Below, piece by piece: positions 1-64,000 of a stretch of 64,000 nucleotides of DNA (position 1 is its first letter; each line of letters starts with the position of its first letter). A model generated the notes under the pieces. That model did no database searches and was not told the origin of the DNA. It saw nothing but the letters and a program-made list of their open reading frames with translations. This stretch comes from Candidatus Zixiibacteriota bacterium (lineage in GTDB: Bacteria; RBG-13-66-14; B26-G2; WVWN01), in the NCBI GenBank assembly GCA_030613505.1, contig JAUWLW010000011.1, positions 945 through 64,944 on the forward strand, in the 5' to 3' direction. The translations under genes were made by a program, and so were the position numbers.

Positions 1-2440
1 CCCTTTCTCCCCTTGTGGTTTCGAAACCCAGCGCCCGTAACATACCCGTTATCGCTTTGTTTCCGAGGTAAAACCTATCGATCTTACCGGAGTTAAATCC
101 TTCGGCGATATCCTTAATTAATAATAAATTGCGGTTCACCTTTTCACACGAAGTACGTATCACGCCTATCAATTCCCCTTCTCTACTCCCCGCTTTTATA
201 ATGGACCTGCTCTCCTTTATATCGCTTATCAATGCGAGTAATCGATTCTCGTGATCCGGTTTTACCGCCCGGACAGTTTGAACCAAGGGTTTCGTTATAT
301 CCCCTAGCCGGCCCGGGACCGGCTTCTTAATATCGGGTAACTCCCGATCCAGGTAAGCCGCTCGAAACGCTAAAAGACGTTCTTTCAAAGGCAACGCGGT
401 TTCCGGCGTGACGTCGTTTTCGAAAGTCCTTCGCGAGTCCGGCATATTTATCGTGAGTGCCCTGGTCTCGAGGATCTCGTCAACCGGGCGGTTTGTAGCA
501 ATAATAGTTGGCCCGAAAACTTTATAGTAATCGATATCTTTATGAGGACCTTGCTCGGGACGGTTGACTCTCGGTACCAGAACCCCCTTTTCGAAACGGT
601 GAAGCACGATATCCTCGCAACCGAGCCGCTCAGCTTTCCGCCACAGGTCCCTCACATCGAAAAACAAAGTTGCCCCAAAATATTCGGCGACCCTGATAAT
701 ATATGGGTCGCGGAGCGACTCAACGTGGATCCCCCGGTAACCCACGTATGTCAGTCCTTTACCGGTCCGGGTCTTACCCCTCTCGGGGATCGCAAAAAGA
801 TACAAGACCGGCGAGAAATTAAACTTCTCCGGTAAAAACGAATGGAAATCCCATACCGCAAAGAGGTCATACATTTCCTCGCGCGGTAATTCGGAAATAC
901 TCTTATGGTAAGAAACCAGGTCGTCGTATAATTCTCCAACGAACCTGCCCAGACCGATATCGCTAATTCGATCGTAATGCGTTATAATTGCGCCGCCGTT
1001 AGGTAACATCCAAGGGATTTTATTTTTAGCGGGGGGTATGCTCCTTACCAGGTTTCGTACGACGTCCGCGGTAATTAATAGACCGTCTCCTTCCTTGATG
1101 AGGAACGCGACGTCGCCATTAGACTCGACCAAATCGACGAGCCCGTCGAACCTGGCGGTAACGTCGTCGGTCTTACCGGCCGGGTCCTTTTTGCCTGACC
1201 TCGAGCCCTTCAACTTCCCCTTTCGTTTTTCCTTAATTAATTTCCTATAACTTTCGGTATCTCTACTATCGAAGCTGAACCTCGGCGCTATCACGTTCTT
1301 AAGTATCGCTTCCGACTGAGGTTCGTCCTTTACCGCAAGATCTTGCAAAACGGGTTCGAGATATCGGAGGAGGTTTGTTTTTTTCACTTTGGTAGGTATC
1401 AGGCCGATTTTATACTCCGTAGTACTTACAGAGTTTTCCAATAGTCTTCGGAAATCCTCCGGTGACGTGTCCCTTAAGTAGTCGTTAATATCCAACCCGA
1501 GGGGTAGTTTCACTATCCTCGCCCTTTCGCCGATTTGCTCGGCGATCTTCAGCGCCCCTTTCCTCCCGGCCTCGTCGTTGTCAGTGCAAATATATATTTC
1601 CGAGCATCGAGAGAACTTCGATACAAGGCTCTCTCGAAAACTAGATGCGCTAAATACTCCAACGGCTGGATTACCGGCCTGCTCCGATGCAACAACGTCG
1701 AACTGCCCTTCGGCTACGACTACCTTATCGGCAGCTAGCGCATCCTCGTTGAAAAGGTTGGATATTGGGCCAGGTAAATTTAGGTATTTCGGTTTACCCC
1801 CATCTAAGCTTCGGCCCGAGATACCGACGACGCGACCCTGTTTTAAATTCGGGATAATTATCCTGTTATAGAAAAAATCCCGAGCCGACCCGTTTTCGTG
1901 TTGTTTAAGCACCCCAGCTTCAACACACAAGTCGATCGGGATTTTTAACTCCTGGACAAGATGACGCTTTAACTCGCCGTCCGCGTAACCTAACCGGAAC
2001 TTTTTGATCGTCTCTTCTTCTAGCCCGCGTCCGTTCGTGAGATACTGCATTGCTTCCGGTGAAATGCGCTTCTCGTAAAACCTGACCGTTTCATTCCGGA
2101 CGCTCTCGATAGCCCTTTCTCTCTCGAGTGTCTTCAGATCGGCGGGCGTTATTAGCGGTACAGTAACACCGTACTCTGCGGCGAGCTTTCTTATCGCTTC
2201 CCGAAAACTTACTCCGTCGATACGCTCAACAAATTTGATAACGTCACCGCCGGCGCCGCAGCCGAAGCAATGGAAATATTGCCCTTGGCGGTTAACCGAA
2301 AAGCTCGGCTTTGTGTCGTCGTGAAACGGGCAAATGCCTTTCAAATTCTGATCGAGTTCTACGTGTTTACGTACGACCTCTACGATATCGACGCGCGACT
2401 TAAACCCGTCGACCTCTCGTCTAAATTTCTCGGATTCCAT
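1..2440 (-). CDS. DNA primase, CHC2 zinc-finger + Toprim (DnaG-like N-terminus) with a long C-terminal domain; phage/satellite type; its 3' end runs off the window start
   Basis: Manual reverse translation from the ATG at 2440 (SD GAGAGGT upstream) gives MESEKFRREVDGFKSRVDIVEVVRKHVELDQNLKGICPFHDDTKPSFSVNRQGQYFHCFGCGAGGDVIKF (CHC2 Zn finger), then ...VVVAEGQFDV...EIYICTDNDEAGRKGA (Toprim E / DxD). No stop before position 1. Absent from the ORF track presumably because it is edge-truncated. The region is lower in GC. Confidence 0.7.
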   Translation of the reverse strand, partial: MESEKFRREVDGFKSRVDIVEVVRKHVELDQNLKGICPFHDDTKPSFSVNRQGQYFHCFGCGAGGDVIKFVERIDGVSFREAIRKLAAEYGVTVPLITPADLKTLERERAIESVRNETVRFYEKRISPEAMQYLTNGRGLEEETIKKFRLGYADGELKRHLVQELKIPIDLCVEAGVLKQHENGSARDFFYNRIIIPNLKQGRVVGISGRSLDGGKPKYLNLPGPISNLFNEDALAADKVVVAEGQFDVVASEQAGNPAVGVFSASSFRESLVSKFSRCSEIYICTDNDEAGRKGALKIAEQIGERARIVKLPLGLDINDYLRDTSPEDFRRLLENSVSTTEYKIGLIPTKVKKTNLLRYLEPVLQDLAVKDEPQSEAILKNVIAPRFSFDSRDTESYRKLIKEKRKGKLKGSRSGKKDPAGKTDDVTARFDGLVDLVESNGDVAFLIKEGDGLLITADVVRNLVRSIPPAKNKIPWMLPNGGAIITHYDRISDIGLGRFVGELYDDLVSYHKSISELPREEMYDLFAVWDFHSFLPEKFNFSPVLYLFAIPERGKTRTGKGLTYVGYRGIHVESLRDPYIIRVAEYFGATLFFDVRDLWRKAERLGCEDIVLHRFEKGVLVPRVNRPEQGPHKDIDYYKVFGPTIIATNRPVDEILETRALTINMPDSRRTFENDVTPETALPLKERLLAFRAAYLDRELPDIKKPVPGRLGDITKPLVQTVRAVKPDHENRLLALISDIKESRSIIKAGSREGELIGVIRTSCEKVNRNLLLIKDIAEGFNSGKIDRFYLGNKAITGMLRALGFETTRGER

Positions 2441-2577
2441 TTTTCTTACCTCTCGCTATTGTGTAACCGCTTTTCGTACGATTCATCTTCCGCACTTCGG
2501 CTAAGTACTGGTTAAACGTTAGGATCACAACGCAGCTACGAGTAGGACCTTAGCCCAGTTAAGACCCGGCCGGCCAC

Positions 2578-2874
2578 TTACTCCAAAACTTTTTTCTTCC
2601 GCGGCCGGCCCCGTTTTCGCGGCAATTGTACGCCCCGCTCGATGGCCTTCTCGACATCACCTCGGCGGACGCGCCAACCGCCGCCCAGCCGAACCGCGCG
2701 AAGCCCGAACTTCCCAGTAGCCGCGAATAATTGGCACCATCGTGTTATCGTGCTAGGGTCGCGGACCAGGATACGCGCGACCTGAGCCACGGTATATAGC
2801 CTCTCGAAACTATTTTCGATCCGACCGTCTATCGCAGTCGATTTTTTATCGCCGGCCGCGTTTTCCTTAATCAT
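2578..2874 (-). CDS. AlpA/excisionase-like HTH DNA-binding protein
   Basis: 98 aa with YTVAQVARILVRDPSTITRWCQ...GGGWRVRRGDVEKAI, a MerR/AlpA-type HTH, plus a basic C-terminus. Divergent from the repressor and integrase genes. Confidence 0.5.
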   Translation of the reverse strand: MIKENAAGDKKSTAIDGRIENSFERLYTVAQVARILVRDPSTITRWCQLFAATGKFGLRAVRLGGGWRVRRGDVEKAIERGVQLPRKRGRPRKKKVLE

Positions 2875-3091
2875 TTATACCTCCTAGACTTACGTTTGCC
2901 TTTGACCCTTTCAGCTCGAGTTTTTCCTGGAATACCCTTTTTACTTGCAATCGCCTGAGAAATATGCTAAAAACTATTTATGCGCGATTTTAACACAAGA
3001 GGCCCCGAATGTCAATCTTTAATATGGCAAAGGCGTGACCCTGAAACCCTAAAACCCGTAAACCATTAAATACGCCTAAAGTGAGAACGAT

Positions 3092-3670
3092 ATGGAACTG
3101 CACGAATTACTAAAGGCGAAGATGGAAGAAAAAGGTGTATCAGTGCCGGAACTCGCTGAAAAAACCGGGGTCGCGCCACAAGCAATTTACAATATCATTA
3201 AAGGGAAAACGCGGAGGCCGCGGTTGAATACGTTGAGGAAGATCGCCGCCTTTTTCGGCATCCCGGTATCCGTCTTCCTAGTCGCAGGACGGGGCGGTGG
3301 TACACCGGAAAATGCTGCGGAATCCGTGGAGAGCGATCTCGAAACCATTTGGAGAAAACTCGAGGGGATAAAAGTATTGGAGGACCGGTTGGGAAAGTTA
3401 GAGGCGCTCCTCGACCGAGTGCTCAACCTGCAAGACCGAGGCGTAGACTACTGCTTGGAGTTACCAGGGGTCGAATACGACGGGCTCGCGATGGCGTTGC
3501 CGGAGGAGTGCCCTGAAACGGTCGACGCCGAAACAAGGAAAGTGCTGTCGGAAAAATTTATACGGGAAGGGATAGCCATCGTCAAGCTGAACGGTTTGGA
3601 CGAAAATCTCCTTAACGCGGTATTCCAGTTGTTGTGGCTAATCAACGAGGCGGAAAAAGGCGACGATTAG
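3092..3670 (+). CDS. XRE-family HTH transcriptional regulator (phage CI-like repressor)
   Basis: N-terminal LKAKMEEKGVSVPELAEKTGVAPQAIYNIIKGKTRRPRLNTLRKIAAFFGIPVSVF is an HTH_XRE signature. It sits immediately upstream of the integrase. Confidence 0.6.
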   Translation: MELHELLKAKMEEKGVSVPELAEKTGVAPQAIYNIIKGKTRRPRLNTLRKIAAFFGIPVSVFLVAGRGGGTPENAAESVESDLETIWRKLEGIKVLEDRLGKLEALLDRVLNLQDRGVDYCLELPGVEYDGLAMALPEECPETVDAETRKVLSEKFIREGIAIVKLNGLDENLLNAVFQLLWLINEAEKGDD

Positions 3671-3682
3671 GGTGTTGTCGAG

Positions 3683-4690
3683 ATGGCCCGGATATTTAAA
3701 ATAGGGAAAACTTACTACGTAGATATCGTCGTAAACGGCCGGCGTATACGGCGGTCGCTCGGGGTAAAAAATAAAGCCGCGGCCGAAGCCGCGCGCGGTC
3801 GCCTCGAACTAACGGTCGCTCAAGGTAAGTCCCCTTTCATCGACGGCGACATCCGGATGGAAGATCTTATCGACGTGTATCTCGCCTATTGCGAAGCGAG
3901 GAACACGACGAAGACGGTGTCTTTGAAACGGACCTACCTCGGCAGGTTCTTGGAATTCGCCGGTAACGTAGGAGTGAGGAGTATCAAACGCGCCGACGTC
4001 GAAAACTACCTTAGCCGCCGGGCTAAAAGCGGAGAGTATCCAGCCGTGAACCGCGAACTCACGACGTTGAAGCATTTCTTCAACTTCGGGATCCAGCGGG
4101 AAATCATCGAGAAGAACCCGGCCGTCGGCGTCAAGAAGCTCCCGGAGAAACGCCGGCCTATAAGGTTACTCTCTGAGCGAGAACTCGATGCTTACTTCGA
4201 CTACTGTCGTAAGAACGACCAGTTGCTGTATGACTTGTCGGTAATCGCATTTCATACTGGACTTAGGCGCGGAGATATATTAAAAATAAAGGGGGAAGAT
4301 GTAGACGCCGAACGGCGTATGCTTACGGTAGTCGTGTCGAAACGGCGCGGCGAGCTAACGTTGACGTTACCGTTGAACGACACGGTTCACGAGGTACTGG
4401 CCCGGCGTAGTAATGACAATGGAAACGATTACCTATTCCCTGGCCGAAACGTTGACCACATCGTCGACTTCAAACGCCGATTTGAACGGGCTAAAAAAGC
4501 GATAGGGGTCGACTTCAAATTCATGGAGTTCAGGCACAATTGCGCTACGGCGCTACTACAATCCGGCGTAGATATATACACGGTGAAAGAGATTTTAGGA
4601 CACACGAGCCTAACGACGACGGAGCGGTACCTTAAGCTCGTAGATGAGAGGAAACGCGCGGCTCTCAATAAACTTGACCGCAAAAGTTAG
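3683..4690 (+). CDS. tyrosine-type site-specific integrase
   Basis: 335 aa with HTGLRRGDIL..., FRHNCAT, LGHTSLTTTERYLKL (R-H-R-Y catalytic tetrad pattern). Adjacent to a tRNA. Confidence 0.85.
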   Translation: MARIFKIGKTYYVDIVVNGRRIRRSLGVKNKAAAEAARGRLELTVAQGKSPFIDGDIRMEDLIDVYLAYCEARNTTKTVSLKRTYLGRFLEFAGNVGVRSIKRADVENYLSRRAKSGEYPAVNRELTTLKHFFNFGIQREIIEKNPAVGVKKLPEKRRPIRLLSERELDAYFDYCRKNDQLLYDLSVIAFHTGLRRGDILKIKGEDVDAERRMLTVVVSKRRGELTLTLPLNDTVHEVLARRSNDNGNDYLFPGRNVDHIVDFKRRFERAKKAIGVDFKFMEFRHNCATALLQSGVDIYTVKEILGHTSLTTTERYLKLVDERKRAALNKLDRKS

Positions 4691-4807
4691 GTTTGCCTTA
4701 TTTTTGCCATAATTCTATTTCGGTATACCCGTCACGCAAACTATGCAAAATATGCACAATCTTACAAATACTTGTAATATCAGGAAGTTAAACAACAGCA
4801 AGATTTC

Positions 4808-4881
4808 GGGGGCGTAGCGCAGGTCGGCAGCGCGTCTGCTTTGGGAGCAGAAGGTCGGAGGTTCAAATCCTCTCGCCCCCA
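4808..4881 (+). tRNA. tRNA-Pro (anticodon UGG)
   Basis: Hand-folded cloverleaf. Acceptor GGGGGCG/CGCCCCC, D stem GCGC/GCGC, anticodon stem TCTGC/GCAGA with loop TTTGGGA (UGG), T stem GGAGG/CCTCT, T loop TTCAAAT, discriminator A. No encoded CCA. Confidence 0.8.
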
Positions 4882-4888
4882 CATAAAA

Positions 4889-4912
4889 AGCCGCCCGGAC
4901 GGGCGGCTTCGT
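4889..4912. terminator. bidirectional hairpin terminator between tRNA-Pro and the convergent gene 4927..5562
   Basis: GCCGCCCGGACGGGCGGC stem-loop. A T-run follows on the minus sense (UUUUUAUGU) and a partial T-run on the plus sense. Confidence 0.5.
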
Positions 4913-4926
4913 CGTTTATCCCTTCG

Positions 4927-5562
4927 CTATTCTATCGCGAGCGACACCCCCACCGCAGCCGTGCCTCCCGCGGTGCCGTAGCCGCCGGCGAGGCGTACGT
5001 CGACGTTGCGCCAGACGCTGTAGCCGAGGGTACCGACGGCGGCTACCTCTCTATCCGGGAAGGCGACGGCGACGCCCGGGCCCAGGTGCAGCCGCCACGC
5101 CCGTACGACGTCCACGCCCGCGACGACGGCCGGGCCGTCAATACTCAGGCCGGCGCCGACGAAGGGTCTTAGCTCGAGCGCTACGGCCGGTTCGGGCTTG
5201 TGGTAGACGGTAACGCTGTGTGGCTGGCCTTCGGGAACCGCCACCTCGCCGCCGGGCAGGATGCCGAGCTCGACTTCCTCGCCGCCCTCGGTCTCAATCC
5301 TCACGACGCGCGAGCCCGCCGGCCAATCCTTCATGACGACGTCGGCCTCGCCAGGCCGGTGCAGCGGGTTGAGCCGCTGGAGCGCCGACGACGTTCGTTC
5401 CTCGTCGGCGACGCGCCAGCCGGGCGGCGGTTGGTCCGCAGCTCGAGCGGGCGCTCGAGCCGGCCCCTCCCCCCTCACGAACAACCACCTCACCGCCAGC
5501 GCGCCGATCACGACTACGACGGCAATTAACAGCGGGATGGTAAGCCGTTTTAACATCTTCAC
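4927..5562 (-). CDS. membrane-anchored hypothetical protein (N-terminal TM helix)
   Basis: MKMLKRLTIPLLIAVVVVIGALAV... is an N-terminal TM. Its start overlaps the amidase stop by 4 nt (operonic). Confidence 0.5.
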   Translation of the reverse strand: MKMLKRLTIPLLIAVVVVIGALAVRWLFVRGEGPARAPARAADQPPPGWRVADEERTSSALQRLNPLHRPGEADVVMKDWPAGSRVVRIETEGGEEVELGILPGGEVAVPEGQPHSVTVYHKPEPAVALELRPFVGAGLSIDGPAVVAGVDVVRAWRLHLGPGVAVAFPDREVAAVGTLGYSVWRNVDVRLAGGYGTAGGTAAVGVSLAIE

Positions 5563-6233
5563 GGGTAAGGCACCCCCTCGTCAGGTATAAGCGTCGGGTC
5601 GCCCCGCCAGATGACGTAGGTGGCGAACGCCGGCGGACTCGCCATGGCCTCCAGCGCGCGGAGGCGGTCCCAGTCGAAGAGAAGGCCCGGGTCCGTCTTG
5701 GAGTAGTGAAGGTTGCCGTGCGCCAGTAGGCCGCGGAAGCCGTCGAGCTCGTCGAGGCCGTACGCGTCGCCGCCGTGCTCGCGGCTGACGCGCGGGTCGC
5801 AGCCGAGCCAAGGGTCGGGCAGCGTTTGCAGGGGGACGTCGAAGCGCGCGAGGAGCAGCGGCAGGAGGAAGGCCAGCGCGCGGTACTGCGCCTCGGCGAA
5901 TTTGCGGGGCGGGCCGAGGTTGGAGATCTCAATGCCGACGGAGCGCTCGTTGGGCCGGAACGCGCGCCAGCGCCGCCACCGCCAGGTGTACGGCCTGCTC
6001 CACGTGATGCCGGCGTGAAAGGCGACGTTCTCCAGGCGGACGAGTTGATAGACGTCGCCTTCGGGGCATATGTAGAAGTGCGCCGACGGACAGGCGGGCC
6101 GGGGCGAGCGCGCGAGCCAATTCAGGTCGCCCGGGTGCGAGCCGGCGGTGTAATGCAGTACGACCCAATCTACGTTAAATTCGGCCGGCCGCGCGGCGAA
6201 CCCCCGCGCCGGCCGCCAATAGAGGCGCGGCAT
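5559..6233 (-). CDS. N-acetylmuramoyl-L-alanine amidase (amidase_2/PGRP fold; endolysin-like)
   Basis: VVLHYTAG, HFYI, AFHAG, SVGIEISN and HYSKTDPG motifs. Confidence 0.8.
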   Translation of the reverse strand: MPRLYWRPARGFAARPAEFNVDWVVLHYTAGSHPGDLNWLARSPRPACPSAHFYICPEGDVYQLVRLENVAFHAGITWSRPYTWRWRRWRAFRPNERSVGIEISNLGPPRKFAEAQYRALAFLLPLLLARFDVPLQTLPDPWLGCDPRVSREHGGDAYGLDELDGFRGLLAHGNLHYSKTDPGLLFDWDRLRALEAMASPPAFATYVIWRGDPTLIPDEGVPYP

Positions 6234-6254
6234 GGTACTCCCCCCAATACCTCG

Positions 6255-6503
6255 TTACCGGCCCGAGCGGGCCCGGGTCGGCTCGAGTATTTTTTTACGG
6301 ATTACGTTGACTTTGGGGATATGGCTCACGTGGCGCCACTCGCCGGCGCGCACGTCGTAGTCGGAGGCGACGGTTATGGTCTCGTCGTCCTCGCGGGCGA
6401 GCAGGCCGGCGGAGACGAGAACGACGCGAGGCTCGAAGTCGTCCTCGCCCAGGGGCCCCTCCTGATAGGAGGCGTCGAGCCACTCGACGTAGGCGAGTTT
6501 CAT
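6255..6503 (-). CDS. hypothetical small protein
   Basis: The ORF-track ORF 6255..6608 is trimmed to the internal ATG (MKLAYVEWL...) to avoid overlap with 6547..6837. The start is uncertain. Confidence 0.3.
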   Translation of the reverse strand: MKLAYVEWLDASYQEGPLGEDDFEPRVVLVSAGLLAREDDETITVASDYDVRAGEWRHVSHIPKVNVIRKKILEPTRARSGR

Positions 6504-6546
6504 CTTTCTATAATCGGAACGGATTGATAGGTAGACTAGCGAGGTA

Positions 6547-6837
6547 TTAAACGGAGGTTTTACCGGTCCACTTCCAACCGCCGTCGGCCGGCTCCGCGTA
6601 CCCTTCACGCTCGAGTTCCTCCATAATCTTGCGGCATTTGACGGCGCTGATGCCGGTCATCAACTCGAGCAACTCGGCCGTGATAACCCTTTTCCCGTGG
6701 GCGTCCCGGTGTAGGTGCTGCAGCGCCCGCAATACCCTCAACTTCTCCGGGGTACCCGGGGTTGGTAACGATTCGAACCGCAGCGGCGACGGCGGGCAAC
6801 TCGCGACGTCGTCGCCGCCTCTTTTGCGATTTCCCAT
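6547..6837 (-). CDS. hypothetical small protein, possible HTH
   Basis: 96 aa with LRVLRALQHL...ITAELLELMTGISAVKCRKIMEELEREGY, a helix-rich region. Confidence 0.35.
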   Translation of the reverse strand: MGNRKRGGDDVASCPPSPLRFESLPTPGTPEKLRVLRALQHLHRDAHGKRVITAELLELMTGISAVKCRKIMEELEREGYAEPADGGWKWTGKTSV

Positions 6838-6867
6838 CTCAGCCCCCCGTATTTCGTTTCCGCTGGT

Positions 6868-7824
6868 TTACGGATTATTCCTGCGGAAGTATTGGATGCG
6901 ACGGTTTAATATATCCGCGACGTAGACCACGCCGTCGCTCGCGACGGCCAGGCCGCGGGGCCAGTTGAACTCCCCCGCGCCCGCCCCCTTCGAACCCCAC
7001 GACGTTAGAAACGACCCGGCCTCGTCGTACACGCAAATCCGGTTCGTCTCGTCGTCGGCGACGAAGACGTTGCCCTCCGGCCCGACCGCTACGGCCCAGG
7101 GCCATTTCAATTCCCCCGGCCCCGAGGCGGGCGACCCCCACGCGCCCTTGAAGACGCCGGCCGCGTCGAAATATTGTACGCGGGCGTTGCCGACGTCGAC
7201 GACGTAGACCACGCCGTCGCGCGAGACGGCCACGTCGACCGGGCTGTCGAATTCACGCTCGCCCGAGCCGGCCGAGCCCCACGCGCCGAGGTACGAGCCG
7301 TCGACGGAGAAGTATTGAACCCGGTCGTTATTCCTATCGGCCACGTAAACCGTTCCGTTCGGCGCCACGGCTATCCCGTTCGGGACATCGAACTCACCAG
7401 GGCCGTCGCCCTCACTACCCCACGCGCCGAGGTACGAACCGCTCGAGGTGAAGTACTGTACGCGGTTGTTGAAGGAGTCCGCGACGTAAACGTCGCCGTC
7501 GTCCGCTACGGCTACACCCGAGGGCACGTGGAACTCGCCGGGCCCTTCGCCGCTCGTGCCCCACGAGCCGGCCAGGGAACCCGCGGAGGTAAAACACTCG
7601 ATTCGATCGTGCAGACAAACGGTAACGTAGACGTCGCCGTCCGGCGCGGTCGCCACGCCCCACGGCGACAGCGGCTCGCCGTCCACGGCCGAAACTCCTC
7701 CCCACTCGCCGGCGTAAACGTATTCCAACCGCGGCGGCTCGGCCTCGTCCACGGGCGCCGCGGCAACGAGCGTCCACGCCCCGGCACTTGCTAAAAACGC
7801 CATATAACCCAAAGCCTTCTTCAC
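6868..7824 (-). CDS. secreted NHL-repeat beta-propeller protein
   Basis: Signal peptide MKKALGYMAFLASAGAWTLVAAAP. Repeated DGDVYVAD..NRVQYF motifs. Ends ...RRIQYFRRNNP, so it lacks the tag. Confidence 0.8.
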   Translation of the reverse strand: MKKALGYMAFLASAGAWTLVAAAPVDEAEPPRLEYVYAGEWGGVSAVDGEPLSPWGVATAPDGDVYVTVCLHDRIECFTSAGSLAGSWGTSGEGPGEFHVPSGVAVADDGDVYVADSFNNRVQYFTSSGSYLGAWGSEGDGPGEFDVPNGIAVAPNGTVYVADRNNDRVQYFSVDGSYLGAWGSAGSGEREFDSPVDVAVSRDGVVYVVDVGNARVQYFDAAGVFKGAWGSPASGPGELKWPWAVAVGPEGNVFVADDETNRICVYDEAGSFLTSWGSKGAGAGEFNWPRGLAVASDGVVYVADILNRRIQYFRRNNP

Positions 7825-8080
7825 AGCCCGCCTCCTCCGCGTGTAAACGTTGACCTGTGTCTACAGTAACGTTACCAGTATAGCAGATTCGGCACGCGGC
7901 GCAAAACGCCCGACGTTTACCGCCGACGGTACCGGCGGTACGGCCCGGCGCGAGGCGTCGCGCCGCTCCCAAGTAGTTAAACATAGCGCGCCGCGGAATC
8001 AACGGCTTAGGCGTGTTCATACGCGATTAAAAGGGTTCAACCGGGGGGATTATAAGGAGGGTTTGCGCTTCCGGCGCCGC

Positions 8081-8108
8081 AAACAAAAACCGGGGGCTTC
8101 AACCCCCA
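8081..8108 (-). terminator. rho-independent terminator downstream of 8185..9228
   Basis: Minus sense has GGGGGUUGAAGCCCCC followed by UUUUUGUUUG. Confidence 0.5.
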
Positions 8109-8184
8109 GATAGGGTGAGGAAAGGGGCCTGGACTACCCCTCGGGTGGCGCGAGGCCGGCCCCGCTAAATCCCCGCGGCGCCTC

Positions 8185-9228
8185 TCACTCGACGTAAAGC
8201 AGTTCGTATTCCCATCTCTGTTTTTTCAGGTCGCCCCGGGCCGGATCCGTCGGCAACGGGAACGGCTCGCCGTACGTGGTGTCGAGGTACTTCGTCACGA
8301 TGCGGATGCCGTTCTCCTCCACGTCGAGTTCGGGGATGTAGACGATCACCTCGCGGTACCGACATAAAAAGAACCCGGCCGTAGTCTCTTCCACTTTAAT
8401 GTTACGATAATCGTCCGGGTCGTCGGGTTCGCGGAAGTAGTAGTCGATGCCGTAGCCCGAGCCGCACTTCACTACGCCGAGGCCATAAGTCAACGGCCCC
8501 TCTCCCGGCACCGCCGGCGTGTCAGGCGCCTCCCCCGGGTTCCAATGCCTGTCCGGCGGCTCGAATCCCGAGTCCGTCAATTCCCCCGTCGCCACGTCGT
8601 AGTAGCCGAATACCGCAGTCCGCCCTTCGGGCCGCCACTCGTCGTAGTCGACGTAGAACTTGTTTTCCCCCGCTACGCCGCAAAACCCAACGTTCCCCTC
8701 GACCTCCGCCATTTCCTCGATTCCCGTTCCCGGCGCGTAACGATAAAGGGTCGTCCGCGGCTGTGGCTCGGCCTCCTCCGAAGCCCGCTCGGAGGAAGAC
8801 CGGTTGAAGTAGAACACGCCCTCCTCGGGTACGGGCAAAACGTACGTGTAGTCGTGCCTCCGGTAACGGTCCTCGAAGATGGTTTCGCTTTCCCCACCCT
8901 CACCTAACGCCACCTTGTAGAAACGGGTTATCTCTCCGGTCCCATTGTACGTAAAACCCGCAACGAGTAAGTATTCCCATGCAGGGTCTGGCACGGCGTC
9001 CGATATAACGAAACCCGGTTCGAACGTCGCCACCGCCTCAAGGGTACGGCTAGTCAAATCGCCGACGTATAGCGTCGCGTTAGCCAACCCCTCCTCGTCG
9101 TCAAGGGTTCGCAGCAGCAGATAACGCCACCAGTCTTGGGCCGCCGGACCCTGCACCGCCGCTACCGCCGCGGCGACGAGACCCAGCGTAATTAGACCCC
9201 AAAGGCCCCACACGTTTGCAGATCTCAC
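8185..9228 (-). CDS. secreted/anchored hypothetical protein, 'LLYVE' family (paralog of 40141..41211)
   Basis: N-terminal hydrophobic segment. Shares ...LYRY.PG/TG... and the C-terminal ...YELLYVE-COOH with 40141..41211 (...YGLLYVE). Confidence 0.6.
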   Translation of the reverse strand: MRSANVWGLWGLITLGLVAAAVAAVQGPAAQDWWRYLLLRTLDDEEGLANATLYVGDLTSRTLEAVATFEPGFVISDAVPDPAWEYLLVAGFTYNGTGEITRFYKVALGEGGESETIFEDRYRRHDYTYVLPVPEEGVFYFNRSSSERASEEAEPQPRTTLYRYAPGTGIEEMAEVEGNVGFCGVAGENKFYVDYDEWRPEGRTAVFGYYDVATGELTDSGFEPPDRHWNPGEAPDTPAVPGEGPLTYGLGVVKCGSGYGIDYYFREPDDPDDYRNIKVEETTAGFFLCRYREVIVYIPELDVEENGIRIVTKYLDTTYGEPFPLPTDPARGDLKKQRWEYELLYVE

Positions 9229-9373
9229 CTTCGTCCTCCTCTCGTTACAATCGGCCTACGATGATACCCCTCAATACTTCGGAAACGTCGGATTGTATTA
9301 TATCACGTTCGCCGCTAGTCGTCGAGAGGAGGGATAAGAAAAACGCACGGCGCCGTACGAGGTCTTGACGACG

Positions 9374-9580
9374 TTAGCCGCCCCCCGCGTGCCGGCGGTC
9401 CATTATGGCGTTGCCGGCGATGTACGCGGCGGCGAGCGAGCAGGCCGCGGCGAACACCCCCACCGTGTGCTCCCGCAGCCAGGCGAACGGCCCCAAGGCC
9501 GGCAGCACGAACGCCGCGACGATGCCGCCCACTACCCCCAGCGCCGCCAGCATGAACTTCCTCGATTTAAATCCGTTCAT
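9374..9580 (-). CDS. holin-like small membrane protein (2 TM)
   Basis: 68 aa with two hydrophobic helices and a basic C-terminus. Immediately downstream of the XhlA-like gene with a 1-nt overlap. Confidence 0.4.
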   Translation of the reverse strand: MNGFKSRKFMLAALGVVGGIVAAFVLPALGPFAWLREHTVGVFAAACSLAAAYIAGNAIMDRRHAGGG

Positions 9581-9581
9581 C

Positions 9582-9872
9582 TCATCCCCCCAGCAGGCTG
9601 ACGAGCGCGACGACGACCGAGGCCACGGCCATCACGACGGCGCTGCCGACGATGGCCCGGGCGCGGCCTGAAAGCTCCGCCCGGGCGCAGCGCTCGCGGC
9701 AGCGGTCGTCAATGACGGCGATATCGGCGGCGTGGCGGTGGACCGTGTCGCCCACGCGCTCGACGTCGGCGCTGAGCCGGCGCAGGTCGGCGCGCATGCC
9801 CTCCAGCATCTCGCCCACCTTGCCGCGCCAGGCCGCGGCCTTCATCCCGCTCCAGTCGTTGTTTTCGGCCAT
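9582..9872 (-). CDS. XhlA-like membrane protein (N-terminal coiled region, C-terminal TM)
   Basis: 96 aa with DLRRLSADVERVGDTV... and then AIVGSAVVMAVASVVVALVSLLGG. The architecture and the xhlA-holin gene order resemble PBSX-type lysis cassettes. The assignment is tentative. Confidence 0.35.
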   Translation of the reverse strand: MAENNDWSGMKAAAWRGKVGEMLEGMRADLRRLSADVERVGDTVHRHAADIAVIDDRCRERCARAELSGRARAIVGSAVVMAVASVVVALVSLLGG

Positions 9873-10019
9873 TAGCGTTTACGTATTAATTGACATAAAT
9901 TCGTATCAAGCCCCGATTATTTACGGCGCTTTTATTTACCTTGACACCGGCGCCCCAAAGTGCTACAAGATATATAGAAGAGGGACTTTTCCGGAGTGGA
10001 CCTTCGGAGAGGAGGAGCG

Positions 10020-10844
10020 ATGACGAAAAGGGTGACGATAGCGTGCGTAGTGGCGATTGCGGTGCTCCAGGCCGCGGCGCCGGCCCGGGCGACGATCGGT
10101 TCGATAATAAGTTCTTTTCCCATAGGACGTTACCACGGTATATACCGCGAAGGGAATTACGTCTATATTTCCGAAAACGTTAACAACTATAACTACCTAC
10201 GGATTTACACGTTAACTGGGACTTACTTAAGGCGGGTACGACTTATAAACGGCAACGTATATTCGCTTCGTAGCGGCTCCCGTACGCACCTGGGGGCCGG
10301 TTACGTAGCGCTTGGCGATACTAACGATAGAGCGATTAAAGTATTCCGCCTAAGCGGCGGCAACCCCGTTACGTCATATCCCGTAATTACTCCTCAAAAT
10401 ATCTTCTGGGACGGTGACTACTATTACGTAAATCGATGGGGCGACAAAGGGGGTTTTCGCCGTTATACGCGCACCGGCGCTAACGCAGGGACGTGGAATT
10501 GTGTCGGTTGGCCTGCTACCATGCTTGAATGCCACGGCGCCGAATACGCCCGCCGCGGGAACTACGGCGAGGGCCCATATTTCGTAGCCAGCCCGGGGCA
10601 AGGGTCGAAGCCTTGTTGCATAACGACATTCCCGGCCGGTTCGCTCGTTAGTACGTGGACCGTTACGAACGGCCAAGTTTGGCACTTAGCCTACGGCGAC
10701 TCGTCCAAGCCGTCTACGTACGGCGCCGCTATATGGGGGATACAATATAGTCCATACTATATAATCGAGTTCGACATAGACGCCCGCGGCGCGTCCGCGG
10801 TAATGCCGGCCTCGTTAGGCAAGGTAAAAGCTATATACCGCTAA
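10020..10844 (+). CDS. secreted protein, tag-family fold A (paralog of 22009..22776), ending ...MPASLGKVKAIYR
   Basis: ATG at 10020 preceded by GGAGGAGGAG. Signal peptide MTKRVTIACVVAIAVLQAAAPARA. The C-terminal tag variant is PASLGKVKAIYR. Confidence 0.7.
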   Translation: MTKRVTIACVVAIAVLQAAAPARATIGSIISSFPIGRYHGIYREGNYVYISENVNNYNYLRIYTLTGTYLRRVRLINGNVYSLRSGSRTHLGAGYVALGDTNDRAIKVFRLSGGNPVTSYPVITPQNIFWDGDYYYVNRWGDKGGFRRYTRTGANAGTWNCVGWPATMLECHGAEYARRGNYGEGPYFVASPGQGSKPCCITTFPAGSLVSTWTVTNGQVWHLAYGDSSKPSTYGAAIWGIQYSPYYIIEFDIDARGASAVMPASLGKVKAIYR

Positions 10845-10866
10845 GGGCGCTTTTGGCCGCGGTTTT

Positions 10867-12954
10867 TTACGGCGCGTAGTAGTAACCCCAGACGGAGAAT
10901 ATCACGGACGCCGCGGCCGTAACGTCTCCCGTTTCGGAGCAATACGGGGCGCCGATATAGTCGTCGCATTCGTGGCCGGCATTAGTATAGGTTGTAACGT
11001 GGTTAGCTCCTTCTTGCTGGGTCTCAGGTATCGTAACCGAAATACCATTCGCCGACGTCGCATCGACGTACAATTGGTAAGTGGTATCGAGGTTAGGCGT
11101 CGTAAGGCACCGGGCCCCGGCCTTCAACATCAAATACCCGCCTGCGGCCCCGGGCATCGGGTAGCGGCCTCCTTGGAAACCAAGCGCGTCCATGTCTTCG
11201 GTCGCGAACGCCGTCTCGTCCGAGAAGTCCCACCGCATCTCGCGCCATCCCGCGGAGGGTTTAAACATCAGCGGGAACTCGCCGACGTGCAGCATCGCGT
11301 TGTCTATTCTTACGTTTTTCGCCGCGGCATGTTTGTTTAGGACCTTGAAGTAGACCTGCTTGGCGTCGGCCTGTATTTCTTTATATATAGTGAAGCGGCG
11401 CATCTCATCGTTGAGCGGGTGTACCTCCAGCGTCGTCTCCTCGGAAGTCGTAGCGTCGTCGTGGTCTCCCAATACGAGCGTTATGGGTTCGCTCGTCGTC
11501 GTGTCGAGCATCAAATCCACCGACGCGCATACCCTCGAGCCCCGAACAAGCCCCACGATAATATTCTCGTTTACGCAATCGCCCGCGTAGGTGGTGTCGG
11601 TTACAAGGCCAAGGTACTGGCCTATACCTTCGTTCGCGTCTAATTGCGCGTAGCACAACTTATTGCCCGTACCTGTCGCGACGTCGGCCCCGGCCTCGGG
11701 CGAGAAATCAGCCCCTCCTTCGGCGAACCAACCGTCGGGAGGTTCGTTATTTTCTGTCAACGTCCAGCGCTCGAAGCCGCCGTTGGAGAAGAGGTTGTCC
11801 TGGGTGGTGTCCATCAGGATGCGGGCGGCGTCCTCGTACGGGCCGATGGAGAAGCCGAACGCCTTGTCGCCTATGTTCATCTGCGCCCGGGCGACGTAGA
11901 AGGTACACGCCTGGTTGCCGCGGACGTACGCCCGCACTTCGGCCGTGCCGGCGGTTATCTCCCTCGTGACGGTGACGGTGGTCCACGTGTCCGCCGTTAT
12001 GTCGGGCGTCGTCCCGTAGCAGGTTGAGTCCTCCAGGAAGCCTATCTGGAGCGAGTCGGCGACGGAGGTCTTCACGCGGAACGTCGCGGCGACGTACTTA
12101 CCGGCCAGGATCTTGTCGGCGAAGTTGGGGCTCAAAGATAACGCGATGCCCTCGTTCGAGCCGGAAGCCGTTACCTTCTGCGCCCGGGCGGAGCCGTCGG
12201 TGTGCTCGGGGGTCGTCACTATTTCGTACGTGCCGCCGGAACCTATTTCCTCCACTTTGAACAGGAAGTCGTGCCGGTCGCCGTAGTGCTCGAGCGAGCC
12301 GCCGGCCAGGAGGTTCAGGGCGCTGTCGGTCATGACGGCCTCGCTGCCGTCGATGGCGGTGGAGTCGACGACGTCGGCCAGCAACTCGCCGGTGTCCTCG
12401 TGCAGGACGGCGTCGACGCGGCTCTTGACCTTGTCGATGAACGCGGCGAGGGTCCCGCCGTTGTGGGCTATCTGCCCGGTGCCCAGCGTGCCGCCGGCGC
12501 CCTCGGCCGTTATAAGCCAGTCGGCGGGGAGCATCATCTTCTTGGGGAAGAGCATTATGTGGAGGGCGTCGATGAAGGCCGCGGCGGAGTAGTCCGAGAT
12601 GCCGGAGGTAGCCGGGTTCTCGAGCTGGCCGTCGCCGAAGACGATGTAGCAGTCGGACCCGCTGACGGATACGGTCGTCTCCCACACGTTGGAGGAGCCG
12701 TAGTAAATCAGGGCGTACCAGCCCGAATCGCACACGTCGCGCGCTTCGCCGTTGGCCTGCAGCCATATCTCGCACGTGGCCGCGGTCGAGTTCTTGTCGG
12801 CGCAGGAGATGCCGCGGACGTAGCGGGCCCCCACGGCGTCGCAGATGTCCTGGTAGTTCTGGTTAAACTCGTCGGCGTCCGCCAGATAGGTCGCGGACAA
12901 CGGCCCGCCGGGCGGGTAGTTGGAGTGGTCGTGCGTGACCCATTTATTGGCCAT
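10867..12954 (-). CDS. phage tail-fibre/receptor-binding-like protein with CBM4/9-like modules
   Basis: 695 aa, no signal peptide, with two NGGFE(R)W-type segments typical of carbohydrate-binding modules. Lies in a 4-gene minus-strand block with 4-18 nt gene spacings. Confidence 0.5.
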   Translation of the reverse strand: MANKWVTHDHSNYPPGGPLSATYLADADEFNQNYQDICDAVGARYVRGISCADKNSTAATCEIWLQANGEARDVCDSGWYALIYYGSSNVWETTVSVSGSDCYIVFGDGQLENPATSGISDYSAAAFIDALHIMLFPKKMMLPADWLITAEGAGGTLGTGQIAHNGGTLAAFIDKVKSRVDAVLHEDTGELLADVVDSTAIDGSEAVMTDSALNLLAGGSLEHYGDRHDFLFKVEEIGSGGTYEIVTTPEHTDGSARAQKVTASGSNEGIALSLSPNFADKILAGKYVAATFRVKTSVADSLQIGFLEDSTCYGTTPDITADTWTTVTVTREITAGTAEVRAYVRGNQACTFYVARAQMNIGDKAFGFSIGPYEDAARILMDTTQDNLFSNGGFERWTLTENNEPPDGWFAEGGADFSPEAGADVATGTGNKLCYAQLDANEGIGQYLGLVTDTTYAGDCVNENIIVGLVRGSRVCASVDLMLDTTTSEPITLVLGDHDDATTSEETTLEVHPLNDEMRRFTIYKEIQADAKQVYFKVLNKHAAAKNVRIDNAMLHVGEFPLMFKPSAGWREMRWDFSDETAFATEDMDALGFQGGRYPMPGAAGGYLMLKAGARCLTTPNLDTTYQLYVDATSANGISVTIPETQQEGANHVTTYTNAGHECDDYIGAPYCSETGDVTAAASVIFSVWGYYYAP

Positions 12955-12972
12955 AATGCCCCCTTGGGTGCG

Positions 12973-13635
12973 TTAATCGAATATCAATTCCTCGGACGTA
13001 TCGGTGAGGTAGCCGAGCGTGCTCTCTTTCTCCGACGTCGAGAAGGACCCCCACGAGCCTTCGTCGGCCATGGCGCAGTTGACCTTCTCGGCGCCGGAGT
13101 AAGAACCCCACAGCGACTTATCCATGAACTTGAGGCCGCGCTCCACGGGCCAGGGTATGCTCTTGAAGGGCGCCAGGCCTATGACCTCCAGCGCCGCGGC
13201 GTGGCCGCCGGCGAAGGGCCGGCCGTCGACCTTGAAGTCGTCGACGCTTCCCTTGACGTGGCAGACGAAGAAGATGTCGTCGTTGTCGGAGTGGGGATAG
13301 AACTTGACCTTGAAGAGGCCGCCGCGGGCGCAGTGGTTGAGGACCGCGCACACCTCGCCCCCCACGGCCTTGCTGAGCAGCGGGAACTCGAGCTTGGCGC
13401 GGTAGTAGTAGCCGCCGGTCTCGACGATCTTGTGGCCGTCGATGCCGAGGCGGATCTTCTCCTCGAGCTCGAAGGATTCGATCATAACGGGCGCGACGTG
13501 CTCGAGCTCGAACAGGGAACCGGCGGCGACGTCGGTCCAGGTGTAGCTGAGCAGCACGGTCTCGCCGTCCTGGTCCAGGCAGTCCACCTTGGGGCCGAGC
13601 TCGCCACGAGTGTGGTACAGGTCCCAGGAACCCAT
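12973..13635 (-). CDS. hypothetical phage structural protein
   Basis: 220 aa, in an operonic block with the tail-fibre-like gene. Confidence 0.45.
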   Translation of the reverse strand: MGSWDLYHTRGELGPKVDCLDQDGETVLLSYTWTDVAAGSLFELEHVAPVMIESFELEEKIRLGIDGHKIVETGGYYYRAKLEFPLLSKAVGGEVCAVLNHCARGGLFKVKFYPHSDNDDIFFVCHVKGSVDDFKVDGRPFAGGHAAALEVIGLAPFKSIPWPVERGLKFMDKSLWGSYSGAEKVNCAMADEGSWGSFSTSEKESTLGYLTDTSEELIFD

Positions 13636-13651
13636 TTACATCCCCCCGATA

Positions 13652-14782
13652 TTAATCGTAGGCCGCGACGACCTTCTCCACCACGGTAAAGTTGGTCGTG
13701 CCCTTGGGGCTGAAGTCGCGGCCGGTAACGATGCCCGAGACCTTCCGGCCCAGGTAATAAAACACTTTCTCTTCGCACAGGCCGAATTGCTCGATGATAC
13801 CGGCGCACTCGACGGTGAACATGCGCCGCTTTATGGTATAGAAGTTGTAGGCCGCGGCGCACAGCAGTTCGGCGTGGCCCTTGTCGTAGACGTACTTGCA
13901 GCTCAGGCTCATCACCGGCTTGCCGCTCCCCAGCTCGACCTTGCCCTTGGCGTAACCGAAGGACACCTTCTCGTAGGCGGGGAGGTCGCGCTTGGTTATC
14001 TTGAGGACGTTGGGGAAGGCGCCGGTCTTGCTCGGCGTGTCGCGGCTGACGATGTAAAGCGTACCGAGGTGGTCGAAGCAATACTGGTCGCACGCCCGGG
14101 CGAGGTCGGCGACGACGTTCCATATCTTCTTGCCGCCGGCGTCGACCTCGTGGACGTAGCCGGACCACTCCTTGCCGAACTGGACGAGCAGGTTGGAGGG
14201 CGCGCTTATGGCCCAGATGCGGTCGTCGCCGGCCGTTATGCACGTCAGCTCGCGGTCGCCGTGACGCGGCGAATAAGTATTGACGAAGGTCCCGCCGCTG
14301 ACCTGCGCGAAGCGATGGCGCGCGCCGGCCTCGTTAAAGTAGAGCTTGCCGCCGAAGACGACGGGGCACTTGATCTCGGCGTCGGCCAGGAAGTACCGGT
14401 ACGCGACGTCGACCTTCTGGTTCTCCAGCGCCGGGTTGAAGTAGAGGTAGCACCGGTTATACTCGTCGCCCTTCCGGCGGTGCGCGACGCAGCGATACTT
14501 GGCCGGGACGGGCCAGGTCTCGTAGAACTTGGACTCCTCGCTCTCGTCGGTGTAGTCGGTGAGCTCGAGGGGCTTGGCGCTGGCGGTTAGCGTTACGGTT
14601 ACGGTGCCCGGCACCACGTTCGTCTCTTTCAGCGTGACGCGGGGCATGCGCTCGTAGTCGTCGTCGTATTTTACGGTGTGGCTCTCGCCCCGCCACTGCT
14701 TGGCCGCCCAGTCGACCTCGCCGCCCTCGTCGGGCTCGCCAGCCCAGGGCTTGGTCGCGTAGACTACTTCCCAATAGGCCAT
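13652..14782 (-). CDS. hypothetical phage structural (baseplate/tail-associated?) protein
   Basis: 376 aa, in the same block. Confidence 0.45.
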   Translation of the reverse strand: MAYWEVVYATKPWAGEPDEGGEVDWAAKQWRGESHTVKYDDDYERMPRVTLKETNVVPGTVTVTLTASAKPLELTDYTDESEESKFYETWPVPAKYRCVAHRRKGDEYNRCYLYFNPALENQKVDVAYRYFLADAEIKCPVVFGGKLYFNEAGARHRFAQVSGGTFVNTYSPRHGDRELTCITAGDDRIWAISAPSNLLVQFGKEWSGYVHEVDAGGKKIWNVVADLARACDQYCFDHLGTLYIVSRDTPSKTGAFPNVLKITKRDLPAYEKVSFGYAKGKVELGSGKPVMSLSCKYVYDKGHAELLCAAAYNFYTIKRRMFTVECAGIIEQFGLCEEKVFYYLGRKVSGIVTGRDFSPKGTTNFTVVEKVVAAYD

Positions 14783-14789
14783 AACCGCC

Positions 14790-17399
14790 TCACAATCGCC
14801 AGATCTGATGCCGCTCGACGCGACCCTTCATGAAGCTGATGTACTTGTCGCCGAGCTCCTCCATAGCTTGCTCGGGATAACCCCTCCAGCTCACGCCGTC
14901 GGCGTCCAGCGACAGCAGCGCCATCCACGTAACCTGGCCGCGGAAGTCGCCGGTCGTGGTCTCGGTTATGCGCCGCCAATCGGGCGATAGGTGATTGGGG
15001 CTCGTCGACTCCTTGACCTCGCGCGCGCCCGTCTCCACCTGGCTGACGTAGTAGTGCTTGGCCTTCGGCTGGTTGAACTTGTCCCCGAGTTTAATAATGG
15101 TGCCCGGCTCGAAGATGTCGGTGCGGTCGCCGGTTACCATGACTATGGCCGCGGTCATGCCGGTGTAGCCGGTCGGCGCATTTTTATCCTGGGGCGCCGC
15201 GGCCCAGAAGATCTGAAGGTTGGTGGGGACCCAGTTGGGCTCGTAGTAGCGACGGCCGCCGTAGCACCGGTCGCGGTAGCGCGCGAAAGACGTTATGTAA
15301 CACTCCGGCCTCTTCCACCAGCGGTTGGGGCCCTGGGCGTTGCGGCGGTCGATAAACCTGTTGCGGAACTTCTTGGCCTGCGGGTCCCACTTCGCGACGC
15401 GGCACTGGGAGAAGAACTTGCCGGTGACTTCGCACCGGGCGTGGTCGTTCCAGGCCGCCCAAACGCCGGAGCTATCTTTAAATAGGAATATGTCGCCGTA
15501 GGTCTTGAGCTCGCCGGCGCCCACCTTGCAGGTAACCCATTTCCCGCCCTGCGAACGGACCACGCGGCACGGCCCGGGCTGGTTGAAGGGGCCGTACTCG
15601 CCGTGGTCCTGCAGCGCGCTGGCGACGAAGAAGCCGTCCTCCACCAGGAACGACGGGTTGTACCCCTCGAGCTCGACCTCGAAAGGCGCCACCGCGCCGC
15701 TGGCGTAGTACTCCTTCGACTCTTCTTGAGTCGAGTCGTACATCTCCATGTCGCGGAACTCGATGAACGAGGCGTAACCGACGCGGTCGATGTAAAACTC
15801 GCCGGCCTCGTCTATCTGGCCGAGCTCGCGGGGCCAGAAGAAATCGTCGCGGCCCGTCTTGCGGTCGCGCGCTTCGACGTAGACGGTGGCGGAGTCGACG
15901 GACTTCAGGCCCTTGGGGAAGTTGAAGCGGACCTTGACGTTCTGCGGCTTGGCGATGAAGACGTTATTCGTAGGCTGCTTGCCGGGGGGGTAAAGGAATA
16001 TCGTGGAGGTAGCGGGGAAGTCGTAGGCGGCCTTATGTTGCACCGTGCACTCGAACGATTTGTCGTGTCCTTCGACGCGCGTAATGCGCCCCAGGGCCTG
16101 CCTCTTAGTCTGGTTGTCGTATACCTCTACGGAATAATCTTTGCCGGGGTGTTTCCACTTATATTTTGTCCTGGCGATAAACAGCTTGTTGTCGCGTTTT
16201 TTAATGGGGCTACCGGCGATAAGCGACGCCTCTATCCGGTCGGCGTTGCCGAGGACGCCGTGCTCCTTCTCGCCCCTCGGCGTCCCCCACCCTATGCACC
16301 GGGGCACGGCGTACGCCCAATACTGGGTTTCTTCGGTAGTGGTCCCGCCCTTGTTCTCGAAGAACATCACCTTCGACCTTACGACCGCGCCCTTATTGTG
16401 GAGCGTTAACAGCTTGGCGTCGAGTAGCTTGGCGTTCTCGGGCGGGTTGTCCATGCTAATCTCGCCATAACACTTGTAGTGAGTTTCTTTTTTACTGAGA
16501 TCGGTTTTGGTCGTCTGGCAGACGTAATAGACCTTGTCTTTGGAGGCGCTGTACTCGAGGTGAAGGACCTCCCATCCCTTCCCCTTGAGGAAACGCTTAC
16601 TTCCGGCGTACGTAAAGCCGCAGACGCGGTTCCACTTCCGCGACGCCGGGTGGTACGACATTAGCCACGGGTTCCGGCGGGAGTACGAGCTCCATACGCC
16701 CATATAGACGACCTTGCGGCTCGAGTCCCAGCAGATGGCCTTGACCTGGTAGGTATCGTCGTATTTGGCTCCCGGGCGGGCGAGCTTCTTGCGCGGCAGC
16801 TCCCCCCCGCTCCAGAAGTAGTTTTGCCCTTTAACTTTCTGTTCGTCGAGCTTGTACTTGCGGCCGCCGCCCGGGCCGGCCTGCTTGAACGCCTTCTTTA
16901 AAAATTTGGGGAGGAGCAGGTCCGTGACGTGCTTGTTCTTGTGCCAGGTTTTGGTGTTTGGGTCTTTGACGGCGTCGCCGTCCTCCCAGGCGCCGGGGGG
17001 CGACGTAAAGGTCAGCTTGAGCTTGTCGGAGGGGTAGGCGTCCACCCCTTCGGGCAGTTTCTCGAGGCGGCCGAACCAGACGAGTTGCTTCTGCCCTTTG
17101 CGGAAGATAAGGTAGGAATATATTTTGATGGACAGCCGCTTGGGGTCTTTAAGGCCCCCTAAAAAATCGACCAGTTCGTCGGTGCGGGTAAGCTCGACGG
17201 TAACGTGGTCGATGGTCGAGATCGAGTACTTGTCGCTCTCGAGCTTGGCCTTCACCGCGGGAAGGTTGTAGGCCTCGTCGTCGGGGACGTAGTTGCGCCT
17301 GGCGTCGCTGCGGCGGAGCTTCACCTGCCACAGCGGCTTGACGTACCCCTGTCGCGCCAGGTAACCCGGCGGCCTGTACGGAAATTCTATCGTGCTCAT
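14790..17399 (-). CDS. large phage structural protein (tail/host-specificity-like)
   Basis: 869 aa, no signal peptide. First gene of the block. Function inferred from size and context only. Confidence 0.45.
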   Translation of the reverse strand: MSTIEFPYRPPGYLARQGYVKPLWQVKLRRSDARRNYVPDDEAYNLPAVKAKLESDKYSISTIDHVTVELTRTDELVDFLGGLKDPKRLSIKIYSYLIFRKGQKQLVWFGRLEKLPEGVDAYPSDKLKLTFTSPPGAWEDGDAVKDPNTKTWHKNKHVTDLLLPKFLKKAFKQAGPGGGRKYKLDEQKVKGQNYFWSGGELPRKKLARPGAKYDDTYQVKAICWDSSRKVVYMGVWSSYSRRNPWLMSYHPASRKWNRVCGFTYAGSKRFLKGKGWEVLHLEYSASKDKVYYVCQTTKTDLSKKETHYKCYGEISMDNPPENAKLLDAKLLTLHNKGAVVRSKVMFFENKGGTTTEETQYWAYAVPRCIGWGTPRGEKEHGVLGNADRIEASLIAGSPIKKRDNKLFIARTKYKWKHPGKDYSVEVYDNQTKRQALGRITRVEGHDKSFECTVQHKAAYDFPATSTIFLYPPGKQPTNNVFIAKPQNVKVRFNFPKGLKSVDSATVYVEARDRKTGRDDFFWPRELGQIDEAGEFYIDRVGYASFIEFRDMEMYDSTQEESKEYYASGAVAPFEVELEGYNPSFLVEDGFFVASALQDHGEYGPFNQPGPCRVVRSQGGKWVTCKVGAGELKTYGDIFLFKDSSGVWAAWNDHARCEVTGKFFSQCRVAKWDPQAKKFRNRFIDRRNAQGPNRWWKRPECYITSFARYRDRCYGGRRYYEPNWVPTNLQIFWAAAPQDKNAPTGYTGMTAAIVMVTGDRTDIFEPGTIIKLGDKFNQPKAKHYYVSQVETGAREVKESTSPNHLSPDWRRITETTTGDFRGQVTWMALLSLDADGVSWRGYPEQAMEELGDKYISFMKGRVERHQIWRL

Positions 17400-17544
17400 T
17401 CTCTACCCCGCGAAGTCTTCCGCATATTTTTAACAGACGCCGCCCTATAATCAACATTTCAAAACGTGTTTTTGGCGGCTAAAGGGGTTCAAACCGGCTC
17501 GAGCGCGCCGCCCGACCGCATCACCCGCCGGGCCGCACGAATTA

Positions 17545-17573
17545 TTTGACACCGCCTCGAGGCGGTGTTAGCA
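17545..17573 (+). promoter_or_regulatory. sigma70-like promoter (TTGACA-17-TAGCAT) whose spacer is a perfect 20-bp palindrome ACACCGCCTCGAGGCGGTGT (putative operator)
   Basis: -35 TTGACA at 17545-17550, palindrome at 17548-17567, -10 TAGCAT at 17568-17573, 57 nt upstream of the PhzF ATG. Confidence 0.35.
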
Positions 17574-17629
17574 TCTGCCCAAGTTTGCGCCGCGATTATC
17601 GTTCTCATTAGCAAATCGGAGGAGCCGCA

Positions 17630-18424
17630 ATGGAAGTCCCCATCTACCAGGTGGACGCTTTTACCGAGGAACCGTTCGCCGGCAACCCGGCGGCGGTGTG
17701 CATATTGGAGGGCCCGGCCGACGAGGGTTGGATGCAGAACGTGGGCCGCGAGATGAACCTCTCCGAGACGGCGTTCCTCTATCGCCAGGACAACGGCTTC
17801 AACCTGCGCTGGTTCACGCCGACGGTGGAGGTGGAGCTATGCGGCCACGCCACGCTGGCCAGCGCCCACGTACTGTGGACGGAGGGTTACTTGCCGCCGG
17901 CCGAGGAGGGTCGCTTCCACACCAAGAGCGGCCTCTTGACCGCCGAACGTAAAAACGATTGGCTCGAGCTCGACTTCCCCGCCACGGCGCCGAAGGAGGC
18001 GGAAACCCCTCCGGGTCTACTGGAGGCGCTGGGCGTCGCGGAAGCCGGGTACGTCGGCAAGACGCGGTTCGACTACCTGGTGGAGGCGGCCCGCGAGGAG
18101 GTAGTCCGGAGTATCGAGCCGGACATAGGCCGGCTGCGCGAGCTCGACGTCCGCGGCGTGATGGTGACGGCGCGCACGGCCTCGGGCGAACACGACTTCG
18201 TCTCCCGGTTCTTCGCGCCGGGCGCGGGCATCGACGAGGACCCGGTGACGGGCTCGGCCCACTGCGCGCTGGGCCCCTACTGGGGCGCGAAGCTCGGCCG
18301 CGAGGAGATGGTGGCGTACCAGGCTTCGCCTCGGGGCGGCGTCGTGAGGGTGACGCTGGCGGGCGACCGCGTCAAGCTGGGAGGGAAAGCGGTCACGGTC
18401 CTCCGGGGTAAGTTGGCGGCGTGA
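17630..18424 (+). CDS. PhzF-family isomerase (phenazine biosynthesis-like protein)
   Basis: FTEEPFAGNPAAV, SETAF, CGHATLASAHVLW, EDPVTGSAHCALGPYW. Confidence 0.85.
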   Translation: MEVPIYQVDAFTEEPFAGNPAAVCILEGPADEGWMQNVGREMNLSETAFLYRQDNGFNLRWFTPTVEVELCGHATLASAHVLWTEGYLPPAEEGRFHTKSGLLTAERKNDWLELDFPATAPKEAETPPGLLEALGVAEAGYVGKTRFDYLVEAAREEVVRSIEPDIGRLRELDVRGVMVTARTASGEHDFVSRFFAPGAGIDEDPVTGSAHCALGPYWGAKLGREEMVAYQASPRGGVVRVTLAGDRVKLGGKAVTVLRGKLAA

Positions 18425-18442
18425 ACGAACGGGGTCGCGACG

Positions 18443-19186
18443 ATGCCTAACGGTACCCCCCGCGCCGAGCGGGAAGCAACCGCCGCGGCGGACAAGGCCG
18501 GCGAGACGAGGCGAGGCGTCAAACGTTGGCTTATCAAAAATTGCCTCGCGGTATTGATCGTCGGCGCCGCGGCCTTCCTCGCCGCGGGCCGGTTGGATTG
18601 GTTCTGGGGGTGGGCCTTCGTCGGCCTTCTGGACGTCAACGTCGTCGTCCTGGCGGTGGTCCTAATCCCGACCAACCCGGAGCTACTCGCCGAGCGGTCG
18701 GGCCTCAAGGAGGGAACCAAACGCTGGGACCTGGTCCTCGCGCCGCTCGTGGCGTACGGGCCGTTATACACGGCGATAGTAGCGGCGCTCGACTTCAGGT
18801 GGGGTTGGTCGGGGCCCCTTCCCCTCTGGCTGCACCTGGCGGCGCTGGTAGTCGTCGTCGCCGGGTGGGCGCTCACGGTCTGGGCCATGGCCGCCAACAA
18901 GTTCTTCGCGGCGACGGTGAGGATACAGACGGACCGGGGCCACACGGTAGCCGAAGGCGGCCCGTACCGCTTCGTGCGGCATCCGGGGTACGTAGGCGCG
19001 GCCGCGTTCGTCGTCGCGCTGGCGTTAATGCTGGGGTCGCTGTGGGCGCTAATACCGGCGGCGGTAGCGCTGGCGGCGGTTATCGAGCGGACGGCGCTGG
19101 AGGACCGGACGCTTCGGCTCGAGCTCGACGGGTACGAGGCGTACGCCAAGAAGACGCGATACCGGCTGGTGCCGGGCGTGTGGTAA
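18443..19186 (+). CDS. isoprenylcysteine carboxyl methyltransferase (ICMT/PEMT)-family membrane protein
   Basis: Polytopic. C-terminal FVRHPGYVGAAAF...ERTALEDRTLRLELDGYEAYAKKTRYRLVPGVW matches the ICMT family signature. Confidence 0.7.
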   Translation: MPNGTPRAEREATAAADKAGETRRGVKRWLIKNCLAVLIVGAAAFLAAGRLDWFWGWAFVGLLDVNVVVLAVVLIPTNPELLAERSGLKEGTKRWDLVLAPLVAYGPLYTAIVAALDFRWGWSGPLPLWLHLAALVVVVAGWALTVWAMAANKFFAATVRIQTDRGHTVAEGGPYRFVRHPGYVGAAAFVVALALMLGSLWALIPAAVALAAVIERTALEDRTLRLELDGYEAYAKKTRYRLVPGVW

Positions 19187-19242
19187 CCAGCGGCCAGCGT
19201 AGCCCGGCGTGACGACCGTGGAGTTTAAGCAGAAAAAAATAT

Positions 19243-19270
19243 TGCGAAAGCCGGAAAAGTAGCTATAATA
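19243..19270 (+). promoter_or_regulatory. candidate sigma70-like promoter (TTGCGA-15/16-TATAAT) for 19320..20913
   Basis: TTGCGA at 19243-19248 and TATAAT at 19264-19269. SD GGGAGAAG before the ATG. Confidence 0.3.
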
Positions 19271-19319
19271 TAACCGGCCGGCCGGGAGGAGGCCCGACGG
19301 CTATTTCAAGCGGGAGAAG

Positions 19320-20087
19320 ATGAAGTTAACGTTATACGTTGCGTTCCTGGAGGCCGCGCTGTCGGGTCCGTTCTGTACTTTCGCCGCGACGGAACCGGCC
19401 GAGGCCCTCCCGGCCGAACTTCCGGAATCGGCCTCCGCCGAAAACGGAACGTCGGCCGACGTCGCCGGTTGGCGCCTCTGCCCGTCCTGCGCGAAGTTGA
19501 ACGGGCCGGAGGCGTCTTACTGCATTTATTGCGGCCGCGACCTCGGGCGGAGCCGACCCGCGACGCGACGCGGCCCGGCGGTCACGTTGGAGCCGAGCCT
19601 CAGTTTCCTCTACTCCTTCACCGAACTCGGCCCGGGCTTCTCCTTCGCGGCCGAGGGAGGCCGCGTCCGCGAAGAAATTACAATGTTCGCCGTGCTGGAC
19701 GCCGATTATCGATTACATTACGACGGCGTTTTCTTCGCGAGCGGCACCCACTTCTATTTCACTAACTACGCGTTAAGGCCTTACGCCGCCGTCGACGTCA
19801 GCCTCTGGAATTACGGAGACGACGTAATCGCCGAGTTGGGCCCGGGGGCCGGCGTCCGCTACGACTACGGCCGCCGGGGCTCGTTCTTCTACTGCGGCGC
19901 GGGCTTCGGCGCGCGCGCGTTCCCGGCGTGGCGGGAACACGGCCCGGATACCTACGAGTGGGACAGCCAATTTTGGGCGAGGTTCCGCCTGACGCAATAC
20001 TACGCCGACTTCGCGGGCGTCGCTTTCGCCGCGCAAACGTTCTTCGGGGGCGCGGTGATAACGGTAGGGCACGCGTTCACTTTCTAA
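19320..20087 (+). CDS. secreted protein with N-terminal zinc ribbon (CxxC-x11-CxxC) and C-terminal putative OM beta-barrel
   Basis: Signal peptide, WRLCPSCAKLNGPEASYCIYCG, ends ...GHAFTF (aromatic C-terminus). Confidence 0.5.
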   Translation: MKLTLYVAFLEAALSGPFCTFAATEPAEALPAELPESASAENGTSADVAGWRLCPSCAKLNGPEASYCIYCGRDLGRSRPATRRGPAVTLEPSLSFLYSFTELGPGFSFAAEGGRVREEITMFAVLDADYRLHYDGVFFASGTHFYFTNYALRPYAAVDVSLWNYGDDVIAELGPGAGVRYDYGRRGSFFYCGAGFGARAFPAWREHGPDTYEWDSQFWARFRLTQYYADFAGVAFAAQTFFGGAVITVGHAFTF

Positions 20088-20103
20088 CACCCAGGGGGAG
20101 CGT

Positions 20104-20913
20104 ATGAAATATTTCCTGGTGCTAACGGCCGCGCTGGCGGTTTTTACGGTCGCCGCTCGCGCCGAAACGGCAACCTCGCCGACCGAAGAGACGACTACCT
20201 CGCCGGTCGACGTCAGCGGGTACCGCGTATGCCCGAAATGCAATACGTTGAACACGGCGCAGGCCGATTACTGCATGCGGTGCGGCGCGCAACTCGGCGA
20301 GGGCCCGGAGGAAGGGGCGGCTCCGCCGCCGGCCGCGGTCAAGGCCTTCGCGCTGACGCCGTTCGGCTTCGCGGGCAACTACGAGGCTCTGGGGGGAGGG
20401 TTGCGAGGCCGGTTCGACCGCTCGACGTGGTCGTACACCCCCTCCTACGCTTACGACGCGCGCGGGCCGGGAGCTTCCTTTTACGATAGCCACCAACATC
20501 ACGTCCTTCGCAACGACGCTCGCTTCTACTTCGGCGCCGCCGCGCTCCGGCCTTTCCTGGGCGGCGCCCTGGACGCGAACTACTACTACTCTCGATATGA
20601 TTACTACCGGTACTACGGACGCGAAAGACACTCCTTCATCGTATTCTTGGGGTTCGGCGGCGGCCTGGAGTTCAATTACGACCCCCGCGGCTCGTTCTTC
20701 GACATCCGCGGCTTCGCCGGCCCGGCGGCGACGTGGCTCGGCGGCCCCGACAGCAATTCGAGGATAATCACCTATTTTTCGTTCTCCACCGGCAACGTCG
20801 TCTACTTCAACCGACACGTCGGCCTGGACATCCATTTAGCGGCCGACGCCGGCATGGGTTACTACTCGGAAAACCGCGTAATGTTGGAAATCGGGCCGGC
20901 CTTCGCGTGGTAG
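20104..20913 (+). CDS. paralog of 19320..20087 (zinc ribbon + putative beta-barrel)
   Basis: YRVCPKCNTLNTAQADYCMRCG, ends ...IGPAFAW. Confidence 0.5.
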   Translation: MKYFLVLTAALAVFTVAARAETATSPTEETTTSPVDVSGYRVCPKCNTLNTAQADYCMRCGAQLGEGPEEGAAPPPAAVKAFALTPFGFAGNYEALGGGLRGRFDRSTWSYTPSYAYDARGPGASFYDSHQHHVLRNDARFYFGAAALRPFLGGALDANYYYSRYDYYRYYGRERHSFIVFLGFGGGLEFNYDPRGSFFDIRGFAGPAATWLGGPDSNSRIITYFSFSTGNVVYFNRHVGLDIHLAADAGMGYYSENRVMLEIGPAFAW

Positions 20914-21026
20914 GGCCTTGTATAAGGCCAAAAACATGAAGTAAGCCCGGCCGCCTTGGCGGTACGCCGGGCTCCTTTACTTACGGTCGATACTCCCGCA
21001 CCCCCCAACCCGAAAGGACCGCAACG

Positions 21027-21863
21027 TTGGGAAACGATATAGCCAGGCCACACGGCGGCGACGACGAATACCGTAGGTTGTTGGAGGTGACGCACCCGCT
21101 GCGCGAAGGGATAATACGGGACGCGGTCGCGGCGCTTCGCCTACCGGCCGGGAGTCGGGGCCTGGACGCCGGCTGCGGCGTCGGCTTGCCGGCGATAACT
21201 TTGGCCGAGGCCGTCGGTTCCTAAGGCCGCGTCGTCGGCCTAGACATGTCGGCGCCGCTGCTGGCCCGGGGAGTGGAGCTCGCCCGCGACGCCGGCCTGG
21301 CCGAGCGGGTCTCGTTCGAACGGGGAGACGTCAACGACCTCCCCTTCGAAGACGACGTTTTCGATTGGGCGTGGAGCGCCGATTGCGTCGGGTATTATAG
21401 GGAAGCGCCTTTCCCGGCGCTGCGGGAGCTGGCGCGGGTCGTAAAGCCGCGGGGCACGGTGGCGCTGCTGGCATGGTCGTCGGAGCAGCTGCTGCCGGGG
21501 TACCCCGAGTTGGAAGCCCGGCTGAAAGCGACGGCCGCGGGCCTGGCGCCCTTCGCCCGCGGGATGCCGCCGTCGCGGCACTTCTCGCGCGCGCTGGAAT
21601 GGTTCGGGGAGTTGGGGCTGGAGGAAGCGGGGATCAGCACCTTCGCCGGCGACGCGCACGCCCCCTTGACCGACGAGTTCCGGGAGGCGCTGACGGCGTT
21701 GCTCGAGATGCGGTGGCCGGGAGCAGAAGAGGAGTTGACGGCCGAGGAACGGGCGGAATTCAAACGCCTCGCCTACGCCGCGTCGCCGGATTTCGTATTG
21801 AACGACCCCGCGTACTACGCTTTCTTCACGTATTCGATGTTCTGGGGCAAGGTTCCGGCTTAG
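21027..21863 (+). pseudogene. class I SAM-dependent methyltransferase interrupted by one in-frame TAA (21222-21224)
   Basis: ORFs 21027..21224 and 21246..21863 are in the same frame: ...LDAGCGVGLPAITLAEAVGS*GRVVGLDMSAPLL.... Motif I and post-I continue across the stop. Confidence 0.6.
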
Positions 21864-22008
21864 CTTCAACCGCCGTAACCTCGCCCGACGCCGCGCCGGC
21901 CTTGCCGCGACGGCATATTCCTGAATTTAAAGGTTGACTATCGGGCGGCTAACGGTTAAAATGCCAAGCTTACTACCCGTCACAGCTATCCCGAAAGGTG
22001 GTTAGGCC

Positions 22009-22776
22009 ATGAAGAAACGTTTATCGATAGCGCTGGCCGTCGTACTATTGACCGCCGCCGCCGCGGATGCTTATTTAGGACAGATCCAGACGTCCTTCCG
22101 TTCGCCGGCGGCCGCCAACACCCGGGGCCTGGCCCGCGCGGCCGGGTACCTGTACGTGGTGGACGGGACCGACCGGGGCATCGTTTATCGTATGAACCCC
22201 GACACAGGCAAGGTGTACGACTGGTACGTCGTGCAGTGGGACGGCAACAACAGCGGCCTCGCGTTCTCCACTCCCTCGTATCTCTGGGTCGGCTGCATAA
22301 GTAACGACACCGTCTACCGGACGCGCGCTTTTACCGGCAGCATCCATTCGTCGTGGGGGGCCGGGCACGACCCGTTCGGCATCGCGCCGCGGAGCACCGG
22401 CGACAGCGGTAAGGGGACGACCCACATCTTCACTACCGACAACCTGCCCGACTACTTGTTCACCCACCGCCTGAACGGCAACGTCTTAAACTCCTTTCCG
22501 CTGGGCACGCGCTCCCGTTACGACTGCGCGTTCGATTGGCGCAACAACCTCGTGTGGCGGGGTGGCGGCGATTACATCTACGCCCACACGCCCACCGGCT
22601 CGATCGCGGCGTCCTTCGAGTCGCCCGCCGGATCGCCCCGGGGGCTGGCATATAACAACTACCGGCTGTGGATCGCGTGCACCGGCAACAGCTACATCTA
22701 TCGGGTCCACTGCCCGAGGGACTTCTTCGCCGTGGAGCCGGCGTCGGTGGGCCGCGTGAAAGCGCTGTTCCGCTGA
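22009..22776 (+). CDS. secreted protein, tag-family fold A, ending ...EPASVGRVKALFR
   Basis: Signal peptide MKKRLSIALAVVLLTAAAADA. C-terminal tag. Confidence 0.7.
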   Translation: MKKRLSIALAVVLLTAAAADAYLGQIQTSFRSPAAANTRGLARAAGYLYVVDGTDRGIVYRMNPDTGKVYDWYVVQWDGNNSGLAFSTPSYLWVGCISNDTVYRTRAFTGSIHSSWGAGHDPFGIAPRSTGDSGKGTTHIFTTDNLPDYLFTHRLNGNVLNSFPLGTRSRYDCAFDWRNNLVWRGGGDYIYAHTPTGSIAASFESPAGSPRGLAYNNYRLWIACTGNSYIYRVHCPRDFFAVEPASVGRVKALFR

Positions 22777-22870
22777 GCGGCGACGCCGATTCGTAAGTAA
22801 AGGAGCCCTAAGGGCTCCTTTTTTTGCGCCGACCGCGGCCTTTAACTACGAGTGAAGTTGTTCGGGGAAT

Positions 22871-23512
22871 TTACCCCTCGAGTTGCGAAAGTCGCACCTC
22901 GCCGGCCCGGGCGCGGTAGGCGGTCTGGATGTCGGCGTCGACGCCCGGGGCTACGCTCACCTCGACGTTGACGTTGGGGGAGGCGACGTTTACGTTGGGG
23001 GCGCCGAAGTCGCCCGGGCCGAAGCCGTAGCCCGACCGGCCGCCGGACAGCAGCGCGCGCATCCGCTCCTGCGTAACGACGAACTCCGGCTCGCGCTCGC
23101 CGACTAAGGCGAGGGTGGGGCTACGGACCAGGCCCTCGTGTTGGAAGCCGAGGAGGCTCGTTATCATGCCGAGGCCAGGGATCATGCTGAGGATGGAGCT
23201 GATGCCCTCGGTGACGAGGTTGGTGGCCGCGGTGGTGGCCATCTGCCCGCCTAAGTCCGCCATCGCGCCCTTCACGTCCCCCGACTTGAACCCCTGGACC
23301 AGGCTTGACGAGATCATACCCGAGACGCGCTCTACGGAAGCTTTTTCGGCTTTTTTGTCTCTTCCGTCTCCTTCGCCTCCGCCTTCTTTTTTCGCACCTT
23401 TACCCTTTAACGGCTCCTCTTGCAGGCGCTCCAATTGCTCGCCGAGGGTCCCGAGACCCTCCGTATCCTCAACCTTTAGCTCGCAGATTATTTCGTGTTG
23501 TTCTTGGTCCAT
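22871..23512 (-). CDS. hypothetical protein; its C-terminus (PGVDADIQTAYRARAGEVRLSQLEG) is shared with 30878..31111
   Basis: Start trimmed to the ATG at 23512 (SD GGGGGGAG). Gly/Ala-rich middle. Confidence 0.45.
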   Translation of the reverse strand: MDQEQHEIICELKVEDTEGLGTLGEQLERLQEEPLKGKGAKKEGGGEGDGRDKKAEKASVERVSGMISSSLVQGFKSGDVKGAMADLGGQMATTAATNLVTEGISSILSMIPGLGMITSLLGFQHEGLVRSPTLALVGEREPEFVVTQERMRALLSGGRSGYGFGPGDFGAPNVNVASPNVNVEVSVAPGVDADIQTAYRARAGEVRLSQLEG

Positions 23513-23688
23513 GTTACTCCCCCCAATCGGGAATGGTGGTAATAAAACCATCGTATAGCTGAAGGCCGTTTTTGTACGGACGATTTATATATCCTTAAAC
23601 CCTCTGCGCCATTATTTCCGCGACTTTGGCAGCAACCGGGGCCGCAAGCGGACCCGGTTTCTTTTTATACCGCTTTCATGGCGGGACT

Positions 23689-25029
23689 TTAATACCGTAA
23701 GAAGGGAGACGGCTTCAACTCAACTAATCCCCCCAACGGTTGGTCGACCCTGTTGAGGTAATTCGAGCTATCGGCATCGAATTCGCCGCACCGGAGCCAA
23801 GATACGAGACGGGTTTCCTCCATATAGTTGCGGCCCCGGGCTTTAAAGAGAGGCGTCAAGGTTCGCGTCTCGACCTCAAGCAGTTGGAATTCGACGACCT
23901 CCTCCTCGTGGGAGGCCCCCGGTATATAACGGGCAAGCACGACGCCTAAACCCTCCGGCGGTTGGAGGGTCGTAACCACCCACCCCGCGGGAACCTTGTA
24001 GAAAGGACGCTCCAGGTCGACGCGGAAGCCGGGGCGGTCCAACGGGGCGAGGTATAAATAGCGGCTATGGGCGCGGTCTCCTTTGGCGGGAACGGAGATC
24101 AGGCACTGGCGTTCGCCGTTCAAAGGGATGACGTCTTCCGTCCCCACGTCCTCCCAGAGGTCCACCAACGGCAGAACGTCCTCCTTCCCCGCTTCTTTAC
24201 GGATCTCCACCAAACGTTCGACGCAGCTACTCCGCCTCGGCCTGCGGCCCACCCAAATGCCGCGGCGAAGTCCGCCGAGTACGTAGAAGTAGTTTCGGGA
24301 AACGGCCACGATGGGATAACCAGGTGTGCCCGGGAATAAGTGCCAACGGCAAGGGGGGCGCGTCTCGACGACGGCCACGTCGGACGGGGGGGCTCCGTAG
24401 TCCCCATGCCTCCGACCCTTAACGAAACGCATCACTAATTCCCCGGCGCCGTCGTCCCAATACATACTGCCAATAGAAGCCAGGGTATTAAAATCCAACG
24501 TCGCAGCGTACGTGAAAGGACCGCGTTCATTTTTACGGGTCAGTACGCCGACGTCCGGCCGGCTGAACTTAAACGGCCAGAAGAAGAAGAAGTGGCCATC
24601 ACGGGACATGACTAAGTCTTGAGCCCGCCAGATGAATACGGCATACCCCACGCGCCGCCGCGACTCCTTAGTAAGGTTATATTCCATCAGCGCCGTAGTG
24701 AATTCCGGGAGGTCTACGGCCCCCACCCTCGCCAACGGCTCATCCGTCTCGACGCCGCGTTTATCGATAGGCCTGCGAACGCCCCGCCGGCGGGTGACCA
24801 CAGCGTAGTATATGAGGTCGTCGCCGGCTTCGGGCGCCGGGGCGTAGTAGCCGGCCATTTGGAGGCGCGTAACAATTATACGCGGGAGCGGAAGGCTAGC
24901 CGGAGCACCGCCGGGCGGCGGTTCTTTATCTAGGCCGGTACATACAACCAGGGTAAAGGCCAAGGCCAAAAGGCCGGCCGTACGTAATAAGCGGTTTCCC
25001 GAACAGGGCCTATGTGTCAAACTAACCAC
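23689..25029 (-). CDS. lipoprotein, hypothetical
   Basis: Signal peptide with lipobox LVVC. Confidence 0.55.
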   Translation of the reverse strand: MVSLTHRPCSGNRLLRTAGLLALAFTLVVCTGLDKEPPPGGAPASLPLPRIIVTRLQMAGYYAPAPEAGDDLIYYAVVTRRRGVRRPIDKRGVETDEPLARVGAVDLPEFTTALMEYNLTKESRRRVGYAVFIWRAQDLVMSRDGHFFFFWPFKFSRPDVGVLTRKNERGPFTYAATLDFNTLASIGSMYWDDGAGELVMRFVKGRRHGDYGAPPSDVAVVETRPPCRWHLFPGTPGYPIVAVSRNYFYVLGGLRRGIWVGRRPRRSSCVERLVEIRKEAGKEDVLPLVDLWEDVGTEDVIPLNGERQCLISVPAKGDRAHSRYLYLAPLDRPGFRVDLERPFYKVPAGWVVTTLQPPEGLGVVLARYIPGASHEEEVVEFQLLEVETRTLTPLFKARGRNYMEETRLVSWLRCGEFDADSSNYLNRVDQPLGGLVELKPSPFLRY

Positions 25030-25030
25030 G

Positions 25031-25735
25031 TTAATCTTCTATCGCTTTCCTAATATATTCCGGTATGTCCCTACGCGGTATACAATCCCCTCCGGTCCCG
25101 GGGATTACGGTCAACGTAAAATAACCCTCGGCGCCCTCGCCCTCTTCTTCGCGCTTTCGCCGTTTATCATCCCACTCCCTTTGCCTCTGCTCGCACGAGA
25201 AAATCCAAACCTCGCCGCCGGGTTTTAATAATTTCTCGACCTGGGCGAATAATTCACTCGGAGCGACGTCGCTATAGGGATCGTAATAACCGGGTTCGGC
25301 GTTTTTAGGGCGAGCCCTTTCTAACGCGGGCCCGTAACCGGTGACGTTCCCTTTCTCGTCGAAAATAGGCTCCCCGCCACCGTGGACCAGGAGCGCTATG
25401 CGATCGAACTTCGGGGCCTCCTCCAACGTTTTACCTTCGAACTCTCGTTGCTTTTTGTACTCCTCCACTAACTCCTCTGGGGTAAACCAACCTTTTTTGA
25501 ATTCATAAAAAAAGATTTCTTTACCTTCCGGTTTCATCTCCCTCCGCATATAGCTTTTAACCGCGTCAAATTCCGGGTACGTCTCCATAATGTTATGGTC
25601 GCCAACGAACAACGTCCGCTTCGTGATTTCCGGTTGTACCACCTCCTCCGCCTTCTGCCCCATGATTTCGCCTATTACCGGCGCAAGCGGGGCCGCAAGC
25701 GGGCCCGATTTCTCCTTGAGCCGGCCTTGCGCCAC
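25031..25735 (-). CDS. hypothetical protein (paralog of 28074..28847)
   Basis: Shared GPLAAPLAPVIGEIMGQKAEE, VHGGGEP and LLKPGGEVWIFSCEQ segments. Confidence 0.5.
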   Translation of the reverse strand: MAQGRLKEKSGPLAAPLAPVIGEIMGQKAEEVVQPEITKRTLFVGDHNIMETYPEFDAVKSYMRREMKPEGKEIFFYEFKKGWFTPEELVEEYKKQREFEGKTLEEAPKFDRIALLVHGGGEPIFDEKGNVTGYGPALERARPKNAEPGYYDPYSDVAPSELFAQVEKLLKPGGEVWIFSCEQRQREWDDKRRKREEEGEGAEGYFTLTVIPGTGGDCIPRRDIPEYIRKAIED

Positions 25736-25746
25736 CGTCTCTACTC

Positions 25747-26829
25747 TTAACGCGTCGTTGTCCCTTTTCGCCGTTTAAGGAAACGGCGCGCGATTAGCGT
25801 AATTAAAAAAACGATTATTAAGGCAGTTACGCCAAAAACGCCATACCGTGCAACGTGGAAAATCCGACTAGGCTTAAAACAACTTATACGCTGATTATAG
25901 CGGTCCGAAATGAATACGGTCCCACCCGGGGCCACGGCGATACCCGGGCCGTAGACCGTACTACGGTTTTCTGGTAAACCGAAAGAGCCCAAGAACGAGC
26001 CGGCCGCGGTGAAATAATCGAAACGACGGCCAACCCCTACGCGAGGATTTTCGAAAATGTAGACCTTGCCGTCCGTGCCGACGGCGATACCGCGGGGCTT
26101 CTTATACCTACTGTACCTACACCCCTCGGGCCCCCACCTCCCTAGATATGAACCTTCGGGGGTAAAGTACTGTACGCCGCCGAAGTCGTAATCTAAAACG
26201 TAAACGGTACCGTCCGGCCCTACTGCTAAATATAACGCTAAACCAAATTCCCCTTCCCCGGTCCCGTACGGACCCCATTCGGCGAGTAGAGTACCGTTAA
26301 CGTCATAACGTTGTATACGCCGCCCCGTCGAAGCGTAGATATCGCCGTTGGGCCCAACAGCCAACGGTCCTACTTCAGCTTCCCACTCCGATATCAATCG
26401 GCCCCGCGGCGTGAATTCGTACACGCGGCTTGCGGAGTGGTCGGCGGCGAAAACGGCTCCACCGCGCGCGATAGCTAAGCCGAAATACCCGAAACGAAAC
26501 GGGGAAATCGGCATTTCCCATTCCCCGAGAAAAGACCCCGCACTCGAAAAGTATTGCACGTGACCCTCGGATGCGACGTATACGTCGCCCGTTGGCGCAA
26601 CGACTACCGGTATCGGCGGAGCGCCGGTCCAACAACCGAAATCCTCTACCGGCCATTCGCCCGCTTTAACGTAATCCGGCGGGTTGTTCACCTTTTTAAT
26701 AAAAGATACGATTTTACGAAAACGGCTTTCGTCAGGCGTTTCGTCGATACGAGCCGACGCCACTCCCAAGGAGCAAACGGCCACCGTTATTACTGCGAAA
26801 ATTACTTTTTTATAAGGAATTGAATACAT
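25747..26829 (-). CDS. NHL-repeat protein with N-terminal signal anchor and C-terminal TM + basic tail
   Basis: Start trimmed to MYSIPYKKVIFAVITVAVCSLGVASA. Ends ...VFGVTALIIVFLITLIARRFLKRRKGTTTR. Lower GC than the flanks. Confidence 0.65.
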   Translation of the reverse strand: MYSIPYKKVIFAVITVAVCSLGVASARIDETPDESRFRKIVSFIKKVNNPPDYVKAGEWPVEDFGCWTGAPPIPVVVAPTGDVYVASEGHVQYFSSAGSFLGEWEMPISPFRFGYFGLAIARGGAVFAADHSASRVYEFTPRGRLISEWEAEVGPLAVGPNGDIYASTGRRIQRYDVNGTLLAEWGPYGTGEGEFGLALYLAVGPDGTVYVLDYDFGGVQYFTPEGSYLGRWGPEGCRYSRYKKPRGIAVGTDGKVYIFENPRVGVGRRFDYFTAAGSFLGSFGLPENRSTVYGPGIAVAPGGTVFISDRYNQRISCFKPSRIFHVARYGVFGVTALIIVFLITLIARRFLKRRKGTTTR

Positions 26830-26946
26830 ACTTAACGTCCCAACATTGGGCCTATGAAAGGCTTCATGTCGCGGTCGAAATCGCATTCTTCCCCTTCACC
26901 GGGCCAAACGATGGCCCTAAAAGGGCGGCCACTTTCCGCTACGGCT

Positions 26947-28050
26947 TCATCCCATTCCTCCTGTTCGCCGCGTTTTAATTACCCGGCATATTATAAAGGA
27001 ACCTACCAAGCTCGCAACGAAAACGCCGGCAGCGACGATTACCCACACGTATACGCGTTTATTAACCGAACGCTTGAACGTACGCACTTTCAAATCCCTA
27101 CCGTCGGCAACGTAAACGTCGCCCGAAGGAGCCGCCGCTACCCCCCAGAAGAAATCGCCCCGGCGCGGCGGCGCGGTATACTCCAGCACGCCTTTTAACC
27201 GGCCGCGGCGGTCGAAGTATTCCACTTTATCCTTTGACATATCGGAAACGAATACCTCTCCCGCACGCGCAACGGCAACGGCGTTGGGGTATTTGAACTC
27301 GCTCGGGCCGGTGCCCTCTTCGCCCCACGCGCCGAGGAACGAACCGTCGGCGCTGAAATACTGCACGCGCTCGTTCAACGTGTCGGTAACGTATACCGCT
27401 TCCCCGTCCGGCGCTATTGCGATACTTTCGGGATAATGGAATTTACCCTCGGCTGCCCCGTACGAACCCCATTTACCCAAAAAGGAACCCGTACTCGAAA
27501 AATACTGAACCCTCTCGTTGAGGGTATCGGCGACGTAAACTCGGCCGGTCGAATCGACTGCCAAACCCGCCGGGCTGCCGAATTGCCCTTCGCCGGTCCC
27601 GCGACTACCCCAGCCGCCCAAGTAAACGCCGTCCGACGAGAAGTAAATCACCGCATCTCCGCACAGCGCGTAAACGTTGCCGTCGGGCCCGCCGGCAATA
27701 CCCCGCGGCACGAACGTATACCTCGCCAACCCTACCGTACCGGGCGGCGGCGGCGGGACAACGTACCATTCATCAAGGGAGTTCCCCGTCGCGTCGTAAC
27801 GGCGTATCCGCTGCGTTAACGGGTCGGCGACGTAGACATCGCCGTCCGGGCCTACGGCTATGGGGATCGGCGGCGCTAATATCATGCCACACCGGTGGAA
27901 ACCTTCAAGGTCCCACTCGCCGGCGTATTCGTACCAGGTCGCAGGACCCGGCTTCAAGCGTTCGATGATATCCCGTTTGCCGCTACTGCACCCGGAGAAA
28001 ATAATGAGGATAGATAAAAACGCGGAAAAAAAAACGAGGTTTTTACGCAC
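26947..28050 (-). CDS. NHL-repeat lipoprotein with C-terminal TM anchor
   Basis: MRKNLVFFSAFLSILIIFSGC lipobox. Ends ...VYVWVIVAAGVFVASLVGSFIICRVIKTRRTGGMG. Confidence 0.7.
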   Translation of the reverse strand: MRKNLVFFSAFLSILIIFSGCSSGKRDIIERLKPGPATWYEYAGEWDLEGFHRCGMILAPPIPIAVGPDGDVYVADPLTQRIRRYDATGNSLDEWYVVPPPPPGTVGLARYTFVPRGIAGGPDGNVYALCGDAVIYFSSDGVYLGGWGSRGTGEGQFGSPAGLAVDSTGRVYVADTLNERVQYFSSTGSFLGKWGSYGAAEGKFHYPESIAIAPDGEAVYVTDTLNERVQYFSADGSFLGAWGEEGTGPSEFKYPNAVAVARAGEVFVSDMSKDKVEYFDRRGRLKGVLEYTAPPRRGDFFWGVAAAPSGDVYVADGRDLKVRTFKRSVNKRVYVWVIVAAGVFVASLVGSFIICRVIKTRRTGGMG

Positions 28051-28073
28051 GGGGCGTACCTCCTTCCTGGTTT

Positions 28074-28847
28074 TTACAAACCCAATAAGTCGTCGATAAA
28101 CGGAGCCGCGTCCTCTTCGTAACGGAAATCTCCCCCGCCTCCGGGGTAAATAATCACGTCGAAGTTACAACCGGCCTTTTCCAGTTCTTCCTCCCATTCG
28201 CTTAGGTACTGGCCGCAAACTAAGAGCCATAAATCGCCTCCGGGTTTAAGGTATTTCGCAACTACCCTGAACAATTCTCTCGGTTCTACCGGATACAAAT
28301 TCGCGCCCCTGGAGAGGGCTGGCTCGGCCGGCAAGCTATCTTCTTCGTACACGATCCTTGCCCCGTGCACCATTATACCTATCCGGTCGAAAACCACCTT
28401 ATCATCCGTAGGCTGACCTTGTCTACTCGACCATTCTTCGTAGTAACTATCCATAAGTGTGGGTTCGAAGTATGAATGGAATTTTACGAACACGACCGTT
28501 TTATCGGGCCACGTGTTTTCGTATATCTTCCGTTTATCTCCTAATACCCTTTCGTCCGGATATAAGTCCGCATCGTAGACTATAAGCGTACGGCCGGCCA
28601 AATAGTCAACGGCCACCTCTTCCGCCGCCTTCTGCCCCATGATCTCGCCAAGCACGGGCGCGAGCGGGGCCGCAACCGGACCGAGTATTTCCGGAAGTTG
28701 AGCTTTAACGGCCTGCGTTACGGCAGCCGATACGTCCCTTGCGGCATTACCAGTAGTCGTTTGGACCACTACTTTTATCTTTTTTACCTTCCCCACTTTA
28801 TAAATAATCCCCTTACATATTATACCCGCTATTCGTACGGCCGTCAA
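28074..28847 (-). CDS. hypothetical protein (paralog of 25031..25735); N-terminal extension uncertain
   Basis: GPVAAPLAPVLGEIMGQKAAEE, VHGARI, YLKPGGDLWLLVCGQY. Confidence 0.45.
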   Translation of the reverse strand: MTAVRIAGIICKGIIYKVGKVKKIKVVVQTTTGNAARDVSAAVTQAVKAQLPEILGPVAAPLAPVLGEIMGQKAAEEVAVDYLAGRTLIVYDADLYPDERVLGDKRKIYENTWPDKTVVFVKFHSYFEPTLMDSYYEEWSSRQGQPTDDKVVFDRIGIMVHGARIVYEEDSLPAEPALSRGANLYPVEPRELFRVVAKYLKPGGDLWLLVCGQYLSEWEEELEKAGCNFDVIIYPGGGGDFRYEEDAAPFIDDLLGL

Positions 28848-29020
28848 TTAACCCAAACGCTCGCGTCGCACGCGGCGCCGGGTATCTTCAACCGCCGCTT
28901 CCTCCTCCGCGGTTAAATTACACAGGCACTCCACCACGCCGTAGAACTTGGCCGCGTTCCACGCGAGGACGTCGCGAGGATCGAGGCCCAGCCGCCTCCC
29001 CACCTCCACGACCAGCTCCG

Positions 29021-29551
29021 TTAAGCCGCAGTACCTTGCCGGCCGGCCTCCTCTTTTTTTTTAAACATCACGCGCTCCAGCAAGCCGAATAAGGCCGGCG
29101 CGAGCGACGTCACCACGACGTCGGCTCGAGGAATCCGCTTCCGGAGGAGCTCGAGCGCCGCGGCCTCATCCACCTCCGGTACGACGTACTTTTTACGCCG
29201 CAACCAAGCGAACAACCCCCGCGGCCGCTGGTGGAGAAGCCAGAACGCTCGCGCCAATATCGTTACGTACTCGTGGATGTCGGTTAGCTCCGGCCCCAGC
29301 CGCTCCAGCTCCCGCACCACGGCCTCGAACACCTCCAGCGACGGCACCGGTATCGTGACGCGCAGCCGCTCGTCCTCGTAGACGTAGACCTGCTCGTCGG
29401 CGAGGCGCTTGAGCTCCACGCCCACCCGGCCCGAGCCGGGCATCCCCGGCGCGTAGCGCGTTATCATCTCTTGCGCCTCGGCCGGAAGCTCCGACGACGG
29501 CCTTACGTCGGCGCCCAGCCGCTTCAGCTCCTCCTTCAGCTCCTCGCTCAT
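29021..29551 (-). CDS. hypothetical phage protein (possible tail-assembly chaperone position)
   Basis: MSEELKEELKRLGAD.... The ATG overlaps the stop of 29551..30306 by 1 nt. Confidence 0.4.
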   Translation of the reverse strand: MSEELKEELKRLGADVRPSSELPAEAQEMITRYAPGMPGSGRVGVELKRLADEQVYVYEDERLRVTIPVPSLEVFEAVVRELERLGPELTDIHEYVTILARAFWLLHQRPRGLFAWLRRKKYVVPEVDEAAALELLRKRIPRADVVVTSLAPALFGLLERVMFKKKEEAGRQGTAA

Positions 29552-30306
29552 CAGTCGAAGTAGATGACCAGGTCGCCGGAGGCGTCGTTGTTGACGCGGA
29601 ACTCGCGCGTTAAGGCGTCGTGGCCCGCGCGCGTAGCGCCCAGCTTCAGCGCGCCGGTCCACACGATATCCTTGGCGTGGATCGTCATGCGGCCCAGCGT
29701 ATTGGTCTCCAGGAACCGCTCGATGACGAGATACCCCGCCCAACTTGACGGCGTATCCGTAGGTCCTATCGTGACCTTGACGCCGGAGGTGTTGGTATAC
29801 AGGTACGTCGTCTTGACCGCCTTGTCGGCGTCCGCGGAGTGGAACGTCAGCACGCCGCTCGCGACCTGGACCTCGCCCGACCCCGACGGCGCGCCGGAGA
29901 CGACCTGGAAGTACGACTTGGCCGCGCCCGAGCCGGTATACACGGAGCCGTGGCCTATGGAGTCGTCGCCGCAGTTGGCGGAGTTGGTCAGCGTCACGTC
30001 GTACGGCGAGCCGGACGGGACCGTCCCCGCCTCCTCCTTGGCCACCGATATGCCCTGCGAGGCGGTGGTCGAGCCGCCGATCAGCGCCGCGACCAGGTTG
30101 GCGTCGGAGTAGTGCCAGCCGATGGTCCCGCCGAACCCGCCTATCAGCGCGTGGTACGCGTTCTGGTTGTTCCAGTTCCCCTTCGGGATCTCGATCTCCT
30201 TGGTGTCGACGTTGAAGTTTATCTCGGCGTAGCCCAGGAACGGGTACTTGTTCGTGGTGTCGAACACCATCCCCTGGCCCACCAGCGCACCCAGTGCGAG
30301 TGCCAT
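29551..30306 (-). CDS. putative major tail/structural protein
   Basis: 251 aa, Gly/Ser/Thr-rich beta-type composition, downstream of head genes. No specific motif recognised. Confidence 0.35.
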   Translation of the reverse strand: MALALGALVGQGMVFDTTNKYPFLGYAEINFNVDTKEIEIPKGNWNNQNAYHALIGGFGGTIGWHYSDANLVAALIGGSTTASQGISVAKEEAGTVPSGSPYDVTLTNSANCGDDSIGHGSVYTGSGAAKSYFQVVSGAPSGSGEVQVASGVLTFHSADADKAVKTTYLYTNTSGVKVTIGPTDTPSSWAGYLVIERFLETNTLGRMTIHAKDIVWTGALKLGATRAGHDALTREFRVNNDASGDLVIYFD

Positions 30307-30367
30307 AATCTATCCCCCCTGGTTGTGGGTTATGTGAAAAGGAATTTTTTTAACGAAGTGTTGCGTT

Positions 30368-30805
30368 TTATACGCCGCCCGGGACGAGGCCGGTCGAGAA
30401 GTCGAACCGCACCTCGACCGTTACGTTCTCGGGCTTCTGCACCACCTTGGTGGCGCTGGCGGCGACGTCGTACCAGGGCGGCCCGTCGCCGGAGATGACC
30501 GGCAGGCCGCGCCGGACGCCCTCCCGCACCGTCTCCACCAGGTGGCTCGCCAGGTCGCCGGCGTTCTCGTGGGCGTCCTCCTTCGAGCCGTGCTGGATGG
30601 CGGCGCGCACCGAGGCGTGGCACACGGCCCACCCCAGCCGGTCGTACGTGTCGGCGCCCATCTCGACCTCGAACGTGGGCTGCGTGAACCGGCCTATGGG
30701 CGCGGCCTTCTCGTAGACGTAGCTCGAGCCGTACTCGTCCTTCAACAGCTGGACGAGGTAGCGCTTCACGCGCTCGCCCGGGCTCTCTCCTATCGTTACG
30801 GCCAT
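30368..30805 (-). CDS. hypothetical phage neck/tail-completion-like protein
   Basis: 145 aa. Context only. Confidence 0.35.
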   Translation of the reverse strand: MAVTIGESPGERVKRYLVQLLKDEYGSSYVYEKAAPIGRFTQPTFEVEMGADTYDRLGWAVCHASVRAAIQHGSKEDAHENAGDLASHLVETVREGVRRGLPVISGDGPPWYDVAASATKVVQKPENVTVEVRFDFSTGLVPGGV

Positions 30806-30877
30806 AGCGTCAAACCTCCGCGGCTGCGACGCGGCGTTCTGTTATTAAGTTGGAATGGGAATGTGAACGGGTGGAAA

Positions 30878-31111
30878 CTAGCCCTCGAGCTGGGAGAGGC
30901 GGGCCTCGCCGGCTCGCGCCCGGTAGGCGGTCTGGATGTCGGCGTCAACGCCGGGGTCGGAAAGGTCGTAGCGGTCGCGCAGGACCGCCTCTATCTCGGC
31001 CTCCGCCCGGTCGCGGTTGGCGGTTACGCGCGCGTCCGCGCACAGGTCGCTCGTAAGCAGCGGATACTCCGTCCGCACGTCGCTTACGTTCGCCGGAGTC
31101 GTCCAGGCCAT
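30878..31111 (-). CDS. chimeric small protein: connector-like N-terminal 52 aa fused to the VDADIQTAYRARAGEARLSQLEG module
   Basis: The N-terminus is near-identical (also at nt level) to 32841..33299, 39549..40010 and 43159..43620. The C-terminus matches 22871..23512. Confidence 0.45.
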   Translation of the reverse strand: MAWTTPANVSDVRTEYPLLTSDLCADARVTANRDRAEAEIEAVLRDRYDLSDPGVDADIQTAYRARAGEARLSQLEG

Positions 31112-31143
31112 CTTTAATTCACCATCCTATTAGCGCGTCCCCA

Positions 31144-31238
31144 GGCCGGCCTCGAGCCAATCGAGGCGCCGGTGGTAAACGCTGCAATCGTTTAATGGGA
31201 AATGCGCGAGATGGGAAACTTACGGTGAGGAAAGGTTG
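31144..31238. repeat. conserved ~90-nt intergenic element, copy A
   Basis: ...CGAGGCGCCGGTGGTAAACGCTGCAATCGTTTAATGGGAAATGCGCGAGATGGGAAACTTAC..GAGGAAAGGTTGTTACTTATCGTC. Also at 36773, 40030 and 41320. Confidence 0.6.
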
Positions 31239-32213
31239 TTACTTATCGTCCGCGGCGACGGGGCGGAAGTATTGGACGCGGTGGTTGCCGGCGTCGGCAA
31301 CGTAGACGGTGCCGTATGCGGCGACGGCTACGGTAATGGGGCCGGAGAATTCGCCTTCGCCTTTACCGTACGAACCGAATTGACCCAGGAAAGAACCCTC
31401 GCGGGAGAAGTATTGTACCCGTTCGTTGCCGACGTCTGCGATGAAGATGGTACCGTTGGAACCTACGGCGACGCCGCTCGGGAATTCGAATTTACCCTCC
31501 CCCGACCCGTGCCGTCCGAAAGATGCGACACACGAACCGTCGGAAGTAAACCGCTTAACTACGCATTCGTACGTATCCGCGACTAAAAATCCGCCTTCGG
31601 AGGTGGACGCCAAGGCAGCCGGGTAGAAACGGCCGCTTTTTTCTCCCACGACGGCCGGACGAGACTTGAAGATTATCGACCCGGCTTCATCATAACATGT
31701 TACGAACGGCGACGCGCCATCACCCACTAAAACCCGGCCACCAGCGGTTACGGTAAGAGAGGGCGGCATACCGTAAACGTACAGCCTTTCCCTAGGGTTG
31801 GCGTCTCGGTAAGGCCACTCGTTTATGAACGAGCCGGCGGCGGTAAACCTTTTCACGTTGCGGGTACGCGCGTCGGCAACGAAAACCGAACCGTCGATAC
31901 CCGCCGCTAAACATACCGGTTCTAACCCCGGGGGATTTCCCCCTTCTTCGGGAACCTGAGGATCGAGTTGCCATTTAGTTATGAAAGAACCTGAACCCGA
32001 AAAAACCTGTACCGTTCGTGCCGCCTCGTCAATCGCGTAAACACTACCTTGCGGTCCGACGGCAATACCGACCAACTCGAGGAATTGCCCGTCGCCCGAG
32101 CCCTTTTCGCCCCAACCGCCGGCGTAAACGTACCTCTGGGGGGCCGCGGGTTTGGGGCTGCACGTTACGGACAAAGCAACCGCTAATAACGTTATTGAAA
32201 ATAGGCGCGTCAT
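31239..32213 (-). CDS. secreted NHL-repeat protein (subfamily ending ...YFRPVAADDK)
   Basis: Signal peptide. NHL repeats. Confidence 0.8.
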   Translation of the reverse strand: MTRLFSITLLAVALSVTCSPKPAAPQRYVYAGGWGEKGSGDGQFLELVGIAVGPQGSVYAIDEAARTVQVFSGSGSFITKWQLDPQVPEEGGNPPGLEPVCLAAGIDGSVFVADARTRNVKRFTAAGSFINEWPYRDANPRERLYVYGMPPSLTVTAGGRVLVGDGASPFVTCYDEAGSIIFKSRPAVVGEKSGRFYPAALASTSEGGFLVADTYECVVKRFTSDGSCVASFGRHGSGEGKFEFPSGVAVGSNGTIFIADVGNERVQYFSREGSFLGQFGSYGKGEGEFSGPITVAVAAYGTVYVADAGNHRVQYFRPVAADDK

Positions 32214-32764
32214 TTCCCGAATAAACTACCAAACCATTGTAATAAGTTAGGCGGTTCTTCCTCAACTATAAACTTACCCCTAAGTTCCGGGTATTTGAAA
32301 CCTCGACCCGTACCCGGCCATACTCTCAACTTCCGTGTGAACCCGCAGGATATCGCCCATTCCCGCCACTTGTCTATTTTTTGGTAACACGCGCATATAT
32401 ACAACGTTCCATCACCCGCGATATAAGGCGCGGTATTTCGGAATATCTCGTCAGGACTTATTAATTCTAGTTGCGGGGGCCAATGCCGCAATAAACCGGG
32501 TCCCGGGTAAACGCCATGATGGTAAATTATAATATGGTCGAACCGTCGCCAACCGCTAACACCTTGATAAGTCCGCCACACGAAAGTATTTTGGATCGTA
32601 CTACCGATGTCGTCGGGTTCGGTCGGAACGAAATAGGCAAAATCCAATATGACATCATTCGCCTCGGCCAGGTCGAGATAAGTTTCCTTATCCCCCTCTA
32701 CGTCGCCGGCTTGGCGACTACCAAGGGCTGTGACTATACACGCGAATTCCGTGCGATCGCCCAT
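32210..32764 (-). CDS. hypothetical protein
   Basis: 184 aa, locally lower GC. Overlaps the next gene by 4 nt. Confidence 0.4.
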   Translation of the reverse strand: MGDRTEFACIVTALGSRQAGDVEGDKETYLDLAEANDVILDFAYFVPTEPDDIGSTIQNTFVWRTYQGVSGWRRFDHIIIYHHGVYPGPGLLRHWPPQLELISPDEIFRNTAPYIAGDGTLYICACYQKIDKWREWAISCGFTRKLRVWPGTGRGFKYPELRGKFIVEEEPPNLLQWFGSLFGK

Positions 32765-32840
32765 TTACAATCGTAGTATTATTCGGCCGCTAGAGGCAGC
32801 CGCGGCCTTTCACGTATAACCGGGCGGCTGTTACCGTTAA

Positions 32841-33299
32841 TTAATCGTCGTCGTTGAATGGGAATCCCGGCCCGGGATGTTTATTAAGGCCGAAACTACT
32901 AAAGGCGCTCTTTCCCAGGTCGAAATTCCCCACCGTCGGCGTAGGGATGTTCCTCGATACTTTTAAAGAAAGCTTTACCTTGCCTCGAAGAACGTCCGCT
33001 TTAAATACTTCCCACTCGTGCCAGTACGTCGAAGCCGCCGTCCGCCCCTCCCCGGTCCACCCCTGCTCGCCGTACGCCGAGTTGATGCAGTGGTAGAGCG
33101 TCAGCGCCAGGCAGATGCGCCACACGTACTTGTCGGCGCCGGGGTCCGTCAGGTCGTAGCGGTCGCGCAGGACCGCCTCTATCTCCGCCTCCGCCCGGTC
33201 GCGGTTGGCGGTAACTCGCGCGTCCGCGCACAGGTCGCTCGTAAGCAGCGGATACTCCGTCCGGACGTCGCTTACGTTCACGGGAGTCGTCCAGGCCAT
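32841..33299 (-). CDS. phage gp6-like head-tail connector-like protein (152-aa family, 3 full copies)
   Basis: N-terminal VSDVRTEYPLLTSDLCADARVTANRDRAEAEIEAVLRDRYDL resembles gp6-type connectors. Positioned after the major capsid gene. Confidence 0.45.
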   Translation of the reverse strand: MAWTTPVNVSDVRTEYPLLTSDLCADARVTANRDRAEAEIEAVLRDRYDLTDPGADKYVWRICLALTLYHCINSAYGEQGWTGEGRTAASTYWHEWEVFKADVLRGKVKLSLKVSRNIPTPTVGNFDLGKSAFSSFGLNKHPGPGFPFNDDD

Positions 33300-33673
33300 T
33301 ATTCTTTCCCCCTTCTCTTGCTCGAGCCGCGGCCGCGGCCTTTGCCGGATGTCGCTTTCTTATCGTTTGAACTCTTCTTCGCCGTCGCCGTGGGCGCCTT
33401 TTTGGCCGGGGCCTTCCGTACCTCCAGGTGGCCCAGCTCGACGCCGCGCTCGAGGCGCGCCATGTCCGCGGCGGCCTCGTCGAACGCGGTCCACTTGCCG
33501 GCGAAGAACCGTACGTCGCCGAAGACGCGGCCTCGCGTCCTCATGAGCGCCGGGCCGTCGCCCTCCAGCGTCCTCAGATATTCGTCCGTCAGTCGTCCTT
33601 CGCACATAGCCATAGCGATTACCTCACGTCGGTAATATTCAACGAAAAGGAGTTGGGAGCCCGGGTTGGCCAA
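33299..33673 (-). CDS. hypothetical phage protein with Lys/Arg-rich C-terminal tail
   Basis: ...KAPAKKAPTATAKKSSNDKKATSGKGRGRGSSKRRGKE. Confidence 0.4.
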   Translation of the reverse strand: MANPGSQLLFVEYYRREVIAMAMCEGRLTDEYLRTLEGDGPALMRTRGRVFGDVRFFAGKWTAFDEAAADMARLERGVELGHLEVRKAPAKKAPTATAKKSSNDKKATSGKGRGRGSSKRRGKE

Positions 33674-33691
33674 GCCTCCCCGGGCTCTTTT

Positions 33692-34612
33692 TTAGACGTC
33701 GCCGATTATCGCAAGGTACCACGGGCCGTAGCCGAAGCGGTACCGCTCGTACGTCTTGGTGACGTAGTTGTCGGTATGCTGGTCGGGCTCGAAGACGTTG
33801 ACCTCGAGGTCGATGCGCTTCTGGAATATGAACGGCCTTACGGGCTTGCCTAGGTCGAGGAAGTACCAGGCGGTGGCGCTGGAGATGTAGGGCGTCTGGA
33901 TGAGCGCCAGCTTCTCGTAGAACGGGTTGTAGCCGGCGTTGGCGGTGCCCGCGGCGCCCGGCGTGTTGATGAGCATCTCCCACGCGACGCCGGTGTCGCC
34001 GGCGCCGGTCACGATGTGGGTCGGCCGGACGTCAAGCGGGCTGCCCTTGGGGTCCGTGAAGGCGCGCATTACCTTGAGGACGTCGATGGCGTTTGAGAGT
34101 GACGTCGCCAGATCGGCGGTCCCCACGGCCTTGTTCTGGTCGTCGTTGGACTGGTTGGAGCTGCCGGCGTGGTCGGTGTCGAAGAAGTACTGGCCGTCGT
34201 GGCACGTGGCGGCGGTGCCGCCGGTGACGAGCGAGGCCCAGTTATCCTGGAGCTTGATCTGGTGGCCTATGGCGGCGCTCTGGAACTTCTGGCGGATGTA
34301 GTTGTGCCGGTCGTCCTCCACCATCTTGCGGTGGATGTCGATGGCCAGGCCGTAGGTGTAGTTGGTTAAGGAGTAGCTCTCGTCGTCTAGGCCGTAGTGG
34401 ATGCGGGCGTCCTCGTCGATGCGCCCCGGGACCGGCAAGCGGCCGCCGAAGCCGTAGTACTCTGTTTCGCCGTCGCTCGACGTCACCATAACGGCGTCCT
34501 TCCAGGAGGCGTCCTGGTAGTACGAGTCCTCGTAGATGCGGAAGAACTCCTCCTTGCACGCCACCTCCAGGACCCGGGCGAAGTCGCTCGGCGAAAGGTT
34601 AGGTCCTGCCAT
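33692..34612 (-). CDS. phage major capsid protein (Mu gpT-like size and position)
   Basis: 306 aa, directly after the protease/scaffold and a small gene. No signal peptide. Confidence 0.55.
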   Translation of the reverse strand: MAGPNLSPSDFARVLEVACKEEFFRIYEDSYYQDASWKDAVMVTSSDGETEYYGFGGRLPVPGRIDEDARIHYGLDDESYSLTNYTYGLAIDIHRKMVEDDRHNYIRQKFQSAAIGHQIKLQDNWASLVTGGTAATCHDGQYFFDTDHAGSSNQSNDDQNKAVGTADLATSLSNAIDVLKVMRAFTDPKGSPLDVRPTHIVTGAGDTGVAWEMLINTPGAAGTANAGYNPFYEKLALIQTPYISSATAWYFLDLGKPVRPFIFQKRIDLEVNVFEPDQHTDNYVTKTYERYRFGYGPWYLAIIGDV

Positions 34613-34667
34613 TAAAGTTCACCCCCCTTGAATTGGGATTCGGACAAGGGGCTTGGGCCCCCTGCGT

Positions 34668-35114
34668 TTACGGACAATAGTTGTCGACGGCGAGCACGGC
34701 CGTCGAGGTCAGGTAGTCGACGCAGCAGCCGACCTTGCAGCCGGTGGTCGTGCCGGACTGCGCCGTGGCCGGCGTACCGGAGGCCCCGCCGTCGCAGTAG
34801 AACTCGGTGCCGACGTCGGTGACGGCGGGCGTGCCCTTGACGAACTCGAACAGGCCCTTGCGCCACACCTTTATCTTGGCGGTGCCGTCGCCGGTTACGG
34901 TCTGAGCCGCGACGCCGGCGAAGGTCTCGCTCGCCAGGTTGGCGGCGTACGTCACGTAGCCGGTTAGCGCGGTCGTGTCGTACTCGAAGACCACGAGCGA
35001 GCCCTTGTAGACCGTGACGCCGCTCTTGACGATGTAATGGGTGTAGGCCGAGTCGTCGTTGGGAATGCGGCGCGGGTTACACTCGTGCTCCGCGGTGATG
35101 TTTCCAAACGCCAT
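34668..35114 (-). CDS. hypothetical head protein (decoration-like?)
   Basis: 148 aa between the protease/scaffold and the major capsid. Confidence 0.35.
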   Translation of the reverse strand: MAFGNITAEHECNPRRIPNDDSAYTHYIVKSGVTVYKGSLVVFEYDTTALTGYVTYAANLASETFAGVAAQTVTGDGTAKIKVWRKGLFEFVKGTPAVTDVGTEFYCDGGASGTPATAQSGTTTGCKVGCCVDYLTSTAVLAVDNYCP

Positions 35115-35167
35115 TTACTTCACCCCCCTTTGGGTTCGGTATAGGGCGGCGGGTATGAAACCCGCCG

Positions 35168-36742
35168 TTATAATTGGCCGTAGAGCTCGCCGAGGCGGCG
35201 CTCGATGGCGGCTTCGTCGTAGCCCATCGCCTTAAGCACTTCCACCACTTCGGGGTTCTCGCGCGCCAAAGGCGACGGCTCCGCGGGCCGGCCGTGCTCC
35301 TGGGGCTCGCCTCCGGTGGGCGCGGCGTCGAAGCGGACCTCCAGAGCCGCCGCGGCCTCCATCGCGAGCTCCTTGTCCTTCAGATAGAGCTCGAGCCACT
35401 TGCTTTGATGCGCCGGCTTGGCACGGCCCGCGCGGACCAGCGCCTCGGCGAAGCGTTCCGCCTCGGCCTCGAAGGCCATGCGGTCGTGGGCGGCGCGCTC
35501 GAGCTTCTCCAGCCGGAGATTGTCGCGCTCGGCCTTGACGGCCTCGAAGTCGGTCGCCAGCCGCTCGTGCCGACCCCGGAGCGCCTCGAAGCGGGCGCTC
35601 AGGCCGTCGAGCCGCGTCTCCATCCGGGCGACGTCTTTCGACGGAGCGCCCTCGCCGCGGAAGCCGAGCTTGCCGAGGAACTTCGCCAGCCGCCGCGACT
35701 TAGCGCCTTCGGCCTCGACCGCGGCCTTGTCTTCCTCCGCGGGTTTCTCCCCTTCCGCCTTGGCCTCCTCCAGCAGCGCCTCCAGCTCCTCGCGGACGCG
35801 CTCGCGGTCTTCCTCGGGAATCGGCTCGCCGGTGGACATAGTCTCGGCGTCGAGCGCCGCCAACGCCTCCTCCACGTGCGAGAGCGAGACGTTGCCTTCC
35901 GCGTCGCGGACCGGGAAGTGGCGCAGCTCGCGCGGGACGGTCTTACCCTCCTCGTCGGCCTCGCCGCCGGGCTCTACGTAGGCGAACGACTCGTCGGGCA
36001 GGGCGTCGACGTACTCGGCGTCCCACTTTTCCTCGGGCCCTTCGGCCTTCGGCTCCTTCTCGTCGTCGACGGCGTCGCCGGCGCGGAAGTAGAAGCCGCC
36101 GTCGCGGCGCGCTTCCATCAGCGCCTGGAAGCCGTCCTGTTCGCGGACGTGGGGGTCGAGGGTCAGGGCGACGTGGCGGATGACCTCGTCGTAGCGGCGG
36201 CCGCAGGCCGTGAGCACCGGCCCCACGCCGACGGAGACGTCCTGGATGGTGCCGTCCACGATGCGGGCGGCGGTGTCCTCGTCGGTAATGTTGAAGACGC
36301 CGTAGAGCTTGCCGTCGGCGATCTCGAAGGCCTCCACCCAGCCGGCGTTGTCGGCGGGATGGTAGGAGTGGTGGTACGGGACCCAGGTCTTGACGCCGGC
36401 GGCCCGGGTATCGTTCACCCAGTCCCGCAGGCGCTCGAGCGTGACGTCGACCGTCTTGCCCGGGTCGTCGGGGAGGACGTAGCGGCCCACGCGGATTATC
36501 TCCTTGCGGAAGCGCGCCTCGGCCTTGAGCGTCCACTCGCCTTCGGCCTCCTCGTATTTTTCTTTGGCCTTCTCCCAGGCGACGTCGGCGCACTCCTTCT
36601 GGGCGGCCTCGTCGGTCTTGCCCTTGTCGGCCAGGCAGGCGAAGTAGGACTCGCGCAAGAGCTCGTTGAGCTCCGCGGGGGCGTCCGGGCCGGCCTCGGG
36701 CGGTTTGAGCTTCTTCTCGTCGGGCATATTGAACCCCTCCAA
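35168..36742 (-). CDS. prohead protease/scaffolding fusion protein (Mu gpI-like)
   Basis: N-terminal globular region, then a long Glu/Ala/Arg-rich coiled-coil C-terminal half. Confidence 0.45.
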   Translation of the reverse strand: MEGFNMPDEKKLKPPEAGPDAPAELNELLRESYFACLADKGKTDEAAQKECADVAWEKAKEKYEEAEGEWTLKAEARFRKEIIRVGRYVLPDDPGKTVDVTLERLRDWVNDTRAAGVKTWVPYHHSYHPADNAGWVEAFEIADGKLYGVFNITDEDTAARIVDGTIQDVSVGVGPVLTACGRRYDEVIRHVALTLDPHVREQDGFQALMEARRDGGFYFRAGDAVDDEKEPKAEGPEEKWDAEYVDALPDESFAYVEPGGEADEEGKTVPRELRHFPVRDAEGNVSLSHVEEALAALDAETMSTGEPIPEEDRERVREELEALLEEAKAEGEKPAEEDKAAVEAEGAKSRRLAKFLGKLGFRGEGAPSKDVARMETRLDGLSARFEALRGRHERLATDFEAVKAERDNLRLEKLERAAHDRMAFEAEAERFAEALVRAGRAKPAHQSKWLELYLKDKELAMEAAAALEVRFDAAPTGGEPQEHGRPAEPSPLARENPEVVEVLKAMGYDEAAIERRLGELYGQL

Positions 36743-36772
36743 TCTTAAATTATGGAAAGCTTGCCGGCCGCT

Positions 36773-36849
36773 CGAGGCGCCGGTGGTAAACGCTGCGATT
36801 GATTAATGGAGATTAAGGGAGATGGGAAACTTGCCGCGAGGAAAGGTTG
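36773..36849. repeat. conserved intergenic element, copy B
   Basis: Same core as 31144..31238. Confidence 0.6.
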
Positions 36850-37779
36850 TTACTTATCGTCGGGGGCGGCGGGACGGAAATATTGGATGCGGCCGTTGCC
36901 GGTGTCGGCTACGTAGACGGTGCCGTCCGCGGCGACGGCGATACCTGCAGGGTAATGGAACTCGCCCGGGCCGAGACCGTCGTTACCCCAGGCGCTTACG
37001 AAAGACCCCTCGGCTGTGAAGTGTTGTACACGGTGGTTATAATTATCCGCGACAAATACGTCGCCGTTCGGGCCGACGGCGATGTCGCCCGGGTATAAAA
37101 ACTCGCCTAAACCGGAACCCATTTTACCCCAAGAACCGAGGAATTCCCACTCGGCGTCGAAATACATAACTTTCCCGGAAGTGTTGTTTAATAAATATAT
37201 TATACCCTCGGCCGTTATAGCGATACTCACGAAATCAGTGTAGCGGAATTCTTTACAACGCCACTCCCCTATATATTCCCCCCCGGGCTTGAAGTATTGA
37301 ATCCGGCTGTTATTGTAGTCTACTACGAAAACCGTCCCTAAGGGTCCGAACGCTATACCCGCCGGTCCATGGAACTCGCCCGGGCCCTTACCAGGACCGC
37401 CCCATTTACCGACAAACTCCTTTTCCTTCGAAAAAAACTGCACGTCGTCCCGGTATATATCGGCGACGTATATATTCCCGTTATCGGCTACGGCTACGGT
37501 CGTAGGATATCGGAATTCGCCGTCGCCGTTACCTCCGGAACCGAACGCGCCGAGGAATATACCCTCGGGCGAAAAATATTGTACCCGGGCGTTCCCCGTA
37601 TCGGCAACGTAAACGATGCCTTCAGGGCCGACGGCGACGTCATAAGGAATGTTAAAACAGCCGTTGAAGGCCGCGCTAACCCCCCAAGACCCCGCGTACA
37701 CGTAATCATTTCCGGCCGCCGTCAACCCGGGAGTTAAGAGAAGGACGCAGCTTAAAAAGTTTATGAGGAGTTTATACAT
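36850..37779 (-). CDS. secreted NHL-repeat protein (...YFRPAAPDDK)
   Basis: MYKLLINFLSCVLLLTPGLTAAG signal peptide. NHL repeats. Confidence 0.8.
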   Translation of the reverse strand: MYKLLINFLSCVLLLTPGLTAAGNDYVYAGSWGVSAAFNGCFNIPYDVAVGPEGIVYVADTGNARVQYFSPEGIFLGAFGSGGNGDGEFRYPTTVAVADNGNIYVADIYRDDVQFFSKEKEFVGKWGGPGKGPGEFHGPAGIAFGPLGTVFVVDYNNSRIQYFKPGGEYIGEWRCKEFRYTDFVSIAITAEGIIYLLNNTSGKVMYFDAEWEFLGSWGKMGSGLGEFLYPGDIAVGPNGDVFVADNYNHRVQHFTAEGSFVSAWGNDGLGPGEFHYPAGIAVAADGTVYVADTGNGRIQYFRPAAPDDK

Positions 37780-37794
37780 AGGTTAAGAACGGTA

Positions 37795-38727
37795 CTACTT
37801 ATCGTCCGCGGCGGCGGGGCGGAAGTATTGAATGCGGCCGTTGCCTTTATCAACGACGTATAACAAACCCCCCGCGGAAAAAGCCAAACTACACGGTGCA
37901 TAGAATTCGCCGGCGTTGAAACCCTCTACCCCCAACTTGCCTAAAAAAGAACCTGTCGACGTGAAATATTGAATGCGATGATTAAACTCATCCGCAACGT
38001 ACACGTTGCCATCAGGGCCCACCGTAATACCGGTAGGGAAATCGAATTGCCCGTCGCCAACGCCGTGAGAACCCCACATACCTAAAAAAGAACCGGAACG
38101 GTTAAAATACTGCACCCGATGGTTTTCTGAGTCGGTAACGAAGATTTTACCGCCCGAACCAGCCGCGATATCTCCGGGGTTCCTAAAACACCCCTCTCCC
38201 GTACCGCTGGAACCCCATTCCCTTAAAAATGAACCGGTGGAAGTGAAATGTTTTATACGGTTTTCGAGGCGGTCGGCTACATAAACGTCGCCGTTAGTAT
38301 CCACACCTAGGGCACTCGGAAAAGAAAAAGAACCGCCGACGGTTACGAAGGAACCCCACTCGTATACGAAATCGCCGTCCCGCGTAAACCGTTGTACCTT
38401 CCCGAGTTCGGTTTGGAGAATGTAAATATCGCCGTTGGGGGCTACCTCCACCGCTTCCGGAAAATCAAACTCCCCCTCGCCCGGAGCGTAATTACCCCAC
38501 GTACTTATTACCGACCCGGAAGGCGTATATTTGGCGAGACGTTGCATCCTTAAATCAATTACGTATACGTTTCCATCAGCGCCGACGGCGACGCGCCCGG
38601 GAAGCGAAAGATTCATTGTCCCGTCTAAGGTACGCCACTCCCCCGCATATCGGTATTCATTAGCGATAGATGGCTTACCGCAGGTAAGCGACAAAAAGAC
38701 GAATACCATTAGAAATCGAACGCGCAT
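37795..38727 (-). CDS. secreted NHL-repeat protein (...YFRPAAADDK); near-duplicate of 41406..42338
   Basis: MRVRFLMVFVFLSLTCG... signal peptide. Confidence 0.8.
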   Translation of the reverse strand: MRVRFLMVFVFLSLTCGKPSIANEYRYAGEWRTLDGTMNLSLPGRVAVGADGNVYVIDLRMQRLAKYTPSGSVISTWGNYAPGEGEFDFPEAVEVAPNGDIYILQTELGKVQRFTRDGDFVYEWGSFVTVGGSFSFPSALGVDTNGDVYVADRLENRIKHFTSTGSFLREWGSSGTGEGCFRNPGDIAAGSGGKIFVTDSENHRVQYFNRSGSFLGMWGSHGVGDGQFDFPTGITVGPDGNVYVADEFNHRIQYFTSTGSFLGKLGVEGFNAGEFYAPCSLAFSAGGLLYVVDKGNGRIQYFRPAAADDK

Positions 38728-38841
38728 ATTCTATATCCCGTGGATATCGTAAAACATCTTATATTACTTATTATAGCTATAAAAAGCGGAAACGTAAAGT
38801 CCCTACGTCATCGTGGTAAATATATTAAAATATTTAAACGC

Positions 38842-39540
38842 TTAAGGCCGGACGGGTCCGAAAGGCCAAGGACAAGTATACCGCACCGTAACGTACCAAT
38901 GGGGCGGGTCCCCCGTTAGGTGGTAGAAACCGCCCACGTCGTTGTCACCTATACTGTGCAAGACGGCTGGGTCCATCGGCGGGTCGAATCGGTTGGCGAA
39001 AAAAGTCTTAGCATCAGGCCTCGTAACGACGTCAACGGCGCAACCGTTCCAATGGCCGAACGCGTCGCTTGCGTCCCGAATGCCGTACGGGTCACTCTCG
39101 GGTAAACCATTAATTACCGGCGTACCCAAGCGCCGATAACCCGACGTTAAGTATATAACCGGCTTCATTCCGGCGGGTATGCCCCAGGGGCGAGGGAATA
39201 ATTTCTTATGCTCCTCCCACGCCGCGTCGCGCCACTCGCGCAGCTTCTCGATTAACTCCGGACGCGCCAACATACACCGATCGCCGTGCGCCGTCGTCGC
39301 GACCTTATTGGGGATAGGCTCCAGGACATTTTTCTCTATATCGTCGACGACAGCCTGTAAATCCTCCCACGAACTTACGCCCGGTTGGTGCCTTTTAAAG
39401 CTCGTTATTAAATCCCTAATCGCGGCCCGTTCTTCCCAGTCGTTGGAATACGCGTACGACGCCAGCGTTCGGAAGCGGCAAGAATTCAACCCCCGAACCG
39501 TGGAGTGCCGGGCCAATGGTCCCATCGGGTCGGCAGCCAT
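38842..39540 (-). CDS. peptidase M15-family (VanY / L-Ala-D-Glu endopeptidase-like) zinc peptidase
   Basis: LTSGYRRLGT...SDAFGHWNGCAVDVV...DPPHWYV. About 85% nt identity to 42452..43150. Confidence 0.55.
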   Translation of the reverse strand: MAADPMGPLARHSTVRGLNSCRFRTLASYAYSNDWEERAAIRDLITSFKRHQPGVSSWEDLQAVVDDIEKNVLEPIPNKVATTAHGDRCMLARPELIEKLREWRDAAWEEHKKLFPRPWGIPAGMKPVIYLTSGYRRLGTPVINGLPESDPYGIRDASDAFGHWNGCAVDVVTRPDAKTFFANRFDPPMDPAVLHSIGDNDVGGFYHLTGDPPHWYVTVRYTCPWPFGPVRP

Positions 39541-39548
39541 TTTTCCCC

Positions 39549-40010
39549 TTAGTCGTCGTCTTCGCTAAACGGAAAACCCGGCCCGGCGTGTTTATCCAGG
39601 CCGAAACTGCTGAAGACGCTTTTTCCCAGGTCGAAGTTCCCCACCGTAGGCGTAGGGATGTTCCTCGACACAGTTAAAGAGAGTTTAAGCTGGCCGCGAA
39701 GGACGTCGCCTTTGAACACTTCCCACTCGTGCCAGTACGTCGAGGCCGCCGTCCGCCCCTCGCCGGTCCAACCCTGCTCGCCGTAGGCGGAGTTGATGCA
39801 GTGGTAGAGCGTAAGCGCCAGGCACACGCGCCACACGTACTTGTCGGCGCCGGGGTCGGAAAGGTCGTAGCGGTCGCGCAGGACCGCCTCTATCTCCGCC
39901 TCCGCCCGGTCGCGGTTGGCGGTTACCCTAGCGTCCGCGCACAGCTCGCTCGTCAGCAGCGGGTACTCGGTCCGCACGTCGCTCACGTTCACGGGAGTTG
40001 TCCAGGCCAT
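39549..40010 (-). CDS. connector-like protein (152-aa family)
   Basis: MAWTTPVNVSDVRTEYPLLTSELCADARVTANRDRAEAEIEAVLRDRYDL.... Alternative ATG at 40016. Confidence 0.45.
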   Translation of the reverse strand: MAWTTPVNVSDVRTEYPLLTSELCADARVTANRDRAEAEIEAVLRDRYDLSDPGADKYVWRVCLALTLYHCINSAYGEQGWTGEGRTAASTYWHEWEVFKGDVLRGQLKLSLTVSRNIPTPTVGNFDLGKSVFSSFGLDKHAGPGFPFSEDDD

Positions 40011-40029
40011 TACCATACACCTTCCTTCG

Positions 40030-40130
40030 CCGGCCTCGAGCCGCTCAAGGCGCCGGTGGTAAACGCTGCGATCGTTTAATGGGGATTAAGCGCGATGGGA
40101 AACTTGCTGTGGGGAAACTTAATTAATTAC
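40030..40130. repeat. conserved intergenic element, copy C
   Basis: Same core. Here it lies downstream of the LLYVE-family gene. Confidence 0.55.
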
Positions 40131-40140
40131 GGCCGGGCCG

Positions 40141-41211
40141 CTACTCGACGTAAAGCAAGCCGTAGTCGTACGGCGGCGGGGCTTCGGCAGCCTCCGCTTC
40201 CGGGATGGAGACGGGAACCGGTTCCGCGGAGGTCCCGTCGGGATACGTTACCGCGATATGCGCGGTGTCCTCGTCCCTCGGGGGAGTTAAAATATATACA
40301 AAAGCATCGCGGGAGAGCGAGTAACATACAGGCCCCGGCGTTCCGTTGACCTTCACCTCGCGGTAACCGCCTGGCGCGCCGGCGTAGCGGAGGTAGATCG
40401 TACGTTCGTCGGCCTCCTCGGCCTTTGCGGTATCGTCGGCGTACGCTCTCGGGCCGGCGATCGCCGTCGGCGCCGCGGGTAGGAGTTGGCCTACTCCCTC
40501 CGGGCCGCCGTACGGAACGTACCGCGTCGGCTCGCGGCCGAAATGGTCCGGGAATATTCCGAGGGGAACGACGTCGAACGTCTTCTTGTCGACGTAGCCG
40601 TAAAGCCGCCGTCGGCCGTAAGAGGTTTTATCGTCATACAAAACGCAAATCCTGTCGTCGTCGGCCTCGCCGTCCAGGAAGACGGATCGTCCCAAGCGGG
40701 CGAGCTCAAGCGGAGGCCCCGCGGTCGGCTCGTACCGATATAGGACCGTCTCGCGGTACTTCTCGCCGTCGGCCCCGGTCGCGACCGCTTCCGCGCCGAC
40801 GTAGAACGCCCCCTCGCCGGCGTCGAAAATTACGTCCCCGTACGGCTGACGGGGCCCCTCTAATTCCAGGATAACCTCGGCCTCCCCGGACTCGCTCGAG
40901 GCGCCGGGGGCGGCGAGGCGGTAACAGACGAAACGCCCGTCGGCCTTCAGGTCGAAGCCGGCGACCAGGACCGTCTCCCACGGCTCGTCCGCGACGGCGC
41001 TCCATACGTGTAAATCGTGGAAGGAGGCGAGCTCCTCTCCCTCGCCGGTTCGTACGTCGACGAGGTAGAGGGTGAAGAGGTACTCGTCGCCGGCGTTCTT
41101 AAGCCACTCGCCGTAGAGACATCGCCAGGGGTCTTCTTCGGCGGCAGAGAAGGCGACCGTACTTAAAAGAAATAAACCCGCGGCGTAAAACGCCAATAGC
41201 TTACGGCCCAT
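40141..41211 (-). CDS. secreted hypothetical protein, 'LLYVE' family
   Basis: Signal peptide MGRKLLAFYAAGLFLLSTVAFSAA. Ends ...YDYGLLYVE. Confidence 0.6.
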   Translation of the reverse strand: MGRKLLAFYAAGLFLLSTVAFSAAEEDPWRCLYGEWLKNAGDEYLFTLYLVDVRTGEGEELASFHDLHVWSAVADEPWETVLVAGFDLKADGRFVCYRLAAPGASSESGEAEVILELEGPRQPYGDVIFDAGEGAFYVGAEAVATGADGEKYRETVLYRYEPTAGPPLELARLGRSVFLDGEADDDRICVLYDDKTSYGRRRLYGYVDKKTFDVVPLGIFPDHFGREPTRYVPYGGPEGVGQLLPAAPTAIAGPRAYADDTAKAEEADERTIYLRYAGAPGGYREVKVNGTPGPVCYSLSRDAFVYILTPPRDEDTAHIAVTYPDGTSAEPVPVSIPEAEAAEAPPPYDYGLLYVE

Positions 41212-41282
41212 CTCCGACGCCTCCCGTTCAGCGCGTTAAACGACGTAGTTCTACACGAGGATTCGATTGCGTCTTCGCCGTG

Positions 41283-41312
41283 AAATTAACACCGGGTCTA
41301 ACAGTTGTCAAG
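41283..41312 (-). promoter_or_regulatory. sigma70-like promoter TTGACA-18-TAATTT for 40141..41211
   Basis: Minus strand: -35 at 41312-41307, -10 at 41288-41283. SD GGGAGG before the ATG. Confidence 0.35.
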
Positions 41313-41319
41313 GAGCATA

Positions 41320-41405
41320 CCGGCCGCTCGAGGCGCCGGTGGTAAACGCTGTAATCGTTTAATAGGGATTAAGCGAGACGTGAAACTTGCTACGAGGGAA
41401 CGTTA
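41320..41405. repeat. conserved intergenic element, copy D
   Basis: Same core. Confidence 0.6.
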
Positions 41406-42338
41406 TTACTTATCTTCCGGCGCGACGCGGCGGAAATATTGGACGCGGCCGTTACCTTTATCAACGACGTATAACAACCCGCTAGCGGAAAACGCCAAAC
41501 TACATGGTGCGTAGAACTCGCCGGCGTTATAACCCTCTACCCCCCACGTACCTAAAAAAGAACCATTGGGCGTAAAATATTGAATGCGATGATTAAGCTC
41601 ATCAGCAACGTATACGTTACCGTCGGGGCCTACCGTAATACCAGTAGGGAAATCGAATTGCCCGACACCAACCCCGTGAGAACCCCACATACCCAAAAAA
41701 GAACCCGAACGATTAAAATATTGCACGCGATGGTTTTCCGAGTCGGTAACGAAGATTTCGCCGCCCGAACCAGCCGCGATATCTCCGGGGTCCCTAAAAC
41801 AACCCTCACCGCCACCCTTCGAACCCCATTCCCCTAAAACCGAACCGGTGGAATTGAAATGTTTAATACGGTTTTCCAGGCGGTCGGCTACGTAAACGTC
41901 GCCGTTAGCGGCCACACCCAAAGCGCTAGGAAAAGAAAAAGGACCTCCGACGGTTACAAAGGACCCCCACTCGTATACGAAATCGCCATCCCGCGTAAAC
42001 CGCTGGACCTTCCCGAGCTCGGTTTGGAGAATGTAAATATCGCCGTTGGGGGCTACCTCCACCGCTTCCGGGAAATCAAACTCCCCCTCGCCCTCGGCGA
42101 AATTACCCCACGTACTTATTACCGACCCGGAAGGCGTATATTTGGCGAGACGTTGCATGCTTAAATCAATTACGTATACGTTTCCTTCAACGCCGACGGC
42201 AACACGGCCGGGAAGTGAAAAATTCATTGCCCCGTCCAAGGTACGCCACTCGCCCGCATATTCGTATTCGTTACCGATAAAAGGCCTACCGAATGCGAGC
42301 GACAAAAGGATAAATACCATTAAAAATCGAACCCGCAT
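41406..42338 (-). CDS. secreted NHL-repeat protein (...YFRRVAPEDK)
   Basis: Near-duplicate of 37795..38727. Confidence 0.8.
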   Translation of the reverse strand: MRVRFLMVFILLSLAFGRPFIGNEYEYAGEWRTLDGAMNFSLPGRVAVGVEGNVYVIDLSMQRLAKYTPSGSVISTWGNFAEGEGEFDFPEAVEVAPNGDIYILQTELGKVQRFTRDGDFVYEWGSFVTVGGPFSFPSALGVAANGDVYVADRLENRIKHFNSTGSVLGEWGSKGGGEGCFRDPGDIAAGSGGEIFVTDSENHRVQYFNRSGSFLGMWGSHGVGVGQFDFPTGITVGPDGNVYVADELNHRIQYFTPNGSFLGTWGVEGYNAGEFYAPCSLAFSASGLLYVVDKGNGRVQYFRRVAPEDK

Positions 42339-42451
42339 ATTCTACATCCCGTGGACGTCGTTAAATATCTTATTGTCTTATTATAGCTATTGAAAGCGGA
42401 AACGTAAAGCCCTTACGTAATCGTGGTAAATGGATTAGAATATTTAAACGC

Positions 42452-43150
42452 TTAAGGGCGGGCGGGCCCGAAAGGCCAAGGACAAGTATACCGGACATTA
42501 ACGTACCAATGGGGCGGGTCGCCCGGCAAGTCGGAAAATCCCTCCACGTCGTTGAGACCTATACTTTTTAAGACAGCTGGGTCCATCGGCGGGTCGAATT
42601 GGTTAGCGAAAAAAGTTTTAGCTTCCGGCCTAGTAACAACGTCAACGGCGCAACCGTTCCAATGGCCGAACGCGTCCCCGGCGTCCCGGACGCCGTAAGG
42701 GTCGTCTTCGGGGTAACCGTTAAGTATTGTCTTACCCAAGCGACGATAACCCGACGTTAGGTAGATAACCGGCTTCCTTTCGGCGCGTTGGCCTTTGGGG
42801 CGAGGGAATAACTTCTTGTGCTCCTCCCACGCTGCGTCGCGCCACTCGCGCAGCTTCTCGATTAACTCCGGACGCGCCAACATACATCGGTCGGCGTGGT
42901 CTGTCGTAGCGACGGTGGTCGGAATGGGAACTAGGATATTCTTCTCGATGTCGTCGACGACGGCCTGTAAATCCTCCCACGAACTTACGCCCGGTTGGTG
43001 CTTTTTAAAACTCGCAATCAAATCCCTTATCGCAGTCCGTTCTTCCGAGTCGTCGGAATACGCGTACGACGCCAACGTTCGGAAGCGGCACGAGTTCAAC
43101 CCCCGAACCAAGGAATATCGGGCCAAAGGTCCCATAGGATCGGTAGCCAT
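42452..43150 (-). CDS. peptidase M15-family zinc peptidase (duplicate)
   Basis: SGYRRLGK...FGHWNGCAVDVV...PPHWYV. Confidence 0.55.
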   Translation of the reverse strand: MATDPMGPLARYSLVRGLNSCRFRTLASYAYSDDSEERTAIRDLIASFKKHQPGVSSWEDLQAVVDDIEKNILVPIPTTVATTDHADRCMLARPELIEKLREWRDAAWEEHKKLFPRPKGQRAERKPVIYLTSGYRRLGKTILNGYPEDDPYGVRDAGDAFGHWNGCAVDVVTRPEAKTFFANQFDPPMDPAVLKSIGLNDVEGFSDLPGDPPHWYVNVRYTCPWPFGPARP

Positions 43151-43158
43151 TTTCCCCC

Positions 43159-43620
43159 TTAGTCGTCGTCTTCGCCGAACGGGAATCCCGGACCCGGATG
43201 TTTATTCAAGCCGAAACTGCTGAAGGCGCTCTTTCCCAGATCGAAGTTCCCCACCGTCGGCGTAGGGATGTTCCTCGACACAGTTAAAGAGAGTTTAAGC
43301 TGACCGCGAAGGACGTCGCCTTTGAACACTTCCCACTCGTGCCAGTACGTCGAGGCCGCCGTCCGCCCCTCGCCGGTCCAGCCCTGTTCGCCGTAGGCGG
43401 AGTTGATGCAGTGGTAGAGCGTCAGCGCCAGGCAGATGCGCCACACGTACTTGTCGGCGCCCGGGTCGGTCAGCGCGTAGCGGTCGCGCAGGACCGCCTC
43501 TATCTCCGCCTCCGCGCGGTCGCGGTTGGCGGTAACGCGCGCGTCCGCGCACAGGTCGCTCGTCAGCAGCGGGTACTCCGTCCGAACGTCGCTCACGTTA
43601 ACGGGAGTCGTCCATGACAT
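43159..43620 (-). CDS. connector-like protein (152-aa family)
   Basis: MSWTTPVNVSDVRTEYPLL.... Its start is 6 nt after the portal stop. Confidence 0.45.
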   Translation of the reverse strand: MSWTTPVNVSDVRTEYPLLTSDLCADARVTANRDRAEAEIEAVLRDRYALTDPGADKYVWRICLALTLYHCINSAYGEQGWTGEGRTAASTYWHEWEVFKGDVLRGQLKLSLTVSRNIPTPTVGNFDLGKSAFSSFGLNKHPGPGFPFGEDDD

Positions 43621-43626
43621 CGCCTT

Positions 43627-44925
43627 TCACCTTCCTGGTTGCGCCCCGACGGTTTCCGCCACATCCCCCTCGCCCTTGGGCATGGGCTCTTCCTCGGCGG
43701 CGGCGGGGCCGGCGGTCGGGGGGGGCGAGGCCGGCGTCTCTTCCGGCATCTTGAGGCCCATCTGCGCCACCTTGTCGCGGCAGGCTTCGATGGTGCGGCG
43801 GTCGGCGTTGGCCGAGAGGATGCCGCGGCACAGCTCGAGTATGAACTCGCGCTTGTCGTCGGAGAGTGGCTCGGCCTCGAGGTAGCACGTCGGCGGTTTT
43901 TGGAAGTTGTACTGGACCAGCTTCTTGACGTTGTGCTCGTTCTCGGCGCGCAGGACGTCGCCGGCGATGCCGTCGGTGGTCTTGGTGAAGAACTTGGAGT
44001 GGACCTCGGCCTGCTTGTACGCGCCCACCTCGCCCTGCGTCACGACGCGGTCCGGGATGCGGAGCGCGCGGAACATCTCGACGTTGAAGTAGTCGAGCTT
44101 CCCTACCCAGTGGCTGCCGTCGCCGGCGGGCGGGACAACGTCGACGTCCCACAGCGGGTTGCGGCCGTCGTCGAAGACCTGGGGCAGCGTGACGTAGGAG
44201 TTGTCGCGCACGTCGCGGCCCAGCGTCTGCGCCGCGCCGCGGTTGGTTACGTCGTCGCCGGTGTCGGGCGGATACTTCACCTTGACGAAGGGGGTGCCGA
44301 AGCGCTCGGCCTCGCGCAGCATGAACAACGTCAGCATCTCGTGGTTGTACCAGGCGCGGTAGCAGGACTTGGTGGCCGGGATGCCGTAGAGGTTGCCGAA
44401 CTCGTCGTCGTGGGCGTACCAGGCCGACTTGTCGGCGGGGACGTTTATGATGTCGCCGGCGAGCTGCTGGAATCCGTTGTAGGAGCCGTGCTCGTCGGCC
44501 AACCAGCGGCAGTTCTCGGGGTGCGGGTCGCGCAACTCGCGGAAGACCCACCTGGGCGCGCCGTGGTAGTCCACCGAGGTCCAGACGTGCTCGAGCGGCG
44601 CGTAACCGAAGTCGAGGGCGTTGAGGCACATTTTAGTGAAGCGGTCGCTCCACGGCTCCAGGTACTGCGACTCGACGAAGCGGCGCACGTCGGCGTCGTC
44701 GCACACCACGCGCTTCTCCGCCGCCAGCACCGCCATTTTGATGACGGCCAGGCCGAAGTGAATTTGCGGGTACTCGCGCATCCGCTTGAGCGAGGAGAAC
44801 GATATCGACGAGGGGTTGTAGACGCCCAGCTCGGCGATGAGCCGCGCGGCGTACTGGTAATAAAAACGGGTCAGCGACGCCTGATACGCCGCCGGGGTTT
44901 TTTTGCGGTCTTTATTCTGCGCCAT
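43627..44925 (-). CDS. phage portal protein (putative)
   Basis: 432 aa, overlaps the TerL stop by 14 nt. Acidic/Pro-rich C-terminus. Position is canonical. Confidence 0.55.
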   Translation of the reverse strand: MAQNKDRKKTPAAYQASLTRFYYQYAARLIAELGVYNPSSISFSSLKRMREYPQIHFGLAVIKMAVLAAEKRVVCDDADVRRFVESQYLEPWSDRFTKMCLNALDFGYAPLEHVWTSVDYHGAPRWVFRELRDPHPENCRWLADEHGSYNGFQQLAGDIINVPADKSAWYAHDDEFGNLYGIPATKSCYRAWYNHEMLTLFMLREAERFGTPFVKVKYPPDTGDDVTNRGAAQTLGRDVRDNSYVTLPQVFDDGRNPLWDVDVVPPAGDGSHWVGKLDYFNVEMFRALRIPDRVVTQGEVGAYKQAEVHSKFFTKTTDGIAGDVLRAENEHNVKKLVQYNFQKPPTCYLEAEPLSDDKREFILELCRGILSANADRRTIEACRDKVAQMGLKMPEETPASPPPTAGPAAAEEEPMPKGEGDVAETVGAQPGR

Positions 44926-46216
44926 AGTCTAAACCTCTGCTTTGGTATACCCGGCCGCCGTCGGCGGTCGGTAGGGCGCTCGAGCTCCCGCGCCCCAATC
45001 CCCAACAGGCCAGCGCCAGCGCGGTCACGGCGTCGTCGTGGTAGCCGGCCGGCGCGCCGTAGCGGACGCCCCCTCCCGGGAGCTGCTCGGCGGCGTAGAT
45101 CTCGAGCTCGCTCAGTAGCGCCGGCACGTCCGGGAAGCGAACGGTTCGCTCCGCCAGCGCCAGCGCCAGATTCTCCACCAGGCGGCGCTTGGTCTCGGCG
45201 GTGAACTTGTAGCCGCGCGCCGGGACGCCCAGCGACTTCAAGCGGTCGTAGACCGGGTCGCCTAGGCCGGTGCTGTCGAGCCACACCGTCGCGTCGTGGT
45301 AGCGGCTCGAGGCGCTGCGGACCTTCGCCACCTGGAACTCCCAGTCGAGCTGGTTGAAGCGCTCGAAGTGGACCAGCGCCCGGCTCGAGCGCTTGAGCAC
45401 GCACATCACGGTGAAGTCGGTCGTCTTGGCGAGGTCGCAGCCGACGACGTAGGTCTCGTCCGGCTGCGGCTCCTCCAGGTCGCCGGCGACGCACTCGCGG
45501 ATGTCGTGGAAGACGCCGCCCAGGTCGCCCAGGAACTCGGCCAGAATTTCCTGGCGGTAGACGTTCTCGGGTAGGCTGCGGGCCTCGGCGTCGATGCTGG
45601 CCGCGGGGAGGATGCCGTCGTAACTGGTGAAGTGGAAGCCGACGTAGCCCGGTTCCGCGGCGGCGGCTCGCGCCCACAGCTCGTGCGCCTGGTTGAGGCC
45701 CTTGGGCGTGAAGATGAAGAGGGCGGGCGCGTCGCGGGCCATAAGGGTAGGGCGGACGCACTCCTCCCAGGCGTAGCGGCTCCAGAGGCTGAACTCCTCG
45801 GCCACCAGGCCGGCGACGGAGAGCGGCCGGACAGCGTCCGGGTTGTCCATCGAGCGCAGGATTATTTTGGCGTCGTTGGCCAGCGTCAATACGTGCTCCG
45901 TCTTGTTGTAGGCGTCGCCCCAGCCGCCGCCCCGGAGGGCTTCGGCCGGGATGGCGCGGATCATTTCGGGGACGAGCTGGTCGCGCAGGTAAGCGTACTC
46001 GGGCGCGGCGACGAGAACGTACGCGCCGGGTTGGGCGTCGCAGGCCCAGTCGCGGGCGACGCGCACGGCGGCGAAGGTCTTGCCGAACTTGCGGCCGGCG
46101 CGCACGACGACGCGCCTGTGTTTATCGAGAACGCACGCGCGGTAGACGGCATATTGCTTAGGATTTCGCCTTAGCGTTGCGTCCCTTATTCTTATGCGAG
46201 TTTTCGGGAGGCACAA
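44912..46216 (-). CDS. terminase large subunit
   Basis: Walker A-like VRAGRKFGKT. Nuclease-region acidic motifs VGCDLAKTTDF and HDD. Confidence 0.75.
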   Translation of the reverse strand: MCLPKTRIRIRDATLRRNPKQYAVYRACVLDKHRRVVVRAGRKFGKTFAAVRVARDWACDAQPGAYVLVAAPEYAYLRDQLVPEMIRAIPAEALRGGGWGDAYNKTEHVLTLANDAKIILRSMDNPDAVRPLSVAGLVAEEFSLWSRYAWEECVRPTLMARDAPALFIFTPKGLNQAHELWARAAAAEPGYVGFHFTSYDGILPAASIDAEARSLPENVYRQEILAEFLGDLGGVFHDIRECVAGDLEEPQPDETYVVGCDLAKTTDFTVMCVLKRSSRALVHFERFNQLDWEFQVAKVRSASSRYHDATVWLDSTGLGDPVYDRLKSLGVPARGYKFTAETKRRLVENLALALAERTVRFPDVPALLSELEIYAAEQLPGGGVRYGAPAGYHDDAVTALALACWGLGRGSSSALPTADGGRVYQSRGLDYGAE

Positions 46217-46547
46217 CTTCGGAGATTATTTCAACGGCGCCTTCGCCGCCGCCGGGTTGGCGAGCGCGTTCATGGGCGGCCTCGAGTTCCTTGAGGAAGA
46301 GTTGGATCGCCTTGTAGTCGCCCTCCTCGGCGCGGTCGGCCAGGACCTCGTAGATGCGGGCGGCGCGGCTGAGGAGGTAGGCGTCGAGGCGGCGCCGCGA
46401 GGCGGCCCAGACGGCCGAGGTGAGCTTGCGGACGAGGGTGCGAACGCCGACGCCGAGGGCCCGGCCTTTGGCGAGGAGGCCCCTGGTGCGAGAGGAGGCG
46501 AGGACCTCGGCCAGGCGCTCGTCGGTGGGTTCTTTGTTGGATGGCAC
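46158..46547 (-). CDS. putative terminase small subunit
   Basis: 129-aa helical protein overlapping the TerL start. Position only. Confidence 0.35.
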   Translation of the reverse strand: MPSNKEPTDERLAEVLASSRTRGLLAKGRALGVGVRTLVRKLTSAVWAASRRRLDAYLLSRAARIYEVLADRAEEGDYKAIQLFLKELEAAHERARQPGGGEGAVEIISEVVPPENSHKNKGRNAKAKS

Positions 46548-46608
46548 ACGTTAAGGCGGGGACGTACGGCGGCCTCCCCCCCAATACCCTTACCCGTCCA
46601 GAGGGAGG

Positions 46609-46657
46609 TCGGACGATGAAACCCTCGGTTTCTTCGGACGATGAAACGTATGGTTTC
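46609..46657. repeat. two tandem ~25-bp units, each a 14-bp direct repeat TCGGACGATGAAAC plus an internal inverted repeat (GAAACC/GGTTTC)
   Basis: Repeats at 46609-46622 and 46634-46647. Located 60-110 nt upstream of the TerS start. Confidence 0.6.
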
Positions 46658-46841
46658 CCCCCGGAGGGGGTGCTCGCGGCTGCACTTTTTCCGCGCGGGT
46701 TCACCGCGAGCCGGTAGGGACTAAGGCGCGGCCTCGCGTGGGGCCGCGCTCGCCTATATTATTAGCAGCGGCGGGGTATTAGTCAACGTGCTAAAGGGGG
46801 CTAAATGCGGTTAAACGGGGGCGGGGGTGGTTAGGTAAGTA

Positions 46842-47819
46842 TTATTGTTCGTCCCACTTTACCACCGGCTTGAAGTACTGGATCCGGCCGTTGCCCTGGT
46901 CGACGACGTAGACCCAGCCGTTGGGGCCGACGGCCAGGGCCGAAATCCAACCGAACCGGCCGGCCTTCGTGCCAGCCGCGCCCCACTGGCCCAGGTACGA
47001 ACCGCTCGAGGTGAAGTATTGAACGCGGTAGTTGCGGTCGTCGGCGACGAAGACGGTCCCGTCCGGGCCGACGGCGACGTCCGTGGGTTGTCGCAATTCG
47101 CCGGAGCCGGAACCGCCCACACCCCAAAAGCCAAGGTAGTCGCCGCGCGAGCCGTAATACTCGATAAAGTTATAGCCGTAGTCCGCGACGTACACCGCGC
47201 CGTACGGGCCTACGCCTATGCCGTATCCCGACGCGACCCAATGAGCGACCAAGAAACCGGCGGGAGTGAAGCAATCGATACTCACCGAGTGCGGCATCTT
47301 GAGCGGGGGCGGGCGCCTGTAACTGACGTAGATATTCCCGTCCGCGCCGGCCGCCACGTCTTCGAGAATCGGCGAACAGATACCGCGGACGCGGCCGTAA
47401 CGGGCGGGCCAATCCGTAACGTAAGAACGCTCGGCGTCGTAAACGACGATACGGACATCGTAAACGTCGGTTACGTAAACGGTCCCGTCCGACCCGGCGG
47501 CAACTCCGCGCGACGCGAACATCCCCGACTCGCTTTCGGGCGGGGGCGGTAACGTACCCAGGTACGAGCCCTCCGGCGTGAAATAGTACACGCCCGGAGC
47601 GGAGTCTTCAGTTACGTAAACCGTCCCGTCGGGCCCCACCGCAATACGAGTGGGCCGCATGAAAACCGGCGCCTCCTCGCCCTCGGCGGGCGCGAGGCCG
47701 CAGCGGTTCCACTCCCCCGCGTATTCGTACGCGACGGCGGCCTCCCCGGCCGTAGGGCCTACGCTCGCCACGACGACGAAGCACAGTGAAGCAACGAGCA
47801 AACAAACGTGCTTGTTCAT
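46842..47819 (-). CDS. secreted NHL-like beta-propeller protein (...YFKPVVKWDEQ)
   Basis: Start trimmed to MNKHVCLLVASLCFVVVASVG (signal peptide). Confidence 0.65.
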   Translation of the reverse strand: MNKHVCLLVASLCFVVVASVGPTAGEAAVAYEYAGEWNRCGLAPAEGEEAPVFMRPTRIAVGPDGTVYVTEDSAPGVYYFTPEGSYLGTLPPPPESESGMFASRGVAAGSDGTVYVTDVYDVRIVVYDAERSYVTDWPARYGRVRGICSPILEDVAAGADGNIYVSYRRPPPLKMPHSVSIDCFTPAGFLVAHWVASGYGIGVGPYGAVYVADYGYNFIEYYGSRGDYLGFWGVGGSGSGELRQPTDVAVGPDGTVFVADDRNYRVQYFTSSGSYLGQWGAAGTKAGRFGWISALAVGPNGWVYVVDQGNGRIQYFKPVVKWDEQ

Positions 47820-47834
47820 ATTATAAGCCCCCAT

Positions 47835-47856
47835 GGGGCGCAAAGCTTTGCGCCCC
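47835..47856. repeat. palindrome family member GGGGCGCAAAGCTTTGCGCCCC
   Basis: Perfect 22-bp palindrome abutting the cupin gene stop. Confidence 0.6.
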
Positions 47857-48194
47857 TACAGACGCCGATACCTGTCCGCCTCGTCGAAGATGTCCAACAG
47901 GCGGGAGCCCGCTTTAATGCGGGCGGTATGCGGGGCGCCGGCGGGAACGAAGTACGTATCGCCTCTCCGGTAAACGGCCTTCTCGCCGGCCATCGTCAGC
48001 TCGACCTCGCCGTCCAGGACGACGACCCACTGCGCCGCGTGCGACTCCTCGGGCGCGTCGACGTCGTCGTCGAACGCGACGAAGACCACCTGCTTACGCT
48101 CGCCCTGCAAGAGGTACGCACGCACGCGCTCGCCGGGGACGTCGGCCCGCGGCAGATTGGTTATGATTTCCGGAAAGAAGTCCTCTTGCACCAA
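47856..48194 (-). CDS. cupin-domain protein
   Basis: 112 aa. Conserved G(D)TY..P.G.PH. Confidence 0.65.
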   Translation of the reverse strand: MVQEDFFPEIITNLPRADVPGERVRAYLLQGERKQVVFVAFDDDVDAPEESHAAQWVVVLDGEVELTMAGEKAVYRRGDTYFVPAGAPHTARIKAGSRLLDIFDEADRYRRL

Positions 48195-48222
48195 GGTTCA
48201 ACCTCCTGTTTGAATAACGCCC

Positions 48223-48561
48223 CTACTTAGCGCGGTAGCGGTCCTCCTGGTCGAAGAGGTCCTGGAGGCTCGAGCCGCCTTTGATGCGCGCGCTGTGGGG
48301 GACGCCGGCGGCGATGGAGTACGTATCTCCTTTGTGGAAAGTATTCGTCTCGCCGCCGACGGTCAGCTCGATCTCGCCGTCCAGGACCGCGCCCCACTGC
48401 GCCGCGTGGTCGTGTTCGGGCACGTCGACGTCGTCGGCGAAGGTCATGAAGACGAGCTGCTTGCCGTCGCCCTGGAACAGGTACGCGCGTACGCCGGCGA
48501 GCGGAACGTCGGCCTGCGGCAACGTCGTAACGATATCCGGGAAGAAGTCCTCCTGGGGCAA
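48223..48561 (-). CDS. cupin-domain protein (tandem paralog)
   Basis: 112 aa, about 65% identical to 47856..48194. Confidence 0.65.
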   Translation of the reverse strand: MPQEDFFPDIVTTLPQADVPLAGVRAYLFQGDGKQLVFMTFADDVDVPEHDHAAQWGAVLDGEIELTVGGETNTFHKGDTYSIAAGVPHSARIKGGSSLQDLFDQEDRYRAK

Positions 48562-48622
48562 GGTTCAACCTCCAATTTCAAATACCTTTTGCGCCGGTCG
48601 GTAACAACCGGCGCCGCGGCGG

Positions 48623-49573
48623 TTACCGGAACAGCGCCTTCACCTTCCCCAGCGACGTGGGGGAGATGGCGGGGTTTTCCCATTTGAAATATTGTACCCG
48701 GTGGTGAGAATCAGCTATGTAAACGCGCTTGCCACTTGTCGGGAAAGCCACGTCCTCAGGGAAAACGAATTCCCCGTAAAATAAACCCAGGAAAGAACCT
48801 GTGGGCGTGAAATATTGGATACGACTATGGCCCATATCGGCGACGTAAACGTCGCCTTGGGCCGTAACGGCAACGCCACGAGGCATTAAGAATTGCCCGG
48901 CGCCATGCCCGGGAGACCCCCACATACCGATAAAAGACCCGTTAGCCGTGAAGTATTGTACGCGTTCGTTATCGATGTCTACGACGTAAACGTTGCCGCT
49001 GGGGGCCACCGCCAAGCCCCACAGACGGTTAAATTCGGCGGGGCCGGAGCCGGGGCTGCCCCACTTACCGAGGTACGAACCGGCGGAGGTGAAGTATTGG
49101 ACGCGGTCATTACCCCAATCGGCGACGTAAACGTTACCGCTCGAGGCGACGGCCACGCCGACGGGGAGGACAAATTGGCCGTTACCGGGGCCCAACGAAC
49201 CCCATTTGCCTAAAAAAGAACCCTCCGACGTGAAGTACTGAACGCGGTTATTGAAACGGTCGGCGACGTAAACGTCGCCGTTGTCGGCTACGGCTATGTG
49301 CATGGTTATCGTAAATTCGCCGTCGGCCGTACCGAGGCTACCCCACATACCTAAAAACGAACCCGTAGGCGTGAAATATTGAATGCGATGGTTGCCGTGG
49401 TCGGTCACGTATACGTTACCGCTGGGGGCTACCGCCAACCCGTAAATGTGTATGAACTCCCCTTTCCCGGAACCGTACGAACCCCACTGGCCCTCGAACA
49501 CCCACTCGCCCCAGGCGCAAAAGGCCGCCAACGCATACAGCGCCGCGGCCGTCATTATCGTCAGCTTCCTCAT
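48623..49573 (-). CDS. secreted NHL-repeat protein with C-terminal tag ...NPAISPTSLGKVKALFR
   Basis: Signal peptide MRKLTIMTAAALYALAAFCAWG. NHL repeats. Tag. Confidence 0.85.
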   Translation of the reverse strand: MRKLTIMTAAALYALAAFCAWGEWVFEGQWGSYGSGKGEFIHIYGLAVAPSGNVYVTDHGNHRIQYFTPTGSFLGMWGSLGTADGEFTITMHIAVADNGDVYVADRFNNRVQYFTSEGSFLGKWGSLGPGNGQFVLPVGVAVASSGNVYVADWGNDRVQYFTSAGSYLGKWGSPGSGPAEFNRLWGLAVAPSGNVYVVDIDNERVQYFTANGSFIGMWGSPGHGAGQFLMPRGVAVTAQGDVYVADMGHSRIQYFTPTGSFLGLFYGEFVFPEDVAFPTSGKRVYIADSHHRVQYFKWENPAISPTSLGKVKALFR

Positions 49574-49640
49574 TTCCCTTTACCTCCTCAAGCTACTGTC
49601 CTCTTAGATTAACTATAACAGGAAATACCGGACAGCGCCA

Positions 49641-49672
49641 ACTAAAAAAAGGGCCGACCTTAGGGTCGACCC
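49641..49672 (-). terminator. rho-independent terminator (GGGCCGACC-UUAG-GGUCGACCC + U7)
   Basis: Hairpin followed by a U-run on the minus sense. Confidence 0.55.
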
Positions 49673-49696
49673 GTACGTATATGAGCAAAAGGGAGG

Positions 49697-50659
49697 TTAT
49701 CTAAACAGCGCCTTCACGCGGCCGAGGGAGGCCGGCTCCACCGCGGGGTCGGAGGGGCGGAAGTACTGGATGCGGTCGTTATGGGTATCGGCCACGTAAA
49801 TTCTATCGCCCGCGGCGTTGGAAGCGATGCCCTCCGGTTCGTCGAATTGGCCGCGGCCCGTGCCGTACGTACCCCACTTGCCCAGGAAGGAGCCCGTAGC
49901 GGTGAAGTATTGGACGCGGTCGTTTTTGTTGTCGGTCACGAAAACGTGGTTACCGGCCGAGACGGCCACGCCGTACGGGTCGTCGAACCGGCCGTTGGCC
50001 GTGCCGTGCGAACCCCATTTGCCGAGGAACGAGCCCGTCGCCGTGAAGCGCTGGACGCGGTTGTTGTCGCCGTCGGCGACGTAGACGTTGCCGTTGGCCG
50101 CCACCGCTACGCCGACGGGGCCGTCGAACCGGCCGTTGGCCGTGCCGTGCTCGCCCCACTTGCCCAGGTAGGAGCCGGCGGAGTTGAAGTATTGGACGCG
50201 GTCGTTACCCCAATCGGCGACGTAAACGTTACCGCTCGAGGCGACGGCCACGCCGACGGGGAGGTAAAATTGGCCATTGCCGGGGCCCAACGAGCCCCAC
50301 TTGCCGAGGAACGAGCCGGTCGGCGTAAAATACTGCACCCGTTCGTTCATCCGGTCCGTTACGTAAACGTTGCCGTTCGGGCCCAGGGCTATGCCGGCGG
50401 GGAATTGGAACTGGCCGTCGCCGGAACCCGACGAGCCCCACTTCCCGTTGAAGGAACCGGTCGGGGTGAAATATTGGATCCGGTGGTTCCACTCGTCGGC
50501 TACGTAAACGTTGCCGCCCGGCGCCACGGCGACGCCGTCGGGCTGGTTGAACCGACCGTTGCCCGTTCCGGGCAATCCCCACTTGCCCGCGTAGACCCAG
50601 TCCGTGGCGGCGGCGGCCGCCGCGAGCGCCGCGGCCGTGATTATCGCGAGTTTCCTAAT
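49697..50659 (-). CDS. secreted NHL-repeat protein with tag ...DPAVEPASLGRVKALFR; canonical ATG replaced by ATT
   Basis: In-frame upstream extension IRKLAIITAAALAAAAAATDWVYAGKWG matches the signal peptides of paralogs. SD GGAGGT is intact. A TAA lies 2 codons upstream. The ORF track starts at TTG (50575). Confidence 0.55.
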   Translation of the reverse strand: MRKLAIITAAALAAAAAATDWVYAGKWGLPGTGNGRFNQPDGVAVAPGGNVYVADEWNHRIQYFTPTGSFNGKWGSSGSGDGQFQFPAGIALGPNGNVYVTDRMNERVQYFTPTGSFLGKWGSLGPGNGQFYLPVGVAVASSGNVYVADWGNDRVQYFNSAGSYLGKWGEHGTANGRFDGPVGVAVAANGNVYVADGDNNRVQRFTATGSFLGKWGSHGTANGRFDDPYGVAVSAGNHVFVTDNKNDRVQYFTATGSFLGKWGTYGTGRGQFDEPEGIASNAAGDRIYVADTHNDRIQYFRPSDPAVEPASLGRVKALFR

Positions 50660-50740
50660 TACCTGTTACCTCCTCGAGCTACCGCCCTCTGCGCATAAAT
50701 ATAATATAAAAACCTCGACGGCCACAAATAAAAACGGGCC

Positions 50741-50768
50741 GACCTTAAGGCCGGCGCGTACGTATATC
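50741..50768 (-). terminator. rho-independent terminator (GCCGGCC-UUAA-GGUCGGC + U5)
   Basis: Same terminator family as 49641 and 55062. Confidence 0.5.
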
Positions 50769-50826
50769 GCGGGGACAAGGGGCCGTTAACCGGCGGTTTT
50801 AACCGCCGGGTTGCCCCCTGTCCGAG

Positions 50827-50846
50827 CGGCCTTAGGGGCGCACAGC
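50827..50846. repeat. palindrome family member GGGCGCACAGCCGTGCGCCC
   Basis: Perfect 8+4+8 palindrome. Confidence 0.55.
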
Positions 50847-50902
50847 CGTGCGCCCTTACAAAAACTTTCCGCGTTTTCCGGTAACAACCGGCGCCACAGC
50901 GG

Positions 50903-50947
50903 TTACCGGAACAGCGCCCGGATACGGCCCGGCGAGGCGGCGACCCG
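50903..50947 (-). other. orphan, degenerate tag-coding remnant (...VAASPGRIRALFR*), out of frame with 50976..51986
   Basis: Reverse translation in the +1 frame relative to the NHL gene gives the tag. The NHL gene instead ends ...CGGCGGVLY*. Confidence 0.55.
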
Positions 50948-50975
50948 AATATAAACGCGCGTGAAGGCCACGCCC

Positions 50976-51986
50976 TCAGTATAGCACGCCGCCGCAGCCT
51001 CCGCACCCGTCGCGCGGCGTCCCGCCGCAAACAGGCGGCACCGGGATGGCGAAAAACTGGACCCGGTGGTTGCCGGAATCGACTACGTAAAGCAGTCCCT
51101 CGTACCGGGAGGCCGCGAGGCCGCGGGGGTGGTTGAACTCGCCGTCCCCGGCTCCCCGCCGGCCCCACGCGCCGACGAAATCGCCCGCGGAAGTGAACTC
51201 TTGAACCCGGCCGTTGCCCTTGTCGGCAACCAGTACGCCGTACCCGTCGCCCGTAACCGCTACCCCCTCCGGGAACCGAAACTCGCCGTGGGCCGAACCC
51301 TCCGAACCCCACGACGCAACGAAAGAACCGGCGGCGGTAAAACTCAGGACGCGGTGGCGTCCCCCGGCGCCGCCACCCTCGGTTACGTAAACCAGGTCGT
51401 CGCGCGGCGAGAGGGCGATGCCCAACGGGTAACCGAGGCGACCTTCGCCCTCGCCGGACCATTTTCCCAGGAAAACGCCGTCCGGGCCGAAACGTTGGAC
51501 GCGGCGGTTGAGAGTATCGACGACGTAGATCTCGCCGGAGAGGGGGTGGACGGCTACGCCGGTCGGGTACCGGAACTGGCCGTCGCCCTTCCCCTCCGAC
51601 CCGATCTGACCCAGAAACGAACCGGTGGAGGTGAAAATTTGGAGGCGGTGGTTGTACTTATCGGTGACGTACGTCGTCCCGTCCCAGGCCACGGCGACGC
51701 CGTGCGGCTCGCGGAACTGGCCGGGGCCGCCGCCCTCCGACCCCCACTTGCCGAGGAAGGAACCGCGCGAGGTGAAGTACTGGATCCGGTGGTTCAAGGT
51801 GTCGGCCACGTATACGTAGTGACGGTAAACGGCCACGCCGACGGGCGACAGGAATTGGCCGTCGCCCTTCCCCTCCGAACCCCACTGCCCCTTGTATTCG
51901 TAACGTCCGGGATCGCCGCGGGGCGTCGTCACCGTCGCGAGGACGAAAAGCAACGCCGCAGCAACTAAACGCCATAATGTTTTCAT
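50976..51986 (-). CDS. secreted NHL-repeat protein whose C-terminus has lost the tag (possible frameshifted or degraded end)
   Basis: Signal peptide MKTLWRLVAAALLFVLATVTTP. NHL repeats. Atypical Cys/Gly-rich C-terminus. A tag remnant lies 30-75 nt downstream. Confidence 0.65.
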   Translation of the reverse strand: MKTLWRLVAAALLFVLATVTTPRGDPGRYEYKGQWGSEGKGDGQFLSPVGVAVYRHYVYVADTLNHRIQYFTSRGSFLGKWGSEGGGPGQFREPHGVAVAWDGTTYVTDKYNHRLQIFTSTGSFLGQIGSEGKGDGQFRYPTGVAVHPLSGEIYVVDTLNRRVQRFGPDGVFLGKWSGEGEGRLGYPLGIALSPRDDLVYVTEGGGAGGRHRVLSFTAAGSFVASWGSEGSAHGEFRFPEGVAVTGDGYGVLVADKGNGRVQEFTSAGDFVGAWGRRGAGDGEFNHPRGLAASRYEGLLYVVDSGNHRVQFFAIPVPPVCGGTPRDGCGGCGGVLY

Positions 51987-51997
51987 CTTAACCCTCC

Positions 51998-52036
51998 TAC
52001 CGGGACAGCGCCCTCACGCGGCCCAGCGGAGGTACC
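51998..52036 (-). other. orphan tag-coding remnant (GKVPPLGRVRALSR*) between the T9SS-CTD gene and the next NHL gene
   Basis: +1 frame relative to the upstream gene. It ends at a TAG that directly abuts the SD of 50976..51986. Confidence 0.5.
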
Positions 52037-53975
52037 TTACCGTACCACCACCATACGCTTCGCCGCGGCCTCGCCGCCCGCCTCCAGCCGGTAAGTGTAG
52101 ACGCCCGGCGCGAGGTAAGACACGTCAAGCTTGAGCTTATTCGCGCCCGCGTCTGCCGACACGGCGCGGGAGGCGACCTTCCGCCCGGCCAGGTCGTAGA
52201 GCGCGAGCATGGCGTCGCAAGCCCCGGGGACCGAGAACGCGATCGTCGTGGCCGCTCGAGCCGGGTTGGGGACGTTCTGCGCCAGCGCGAAGGACGCTTT
52301 GCCGGCGCCGCCGGCGGTACAGTAAACCGGCCCGTAGGTCTCTTTGCCGCCGCTCAGGTCGACGGCCTCGAGCCAGAACTTATATTCCACGCCGCGGCCT
52401 ACTTCCCGGTCGAGGAAGTTATAAGGGGATTTGCCCGTGACGAGCGAAGCGTTGAGCCTGGCCTTAGCGTCGTCGCCCCCCGCGGAGGCGCGGTAGAGGT
52501 TGAAGCCGGCGCGGTTCCACTCGCCGGCGGTGGCCCAGCGGAGCAGGACGGCCTCGCCCTCGGCACGGGCGCCGAAGTAGTCCAGCTTGATGCCGATTCC
52601 CAAATCGGTATCGTAGCAGCAGGTATGGCGGCGGTCGTGGTTGTGCATGGGCCAGACCCGCGAGTCGGGGTCGCCGCCCAGGCGGAAAGCCTCGACGTAA
52701 CCGCCACCCCAATTAGAGGAGACGGTTACCATCTCAAGCGCGCCGTCGCGGTCAATATCCCATACGACCACCGAATTGCCGCTCGCGTCTCCCCTGGTCA
52801 CCACCGGGAAACCGGCCAGGGGAGAGCCGTCGTGGTTAAAACCTACAATATCGCCCCAATCTCCGTTCCCTACGATCTCGAAACGCCCGTCGCCGTCGAC
52901 GTCCGCCACCGCGGCGTTGCCTACGTCGCTTGCGCTGGAAACCGGAAAGCCGGGTATGGTGGTGCCGTCGTAATTCCACACGTAGACGTGGCCGCGCGAG
53001 TCATATTCGCGCGCTACGATTTCCAGATAGCCGTCGTTATCGATATCGGCCGCCGAGGCCGAAGCCCATATGCGTTTCACTTTTTTAGGCCACCCCGGCA
53101 AAACCTTGCCGTTTCCGCCCAGAAGGTAAAAATAACTCTGGCGCGGGTCCCACGACGGGGAAGCCGGCCCGGTCCCGAAAGCTATTTCCAAATCGCCGTC
53201 GTTGTCCCAATCCGCCAGCGTCGGCGCCGCGCCCGCCATGTACGTTTTCGCGTCGTGGAACAGGTACGGGAAGCCGCTCACGGCCGTACCGTCGGCGTTC
53301 CAGGCGAAAAGGGCGTGCCTACCCGCCCGGGTTTTACTCGAGAGGAGTATCTCCGGCTTGCGGTCGCCGTCTATGTCGCCTACCGCGAATCCGCTATAGG
53401 GCAAGCCGTATAGATTTTTGGGCCACCCGGGAAACCGCTTGCCGGCGCCGTCGTACACGCGGACCTTGCCGACGGGGTAGTTTCTCTCGGCGGCTATTAT
53501 CTCGCACGCGCCGTCGGCGTCCAGGTCCTCCAACGCTACCGTGCCGGATACGCGAATTTCATCTTTCGGAAACCCGCTCACGGCCTTGCCGTCGTGATGC
53601 CAGGCGTAAAGAGCGCCGCGGTCGCGGGCATACCAACCCCTGGCGCCGATTACGACTTCGAGGTCGCCGTCGCCATCTATATCGCCGACGGCCGGCGAGG
53701 ACGTGAAGTAATAACCGGACCGGTGGACCTGGGTCGGGAAGCCGGGGAATTCGGTCCCGTTGGGCCGCCAGACGTGACATTTCCCGTCGGCGGCGGCGAC
53801 CACTACGTCGTCCTTTCCGTTGCTATCGAGGTCGGCGACGACGGCCCCGTCGAGCGGCCGCAAAGAACCGGCTACGCCTATTGCTCTCTCCCAGAGCTTC
53901 ACCGGCCCTACGCCCCAAACGCCGAGGGGCGCGCACGCCGCGGCGCCGACGAAGCATAGAATTATCTTTCGCATG
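52037..53975 (-). CDS. FG-GAP/VCBS-repeat protein with T9SS type-A (FlgD Ig-like) C-terminal sorting domain
   Basis: Start trimmed to MRKIILCFVGAAACAPLGVWG. Many DxDGDG FG-GAP motifs. C-terminus LAQNVPNPARAATTIAFSVP...LYDLAGRKVA...GVYTYRLEAGG...KRMVVVR matches TIGR04183. Confidence 0.75.
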
Positions 53976-54030
53976 TCCCTACCCCTTTCCTCCTCGCCCC
54001 GGGACGCGGTCGCCGAGGCGGTATAAGCAA

Positions 54031-54050
54031 GGGCGCAAGGCCTTGCGCCC
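54031..54050. repeat. palindrome family member GGGCGCAAGGCCTTGCGCCC
   Basis: Perfect 20-bp palindrome abutting the stop of 54051..54992. Confidence 0.55.
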
Positions 54051-54992
54051 CTACCGGAACAACGCCCGCAGCCGTCCCAGCGACGTGGGCGCGACGGCGG
54101 GGTTAGCGTATTCGAAATATACGACCCTATGTCCACCATAGTCCGCCACGTAGACGCGACCTCCGTCCGGCGTCACCCGGACGCCGGTGGCCGAGAACCG
54201 GCAGAAAAAATTGAGGTAAGAACCGGAGGAGGTGTAGATATATATGCGTCGGTACCCCAACAGGCAGACGAACACGGTACCGTCCGTTCCCACGTCGATG
54301 CCCGTGGGGCCACTCATAAAGCCGGTGCCCCACTTGCCGAGGAAGGAGCCCGCGGCGGTGAAGTATTGCACGCGGTCGTTTTCGTACTCGGTGACGTAGA
54401 CGGTGCCGCCGCCGCTAAAGGCGATTTGGTCGGGCGTATTGAATTGGCCGTCGCCGGTACCGTACGAGCCCCACTTGCCGAGAAAGGACCCGGCGGCGGT
54501 GAAGTATTGGACGCGATGGTTTAGGCTGTCGGCTACGTAGACGTACCCGTTCGGCCCGCGCCGTACGCCGAACGGCTCGTTGAATTGGCCGTCACCCGAA
54601 CCCAACGCGCCCCATTTTCCCAGGAACGAACCCGTCGAGGTGAAGTATTGGACGCGGTGGTTGCCTATCTCGGAGACGTAGGCCGTGCCGTCGGCGGCGA
54701 CGTATATGCAGACCGGCTTGTCGAATTCGCCGTTGCCCGTGCCCCGCGAGCCCCATTTGCCGAGAAAGGACCCGGCGGCGGTGAAGTATTGGACGCGGTG
54801 GTTATGGGTGTCGGCGACGTAGACGTTACCGTTGGGCGCCAACGCCAAGCCGTACGGTATGTAAAACTGGCCGTCGCCCGACCCCTCGGAACCCCATCCG
54901 CCGGCCTTGACGTATCGGGGGGGCGAGGCCCAAACGCAAACGGCCGCCAGCGCGCCGAGCGCCGCGGCCGTAGTTATCGCGAGTTTCCTCAT
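54051..54992 (-). CDS. secreted NHL-repeat protein with tag ...NPAVAPTSLGRLRALFR
   Basis: MRKLAITTAAALGALAAVCVWA signal peptide. Confidence 0.85.
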   Translation of the reverse strand: MRKLAITTAAALGALAAVCVWASPPRYVKAGGWGSEGSGDGQFYIPYGLALAPNGNVYVADTHNHRVQYFTAAGSFLGKWGSRGTGNGEFDKPVCIYVAADGTAYVSEIGNHRVQYFTSTGSFLGKWGALGSGDGQFNEPFGVRRGPNGYVYVADSLNHRVQYFTAAGSFLGKWGSYGTGDGQFNTPDQIAFSGGGTVYVTEYENDRVQYFTAAGSFLGKWGTGFMSGPTGIDVGTDGTVFVCLLGYRRIYIYTSSGSYLNFFCRFSATGVRVTPDGGRVYVADYGGHRVVYFEYANPAVAPTSLGRLRALFR

Positions 54993-55061
54993 TTCCCTTT
55001 ACCTCCTCAAGCTACTGTCCTCTGGAAATAAATATAACATAAAAACCTCGACAGTTACGAA

Positions 55062-55090
55062 TAAAAATGCGCCGACCTGAAGGTCGGCCC
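55062..55090 (-). terminator. rho-independent terminator (GCCGACC-UUCA-GGUCGGC + U-run)
   Basis: Downstream of 55143..56243. Confidence 0.5.
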
Positions 55091-55142
55091 CTACAATTCC
55101 AGTTTAGCGGGGGCGGTTGAGGTCAACGGCGAGCTCCCCCGG

Positions 55143-56243
55143 TCATTTCAACTCGCCCTCGACCCTCTTGATATACCGCTTAACCTTCGCGTTCCCGGGG
55201 TCGTAGATCAGCGCCCGGCGCCAGGCCTTGAGCGCCGCCGTAAGCTTGCCGCGGGAATATAGGTCGAGGCCGTGGAGGAGGTAGGCGTCGACCAATTTAC
55301 CGCGGGCCGCGCCGTAGGTGGGATGCTCCCCCACGACGGCGCCGAGGATGCGTATGGCGCCGCCGATGTCGCCGCCGGAGAGAGCGGCCTTCCCCCGCCC
55401 GTAGGCTTCGACGGCCTCCGGCGGGATGGTACGTTTTACAACCTCCGGCTCCGGCTCGGGCCTGGGCACCGGCCTCGGCCTGGGCGCGGGCGCGCGAAGG
55501 CTCTCGGCGAGCAGGCGCTCCGACTCCTGCAGCAGCTCGTCCGCCTCGGCGTGGCCCGGGTACGCGGCGAGCACCTCTTTACTTATTTTTATGGCTTCGT
55601 GGTAATCGCCCCGGCCGTTGGCCTCCCCGACTTCGGCGAGTTTTTCCGCGACGGCCTCCTCCTCGGCGATGAGGGCCAACCTCTCTTCCTCGAGGCGCCT
55701 TGCCTCGGCGATGCGGGCCTGTCTCTCTTTCTCGAGCCGTCGAACGCGCCCCGTGCTGAAGCGCACGCCCACCTCGACCTTGAAACCGGTATCCGCTTCT
55801 TCGCCGACAAAGAAGAGGACGCCCGCATCCACGTACGGCGACAGCGACACCCGGGGAATGTCGAAGTCGCAGCCGGCGGCGAAGTTGACATACGCGCCGG
55901 TCTTTGCCTCGTTTATTTTTGTATCGTCCTCGTCTAAGGCGTGGGCGGCGCCCAGGCCGAACGCCAGATGGGGCTGGAAGACGTCGTGAAGGCTGGGGAT
56001 AACGTAAAACCTCGCCGCGGCGCCGCCGTAGAACGCGCGGCCGCCGCCGAAGCCCAGCGCGAACTCCGGCCCGATGCAGACGTACGGCGAGAGCATGAAG
56101 TTGCGCTCGCCGCCGACGTAGCCGTCGGCGAGGCCGCCGGCGCCCAGGCCGAAGGTCAAGCCGGAAAGGCCGTGTGGCAAAGCAATCGCGGCCGATGTGG
56201 CCGCGAGCGTCAAAACCGCCGCAATCGTCGCCGTTTTTTTCAT
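55143..56243 (-). CDS. outer-membrane beta-barrel-like N-domain + coiled coil + Pro-rich linker + TPR-like C-domain protein
   Basis: Signal peptide. Gly/aromatic-rich N-terminal 170 aa. PRPRPVPRPEPEPE linker. Helical C-terminus. Confidence 0.55.
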   Translation of the reverse strand: MKKTATIAAVLTLAATSAAIALPHGLSGLTFGLGAGGLADGYVGGERNFMLSPYVCIGPEFALGFGGGRAFYGGAAARFYVIPSLHDVFQPHLAFGLGAAHALDEDDTKINEAKTGAYVNFAAGCDFDIPRVSLSPYVDAGVLFFVGEEADTGFKVEVGVRFSTGRVRRLEKERQARIAEARRLEEERLALIAEEEAVAEKLAEVGEANGRGDYHEAIKISKEVLAAYPGHAEADELLQESERLLAESLRAPAPRPRPVPRPEPEPEVVKRTIPPEAVEAYGRGKAALSGGDIGGAIRILGAVVGEHPTYGAARGKLVDAYLLHGLDLYSRGKLTAALKAWRRALIYDPGNAKVKRYIKRVEGELK

Positions 56244-56321
56244 ATCCCTACACGCCTGCGCCCCTCCGGCGCCTTAGCTTACATTATAACACAACGCCGG
56301 CGGCGAAGCAAATCGCGTAAA

Positions 56322-56366
56322 AGGAAAGGCCGCCCCGGCGGGCGGCCCTTCAAGGACAAGGGGCTA
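56322..56366 (-). terminator. two tandem GC hairpins (GGCCGCCCCGGCGGGCGGCC; AGGGGCTAAAGCCCCT) downstream of 56377..56964
   Basis: Minus-sense U-rich tail after the first hairpin. Confidence 0.4.
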
Positions 56367-56376
56367 AAGCCCCTCC

Positions 56377-56964
56377 TTAACGAAATACCGCCCGGACGCG
56401 GCCCAGCGAGGTTGGGGAGACGGCGGGTTCGCCGGCGTCAACGACGACGTTGTCCAAGTCCCAGGCGTAAACGGCTACGTGCTGCGGGTGCCGGTTCTGG
56501 ACCCACACCTCGAAGCGGGCCTTCACCAGGCCCTCGTGCGTCGCGACCGCCGTACCCCTAAATACCCGCCACGTGGACGTCAACGGTATCCGGTGCGAGG
56601 CGAAAACCTCTTCCGGCTGGGTCGCGTAGAGCAACGAGAAGGTCGCCCGGTTCTCCGCCTCGAAGCCGCCGTGGCCGTACTTGTAGTCGAAACGAAACGC
56701 CAGCTCGGTTTTGGCGGGCACGGCGAAGGAGTAGGTATCCATCTTGGCCCACCGCTCGGCGCTCGCGGAGCTGGACGCCCACCCCACGGCGAACTTCCCC
56801 CACGGCCCGCCGGCTTCCGCGTCCCAGCCGGCCCCCGCGCCGCTCTTGCTCGACGTCCACCGGGGCGGCGGAACGCTTTGCTCAAACTTTTCGTCGACGT
56901 AGGTCGCGGCGTCCGCAAAGCCGGCCGCCGCCAACGCAGCTACTACTATAAGCCATAACTTCAC
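56377..56964 (-). CDS. secreted non-NHL protein (fold B) with tag ...EPAVSPTSLGRVRAVFR
   Basis: GTG start at 56964 with a perfect SD GGAGGTG 6 nt upstream. Signal peptide MKLWLIVVAALAAAGFADA. Confidence 0.6.
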   Translation of the reverse strand: MKLWLIVVAALAAAGFADAATYVDEKFEQSVPPPRWTSSKSGAGAGWDAEAGGPWGKFAVGWASSSASAERWAKMDTYSFAVPAKTELAFRFDYKYGHGGFEAENRATFSLLYATQPEEVFASHRIPLTSTWRVFRGTAVATHEGLVKARFEVWVQNRHPQHVAVYAWDLDNVVVDAGEPAVSPTSLGRVRAVFR

Positions 56965-57253
56965 GTTGGTCACCTCCGTGAGGCGATATCTCGCGCGAAG
57001 GCCGTCGGCGCCTTGCCGCCGGCCGAAAGGCATACGCCGAAAAACAACGCCAGGTCGGCCGTTTGGCCTACCTGGGCACTGTTCGCTTCCGCGCGGCTCT
57101 TGCCGCGACGTACCGGCGTTACGCCCGATTCCGTTTCCCCCGACATATCTTAGCCACCTTGACAAGCCAATATAAAATAATTCGTTGAATTAGTCAATTA
57201 AAAAGTGTCCCAATCATCAAACGGCGTTACGCCGCGCCCGCCCCTTCCGAATG

Positions 57254-57275
57254 GGGGCGTACAGCTGTACGCCCC
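57254..57275. repeat. palindrome family member GGGGCGTACAGCTGTACGCCCC
   Basis: Perfect 22-bp palindrome overlapping the stop codon by 1 nt. Upstream arm CGCCCC (57241-57246) can alternatively pair with it. Confidence 0.6.
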
Positions 57276-58240
57276 TACTTAAATATCGCCTTTACCCGGC
57301 CGAGGGAGGTGGGGGTAACGCGCGCCACGTTCCGGTTGAAGTACTGGACGCGGCAGTTGCCCGAGTCTCCGACGTACGCCCGGGCGCCTGATCCCGAAAC
57401 GGCAACGTGCGCCGGCTGTTCGAATTGACCTTCCCCGGCCCCCCTCGAGCCCCATTTGCCGAGGAAGGACCCGCTCGAGGTGAAGTATTGCACGCGGTGT
57501 AAGTCAATGTCCGTCACGAAGAAGTCGCCGTTAGGCGCGGCGGCGATGCCCCACGGCGCTAAGAACTCGCCGTCCCCGCGGCCCTCGCGGCCTACAACGC
57601 CGAGTAACGAACCCGCGGCGGTGAAGCACTGCACGCGAGAGTTCAGCGTATCCGCTACGTACACGCGGCCGTTGGGGCCGACGGCTACGCCGCAAGGCAT
57701 CACGAACTGCCCCGCCGCCGAGCCGTAGTACCCCCATTTGCCGAGAAACGAACCGGCGGGCGTGAAATATTGTATACGATGGTTCAAGGAATCCGCTACG
57801 TAGACGTTCCCGTTCCCCGCAACGGCGACATCTTCGGGGAGGAAAAGTTGACCGTCGCCGGAACCGAACGTGCCCCACTGGCCCAAGTACGAGCCGGCGG
57901 CGGTAAAGTACTGGATACGGTCATTACCCTCGTCCGCGACGTACACGCGGCCGCCACCGGCAACTGCCATGCCGGTGGGTTGTTCGAATTGGCCGTTACC
58001 AGAGCCGAACGAACCCCAACGCCCCAAGAACGAACCGGACGCGGTGAAGTATTGCACGCAATCGTTTGCGTGGTCAGATACGTAAACGTTACCCGTGGGC
58101 CCGACCGCAACGCCGCGAGTTGAGTTAAACTGGCCGTTCCCCGAACCGCGACTGCCCCATTGGCCCTCGTACGTCCAAGCGCCCCAGGCCGCGGCGGCCA
58201 CGAGCGCCGCCGCCGTCAAAACAACTAAAACCCTCTTCAC
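57275..58240 (-). CDS. secreted NHL-repeat protein with tag ...VTPTSLGRVKAIFK
   Basis: MKRVLVVLTAAALVAAAAWGA signal peptide. Confidence 0.85.
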   Translation of the reverse strand: MKRVLVVLTAAALVAAAAWGAWTYEGQWGSRGSGNGQFNSTRGVAVGPTGNVYVSDHANDCVQYFTASGSFLGRWGSFGSGNGQFEQPTGMAVAGGGRVYVADEGNDRIQYFTAAGSYLGQWGTFGSGDGQLFLPEDVAVAGNGNVYVADSLNHRIQYFTPAGSFLGKWGYYGSAAGQFVMPCGVAVGPNGRVYVADTLNSRVQCFTAAGSLLGVVGREGRGDGEFLAPWGIAAAPNGDFFVTDIDLHRVQYFTSSGSFLGKWGSRGAGEGQFEQPAHVAVSGSGARAYVGDSGNCRVQYFNRNVARVTPTSLGRVKAIFK

Positions 58241-58251
58241 CTCTTAACCTC

Positions 58252-59181
58252 CTACTTAAACAACGCCTTCACGCGGCCCAGCGAGGCCGGAACTACGGCC
58301 GTGGCCGTATCGTCGAAGTATTGGACGCGGCAGCCGTAGTAATCGGTGGCGTACGCGCGCACACCCGAGGGCGAAACGGCCACGTCATGGAGGAGGGTGA
58401 ATAGGCCGACACCTTCGCCGGGCCCGCCGAATATGCCGAGCCAGGAGCCGGTAGCGCTGAAGTAATCGACGCAGTGATTGTACGTATTGGCGACGAACAC
58501 TATCCCCGACCTCGAGACGTCGAGTCCGCGCGGGTCGTCGAATTCGCCGGGCCCCTCGCCCCATTTACCCCACGCACCCAGGAACGAGCCGGTAGGCGTG
58601 AAGTATTGGACGCGGCTGTTGCCGTTGTCGACTACGTAGACGGTACCGTTCAAGGCGACGGCGATACCGTCCGGGTTATAAAATTGGCCGGGGCCCGAAC
58701 CTTCGGAACCCCACGAACCGAGCAACGAGCCGGTGGGGGTATAATACGACACGCCGGGAAGCCAGAATTCGCTCACGTATACGTTGCCGTCGGGCGCCAC
58801 GGCCACGTCCATCGGGGAGGCGAGACAGCCCCAGGAACCGACGAACGAGCCCGTCGAGGTGTAGTAACGAACGACGCTGCCCTGGGAATCGATTACGTAG
58901 ACGACGCCGCGGCGCGAGACGTCGATGCCGCCGCCGCCGGGGTTATTCCATTGGCCGAGGTACGAGCCGGCGGAGGTGAAGCACTGAACCCTTTTCGTCC
59001 CCGAGTCGATTACGTAGACGTTGCCGTTGGGCGCGGTAGCCAAGGCGTAGGGGCCGGCGAACTCCCCCGGCCCGGACCCGTACTTACCCCACGTGCCCGC
59101 GTACTGGTACGTGGGAGCCGCGACCGAGGCCGCGGCGGCCGCGAGCGCGACTGCAGTTAAAACAACTAAACCCGTCTTCAT
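58252..59181 (-). CDS. secreted NHL-repeat protein with tag ...VVPASLGRVKALFK
   Basis: MKTGLVVLTAVALAAAAASVAAP signal peptide. Confidence 0.85.
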   Translation of the reverse strand: MKTGLVVLTAVALAAAAASVAAPTYQYAGTWGKYGSGPGEFAGPYALATAPNGNVYVIDSGTKRVQCFTSAGSYLGQWNNPGGGGIDVSRRGVVYVIDSQGSVVRYYTSTGSFVGSWGCLASPMDVAVAPDGNVYVSEFWLPGVSYYTPTGSLLGSWGSEGSGPGQFYNPDGIAVALNGTVYVVDNGNSRVQYFTPTGSFLGAWGKWGEGPGEFDDPRGLDVSRSGIVFVANTYNHCVDYFSATGSWLGIFGGPGEGVGLFTLLHDVAVSPSGVRAYATDYYGCRVQYFDDTATAVVPASLGRVKALFK

Positions 59182-59500
59182 CGTTCTACCTCCTCTTCGA
59201 TTTATGAACGCTTTCTTTTATTGCGCCGTTGAGCCGGTTGTGAATAAAAAAGGCCGGGCCGGCGCGGAGCCGAACCCGGATAGTATTCTCTTATGAGCGA
59301 CCGGACCGTCGGCCGCGTTCGTTACGCACTCCCGTTTCCTCCGATCCGGGCATAACCCTGACCTCCTTAGGAAATCGCCCGGTTAAATTTCTACGCCAAC
59401 CCTATGTGGACATTATGACACCGGCCTGTACCCAAGTCAAGCAAAAACTATCCTAATCATTAATTATTTAGTAAGGTTGACATATGCTTATTTTAGTACG

Positions 59501-59524
59501 GAAAAAAGGGGCCGCGCGGGCCCC
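59501..59524 (-). terminator. rho-independent terminator GGGGCCGCGCGGGCCCC + U6
   Basis: Hairpin with AAAAAA on the plus strand (U6 on the minus sense). Confidence 0.6.
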
Positions 59525-59533
59525 TGCCGAATG

Positions 59534-59555
59534 GGGGCGTACAGCTGTACGCCCC
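59534..59555. repeat. palindrome family member GGGGCGTACAGCTGTACGCCCC
   Basis: Identical to the copies at 57254 and 63961. Confidence 0.6.
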
Positions 59556-59611
59556 TACCGGAACAACGCCTTCACGCGGCCGAGGGAGGTGGGCGCAACG
59601 CCGGGCCTTCT
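59555..59611 (-). other. orphan tag-coding remnant (...RRPGVAPTSLGRVKALFR*) without an NHL body
   Basis: Out of frame and downstream of the membrane-protein stop at 59629. The ORF-track 59555..59968 ORF is otherwise Arg-rich junk. Confidence 0.55.
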
Positions 59612-59628
59612 CGCGTTGCGCGCCGATC

Positions 59629-60117
59629 TCAACATCCTGATAATTGGCTCAACCATATCAGTAAACCGCAAATTAATCCCACCGCGCCGCTGGTTCCGCC
59701 GAGGACGACGGTCCATTTTACCGCGCGCCAACCGGGGTATTCGTAGAGTAGCTCGCCCCGGGCGGCGGCCCCGGCGCTCGCGAAGGCGCCGTAAACGAGA
59801 AGTCCTATCCAAACGACGCCCCCCAACGTACCGCCGAAGAGGATTATTATGAAGATGACTTGCCCGAACCCTTCGGCGGCGTCGAGTCGCCCGAATATCG
59901 TCGCCACCGCGGCCCAACCTGCGACCACATAGTAGAAGGCGAGCGTCGTCGCCGCCACGGCGAGCCAAAGCTCGAGGGCGCGAAAGAGATGGTGCCGGAC
60001 GAAGGTATTAACGAAAGCTGCGGGGATCGCGAGGGGTAGCGCAACCAGGAAATACGAGCCGGCGGCTACTGACCGCGCGGCCTTATTCGATTCGACGACG
60101 TCGCGAGGCGAAGACAT
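59629..60117 (-). CDS. polytopic membrane protein, hypothetical
   Basis: Start trimmed to MSSPRDVV.... Four or more hydrophobic helices. The upstream 160 aa of the ORF-track ORF are Arg-rich GC artefact. Confidence 0.5.
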   Translation of the reverse strand: MSSPRDVVESNKAARSVAAGSYFLVALPLAIPAAFVNTFVRHHLFRALELWLAVAATTLAFYYVVAGWAAVATIFGRLDAAEGFGQVIFIIILFGGTLGGVVWIGLLVYGAFASAGAAARGELLYEYPGWRAVKWTVVLGGTSGAVGLICGLLIWLSQLSGC

Positions 60118-60164
60118 GGTAAACGTTGCCGCTAAGGCGAGTGTGATACCCGCGGCCCAGGCCG

Positions 60165-60720
60165 CTAGACGCGCACCGCCATCGTGACGCACGCCTCCGG
60201 GCAGACGTCGGCGCACAGGCCGCAGCCGTAGCACTTCTCGTCGGCGACGGCCAGCTTGCCGTCGGCTATCTCGCGGGCGCCGAAGTAGCACACGTCGACG
60301 CAGGTCCCGCAGGCCGCGCACGCGCCCATATCGATGCGGGCGGCGAACATCCCCCGGTCGCACGCCGCCGTCTCCACGTCCGACCGGAAGTAGTAGCAGC
60401 AGTCGTCGCAGCAGAAGCAGATCCCCTGGACGCGGGTTTTGTCCTCCTCGTACCGGAACGGCCGGACGACGAGGCGCTTGTCCTCCGCCTCCTTCATTAT
60501 CCCGGCGACGAAGTCGGCGCCTACCTCGCGGAAGTCGGAGCCGGTCCCGGCCATCTGCGTGTCGAAGAAGAGGCACACGTCGGCGCGGGAGCGTTGACAC
60601 CCCGGCTCACCCTCACGGCAGCCGCAGTTGGAGACCCAGAACTTGTCGAACCCGGCGATCAGCTCCTCCGCCTCCTCGCGCGTCGCGACGTAGTGGAAAT
60701 GCAGCTCGTCGTCTTTCATA
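60165..60720 (-). CDS. 4Fe-4S dicluster ferredoxin-type domain protein
   Basis: Start at MKDDELHF (SD GGAGGT). CAACGTCVDVC and CYGCGLCADVCP motifs plus an extra Cys cluster. Confidence 0.65.
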
Positions 60721-60835
60721 ATATTACCTCCAAGCGTTAACAAGGGGCTTAAGCCCCCTGGCCGGCGCGCCGCCGTCAAGGGGGAAAGCCTCCCGCGGCG
60801 CCGCTACGTTACGAAAGGAAATACGAAGCCGTATA

Positions 60836-61783
60836 TTAAAACGCGCGGACGACCGACGGTAGTATTTGGACCGCGAACGCGAAGGCAAAGGGTAGCAGGA
60901 CGGACGATAAAAATATAATAATAAAAAACGAGGTGGCGTCGAATTTCCTCTCGGCGACGTCGTCCGGCGCAAGCTGCCGCCCCGCTACTAACGCGAGGTA
61001 AAAAAGCGGCAACCACGCGAAAATCGTCGCGGCAAGGCCGACGTCGTAGCGTCGGGAAAAACACGCCACTATCAGCGCCGCCGGCAACGCGGCAAGCAAC
61101 CCCCAGCGCACGGGCCGCCACACCGGCGCGAGTTCCCTCGTTAACGCCCGGCCAAAATGATACCGTCGGGCGGTCGCGCCGCGGTACCGCGTTACGACGA
61201 GAGCATACAAGAGGAAGTAGGCCGCGGCGATGGCGGCGGCGACGGCGAGGTAATGGCCTATTATGAAACTCCATACCCGCGTAGGCTCTTCGGCCCGGTA
61301 AGAAACCGCCAGGCCGCCAACGGCGACGGCCGCCAAGAGAGAAACGGGCCAGAAGCCGAAGACCACCGCCACGTCGAGTAGTTTCTTTTTCCCCTCCTCG
61401 GTCGCCGGCACCGCGGCCCGTTGGAGGGCGTACGGCGCGCGAAGTAAAAAAGACGCGTTAATCCACAACGCCGCTAAGTAAAAAGCGCCGAGCGCCATAC
61501 GGCTCAGGTCGCCGGGGAGGTCGACAAGCTCGTACAGGAAAGAGGCGACGACGAAAACGGTCACGTAACTCGCTACGCGGAAAAACTCCCGCACCGTAAC
61601 GGGCGACGAATCGCCCGCAGAAGCGAAGGCCTTTAAAAGCGGGCCGGCGGCAACTGCGAAATACAACGCCGTGAGCGCCAGCCACGGGTAAGGTAAATAA
61701 AAGAGCAACCCGGCGTACGCCGCGGCCGCCGTCGCGTACCATACTACGTAAACCGACCTGGATACTTTGGCCTCGGCCTCCAT
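60836..61783 (-). CDS. polytopic membrane protein, hypothetical
   Basis: 315 aa with about 8 hydrophobic segments. Confidence 0.55.
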   Translation of the reverse strand: MEAEAKVSRSVYVVWYATAAAAYAGLLFYLPYPWLALTALYFAVAAGPLLKAFASAGDSSPVTVREFFRVASYVTVFVVASFLYELVDLPGDLSRMALGAFYLAALWINASFLLRAPYALQRAAVPATEEGKKKLLDVAVVFGFWPVSLLAAVAVGGLAVSYRAEEPTRVWSFIIGHYLAVAAAIAAAYFLLYALVVTRYRGATARRYHFGRALTRELAPVWRPVRWGLLAALPAALIVACFSRRYDVGLAATIFAWLPLFYLALVAGRQLAPDDVAERKFDATSFFIIIFLSSVLLPFAFAFAVQILPSVVRAF

Positions 61784-61796
61784 AACGTAAATATGC

Positions 61797-61832
61797 GAAA
61801 AAGGCGCGCCGCCGTCAAGGGCGGAGCGTCGC
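61797..61832. repeat. 36-bp direct repeat GAAAAAGGCGCGCCGCCGTCAAGGGCGGAGCGTCGC (left copy)
   Basis: 28/28 identical core with 63132..63167. Partial copies at 60764-60785 and 63903-63925. Confidence 0.65.
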
Positions 61833-61949
61833 GGGCCGGTATATTGTCATTTAAATACGGCAATAACGTAAAAATAGAATTGCGAAAAACACAAATTCTT
61901 TCCCTGGAATTGCGAAAAACCGCTCTTAATTACAAATTTCAGTCATAAC

Positions 61950-63134
61950 TCACTCAGAAAAAAGGATTTCGAAAATCGGATCGGCGATAAAAGCCTTCGG
62001 ATATTTAATTTCCCCTAACTGACTTAAGATACCCAATTCGACTAATCTATTTACGCAATCCCTCGCAACGCTATATTTAACGCTTAATATTACCGCCGCT
62101 GATTTATAAGTAATAACCGGATTTCCTATTAAAGCTTCTGCTAGCTCAACGTCAGAAGCCGATGCCCTGGGGCGCTTTATCAGCTCGCGCCAATCCTTCC
62201 TAAGTGCGTCCAAAGCGTTAATACGCCTTCCAACGTCCGCAGCTTGGGTTCTAATAGCTTCCAGGAAAAAAAGTATCCATTCGCGCCACGCACCTTTGGT
62301 ACTAACTTCAAACATCAAATCACAGTAGGCCTCTTTATTATTTTCAAAGTAACGGCTCAGGTGTAGTAACGGGGTGGGTAAAAGGCCCCAATAAACTAAT
62401 AAAAATATAACTAACAACCTGCCTATCCGGCCGTTCCCGTCCCGGAACGGATGGATCGTTTCGAATTGGTAGTGGATAAACGCAAGCCTTACCAACTTTG
62501 GATAATTGTCATTCGCGTGTAGGTATTTCTCAAACGCGTCCAGGCAATTTTCAATTTCCGGCGGTGGCGGCGGTATAAAAACGGCTTCTTGAACCGTCCC
62601 GCGTCCTCTTACGCCTACCTGGAGGCGCCGGAACTGACCTAACTCTGCTTCCCCTCCACGCACCCCGGTCATTAGTATTTTGTGCAATTCGCGTATTAAC
62701 CTTAAACTCAAAGGAGTTTTCGTTTGGTCCAAAGCATACTCAATCGCGGCGACGTAATTAAATACTTCCTTTAAGGCGGCAGCCCGGGGGTCGGTTTCAA
62801 ACCCCGGTAGTTTAAGTTGCCCAGCTTCGTACGCGTACAGGTCTTTAATATCGACGACGGTACCCTCAATGATCGATCCTAGGCGCGCCTCCCGGCGAAT
62901 AAAAGGCCGAACGAATAGGTTAGCATTCTCGACTTTTCTACCCAGGCCGTCCAACGCGCCCAAAGCGAGCGAAGCCTCCTCGACCGCGCCAGTTAAATCG
63001 CTCAAATCTATGCGAGGCGGAAGAGGCTTAGGTATAAACGCCCAATCGCCTCCGTATTTCGTCGAAATCGGGACGAGTTTACCGGGGGCGTCTTCCGTAA
63101 AAAGGCCAGCGTCCATCGAACACGATAATATCAA
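61950..63134 (-). CDS. Fic-family protein (AMPylation motif HPFRDGNGRIGR)
   Basis: 394 aa with FIHYQFETIHPFRDGNGRIGRLL. A degenerate inhibitory-helix-like GSIIEG. C-terminal wHTH-like region. GC roughly 45% versus roughly 68% in the flanks. Confidence 0.85.
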   Translation of the reverse strand: MILSCSMDAGLFTEDAPGKLVPISTKYGGDWAFIPKPLPPRIDLSDLTGAVEEASLALGALDGLGRKVENANLFVRPFIRREARLGSIIEGTVVDIKDLYAYEAGQLKLPGFETDPRAAALKEVFNYVAAIEYALDQTKTPLSLRLIRELHKILMTGVRGGEAELGQFRRLQVGVRGRGTVQEAVFIPPPPPEIENCLDAFEKYLHANDNYPKLVRLAFIHYQFETIHPFRDGNGRIGRLLVIFLLVYWGLLPTPLLHLSRYFENNKEAYCDLMFEVSTKGAWREWILFFLEAIRTQAADVGRRINALDALRKDWRELIKRPRASASDVELAEALIGNPVITYKSAAVILSVKYSVARDCVNRLVELGILSQLGEIKYPKAFIADPIFEILFSE

Positions 63135-63167
63135 AAAAGGCGCGCCGCCGTCAAGGGCGGACGTCGC
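63132..63167. repeat. 36-bp direct repeat (right copy)
   Basis: CAAAAAAGGCGCGCCGCCGTCAAGGGCGGACGTCGC. Confidence 0.65.
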
Positions 63168-63803
63168 TCAGTCGGTTACTCCCGGCGGCAGGTGTACCGC
63201 GAAGGTGCAGCGCTCGTCGCCCCGCATGACGGACCGGAGGACCTCGACGCGCACCGGCCTCTCGACGATGAACTCCCAGATACGGCCGTACCACCCGCCG
63301 CCGCAGCAGCAGTAGGGCTCCGGCGCGGGCGTCGTCGCCGCCCCGGCCCGGGCCAGCGGGCAGTGGCAATAGGCGACCCGCCTCTCGTCCGGCGTTTGGG
63401 CGGCCGCGAACGCCTCGGCGTCGCCGGGGGCCTTGGTCTCGTAGATGACGTCGCCCTCGCGGTAAGGGCGGGAGTGCTTTTCGGGGTCGCGGGCCATGGC
63501 CTCGAAGACCGCGTCCACGCCGCCGGCCTCTCGGTAAATTTTCCGCAGCTCGAGCAGCGGCTCGTCGCCGAACTCCTCGACGAAGACGCAGGCCCGGCGT
63601 TCCATTATCTTCTCGCGCGTCGCGACGTCGGGGACGGCCTCGGCCAGCCGCTCCATCGCCAGCCGCGACCAGGCCGCGCGCTCCTCGGGGGAGGCTTCGG
63701 CCAGCTCCCGGTGGCCCTCCAGGACCCGCTCGCTGACGCCCGGGCCGGCGTGCTCGTCGATAAGCCGGGCCCACTTGGCCATCTTTTCCTCCAACCAACC
63801 CAT
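63168..63803 (-). CDS. hypothetical Cys-rich protein
   Basis: 211 aa with CHCPLARA...CCCGGGWY. No recognisable family. Confidence 0.45.
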   Translation of the reverse strand: MGWLEEKMAKWARLIDEHAGPGVSERVLEGHRELAEASPEERAAWSRLAMERLAEAVPDVATREKIMERRACVFVEEFGDEPLLELRKIYREAGGVDAVFEAMARDPEKHSRPYREGDVIYETKAPGDAEAFAAAQTPDERRVAYCHCPLARAGAATTPAPEPYCCCGGGWYGRIWEFIVERPVRVEVLRSVMRGDERCTFAVHLPPGVTD

Positions 63804-63841
63804 ACGTGACCTCCTTGCCTACAAGGTGACCGGCCCGCCCC

Positions 63842-63863
63842 GGGGCGCACAGCGGTGCGCCCC
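63842..63863. repeat. palindrome family member GGGGCGCACAGCGGTGCGCCCC (in the 5' UTR of 63168..63803)
   Basis: Perfect 9+4+9 palindrome, 40 nt upstream of the ATG. Confidence 0.55.
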
Positions 63864-63889
63864 TATAAAAACAAACGTTGCCGGCGGCC

Positions 63890-63919
63890 ATTATAGGGCG
63901 GCGGCGGCTCGGCGTCAAG
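63890..63919 (-). promoter_or_regulatory. sigma70-like promoter TTGACG-18-TATAAT on the minus strand
   Basis: -35 at 63919-63914, -10 at 63895-63890. Confidence 0.35.
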
Positions 63920-63928
63920 GGGGGATGA

Positions 63929-63950
63929 AAAAGGGGCCGCAGGGGCCCCT
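63929..63950 (-). terminator. rho-independent terminator GGGGCCCCUGCGGCCCC + U5
   Basis: Same architecture as 59501..59524. Confidence 0.55.
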
Positions 63951-63960
63951 TCCGAAGTAG

Positions 63961-63982
63961 GGGCGTACAGCTGTACGCCCCT
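63961..63982. repeat. palindrome family member GGGGCGTACAGCTGTACGCCCC
   Basis: Third identical copy. Confidence 0.6.
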
Positions 63983-64000
63983 ACCGGAATAACGCCTTCA
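63982..64000 (-). CDS. C-terminal end (...KALFR*) of another tag-bearing gene running off the right edge
   Basis: Reverse translation gives ...(V)KALFR-stop, immediately followed by palindrome + spacer + terminator exactly as in the other cassettes. Confidence 0.5.

Follow-up and report, generated by a model that had tools for sequence, protein, structure and literature searches.

The portal-to-protease spacer of a Mu-like prophage head module recurs at cargo boundaries and may delimit transcription units

The ~90-nt non-coding element found four times in the window (the whole 64-kb stretch of DNA analyzed here) is, very probably, the native intergenic spacer between the portal and the protease/scaffold genes of a Mu-like head module (Portal_Mu, gpT capsid), which recombination has reused at the boundaries of cargo genes. 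From its anatomy, we suggest much more tentatively that it works as a terminator or an insulator. For the whole statement, reuse and mechanism together, we estimate a probability of roughly 0.45. The host phages are a family of uncultured prophages from MAGs labeled Coatesbacteria or Zixibacteria. Our comparative set has 20 aligned copies from the window and related contigs (L numbers below), some of them retrieved by exact-seed searches, which inflates the conservation of the core in those copies.

All four copies are on the minus strand, as is every gene of the region. Copy A (31146..31238; 81.6 bits with nhmmer) lies between the stop codon of NHL324 and a 77-aa connector-like ORF, and has a long variant of the GC-rich dyad that ends the element (31146-31172). 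Copy B (36764..36849), downstream of NHL309, is in the native position before the protease/scaffold gene, with the dyad at 36764-36783, the core at 36784-36795, and a C-rich, G-poor tract at about 36796-36849. Copy C (40030..40140) follows the stop codon of the gene for the 356-aa "LLYVE" protein. It starts with TAATTAATTAA, which stops all three reading frames, and carries the long dyad variant (40030-40056). After it come ~20 nt with homology to the portal gene's end and then connector 2, a gp36-like protein of 155 aa. Copy D (41320..41405; short dyad at 41320-41339) is found between the stop codon of NHL310a and the promoter of the LLYVE gene. These positions and neighbors had been described in an earlier note on this DNA and hold, the ends now being refined by a few bases. 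A 20-mer (CAGCGTTTACCACCGGCGCC) occurs four times without mismatches, for a chance expectation of 0.04, and a second block (GCAAGTTTCCCATCTCGC) four times with at most two mismatches (expectation 0.05). A profile search of the window revealed no fifth copy, not even a weak one, and the element has no match in Rfam.

The native position is revealed by the relatives, which we picked through protease homologs (73-97% identity), i.e., by protein sequence and not by DNA motif. The element ends ~40 nt before the start codon of the protease (ATG at 36727 in the window) in all 11 relatives whose contigs have enough upstream sequence. One of them, L080, lacks cargo: the portal stop codon leads to the element and then directly to the protease, with exactly one copy. 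The downstream flank of copy B is common to all protease-adjacent copies of the relatives. It includes the translation-initiation region of the protease (36728..36763, minus strand), made of CAAGCTTTCCAT, an AT-rich loop, and TTGGAGGGGTTCAAT, in which UUCCA could pair with UGGAG of the Shine-Dalgarno sequence. This region is restricted to the protease-adjacent copies.

Such a fixed place, cargo or no cargo, also suits our main rival explanation: the head operon (protease, 148-aa protein, and capsid) would have its 5' regulatory region in the element, and recombination would have left the extra copies as by-products. The element could then be a late promoter dependent on an activator or another factor, or a 5'-UTR governing the stability or translation of the mRNA. 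In phage Mu, the protease gene I has a late promoter of its own, P_I, and the logic of expression favors raising protease and capsid over portal. Furthermore, the best-conserved block (core and dyad) continues into the conserved TTTCCAT ... TTGGAGGGG start region, and in a consensus fold of the copies next to the protease, the Shine-Dalgarno UGGAGGGG is paired with CCCC and UCCA, the only changes in these pairs being C to U. However, this fold shows no compensatory change. Unlike the cargo genes, whose promoters are near consensus, the protease has no sensibly spaced sigma-70-like hexamers upstream, and a Pfam scan of about 50 proteins of the window revealed no Mor/C-type activator, sigma factor, or RNA polymerase. 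Finally, core and dyad are equally conserved before unrelated genes, including genes with their own promoters. We regard this explanation as rather unlikely, although it comes ahead of the other rivals.

From the end of the portal gene to the spacer extends a hot spot for cargo. Its left conserved boundary is the GC-rich 3' end of the portal gene (43627..43720, minus strand; ...PMPKGEGDV...), and it contains low-GC3 genes for secreted NHL-repeat and LLYVE proteins, several of them with sigma-70-like promoters: GC3 is 0.52-0.67 in NHL310, NHL309, the 232-aa proteins, and NHL324, and ~0.9 in portal, protease, and capsid. The additional copies of the element are placed at the 3' ends of successive cargo units, and each copy begins at or near the stop codon of the upstream gene on the same strand. 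They bracket cargo units, in line with the moron or cassette boundary proposed in the earlier note. Units composed of copy, promoter, cargo gene, and copy are found in the window (D/C) and in L057, L085, and L086. Still, L078 and L082 have four to seven cargo genes each and a single copy, so there is no rule of one copy per cargo unit. Immediately 3' of copy D, the LLYVE gene has a sigma-70-like promoter (41283..41311, minus strand), in which TTGACA and TAATTT are 17 nt apart and TGn precedes the second hexamer. We read it from the sequence; a simple scan with a 4-of-6 rule overlooked it. The motif, already pointed out in the earlier note, is kept after element copies in L072, L085 (L085a), and L086 (L086a). 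Another such promoter precedes NHL310a (42380..42408, minus strand; TTTACG, 17 nt, TATAAT) and has a twin at 38770-38798 on the same strand, serving NHL310b.

How did the copies spread? Every copy has at least one flank in common with another copy, which argues for segmental recombination and not for autonomous transposition. A 2.24-kb unit, with the ~20-nt portal tail, the gp36-like connector, a 232-aa protein, a promoter, and NHL310, is present at 41398-43640 and again at 37787..40030 (minus strand; identity 86-89%), and is supported by the repeat families D13, D15, D17, and D19, with spacings of 3610-3611. Copies A and C have in common the long dyad variant and a connector start; the flank of copy D is common to L072, L085a, and L086a; and NHL genes, increasingly similar toward a common C-terminal tail, precede A, B, and D. 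Hence, the claim that the element is independent of its neighbors stands in that it is the minimal shared unit, and falls in that no copy of the window has a neighborhood wholly its own. The 77-aa ORF downstream of copy A (30878..31111, minus strand) is itself chimeric: its first ~56 codons are the N terminus of a connector and its last 21 codons (VDADIQTAYRARAGEARLSQLEG) match the C terminus of a 209-aa cargo protein in L078. Pieces of the 3' end of the portal gene recur right behind element copies, as remnants of ~20, 100, and 190 nt after copy C of the window, L074a/b, and L086b. As several extra copies are trailed directly by these remnants, the array very probably grew by joining whole units of portal tail, cargo, and spacer again and again through recombination. 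The junctions fall inside the dyad in L086b, where half of it is lost, after GGCCG in L074, and after CAAGCT in the D-type copies. There are also hybrids between the element and the spacer upstream of the gene for a 145-aa protein (L078, L082, L086a, and L089), with the 5' part of that spacer fused to the element in L082, L086a, and L089.

These data bear on two other explanations. The element could be a site-specific recombination site resembling attC, or a small non-autonomous mobile element, that captures and moves cargo cassettes. The units are laid out like cassettes, each with a copy at its 3' end, the junctions cluster at the GC dyad, and the two invariant dyad arms around a variable spacer recall the core sites of recombinases. 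But the varied junctions and the remnants of 20, 100, and 190 nt fit illegitimate or homologous recombination and not a fixed crossover. The element has neither terminal inverted repeats nor target-site duplications, nor an overall foldback of the attC type, and no recombinase gene adjoins the array. The only integrase (3683-4690) adjoins tRNA-Pro, a region having no sequence in common with the element. This explanation seems to us very improbable. Slightly less so is the possibility that the repeated copies are neutral passengers of segmental duplications, with only the protease-adjacent copy being important. The shared flanks would fit, as would the truncated dyad of L086b and the 5' half of the element, which changes at a rate similar to or above that of synonymous sites. 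Against this, core and dyad of the non-native copies are >85-90% identical, while the flanking cargo is only 25-60% identical over most of its length. Gene conversion could mimic a high identity of these two parts among copies.

The sense strand of the element has an AT-rich start that supplies stop codons, followed by ~55 nt that are C-rich, strongly G-poor, and predicted to be unstructured, with recurrent motifs of the UUCCC/AUCCCC type. Then come the highly conserved core, CA(G/C)CGTTYACCA, and the GC-rich dyad (CCGGCGC, a 5-nt variable spacer, and GCGGCCGG), which corresponds to the GC-rich tail of the earlier description. G makes up only 4% of alignment columns 47-66, the variable columns avoid G, and the C/G ratio is 1.8-2.9 across the copies of the window. 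G-poor leaders also precede G-rich Shine-Dalgarno sequences in some other spacers of this phage, so this composition is not specific to the element; the spacer upstream of the 145-aa gene (30806..30877, minus strand) is built in the same way, with a stop codon, a C-rich and G-poor tract, a GC hairpin, and a Shine-Dalgarno. Overall, the 135 nt upstream of the protease are less conserved (71%) than the third codon positions of the protease (79%), and within them selective constraint appears clearly only in core and dyad. The dyad is the sole part that behaves as a constrained hairpin or dyad. In the short-type dyads (14 of the 20 aligned copies, plus L089 and L090), the 14 stem positions do not vary at all and the variable positions (9-12 of 20) are all within the predicted 5-nt loop, for a chance, by our own arithmetic, of ~5/4845 that four variable positions fall in the loop.

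The rest of the element does not fold in a conserved manner. The two small hairpins proposed earlier (UUAAUCCCCAUUAA and AAACGAUCGCAGCGUUU) are possible in copy C, but overlap by two bases and are not conserved: in the 20 copies, the first is paired at 56% and the second at 81%, the closing pair of the second is broken in 12 of 20, and neither has compensatory changes. RNAalifold gave essentially no consensus fold on the sense (-4.6 kcal/mol) or the antisense strand (-6 kcal/mol), and z-scores of single-sequence folds are mostly positive, i.e., less stable than shuffled controls. Together with the lack of an Rfam match, these comparative data largely refute a cis-regulatory RNA based on two hairpins. 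The same holds for an antisense RNA against the 3' ends of NHL genes: no plus-strand promoter is nearby, so nothing supports such an RNA, and NHL genes are not the constant partner, since one copy follows LLYVE and the copy of L080 follows the portal gene.

We return to the spacer as a putative boundary between transcription units. Translation would stop at its 5' end, and the naked C-rich, G-poor RNA could load Rho, or otherwise aid the formation of the 3' end, with the GC hairpin acting as a structure for pausing, termination, or 3' protection. Cargo promoters, probably active in the lysogen, would thereby be prevented from driving transcription of the next unit and of the head genes. Being conserved, the spacer could also act together with the portal tail as a homology arm through which cargo is swapped and stacked. 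No U-tract follows the hairpin, and at 19 against 15.8 expected, canonical terminators show no enrichment in this region. GC hairpins without U-tracts also occur within the protease-capsid operon and there cannot be efficient terminators. In the cargo-free relative, moreover, termination between portal and protease looks counter-productive, given that protease and capsid are far more abundant proteins than portal, and would need anti-termination or a downstream promoter.

Several known systems resemble parts of this arrangement. Like P_I of Mu, the spacer is a putative regulatory region directly upstream of the protease/scaffold gene in a Mu-type head module, but we found no C/Mor-type activator and the element has no conserved -10-like hexamer. 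As in integrons, promoter-proximal cargo forms an array in which each cassette has a repeat at its 3' end; unlike attC sites, this repeat comes without an integron integrase, R/L boxes, an overall imperfect palindrome, or a fixed junction point. Rho-dependent terminators (rut plus pause region, e.g., lambda tR1) also have untranslated, C-rich, G-poor RNA (~60-70 nt), predicted to be unstructured, that starts at a stop codon and is followed by a structured GC-rich segment. Yet rut sites are normally not conserved in sequence, and nothing in their definition corresponds to the conserved core and dyad. The element may be a boundary of the Rho type.

The closest parallels concern cargo. Morons are promoter-gene-terminator units inserted in late operons, e.g., of lambda/HK97 (review PMC3594210). 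The cargo described here is likewise in the late structural region of a temperate phage, differs in base composition, and has its own sigma-70-like promoters and a 3' non-coding element. Classical morons end in ordinary intrinsic terminators that vary from one to the next, whereas here one conserved, backbone-derived element without a U-tract is found at every boundary. The promoter-early stem-loop (PeSL) cassettes of T4-type phages (Arbiol et al. 2010, PMC2839356; Comeau et al. 2014, PMC4122927), in which repeats serve as homology arms in the way suggested above, are not similar to the element in sequence. They lack its long C-rich, G-poor tract and reside in T4-like myoviruses and not in a temperate prophage with a Mu-like head module. 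Their promoter and terminator activities and mini-circles were demonstrated experimentally, whereas such activities are putative in the element, which excludes the promoter from its conserved repeat and has a single origin, the portal-to-protease spacer of the backbone. Nevertheless, in both cases conserved intergenic repeats of ~100 bp bracket non-essential, horizontally acquired genes in plastic regions, a GC stem-loop comes after the upstream stop codon, crossovers occur in or beside the stem-loop, and close relatives differ by repeat-bounded insertions and deletions. In the D-type copies a strong sigma-70-like promoter even follows the stem-loop directly, as in PeSLs. A spacer copied to the ends of cargo blocks is a local version of an already known theme.

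Four copies of the element are present in the window, at the places the earlier note had reported. They can be aligned over ~90 nt. The 20-mer CAGCGTTTACCACCGGCGCC is identical in all of them (4 matches, against 0.04 expected by chance), and a second block, GCAAGTTTCCCATCTCGC, is common to the four with at most 2 mismatches (0.05 matches expected). A profile HMM built from the element copies and searched across the 64-kb window returned exactly these four (A, 31146-31238; B, 36764-36849; C, 40030-40140; D, 41320-41405) and no further, weaker, or degenerate one. All genes within 28-46.5 kb lie on the minus strand, and we describe the element in that orientation. The gene order, which agrees with the neighbors described in that note, starts with the large terminase and the Mu-type portal, followed by a gp36-like connector (connector 1), a 232-aa protein, NHL310a (NHL-repeat proteins are named by their length in amino acids), and copy D. 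Then come the LLYVE protein (356 aa; 40141-41211) and copy C, followed by connector 2, a 232-aa protein, NHL310b, NHL309, and copy B, and by the protease/scaffold, a 148-aa protein, the Mu gpT-type capsid, and a 124-aa protein. Connector 3, a 184-aa protein, NHL324, and copy A precede a 77-aa connector-like ORF, a 145-aa protein, and the genes onward. The NHL genes occupy 31239-32213, 36850-37779, 37795-38727, and 41406-42338. For the protease, we replace the TTG start of the ORF list with the ATG at 36727 (MPDEKK...), which is the most likely start and the one present in every relative.

Exact-seed DNA scans found true homologs of the element in few places only: a Candidatus Coatesbacteria chromosome (L034), an unclassified metagenome-assembled genome (L044), and four JGI/ENA metagenome contigs (L057, L069, L072, and L074). 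We added a search with the protease protein to avoid the ascertainment bias of DNA seeds. Among its 24 matches were 14 homologs with at least 83% query coverage and 73-97% identity, several of which carry Zixibacteria or Coatesbacteria labels. In profile searches of all relatives with enough upstream sequence (L078-L087, L089, and L090), the element stops ~40 nt ahead of the protease ATG; the distant relative L088 has no element. The decisive case is contig L080, which has no cargo: its portal (8606-9883) is followed by the element (9877-9961) and then by the protease (10001). The fixed position ahead of the protease and this cargo-free arrangement identify the element as the native portal-to-protease spacer of a Mu-like head module. 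The closest cultured phages are Mu-like Pseudomonas phages, with capsid identity below 30%. Neither the DNA seed nor the protease protein matched IMG/VR viral contigs, and blastn against the 50,697 phage records of the GenBank phage collection left the element unmatched.

The site that is empty in L080 is filled elsewhere, with 1-7 extra genes between the portal end and the element in the other relatives. There are 1-3 element copies per related contig and 4 in the window. The genes inserted in the window have a GC3 of 0.52-0.67, against ~0.9 for portal, protease, and capsid; across 25-44 kb, this composition alone separates cargo from backbone genes. The extra element copies lie at the 3' ends of such cargo units. 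Sigma-70-like promoters lie ahead of both NHL310 genes (TTTACG, 17 nt, TATAAT) and are found in L057 (TTGTCA, 17 nt, TATAAT) and L086 (TTGTCG, 17 nt, TATAAT). The near-consensus promoter previously noticed after copy D was recovered (41283-41311; TTGACA, 17 nt, TAATTT, with TGn ahead of the second hexamer). The TTGACA promoter is conserved after the corresponding D-type copies of L072, L085, and L086 (L085a and L086a, with letters marking copies within a contig), standing before LLYVE-type genes in some and before an NHL gene in another. A layout of copy, promoter, gene, and copy is found in the window (D and C), L057, L085, and L086. Together with the position of the copies at the 3' ends of cargo units, it supports the cassette boundary that the earlier note had proposed. 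In L078 and L082, many cargo genes are accompanied by a single element copy.

Signal-like sequences seem to be present at the N termini of the cargo proteins, together with conserved C-terminal tails, ..(I/V)QYFRPxAxDDK in this NHL family and ..PPPYDYGLLYVE in the other; these ends could be sorting or anchoring signals. The LLYVE, 232-aa, and 184-aa proteins had no match in Pfam or PHROGs. We also considered whether the homology upstream of A, B, and D belongs to the element; it is the shared C-terminal tail of the NHL proteins (..QYFRPxAxDDK), and NHL310b has this tail and no element.

The joins between units bear traces of how the arrays were made. A remnant of the portal 3' end follows directly after the L086b copy (~190 nt, with the junction within the dyad), after both copies of L074 (L074a and L074b; ~100 nt), and after copy C of the window (~20 nt). 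A 2.24-kb unit (connector, 232-aa protein, promoter, and NHL310) is duplicated in the window at 37787-40030 and 41398-43640, with a spacing of 3610 nt and 86-89% identity, and its first ~20 nt are the end of the portal gene. Since portal remnants follow the copies and the duplicated unit starts with the portal tail, the arrays can be read with confidence as concatenated units of portal tail, cargo, and element. The joins behind them point clearly to at least two or three independent events at GC-rich microhomologies, not to a mobile element moving autonomously or to a recombinase with a fixed crossover point. Comparison of the sequences suggests that a portal-remnant junction gave rise to the long dyad found in copies A and C and in L074. 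The start of the gp36-like connector is present four times, counting connector 3 and a chimera, the 77-aa ORF after copy A (30878-31111, minus strand). The first ~56 codons of this ORF match the gp36-like connector and its last 21 (VDADIQTAYRARAGEARLSQLEG) match the C terminus of a 209-aa cargo protein. L078, L082, L086a, and L089 carry a fusion of the element with the 5' portion of the spacer preceding the 145-aa gene. These mosaics point to the same recombination origin as the arrays. The 209-aa protein itself sits upstream of the protease in L078, and a shorter remnant of the same tail follows an NHL gene in L087. In the window, the spacer before the 145-aa gene (30806-30877, minus strand) has an element-like build, with a stop codon, a C-rich, G-poor tract including CAUUCCCAUUCC, a GC hairpin, and a Shine-Dalgarno sequence; this spacer and the element recombine in relatives at short AATCCCAC-type microhomology.

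Several other features accompany the prophage region. The segment at 3092-4930 brings together an HTH regulator, a tyrosine integrase, and tRNA-Pro (4808-4882), then a hairpin terminator with a weak U-tract, and is probably one prophage end; an amidase lies at 5559-6233. The tRNA-Pro/integrase region shares no sequence with the element, and we discarded the idea of an att site. An opposite-strand island of metabolic type lies among the structural genes at 17630-22776 (plus strand), with a PhzF-like protein, an ICMT/PEMT methyltransferase, two zinc-ribbon proteins, and a SAM methyltransferase. The ICMT and PhzF genes also follow the capsid on the opposite strand in L078, L085, and L087. The 703-nt "gap" between called genes at 28848-29550 is G-rich and overlaps a 240-aa TTG ORF (29021-29743); rather than a spacer, it is probably a gene that was frameshifted or left uncalled. 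More NHL-repeat genes, in a long series with a 141-nt period, occupy 46842-59181 (minus strand), along with a tandem pair of cupin genes (47856-48561) and genes for an FG-GAP protein ending in a Por secretion tail, for a TPR protein, and, farther on, for a Fic protein. L080 has the cupin pair too, upstream of its terminase; hence, part of this block, at least, travels with the phage.

Could the element act as a structured RNA? The earlier note had described two small hairpins and suggested a cis-regulatory or antisense RNA. Comparison across relatives did yield an alignment, of 20 copies (4 from the window, 2 from GTDB genomes, 5 seed-found metagenome copies, and 9 protease-found), and this alignment contains neither covariation nor a consensus structure on either strand. 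Pairing holds in 56% of cells for the first hairpin and in 81% for the second, whose closing pair is broken in 12 of the 20 copies. The two share two bases, and neither has a single compensatory change. RNAalifold gave -4.6 kcal/mol on the sense strand and -6 kcal/mol on the antisense strand, and single copies mostly fold worse than dinucleotide shuffles (z-scores mostly above 0, up to +1.6). These results speak against both the small-hairpin RNA and the antisense RNA. Rfam searches at gathering and E-value thresholds gave no match on the element; elsewhere they returned only tRNA-Pro and, on the other strand, a subthreshold match to the flavivirus xrRNA model. The latter (40174-40260, plus strand; 23 bits against a gathering threshold of 46.5, E = 0.027) lies inside the LLYVE gene on the noncoding strand and is almost certainly due to chance.

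The conservation of the element is uneven along its length. Its 5' ~55 nt have a pairwise identity of 57-73%, no better than the 79% of third codon positions in the protease. This tract is C-rich and strikingly G-poor: G makes up 4% of columns 47-66 among the 20 copies, variable columns almost never take G, and the window copies have C at 0.25-0.32 and G at 0.11-0.14. It includes repeated UUCCC/AUCCCC-type motifs with a spacing of ~15 nt. The core and dyad (columns 67-99) keep ~85% pairwise identity in every context. The common short form of the 3' GC dyad is CCGGCGC, CNNNN, GC-G-GCCGG. Its 14 stem positions are invariant, and variation (TCGA, TCGC, CTAA, and TCGT) is confined to the predicted 5-nt loop; by our own arithmetic, the chance that four variable positions all fall in the loop is ~5/4845. 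These invariant arms and the variable loop argue for a genuine hairpin or a two-armed protein site, for which proof by covariation is absent. Neither strand has a conserved ORF, and copy D has lost the ATG of the plus strand. The template strand is quadruplex-like in some relatives, with at least four runs of G3-5 and short loops in the complement of the copies (L085, 1221-1310; L086, 2986-3065 and 4131-4209). When the sequences are read, canonical runs are found in L085a and L086 only and in none of the window copies, and we rejected a G-quadruplex as unconserved. At the 5' end, LLYVE-class copies have a striking stop in all three frames, TAATTAATTAA; not every copy has it, and AT-rich DNA is expected to contain such stops. 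The GTTT...AAAC ends had suggested a solitary CRISPR repeat for GTTTCCCATC...ATTAAAC; we set this idea aside, as the segment is among the least conserved in relatives and the window has no array-like repeat family.

The main rival explanation is that the element is a promoter or 5' untranslated region of the head operon. The analogy would be P_I of Mu, a late promoter located before the protease gene. Such a role accords with the constant placement of the element ahead of the protease, and the core and dyad continue directly into a conserved start region, TTTCCAT ... TTGGAGGGG. It also accords with a consensus fold that pairs UCCA and CCCC with the Shine-Dalgarno sequence, with C-to-U changes only. 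Such a sequestering fold of the protease-adjacent spacer is 99% paired and compatible with the data, but we did not retain it, as it has no covariation support. Against this rival, the element offers no usable promoter hexamers, and a scan of ~50 proteins, with small ORFs partly included, revealed neither an activator of the Mor/C type nor a sigma factor. Moreover, the core and dyad are equally conserved ahead of unrelated genes. The CATAAT after the dyad is unconserved, with the variants CATAGT, CATTTC, and CAATTC. A sigma-54 or ECF-type promoter in TGGTAAACGCTGC and AAAC...CGTT was rejected by eye, as its spacings do not agree with those of the consensus. The protease start region (36728-36763, minus strand) and its equivalents allow two small hairpins, UUCCA-loop-UGGAG and, around the AUG, GGGU-loop-GCCC, with invariant stems and a variable loop, which could exert translational control of the protease.

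We favor the reading that the element is a transcription-unit boundary that would double as a homology arm, on the grounds of its Rho-like anatomy, its placement after cargo units, and the D-type arrangement, which resembles that of the PeSL cassettes of T4-type phages. A translation stop, an unstructured tract with more C than G on one strand, and a GC hairpin would, in this order, form the anatomy of a Rho-dependent terminator. The element has an untranslated tract of the type that such terminators need (~60-80 nt with more C than G and little structure, ahead of the release or pause region), although its composition is only permissive. Copies after promoter-bearing cargo units and before head genes may lie just where a prophage needs insulation. 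An intrinsic terminator would have a U-tract directly after its stem-loop; here, the stem-loop is followed by tails that lack one (CAAGCUUUCC, UAUGCUCC, CGAAGGAA, and CCUGGGGA), and a terminator scan called none of the four window copies. Weak points of the boundary reading are the missing U-tract, the hairpins without a U-tract that also occur inside the protease-capsid operon, the likewise G-poor composition of some other spacers of the phage, and the single copy alongside many cargo genes in L078 and L082. Moreover, a cargo-free phage would have little use for termination between its portal and protease genes unless this is overridden in lytic growth. The spacer could also be a combined terminator and promoter region, in which case the two readings are compatible. 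We think it improbable that the spacer and portal tail form a dedicated platform, integron-like but without an integron integrase, whose dyad and core are recognized by a recombination or anti-termination factor of phage or host, so that genes for secreted proteins, each with its own transcription, can be captured, insulated, and stacked in the head operon by this prophage family.

If the favored reading is true, it shows how temperate phages of poorly known, uncultured bacteria of the Coatesbacteria/Zixibacteria type can place many host-interaction genes, here for secreted NHL-repeat and LLYVE proteins, inside an essential late operon and leave its working intact. The means would be one backbone spacer reused as a universal boundary and recombination handle. 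The PeSL idea, in which regulatory cassettes serve to shuffle genes in lytic T4-type phages, would then also apply to prophages whose head modules are Mu-like. The element opens no long-standing question, and its function is proposed from sequence. In practice, the core plus dyad, CGTTYACCACCGGCGCC-N5-GCGGCCGG, provides a marker for cargo hot spots in related metagenomic contigs.

How does the element compare with known systems? A structured cis-regulatory RNA would have covariation or a match to a curated model, and the element has neither. Integron attC sites need a recombinase, a fixed crossover, and a spanning imperfect palindrome. Here, no recombinase gene lies near the array (the integrase at 3683-4690 adjoins tRNA-Pro), junction positions differ between recombination events, and RNAalifold gave no attC-like foldback. 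The ends of the element, TAAGTAAC... and ...GCGGCCGG, are not the inverted repeats of a MITE, and no target-site duplications flank the copies. PeSL share more with it: a conserved intergenic repeat of ~100 bp flanking accessory genes, with indels between relatives bounded by the repeat. Their terminator and promoter activity and the recombination between copies, including crossovers in the loop, have been shown experimentally (PMC2839356; PMC4122927). The PeSL motif includes a sigma-70 early promoter and an AT-rich upstream region, whereas the element has no such hexamers; only behind the D-type copies and the L057 copy is there a promoter, and it lies beyond the shared sequence. Without a built-in promoter, the element is not a PeSL. 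The stem-loop of PeSL terminates or attenuates transcription; a candidate for such a structure in the element is the GC dyad, in which the arms never vary and the loop does. PeSL occur in T4-like myoviruses, whereas the element is unmatched among the 50,697 phage records and belongs to a Mu-like head module. Still, the D-type copies, in which the stem-loop is followed by a strong promoter, mirror PeSL cassettes. PeSL cassettes and moron terminators are the closest analogs, without homology to them, of what we regard as a lineage-specific boundary element derived from the phage backbone.

Follow-up and report, generated by a model that had tools for sequence, protein, structure and literature searches.

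Morons are independently transcribed accessory genes inside the late operons of temperate phages, and T6SS, Rhs and CDI systems carry islands of adaptor, effector and immunity genes together with orphan toxin arrays, which serve here only as an analogy in the way they work. In Mu-like Pseudomonas phages, the anti-CRISPR operon is flanked by gene G on one side and by the protease/scaffold gene on the other (PMC3993853). The Mu adaptor gp36, present in 12 copies, inserts its C-arm into the portal clip and belongs to a class structurally similar to the adaptors of siphophages and myophages (PMC11915804), and it is from this work that the adaptor role assigned here to the gp36 class is taken. The stretch of Candidatus Zixiibacteriota DNA analyzed in this study (64,000 nucleotides, hereafter the window) contains a Mu-like head operon whose portal-to-protease slot matches the accessory hot-spot where the anti-CRISPR genes of the Mu-like Pseudomonas phages sit, a comparison that rests on the JBD26 map as well as on PMC3993853. 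Three features mark it as an accessory slot: its position, its variable content (which differs in the related loci L001, L004, L006, L009 and L010) and promoter-like sites predicted before NHL310a, NHL310b and p356. The sequence-only reading that preceded this work had called the arrangement very unusual, a judgment we do not share, since accessory operons are documented at this very position of Mu-like head operons (PMC3993853) and the module described below occupies three slots and recurs in dozens of loci.

Within this slot, a unit of three genes, all on the minus strand, is repeated in tandem with its order unchanged: a Mu gp36-type adaptor paralog, a 232-aa LAS/M15-like protein and an NHL propeller with a predicted signal peptide. 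Self-BLAST aligns unit b (37787–40026) collinearly with unit a (41398–43636) at 87.7% nucleotide identity over 2240 nt, in agreement with the roughly 85% estimated previously. One end of the repeat lies 8 nt past the NHL stop codon and the other 10–16 nt upstream of the gp36-like start, so that it coincides exactly with the three-gene unit. Both units are located, as had been proposed, between the genes for the Mu-type portal (43627–44925, minus strand; PF06074, E 9e-29; PHROG 113; 88–98% aa identical in 7 species-level MAGs) and for the 524-aa head maturation protease/scaffold p524 (35168–36742, minus strand; PHROG 976, E 1e-10). They are separated by the 356-aa gene p356 (40141–41211, minus strand), the product of which ends in ...GLLYVE and is the LLYVE-family protein noticed before. 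The same tandem arrangement is present, collinear, in two SPAdes contigs assembled independently from different samples, L049 (13.3 kb, 98.5% identical) and L050 (7.8 kb, 99.3% identical), so that synteny with relatives, where tandem modules are also found elsewhere in the family, upholds the duplication. We consider it probable that the locus represents an inherited, genuine tandem duplication of a conserved phage module in the portal-to-protease accessory slot of a Mu-like (D3112/JBD-like) head-neck-tail cluster, the module being family-wide and shuffled by recombination.

The adaptor paralogs are found in three full-length copies, all on the minus strand. Copy gp36a (43159–43620) starts 6 nt past the portal stop codon, gp36b (39549–40016) is 93% identical to it in amino acids (dS 0.285, dN/dS 0.11), and gp36c (32841–33299), 89–90% identical to both in nucleotides, occupies the canonical neck position after the major capsid protein (MCP) and p124; dN/dS of gp36a against copies b and c is 0.08–0.11. 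The PF07030 scores of gp36a (17.3 bits) and gp36c (18.5 bits) lie below the gathering threshold (24.7 bits) and gp36b gave no match, while the homologous cluster P0058 has a precomputed PF07030 match and two clusters were named 'phage gp36-like' by JGI. The AF2 model of gp36c (pLDDT 67.5) shows helices at residues 12–105 and a disordered, extended C-arm of low confidence; its best four Foldseek matches in the PDB are the Mu and JBD30 adaptors, with weak scores (E 0.1–0.6, TM 0.40–0.54). Alignment of the family with JBD26 gp45, the gene at the adaptor position, gave an hhalign P of 0.002 over 101 columns, and the order MCP, p124, gp36c, p145, p251 places gp36c at the JBD26 adaptor position, with copies a and b outside it. 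These individually weak scores, together with the synteny of gp36c, argue that the 152–155-aa proteins do resemble the Mu gp36/JBD30 head-tail adaptor. The connector likeness previously suspected thus finds a specific counterpart, and gp6-family proteins, then named as the model, were absent from the sequence and fold matches. In a tree of 41 copies, the three copies of the window group together. Slot-specific lineages are not seen among the gp36 copies.

The second gene of each unit, M15a (42452–43150, 8 nt past gp36a) and its paralog M15b (38842–39540; 84% aa identity, dS 0.49, dN/dS 0.19), both on the minus strand, had been read as an M15 peptidase. The set of motifs and a weakly matching predicted fold favor this assignment, and the sequence models do not: neither these proteins nor their divergent relatives nor 42 remote homologs matched any Pfam, PHROG or PDB sequence. 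The AF2 model of M15a (pLDDT 80.8) has as top fold matches VanX, the CMP1 endolysin and Peptidase M15B proteins, with weak Foldseek E values of 0.02–0.15. Its zinc-ligand and catalytic motifs comprise R136 within G/S-x-Y-R, H163-x6-D170 and D211-x2-H214 ([DE]-x-x-H), with spacing equal to that of GYR, HSRGSAID and EWWH in VanX (sequence verified as 1r44_A). R136, H163, D170 and H214 are invariant among 46 sequences, with D/E kept at H-3, and hhalign aligned the ExxH region of VanX with the family (P 6e-4). From these weak fold scores and motifs, the 232-aa protein is a candidate for a divergent LAS/M15-like zinc peptidase, and the family appears to be confined to this group of Mu-like elements. 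Like the gp36 proteins, it has no signal-like N-terminus. A separate Amidase_2 endolysin gene is found at 5559–6233, and the M15-like protein is therefore not needed for lysis.

The third gene encodes the putatively secreted six-blade NHL β-propeller NHL310a (41406–42338; PF01436, E 2e-36) or NHL310b (37795–38727; PF01436, E 2e-37; 88% aa identical, dN/dS 0.16). Additional propellers are encoded by NHL309 (36850–37779, ~39% identical to the NHL310 genes) and by NHL324 of unit c (31239–32213, ~34% aa identity); all four lie on the minus strand. The propeller identity initially proposed is firm: PF01436 matches with E 1e-36 and, over the NHL proteins, 122–136 bits against a cut-off of 20. Every NHL protein has a basic start followed by a hydrophobic N-terminal segment, from which a signal peptide is predicted. 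Sigma-70-like promoters, likewise predicted and on the minus strand, lie upstream of NHL310a (TTTACG-17-TATAAT, 42380–42408, in the 113-nt spacer), upstream of NHL310b (the counterpart in unit b, 38770–38798) and before p356 (TTGACA-17-TAATTT, 41283–41311, kept in L001 and L004). Such sites are present in 8 of 25 enzyme-to-NHL spacers, including both window copies, where ~0.4 would be expected. The NHL proteins had been regarded as cargo, possibly virion-associated; their signal peptides and own promoters, as predicted, argue instead for exported cell-envelope proteins. The separating p356 also has a signal-like N-terminus and no Pfam or PHROG match, with a paralog, p347, at 8185–9228. A conserved intergenic element of ~90 nt (core CGTTTACCACCGGCGCCTCG) is found on the minus strand at 41312–41412, upstream of gp36b at 40029–40129 and ahead of the protease/scaffold gene at 36756–36856, the conserved 'home' position, which it occupies in relatives too. 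Elsewhere in the window, NHL genes free of adjoining enzymes form a run at 48.6–59.2 kb.

A third, more diverged unit with a different middle gene had been noted at 31239–33299, and unit c is indeed made of gp36c, an unrelated 184-aa middle gene and the diverged NHL324. The middle gene, p184 (32210–32764, minus strand), is of a type with invariant His and Cys ('HGC-type'), stands in the enzyme position and adjoins gp36 also in L016. At 30878–31111 (minus strand) lies a recombination scar in which the initial 56 codons of gp36 run on into the final 25 codons of a p226 gene; its truncated fourth gp36 5' fragment (30949–31111) is 94.5% identical to 33137–33299. The gene p226 (22871–23551, minus strand) is of the conserved type that closes the modules in relatives. 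The cluster also encodes the large terminase (44912–46216, minus strand; Pfam Terminase_6C/6N; PHROG 2, E 1e-38) and an MCP of the Mu gpT type (33692–34612, minus strand; PF10124, E 8e-32; 28% identical to D3112/JBD-type MCPs). Neither a MuF nor a G homolog was detected in the window between the portal and protease genes, no tape-measure gene was recognizable in the cluster, the tail candidates had no family matches, and no replication, integrase or transposase genes could be assigned to the cluster, the sole integrase abutting a tRNA-Pro and a low-GC segment at 1–4.7 kb. At 17.6–22.8 kb, the structural genes are interrupted by a block of opposite-strand metabolic genes.

A survey of about 50 related loci, mostly titled Zixibacteria, as are the genomes holding the closest relatives, shows that the module is found well beyond this locus, as a recurrent building block shuffled throughout the phage family. 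Three fixed slots receive genes in the order gp36, enzyme, NHL, p226: one follows the portal, one the canonical neck gene p124 and one the chaperone-like p240. The module is sometimes tandem, as in L010, L011 and L020. The gene preceding gp36 is p240 (11 cases), p124 (6), the portal (4) or p226 (4); an M15-like gene directly follows gp36 in 22 of 39 informative cases, an NHL gene directly follows the enzyme gene in 29 of 34, and p226 follows an NHL gene 17 times. The gap between gp36 and the enzyme gene is at most 8 nt in 12 of 20 loci, and enzyme-to-NHL spacers are mostly 60–190 nt. Median identities contrast a conserved gp36 (74%) with a hypervariable enzyme (26%) and NHL protein (38%). Divergences of gp36 and enzyme are correlated (rho 0.39, p 0.001), whereas those of M15 and NHL do not covary (Mantel rho 0.11, p 0.2, n=13), so that a specific enzyme-NHL partnership is conjectural.

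As to the history of the two units, none of the six duplicated genes is disrupted, and dN/dS of 0.11–0.19 at dS of 0.29–0.49 between units indicates that they are under purifying selection. M15a and M15b are mutually closest (next best outside match 80%), as are NHL310a and NHL310b (41–47%), and no overall homogenization is visible. In the nearest relative, L001, with 96% nucleotide identity across the terminase and portal genes, unit a is missing, and the breakpoints lie at the portal 3' end and immediately past the ~90-nt element. As the divergence between a and b (dS 0.3–0.5) is far above the 4% core divergence from L001, either unit a was lost in L001 or it was recombined in from a close relative rather than duplicated in situ. 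The module would thus consist of a gp36-type adaptor paralog, a coupled LAS/M15-like gene (another type of enzyme in some), one or two secreted NHL genes with their own promoter and, in relatives, p226, and may be copied, swapped and deleted by homologous recombination among the repeated gp36 genes, the p226 genes and the ~90-nt element. Units a and b would go back to a single copying of this kind; they have since diverged by 12%, and both would have stayed functional. Peptidase and adaptor paralog probably form a late pair, expressed jointly from the structural operon and acting at or in the virion, where the peptidase, associated with the adaptor, might hydrolyze the cell wall as the genome is delivered. 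The NHL proteins, predicted to be transcribed on their own and exported to the cell envelope, could be conversion or exclusion factors of the moron type.

A different function for the same genes would be that of polymorphic effector-immunity modules on the phage particle, in which the gp36 paralog loads the enzyme, the NHL protein provides periplasmic immunity and p226 is a membrane-active helper; duplication and shuffling would then diversify a repertoire for superinfection exclusion or for competition between phages or lysogens. The fixed order of adaptor, enzyme and exported protein, the tight coupling of gp36 and enzyme with their correlated divergences, the hypervariability of enzyme and NHL beside a conserved gp36, the predicted promoters and signal peptides of the NHL genes, the enzyme-less NHL run and the dispensability of the M15-like protein for lysis speak in its favor, as does an N-terminal segment of ~60 aa that is ~85% identical between one M15-like and one HGC-type protein with unrelated C-termini. 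However, M15a and M15b retain a mere vestige of this segment, the enzymes do not covary with the adjacent NHL genes, and NHL propellers are not known to inhibit hydrolases. We regard this reading as rather unlikely.

That the repeats have no particular function, in a prophage that is decaying or has been domesticated and in which recombination left redundant copies not yet decayed, would account for the scar gene, the interrupting metabolic block, the unassignable replication, integration and transposition genes, the unmatched tail candidates and the lack of slot-specific gp36 lineages. It is nevertheless quite improbable in view of six genes intact after such divergence, a promoter conserved before each NHL310 gene in both copies, a layout maintained in three strains and a module order conserved over dozens of diverged loci. 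Selection for dosage, that is, duplication to raise the expression of hydrolase and propeller, had been suggested from what are indeed two intact tandem copies in the same orientation. The copies, however, are 12% diverged in nucleotides (16% in amino acids for the enzyme) and not homogenized overall, L001 manages without unit a, and multiple modules in one relative usually hold different enzyme and NHL variants rather than identical ones; intact genes with dN/dS and dS as given above therefore point to an old, diverging pair of paralogs, and amplification for dosage is very improbable. Finally, the joining in tandem of two strain variants of one unit by the assembler, conceivable for a probable metagenome assembly with short conserved intergenic repeats at the unit borders, has a negligible chance, since the layout is identical in three independent assemblies from different samples differing by 0.7–1.5%, the divergence of the copies is far above what collapsed or mis-joined strain variants would show, and tandem modules occur in unrelated contigs too, one of 311 kb.

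The inherited duplication of a conserved module, the reading that we favor, can be placed beside the known systems. With T6SS, Rhs and CDI islands, the module shares a conserved upstream gene, a variable enzyme and an exported protein, as well as arrays that arise by recombination in conserved flanking sequence and C-terminal domains exchanged behind a common N-terminal segment; in contrast to them, it is set in a phage head-neck operon with no secretion system, and covariation lends no support to immunity or cognate specificity. As in phage morons, a predicted sigma-70-like promoter precedes each NHL310 gene as well as p356 within a late structural operon, and the products are predicted to be exported, but here the accessory genes are tied in constant order to an enzyme gene and a duplicated gp36, and the module as a whole occurs repeatedly. 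The likeness to LAS/M15 zinc peptidases (VanX, 1r44; the M15B-type endolysin of Clavibacter phage CMP1), which are the closest fold matches, lies in the motifs GYR, H-x2-G-x-A-x-D and [DE]-x-x-H in the order and spacing of VanX, whereas the window family matches no sequence model and has an extra N-terminal helical region of ~120 aa. Compared with the anti-CRISPR operon of the JBD30/JBD26/D3112 group, to whose MCPs that of the window is most similar, we find an equally hypervariable, cassette-like region set into a Mu-like head operon among its conserved genes for head morphogenesis. The contents are unrelated: instead of small Acr or Aca genes, the window has a paralog of a structural gene, an enzyme and large propellers predicted to be secreted, and its module also fills two more slots, which lie in the neck and tail region. 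Within the Mu gp36/JBD30 adaptor class (PF07030; PDB 9khx, 9knu, 5ydn, 8rka), Mu gp36 is described as a helical domain with an extended C-terminal arm (PMC11915804), an architecture that the model of gp36c also predicts, with low confidence for the arm; gp36c further takes the place of the JBD26 adaptor gene. The present family differs in scoring below the thresholds of that one and in being found in 3–4 copies per element instead of one, most of them directly preceding an enzyme gene.

Comparison of the window with itself by self-BLAST shows that positions 37787-40026 and 41398-43636 (units b and a) are collinear across 2240 nt at 87.7% identity, and a repeat finder returned the same repeat families. 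The borders of the repeat lie 8 nt past the stop codon of an NHL propeller gene and 10-16 nt 5' of the start of a gene named here gp36, so that the repeat is exactly a three-gene unit, made of gp36, a gene for a 232-aa candidate enzyme (M15a or M15b) and the propeller gene (NHL310). The two copies are separated by p356 (40141-41211, minus strand), which encodes 356 aa with the C-terminus GLLYVE. In the case of unit c (31239-33299), the first gene is 89-90% identical at the nucleotide level to the copies in units a and b, the middle gene is an unrelated one of 184 aa (p184), and the NHL gene is a distant relative only; a truncated fourth copy of gp36, comprising just its 5' end, is found at 30949-31111. 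Two SPAdes contigs, each from another sample, are collinear with the window, namely L049 (13.3 kb; 12,973 nt at 98.5%) and L050 (7.8 kb; 7,840 nt at 99.3%), and both read portal, gp36, M15, NHL310, p356, gp36, M15, NHL310, NHL309 (a further propeller gene) and protease gene. The arrangement is thus the same in three assemblies made independently from slightly different strains, and tandem copies of such units also occur on unrelated contigs, one of 311 kb. The tandem segmental duplication proposed by the sequence-only reading is therefore borne out, by self-comparison as well as by synteny with related elements, and is not an assembly artefact.

The units are embedded in a Mu-like phage cluster on the minus strand, in which Pfam and PHROGs recognize a large terminase (44912-46216), a Mu-type portal (43627-44925), a head maturation protease/scaffold (35168-36742), a virion structural protein (34668-35114) and a major capsid protein (MCP) of the Mu gpT type (33692-34612). 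The capsid protein shares ~28% identity with its counterparts in Mu-like siphophages of the D3112/JBD type, and the order past its gene (a small gene, a 152-aa, a 145-aa and a 251-aa gene, and a chaperone-like gene) parallels that downstream of the capsid gene in JBD26. Relatives of the portal at 88-98% amino acid identity are found in seven species-level MAGs, the informative ones being Candidatus Zixiibacteriota, and none of either portal or gp36 was found among IMG/VR viral contigs. The tail candidates (8-17.4 kb) and early-gene candidates have no PHROGs or Pfam match, and no integrase or transposase assignable to the cluster was found in the window. A tyrosine integrase (3683-4690), which adjoins tRNA-Pro (4808-4882) and a low-GC segment, was rejected for this role as unproven; positions 1-4900, with a GC content of 49-52%, an Xis-like HTH protein (2578-2874), a Cro/C1-type HTH protein (3092-3670) and this integrase, probably represent a separate integrative element rather than a module serving to integrate the Mu-like cluster.

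Several other accessory genes accompany the cluster. A plus-strand block at 17630-22776 (PhzF-like protein, ICMT/PEMT methyltransferase, two zinc-ribbon proteins, a methyltransferase and a secreted 255-aa protein) interrupts the structural genes between p226, a 226-aa gene, and an 869-aa gene; since homologous blocks lie between the MCP gene and p124 in the related locus L052, with an ICMT homolog likewise placed in L006, it is a mobile accessory cassette of the element family. The secreted proteins encoded at 9996-10844 and 22009-22776 (plus strand) have no family match and share a C-terminal end, ...SxGxVKA(I/L)(Y/F)R, possibly a sorting signal. Upstream of the terminase, two 112-aa cupin genes stand in tandem (47856-48194 and 48223-48561, minus strand; 75% identical in nucleotides), with cupins at the equivalent place in L002, L003, L004, L006, L010 and L049, and a Fic/DOC protein is encoded at 61950-63134 (minus strand; PF02661 with Fic_N, and a strong match to PHROG 5978, E 1e-70).

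Four lines of evidence, each weak alone, agree in pointing to a Mu gp36-type adaptor as the likely identity of the 152-155-aa proteins that open the units. Two of the three copies reach 17-18.5 bits with PF07030 (Phage_Mu_Gp36), under the 24.7-bit cut-off, and alignment with the JBD26 gene at the adaptor position gives an hhalign P of 0.002 over 101 columns. The structure prediction called for by the earlier connector assignment yielded an AlphaFold model (pLDDT 67.5) in which residues 12-105 form a helical domain, followed by an extended C-terminal part of low confidence; the top four hits of this model in PDB are to the Mu neck, the JBD30 connector and the Mu neck subunit (E 0.1-0.6, probability 0.75-0.92). 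The copy in unit c, gp36c, occupies the canonical adaptor position. In Mu, gp36 is a dodecameric adaptor with a helical domain and a C-arm that enters the portal clip (PMC11915804).

The second protein of the unit is a candidate LAS/M15-like peptidase, divergent from these enzymes and not a member of the family. It has no match by Pfam, PHROGs, PDB phmmer or PDB profile search; a word search of 5.8 billion proteins retrieved only 9 relatives and no M15 model, and an HMMER scan of 1.84 billion representatives only 44, with no match to the Pfam M15 model among the 42 of them that were scanned. R136, H163, D170 and H214 are invariant in the family, and the motifs S/G-x-Y-R, H-x2-G-x-A-x-D and [DE]-x-x-H are spaced as in the VanX sequence (PDB 1r44_A), with an hhalign P of 6e-4 over the ExxH region. 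VanX is also the best PDB match (E 0.15) of the AlphaFold model (pLDDT 80.8), and the best viral matches are the endolysin of Clavibacter phage CMP1 (probability 0.99) and several 'Peptidase M15B' proteins. The earlier domain calls appear broadly right at the level of the fold (gp36 adaptor, LAS/M15-like, NHL), and what did not stand is an M15 assignment by sequence model. As a separate Amidase_2 endolysin is encoded at 5559-6233, the LAS-like protein is not obviously the lysis enzyme.

In some modules the M15-like gene is replaced by one of the HGC type, a family with an invariant His (HG) and Cys that has no Pfam or PHROG match; its members lie at 32210-32764, 28074-28847 and 25031-25735 in the window, and at L006:12510-13199, L006:14289-15104 and L016:475-1029 in relatives. 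Some HGC-type proteins have an N-terminus of ~60 aa (...MGPL...EIMGQKAEE) nearly identical to that of M15-like proteins, P0110 among them, and the C-termini are unrelated.

The 310-aa proteins are NHL propellers (Pfam, E 1e-36) with signal-like N-termini. The distance from the gp36 stop to the enzyme start is 8 nt in both window units, and it is 8 nt or less, often with overlap, in 12 of 20 loci; these short gaps suggest that adaptor paralog and enzyme are co-translated in the late operon. The spacers from enzyme to NHL gene are mostly 60-190 nt long, and a sigma-70-like site is present in 8 of 25 of them (the shuffle rate predicts roughly 0.4), including a TTTACG-17-TATAAT site in both window units; p356 has a promoter-like site of its own (TTGACA-17-TAATTT). 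Such sites, together with the signal-like N-termini, suggest that the NHL proteins and p356 are independently transcribed, exported, moron-type products, and the earlier description of the propellers as cargo is not supported as stated. The p356 product is 28% identical to another secreted LLYVE-ending paralog (8185-9228), and members of this family are also found within modules, between gp36 and p226, in L033, L041 and L012. Many further secreted NHL paralogs, which have no adjacent enzyme gene, lie at 6868-7824 and at ~48.6-51.9, 54.1-55.0 and 57.3-59.2 kb; interspersed in the run at 48623-59181 are genes for a TPR protein and for an FG-GAP protein (52037-54139) that bears a T9SS sorting domain, and part of this region is syntenic in L003, upstream of the terminase.

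Gene adjacencies were counted in about 50 annotated related loci from genomes and metagenomes. The gene directly after gp36 is M15-like in 22 of 39 informative cases and HGC-type, like p184, in 2; an NHL gene directly follows the enzyme in 29 of 34, and p226 follows NHL in 17. What precedes gp36 is the chaperone-like gene p240 (11 cases), p124, the small gene after the MCP gene (6), the portal (4) or, in tandem modules, p226 (4). In the 100-kb contig L009, whose capsid protein is 98% identical, a module follows each of portal, p124 and p240, and tandem modules are found in L010, L011 and L020. Altogether, gp36-enzyme-NHL-p226 emerges as a recurrent building block at three slots. In the window, the first contains unit a, p356 and unit b, and NHL309 as well; the second gp36c, p184 and NHL324, then a gp36'/'p226 fusion; and the third p240, p257, NHL367, NHL379, p234, p446 and p226, without a gp36 copy. 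Median identity across the family is 74% for the conserved gp36, and 26% and 38% for the hypervariable enzyme and NHL protein. The three window copies of gp36 group together in a tree of 41 copies, and no slot-specific lineages were detected, median identity being 0.75 both within and between slots. The p226 family, which closes modules (22871-23551 in the window, about 20 relatives), has a variable, acidic N-terminal part, and its last 150 aa are almost invariant and include GLVRSPTLALVGEREPEF, GYGFGPGDFG and a hydrophobic stretch rich in glycine. Searches of 50,697 phage genomes, Pfam and PDB gave no match for it; the resemblance of GLVRSPTLALVGEREPEF to tape-measure C-termini is a lead only, as it has no database match and the JBD26 tape measure is without the motif.

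Synonymous divergence between units a and b is 0.285 for gp36, 0.49 for M15 and 0.395 for NHL310, with dN/dS of 0.11, 0.19 and 0.16, respectively. Along the unit, identity varies rather little (80-95%), apart from a 150-nt tract within gp36 at 98-99%; as regards a diversity-generating retroelement, no reverse transcriptase was found among the scanned ORFs, and the copy differences are evenly spread. The a and b paralogs are mutual closest relatives; the next best hit of the enzyme is at 80%, and those of the NHL protein are at 41-47%. L001, the nearest relative, shares 96% nucleotide identity over terminase and portal, yet it is without unit a: its portal is extended at the C-terminus and leads directly into the p356 promoter region, with breakpoints relative to the window at about 43655 and 41321. 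Given this and the divergence of the copies, the duplication is old with respect to strain divergence and polymorphic among close relatives, unit a having been either lost by L001 or moved by recombination. The suggestion of selection for dosage is not supported in that form, as the copies are old and diverged. The portal extension in L001 (L001:3086-3329, about 75 aa) looks like a winged-helix domain; the window portal stops earlier, at the unit-a junction.

The borders of the modules bear traces of recombination. An intergenic element of ~90 nt with the invariant core CGTTTACCACCGGCGCCTCG occurs on the minus strand at 31145-31245, 36756-36856, 40029-40129 and 41312-41412, and in relatives it has a conserved position just 5' of the protease/scaffold gene. 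A structured RNA is ruled out, as RNAalifold on eight copies gives four pairs, no covariation and -3 kcal/mol, and Rfam on 28-48 kb returns nothing meaningful at E up to 1; the element may be regulatory or recombination-prone DNA, such as a late-promoter/operator segment doubling as a recombination site. At 30878-31111 (minus strand), a 77-aa ORF joins the first 56 codons of gp36 to the last 25 of p226; in relatives, an intact p226 directly precedes p145, and we read this ORF as the scar left by a deletion at what was once the end of a module. In L008, a 3' fragment of the portal gene lies ahead of a gp36 copy. Together with the L001 breakpoints, these features suggest that module copies would arise by homologous or illegitimate recombination between repeated segments.

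The evidence best supports an old duplication, since maintained, of a module that recombines throughout the family, and we hold this view of architecture and evolution with high confidence, our view of function being tentative. On a conservative reading, the region records recombination-driven modular evolution within a head operon, in which breakpoints and scars are plainly visible, and the divergent LAS-like enzyme and p226 each define a protein family that is so far uncharacterised. A bolder proposal, which we consider improbable, is that gp36 paralogs are loading adaptors, the enzymes exchangeable particle effectors and the NHL proteins periplasmic immunity or exclusion factors of the lysogen, diversified by module duplication. 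Each paralog would enter the dodecameric ring beneath the portal and tether the next-encoded peptidase or other enzyme, a single particle could carry a mixed, swappable set of cell-wall-attacking effectors, and the co-inherited secreted propellers, made by lysogens, would provide the matching protection. Enzyme and NHL divergences do not covary significantly (rho 0.11, p 0.2), so the effector-immunity reading remains speculative. If adaptor paralogs and LAS-like enzymes did cooperate at the virion, they would represent a new phage route to carry and exchange cell-envelope-active proteins, with a testable role for the NHL propeller genes that abound in these genomes.

Phage head-tail adaptor genes are normally single-copy, and 'moron' accessory slots normally hold small stand-alone genes; here the adaptor gene leads a mobile four-gene module, iterated at three fixed points of the structural operon and shuffled throughout a family of Mu-like elements from a phylum without cultivated members. 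No earlier case came to light in which a duplicated adaptor gene heads a module that recurs at three structural slots, and literature searches on Zixibacteria prophages and on NHL proteins with hydrolase immunity yielded nothing relevant. As regards accessory genes in a head operon, the earlier 'very unusual' is tempered, since Mu-like Pseudomonas phages carry anti-CRISPR operons, in many combinations, between gene G and the protease/scaffold gene (PMC3993853), a locus that corresponds to the portal-to-protease slot of the window. The ~60-aa N-terminus joined to unrelated C-terminal enzyme domains in relatives recalls polymorphic effector systems, and the organisation of the proposed phage-borne polymorphic effector-immunity system is likened to that of T6SS adaptor-effector-immunity islands.

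Follow-up and report, generated by a model that had tools for sequence, protein, structure and literature searches.

Short GTAG-footed palindromes at gene ends in a Candidatus Zixiibacteriota contig as probable members of a known REP family

Palindromes and their gene contexts in the window

The window, the whole 64-kb stretch of DNA analyzed here, contains seven exact matches to the pattern GGGCG-N4-GC-N4-CGCCC, all between 47.8 and 64 kb and starting at positions 47836, 50836, 54031, 57255, 59535, 63843, and 63961 (Table 1). With up to one mismatch allowed the scan returned nine matches, compared with 1.98 ± 1.44 in shuffled sequence, and none of 100 shuffles reached nine, confirming the seven-copy palindrome family proposed in the initial annotation; its coordinate for the second copy, 50827, was wrong, the correct start being 50836. 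The seven copies are confined to 16 kb, and no such element was found in the first 47 kb of the window, prophage genes included.

All seven had been described as perfect palindromes. This holds for five (47835-47856, 54031-54050, 57254-57275, 59534-59555, and 63957-63984, the last of 28 bp), whereas the copies at 50836 and 63843 have stems of 8 to 9 bp around asymmetric, nonpalindromic 4-nt centers (AGCC and AGCG, respectively). Perfect stems in the window range from 8 to 14 bp, and every copy has GGG(G)/CCC(C) at the base of its stem. On the plus strand the cores read TACAGCTGTA (three copies), CAAAGCTTTG, CAAGGCCTTG, CACAGCCGTG, and CACAGCGGTG, and the compensatory substitutions noted earlier are borne out at three stem positions. 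Every stem is adjoined on the minus strand by a 4-nt foot, which is GTAG in five copies, GTAA at 50836, and ATAG at 63843; both degenerate feet are GTAG in orthologs from related contigs (L194 and L208, respectively). The repeat unit begins with a 5′ GTAG foot, to which a G+C-rich stem of 9 bp (GGGGCGnnn) is directly joined; the loop has 4 nt and is mostly RGCN, and a second, inverted foot, CTAC, is sometimes present. A double foot is found in one of the seven window copies (63957-63984).

Table 1. Palindromic elements and neighboring features in the window
Feature	Position	Strand	Description
REP copy 1	47835..47859	-	22-bp perfect palindrome GGGGCGCAAAGCTTTGCGCCCC at 47835-47856; GTAG foot at 47856-47859
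REP copy 2	50836..50859	-	8-bp stem GGGCGCAC/GTGCGCCC, asymmetric loop AGCC; foot GTAA at 50856-50859
REP copy 3	54031..54054	-	20-bp palindrome GGGCGCAAGGCCTTGCGCCC; GTAG foot at 54051-54054
REP copy 4	57254..57278	-	22-bp palindrome GGGGCGTACAGCTGTACGCCCC; GTAG foot at 57275-57278
REP copy 5	59534..59558	-	Core identical to copy 4; GTAG foot at 59555-59558
REP copy 6	63842..63866	-	9-bp stem, asymmetric loop AGCG (plus strand); foot ATAG at 63863-63866
REP copy 7	63957..63984	-	Double-foot 28-bp perfect palindrome GTAGGGGCGTACAGCTGTACGCCCCTAC
Half-site GTAGGGGCG without 3′ arm	48218..48226	-	Directly after second cupin gene (48223-48561)
Intrinsic terminator-like hairpin and T-run	59507..59525	-	AGGGGCCCGCGCGGCCCCT TTTTTCC; 8 nt downstream of copy 5
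Sigma-70-like promoter match	63890..63918	-	TTGACG-17-TATAAT (11/12); upstream of copy 6
Terminator-like hairpin	63931..63951	-	AAGGGGCC-CCTGC-GGCCCCTT, then TTTCAT; 9 nt downstream of copy 7

The elements closely follow minus-strand genes, and the foot is the end nearer the gene. Six of the seven are at gene 3′ ends, and five of the feet supply the stop codon itself with their TAG; all seven are extragenic apart from this shared codon, and none extends inside a gene beyond the stop. According to the initial annotation, five copies abut the stop codons of tag-family genes. This is true of those at 54031 and 57255, whose feet close intact NHL-repeat tag genes (54051-54992, ending PTSLGRLRALFR, and 57275-58240, ending PTSLGRVKAIFK), and of the one at 63961, whose TAG (63981-63983, minus strand) is the stop of a tag gene truncated at the edge of the window (...KALFR). 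At 59535 the foot closes only an orphan 17-residue tag relic (ending VAPTSLGRVKALFR) behind an unrelated membrane-protein open reading frame (ORF) that ends at 59629. Two others do not fit the description: at 47836 there is no tag, and the foot TAG (47856-47858) is the stop of a cupin gene (47856-48194), with the next gene beginning 13 nt downstream (ATG near 47822-47820), while at 50836 a frameshifted tag relic (ASPGRIRALFR) ends 45 nt upstream of the element. The half-site at 48218..48226, whose TAG is likewise the stop of a cupin gene (48223-48561), may be a relic of the same element, although this is uncertain. The copy at 63843 probably lies in a 5′ untranslated region (UTR), downstream of the promoter-like site and ahead of gene 63168-63803, making the placement suggested earlier a plausible one.

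Orthologous sites in related contigs retain the element with changes. The cupin junction of copy 1 carries an orthologous copy in L166, L145, and L160, with cores CAAAGCTTTG, CAAGGCCTTG, and CACAGCCGTG. At the ortholog of copy 2, an intact tag ending in TAA is followed by 45 nt and then by a GTAG-footed element with another core. The L208 ortholog of copy 5 is kept with one stem mismatch, and that of copy 6 has a different loop.

A separate canonical terminator had been reported beyond the copies. One is present after 59535; the homologous feature beyond 63961 is a terminator-like GC hairpin followed by a T-run, whereas at 57255 only a weak hairpin follows, in CCATTCGGAAGGGGCGGGCGCGGC. The copies themselves are not intrinsic (Rho-independent) terminators, since none of the seven is directly followed by a T-run; the separate terminators stand 8 to 10 nt beyond 59535 and 63961. 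A stop-codon recoding hairpin of the SECIS or PYLIS type was also rejected: past the TAG, the frame meets a terminator, a promoter, or the ribosome-binding site of the next gene, and no long ORF continues beyond TAG and hairpin.

Covariation in relatives and occurrence across phyla

The initial annotation had called for a covariation analysis, and compensation was found in a lineage set consisting of the window and 654 kb of related contigs, in which sites were picked on GTAGGGGCG alone. Of 87 such sites, 46 had no more than one stem mismatch. Across 46 distinct sequences, double-sided changes occurred at three stem pairs (in 20, 12, and 21 sequences), giving a covariation score of 0.318, compared with 0.105 in shuffled sets (0 of 500 shuffles reached 0.318) and at most 0.099 when slid. 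G-U pairs are few in the lineage stems, which keep Watson-Crick pairing on either strand. The compensatory pattern reflects a constraint on the hairpin, as had been suggested.

An association specific to tag-family genes was not borne out, since elements in relatives also follow cupin genes and occupy many unrelated sites. The 654 kb of tag-centered contigs hold 41 perfect-stem hairpins (the window holds 7 copies per 64 kb), of which only 6 to 8 abut tags and 3 abut cupin orthologs, and the share at tag stops is inflated by a sample drawn via tag genes ending in TAR. Seen from the genes, 87 of 149 tag ends terminate in TAA and lack the element, and an intact copy is present at only 6 to 8. A co-oriented gene ends no more than 150 nt upstream of the foot in 21 of 34 single-foot elements of the lineage, and the distance from foot to gene end is exactly 0 in 12 of 29. 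Abutment with the stop codon is explained by the element's own GTAG foot, which supplies the TAG.

The 22- to 28-bp sequence GTAGGGGCG...CGCCCCTAC is present in Chloroflexota, Nostoc, Acidobacteriota, and other phyla, where a search with the pattern GGGGCGYAMRGCNKTRCGCCCC, mismatches allowed, matched at least 120 genome loci. Among the matches listed, GTAG occupies 178 of 234 oriented sides, and most copies have a double foot. Watson-Crick pairing is seen at pair 9-14 in all 128 listed matches (A-T in 31, C-G in 97) and at pair 7-16 in 123 of them, compared with only 73 at the central pair 10-13; in this set covariation is seen between stem pairs but not among the central four bases. Even where the 22-mer is identical, as in Nostoc, Chloroflexota, and other phyla, its flanks are unrelated. 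No common neighboring gene was found among the sampled loci of those phyla, and the element had no match in Rfam.

In 5 of the 120 loci listed, the palindrome is in frame within a Y1/HUH RAYT-like gene (read as GAHGRAPL) or 1 to 99 bp from one. The loci L117, L065, L072, L023, and L048 encode Y1_Tnp proteins whose best match is a REP-associated tyrosine transposase, at 50 to 65 bits, under the NCBIfam equivalog cutoff of 80. In L030 the element is in frame within an ABC-transporter ATPase gene and reads GAHSRAPL. Neither the 64-kb window nor the 654 kb of related metagenome loci yielded a RAYT gene.

Relationship to GTAG-tagged REPs

Altogether, these results make it very probable that the seven palindromes are members of the GTAG-tagged REP family, of the RAYT-linked type. 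Members of this family are short (20 to 40 bp) G+C-rich stem-loops or imperfect palindromes and are typically dispersed in more than 100 copies per genome. The REP-like option offered in the initial annotation was correct, the GTAG foot being what defines the GTAG superfamily (PMC3733652), and its view of the family as uncharacterized was not, given that superfamily and the placement of identical sequences in other phyla within or next to RAYT-like genes, which agrees with published accounts of TnpA_REP subclass 2.4 (PMC6006769). The superfamily includes the REPs of Escherichia coli and Pseudomonas and the SMAGs of Stenotrophomonas and is known from Cyanobacteria, Chloroflexi, the PVC group, and Proteobacteria; its members fall into subfamilies distinguished by complementary changes in the stem, are located downstream of ORFs, and often supply a TAG stop (PMC3733652). 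The window elements resemble GTAG-tagged REPs (Di Nocera, De Gregorio & Rocco 2013, BMC Genomics 14:522) in being short G+C-rich stem-loops with GTAG at one end, in dimensions (stems of 6 to 13 bp and loops of 2 to 4 nt in PMC3733652), in their subfamilies of complementary changes, in their position mostly downstream of co-oriented ORFs, and in the use of the foot TAG as a stop. They differ in being singletons rather than head-to-head or tail-to-tail dimers, and the window consensus was not found in the text of PMC3733652 or in the supplements searched. Nor do they form REPINs, mobile units made of two inverted REPs with a short spacer (Bertels & Rainey): the nearest two copies, 63843 and 63961, stand 118 bp apart, and each has its gene-side foot on the minus strand.

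Similar agreement is seen with REPs of TnpA_REP subclass 2.4/RAYT group 4 (Quentin et al. 2018, BMC Genomics 19:475, PMC6006769; Bertels et al. 2017), which have at least three G-C pairs at the stem bottom, include double feet of the form GT[AG]G...C[TC]AC, and are scattered over Cyanobacteria and various phyla. Four loci with the identical palindrome (L117, L065, L072, and L048) show all of these features, as well as the subclass's in-frame placement of the REP inside the transposase gene, between its HuH (NH[IFV]H) and Y (YIxNNP) motifs. In contrast to subclass 2.4, no such transposase gene was found in the window or the related contigs, and only one of the seven window copies has the double foot. 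The in-frame copies within RAYT genes and the L030 ATPase also recall Rickettsia palindromic elements and other in-gene REPs; the window copies, in contrast, are not within genes beyond the stop codon.

Three of the copies (57255, 59535, and 63961) share an identical core and homologous flanks on both sides: a tag end precedes the element, and TTCGG plus a terminator follow it. They constitute one module (tag end, REP, TTCGG, and terminator) that was duplicated or homogenized by gene conversion. Positions 63927-63996 of the window align better to a paralogous site in L208 than to the orthologous one, an alignment that suggests gene conversion.

Alternative explanations and proposed mechanism

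We considered whether the palindromes might instead be a dedicated cis-regulatory RNA of the tag genes, acting in 3′-end processing, stability, or translation-coupled attenuation, with the 3′ arm pairing alternatively with the downstream terminator. Four copies do begin inside the stop codon of a tag ORF, a terminator lies 8 to 10 nt beyond two or three of them, and distance 0 from the stop is overrepresented in the lineage. Furthermore, in two of three constrained folds in which the 5′ arm was blocked to mimic a terminating ribosome, the 3′ arm (CGCCCC) paired with the following GGGGC; the third-arm pairing envisaged earlier is possible in two copies, but it is inconsistent across copies and absent for 59535. 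However, the same sequence follows cupin genes, sits in a 5′ UTR and 45 nt past a stop, and recurs in many phyla without a common neighbor or an Rfam match, whereas nearly all tag ends lack an intact copy (6 to 8 of 149 have one; 87 end in TAA without one). Watson-Crick pairing on both strands with few G-U pairs is, moreover, expected of a constraint at the DNA level. We consider a dedicated regulatory RNA improbable.

A very unlikely explanation is that the palindromes are the conserved 3′ flank of recently duplicated paralogs, with no mobile element involved and compensation arising as a by-product of palindrome-correcting template switching. The shared module and the closer match of 63927-63996 to the paralogous L208 site would fit such a history; however, at 47836, 50836, 54031, and 63843 one or both flanks of the copy are unrelated, the palindrome is carried by RAYT genes, and the identical 22-mers with unrelated flanks in other phyla already largely refute it. 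Least probable of all is an operator for a symmetric dimeric DNA-binding protein regulating these loci, as the initial annotation had also entertained, since, despite perfect dyad symmetry in five copies and one copy between a promoter-like site and a start codon, six of seven are at gene 3′ ends rather than promoters, the center is asymmetric in two of seven window copies and 55 of 128 cross-phylum copies among the matches listed, the half-site differs between copies at three positions, which one regulator would not tolerate, and the element occurs in unrelated contexts across many phyla.

For GTAG-tagged REPs, hairpin and foot in single-stranded DNA would form the substrate bound and cut by a RAYT-type transposase, as expected from established RAYT/REP biochemistry. 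Such a substrate requirement may explain why stems remain complementary even as their sequence drifts or swaps between subfamilies. Each REP folded alone as RNA reaches -15.3 to -18.6 kcal/mol, and a transcribed copy would carry a hairpin of about -17 kcal/mol starting inside the stop codon. In E. coli, REPs less than 16 nt from a stop codon affect translation and mRNA stability (Liang, Rudd & Deutscher 2015, as described in PMC12306157). The window elements are similar in placing a stable hairpin near the stop, here at 0 nt with the G of the stop codon paired in the stem, whereas the E. coli REPs belong to another sequence family and have longer, bulged stems; by analogy, the RNA hairpin would protect the mRNA 3′ end. 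We conclude that the palindrome is very probably an ordinary element of a known kind in an unstudied lineage rather than a new regulatory system.

Anatomy and positions of the footed palindromes

An exact search of the window for GGGCG-N4-GC-N4-CGCCC returned seven matches, starting at 47836, 50836, 54031, 57255, 59535, 63843, and 63961. With up to one mismatch, nine matches were found, compared with 1.98 ± 1.44 in 100 dinucleotide-preserving shuffles, none of which reached nine. The core TACAGCTGTA occurs in three copies, while CAAAGCTTTG, CAAGGCCTTG, CACAGCCGTG, and CACAGCGGTG occur in one copy each. Three stem positions vary between these cores, and all differences are compensated, as the initial annotation had noticed. 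That annotation also described every copy as a perfect palindrome, which holds for five copies but not for 63843 or 50836 (which it had placed at 50827), where the stem encloses a non-palindromic centre. All genes between 46.8 and 64 kb lie on the minus strand, and on this strand a four-base foot abuts the stem in all seven copies, reading GTAG in five, GTAA at 50836, and ATAG at 63843.

Positions, structures, and surroundings of palindromes and other features in the window (structures from a perfect-hairpin scan)
Feature	Position	Strand	Structure or sequence	Surroundings
Copy 47836	47835-47856	minus	22-bp palindrome	foot's TAG is stop codon of cupin gene 47856-48194
Copy 50836		minus	8- to 9-bp stem, centre AGCC	45 nt past frameshifted tag-motif relic
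Copy 54031	54031-54050	minus	20-bp palindrome	foot's TAG is stop codon of NHL-repeat gene 54051-54992
Copy 57255	57254-57275	minus	22-bp palindrome	foot's TAG is stop codon of NHL-repeat gene 57275-58240
Copy 59535	59534-59555	minus	22-bp palindrome	foot's TAG closes 17-residue orphan tag relic behind unrelated membrane-protein ORF
Copy 63843		minus	8- to 9-bp stem, centre AGCG	between the region's best promoter-like site and start of gene 63168-63803
Copy 63961	63957-63984	minus	28-bp palindrome	foot's TAG closes tag-motif gene cut by window end
Promoter-like site	63918..63890	minus	TTGACG-17-TATAAT	
Tag-motif sites	48623-48661, 49697-49735, 54051-54089, 56377-56415, 57275-57313, 58252-58290, 59555-59593	minus		
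Tag-motif site	10804-10842	plus		
Near-identical modules	57165-57345, 59445-59625, 63871-64000			
Second cupin gene	48223-48561			
Half-site	48218-48226		GTAGGGGCG	after second cupin gene
Tag relic	~51999-52029		PPLGRVRALSR-stop	after stop of T9SS-domain gene 52037-54139
Tag relic	~50902-50935		ASPGRIRALFR-stop	out of frame after NHL gene 50976-51986
Tag relic	59555-59605		VAPTSLGRVKALFR-stop	after membrane-protein ORF
Ferredoxin-domain (4Fe-4S) ORF	60165-60779			
Fic/DOC-family protein	61950-63134		Fic_N domain	among NHL genes
Integrase gene	3671-4690			adjoins tRNA
tRNA	4808-4881			
Major head	33692-34618			
Head maturation protease	35168-36802			
Mu-type portal	43627-44925			
Large terminase	44912-46216			

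Five copies had been assigned to the stop codons of tag genes, whose products share a C-terminal peptide motif. The assignment stands for 54031, 57255, and 63961; it does not extend to 47836, which ends a cupin gene, to 59535, which closes only a relic, or to 50836, which lies 45 nt off. The two complete NHL-repeat genes concerned share the ending P[TA]SLGR[VL][KR]A[LI]F[RK]. No palindrome follows the tag-motif genes at 48623, 49697, 56377, and 58252, which end in TAA or TAG. For 63843 (given as 63842), the proposed location in a 5′ UTR is plausible, considering its place between the promoter-like site and a gene start.

Alignment of the flanks showed that 57255, 59535, and 63961 are homologous on both sides, with a tag end upstream and TTCGG plus a terminator downstream, while the other four copies (47836, 50836, 54031, and 63843) have unrelated flanks on one or both sides. 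A merely paralogous flank would thus account for just three copies. In these three, a module of ~100 bp comprising the tag end, the palindrome (core TACAGCTGTA), TTCGG, and the terminator is nearly identical. At the 63961 site, the relative L208, a metagenome contig, carries a different sub-family, and the window sequence gives a better alignment with the paralogous 59535-type module; that 63961 resembles the paralogous site of L208 more than the orthologous one points to the module having been duplicated or passed between 3′ ends by gene conversion. The separate canonical terminator reported after the copies is present downstream of 59535; downstream of 63961 there is a homologous GC hairpin with a T-run, which a consensus terminator scan did not list, but 57255 is followed by a weak hairpin only. 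Similarly, the "third arm" CGCCCC exists as sequence (57239 to 57244) and is the 5′ start of the next downstream hairpin in minus-strand reading, but its pairing is inconsistent: in two of the three module copies, constrained folding joins the 3′ arm of the palindrome to the next GGGGC, as would be expected of two G+C-rich hairpins anyway.

The first cupin gene, ended by a full palindrome, is followed by a tandem paralog (112 residues each) that ends in TAG and then GGGCG only, giving the half-site GTAGGGGCG. The same half-site follows the second cupin in the relative L166. It could be a relic of the palindrome, and it also aligns loosely to sequence without the element in the relative L145.

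The family is absent from the first 47 kb of the window. That part holds an integrase gene beside a tRNA, phage head, portal, and terminase genes, and many open reading frames (ORFs) without a family match, and it may reasonably be regarded as recently acquired phage DNA that lacks the repeats of its host.

Covariation in close relatives and the tag motif

A scan of metagenome contigs with the back-translated C-terminal motif plus TAR yielded at least 120 loci (654 kb) with 149 motif ends. Among them are close relatives of the window, at 99.9% (L121), 92 to 95% (L166), 92% (L194), 86 to 93% (L208), 87% (L145), and 81% (L160) identity. Sites chosen on GTAGGGGCG alone numbered 87, of which 46 fitted the 9-bp stem register with no more than one mismatch. 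In a set of 46 distinct sequences, both sides had changed at the three variable pairs in 20, 12, and 21 sequences, and the covariation score was 0.318, versus 0.105 in shuffled sets (0 of 500 reached the observed score) and at most 0.099 for slid partners. This second set was filtered to at most three stem mismatches, and therefore the percentage paired is biased and covariation is the informative measure. The covariation analysis proposed in the initial annotation thus finds a covarying stem.

At orthologous sites the element is kept while its core changes. At the cupin junction, the window and L166 share the core CAAAGCTTTG, L145 carries CAAGGCCTTG, and L160 carries CACAGCCGTG. The foot at the 63843 site reads GTAG in L208. 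In L194, the tag at the 50836 site is intact and ends in TAA, and a GTAG-footed element with core ACTGGCAAGT follows after 45 nt. Because this foot lies 45 nt past a tag with its own stop, the foot is part of the element rather than of the gene, and GTAA at 50836 in the window is a mutated form of it.

Among the matches listed, the motif ends in TAA in 87 cases and in TAG in 62. GGGCG follows 23 of the 62 TAG ends, with an intact hairpin in 6 to 8 of those 23; the remainder look like decayed or nested copies, such as GTAGgggcgcgttGTAGGGGCGTAACGCGTTACGCCCCTAC. Perfect 8-bp-stem hairpins starting with GGGCG numbered 41 in the 654 kb, and at least one GTAG foot was present on 31 of those listed. 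Since just 6 to 8 of these 41 abut the tag motif, with three abutting cupin orthologs and the rest lying elsewhere, the element is not specific to the tag family. A co-oriented gene end lies within 150 nt upstream of the foot in 21 of 34 single-foot elements from the window and lineage set, and the distance is exactly zero in 12 of 29, in a sample gathered via TAR-ending tags whose sites are not independent. Nested or tandem remnants occur in four contigs (L165, 2765 to 2805; L212, 2185 to 2225; L179, ~1150 to 1190; L190, 2863 to 2905), where a complete GTAG-footed element lies a few bases beyond a truncated stub beginning with GTAGGGGCG, an arrangement that suggests repeated insertion at one place.

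The tag itself, P[TA]SLG[RK][VIL][KR]A[LIVM][FY][RKQ]-stop, ends many NHL-repeat proteins with signal peptides and one 262-residue protein without a Pfam match, and it recurs in L123 to L242 (149 instances among the matches listed, from at least 120 metagenome loci). No Pfam or NCBIfam model covers it. Third codon positions vary while the amino acids are kept, so the tag is a true peptide motif under selection, and the idea that a longer mobile DNA element supplies it as a translated arm was dropped. The motif may serve as an undescribed signal for sorting or anchoring. In a neighbouring protein (52037 to 54139), a T9SS C-terminal domain takes its place. Relics of the motif, frameshifted or orphan, lie directly after genes that do not use it; decay of genes, frameshifts from sequencing, or copying of the 3′ module could account for them.

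The same sequence in other phyla and its link to REP-associated transposases

We scanned one genome per species with the degenerate pattern GGGGCGYAMRGCNKTRCGCCCC and recovered at least 120 loci; by our own estimate, assuming uniform base composition, about nine matches are expected by chance. Those listed belong to Anaerolineae, Dehalococcoidia, Chloroflexia, many Nostocales, Acidobacteriota, Armatimonadota, Nitrospirota, Omnitrophica, Verrucomicrobiota, and others. Nearly all listed copies are flanked by GTA...TAC, making a 28-bp unit, GTAGGGGCGCACGGCCGTGCGCCCCTAC, and GTAG occupies 178 of 234 oriented sides. Four of the five window core variants recur identically in other phyla; the 63843 core, CACAGCGGTG, was not among the variants in the matches listed. 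The pattern did not impose complementarity and is therefore a fair test of stem pairing. Among the cross-phylum matches listed, 123 of 128 copies have a Watson-Crick pair at 7-16 and all 128 have one at 9-14, in two alternatives (A-T, 31; C-G, 97), while the central pair 10-13 is Watson-Crick in just 73. Because the outer pairs hold and the central one is often unpaired, what is conserved is a foot plus a 9-bp stem closed by a 4-nt loop, rather than palindromy itself. By a crude measure, 21 of 190 listed cases in other phyla have an ORF of 80 codons or more that ends at the foot's TAG, no better than the 9% at random GTAG sites.

In nine Nostoc/Nodularia loci (L011, L028, L037, L041, L056, L089, L091, L094, and L102), the identical palindrome lies within a longer unit, ...ttttcaggtaaatagaccacgcgGTAGGGGCG..CGCCCCTACgacagatgtggttcaaatac..., which recurs at many loci and looks like a MITE or a REPIN-like composite. 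In a Chloroflexia MAG (L030, 1263 to 2440), the element lies inside an oligopeptide-type ABC-transporter ATPase gene, where it translates as GAHSRAPL and the ORF is split in two frames, representing either an in-gene insertion or a disrupted gene.

An all-against-all ORF comparison across the at least 120 loci identified one cluster with ORFs overlapping the palindrome; beyond it and generic ABC and two-component genes, the listed loci have no universal neighbour family. The proteins of this cluster match Pfam Y1_Tnp and carry the motifs YFVT.C, MPNH[ILF]HG, SLG..(A/V)GFK, and WQRNYYEH..EYI.NNP, and their best NCBIfam match is "REP-associated tyrosine transposase" (RAYT), at 50 to 65 bits, under the equivalog cut-off of 80. 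Two palindromes lie inside the RAYT-like gene in L117, one inside and one 13 bp off in L065, two inside and one 34 bp off in L072, one 99 bp away in L023, and one at the gene's edge in L048. Palindromes inserted in these genes are read through in frame as GAHGRAPL. These loci fit the published description of TnpA_REP subclass 2.4, equivalent to RAYT group 4, which is found in Cyanobacteria, Bacteroidetes, and various phyla: the HuH motif is NH[IFV]H, the W motif WQ, and the Y motif YIxNNP; the REPs have three G-C pairs at the stem bottom and a "double foot" form (5′ GT[AG]G and 3′ C[TC]AC); and REPs are inserted within tnpA_REP, between HuH and Y, with the reading frame preserved (PMC6006769). 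A tblastn search with two RAYT-like proteins as queries gave no match in the window or in the metagenome loci (654 kb).

Identity, alternatives, and significance

The palindromes are a GTAG-type REP family in an uncultured lineage, most likely of the RAYT group 4 (subclass 2.4) kind. The GTAG super-family was defined by Di Nocera et al. and is reported in Cyanobacteria, Chloroflexi, and PVC bacteria; its sub-families differ by complementary changes in the stem, and the repeats tend to lie downstream of ORFs (PMC3733652). The initial annotation had offered an uncharacterised REP-like, operator-like, or RNA-processing element; the REP-like option is the one that survives, and the super-family is not uncharacterised. 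Rfam returned no hairpin family for the whole window at the gathering threshold (only a tRNA) and no match for 57100 to 59700 at an E value of ≤1, a full-text literature search with six exact 20-mers found no paper, and the consensus is absent from the accessible part of the supplements of PMC3733652.

A dedicated regulatory RNA of the tag genes is contradicted by the presence of the element at unrelated sites and in unrelated phyla and by the many tag genes, the majority, that have none. Three features contradict a dimer operator: the centre is asymmetric, the half-sites vary, and the location is at 3′ ends. Pyrrolysine or SECIS-type recoding (no ORF runs on past the hairpin), an integron attC site (wrong length and architecture), a CRISPR repeat (no array), and an intrinsic terminator (no T-run after the hairpins) were rejected, and a DGR target-site hairpin was set aside on REP identity.

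For a GTAG-type REP, complementarity of the stem would be maintained by the need to fold as single-stranded DNA, as REP/RAYT biochemistry implies: according to work cited in PMC6006769, TnpA_REP binds and cleaves the single-stranded REP hairpin with its GTAG. Strict Watson-Crick pairing on both strands and the rarity of G-U pairs would follow from this requirement. As RNA, each copy is predicted to form a hairpin of about -17 kcal/mol beginning within the stop codon. E. coli REPs positioned no more than 15 nt from a stop cause ribosome stalling and reduced translation of the gene upstream (Liang et al. 2015, as summarized in PMC12306157), and by analogy a transcribed, stop-embedded hairpin may act on translation here. 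It is improbable, in our judgment, that the REP of this lineage is more than passive, either through (re-)targeting of G-TA(A/G) stops by a subclass 2.4 RAYT or through hairpin and terminator acting as a translation-coupled switch. Such targeting would account for zero being the most frequent distance and for equivalent stop-codon sites being filled by different REP sub-families; such a switch, if real, would control how much of the secreted NHL tag proteins is made.

These findings leave current concepts unchanged. The hairpins should be annotated as REP elements rather than as terminators, operators, or recoding signals. Chloroflexota, Nostocales, and several candidate lineages have one nearly invariant REP sequence in common, which fits horizontal spread of RAYT group 4 together with its REPs. 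The window offers a natural set of stop-embedded hairpins for the E. coli rule that a REP within 15 nt of a stop lowers translation, outside Proteobacteria. For genes whose TAG stop lies in a REP foot, the element may have set their C-terminus.
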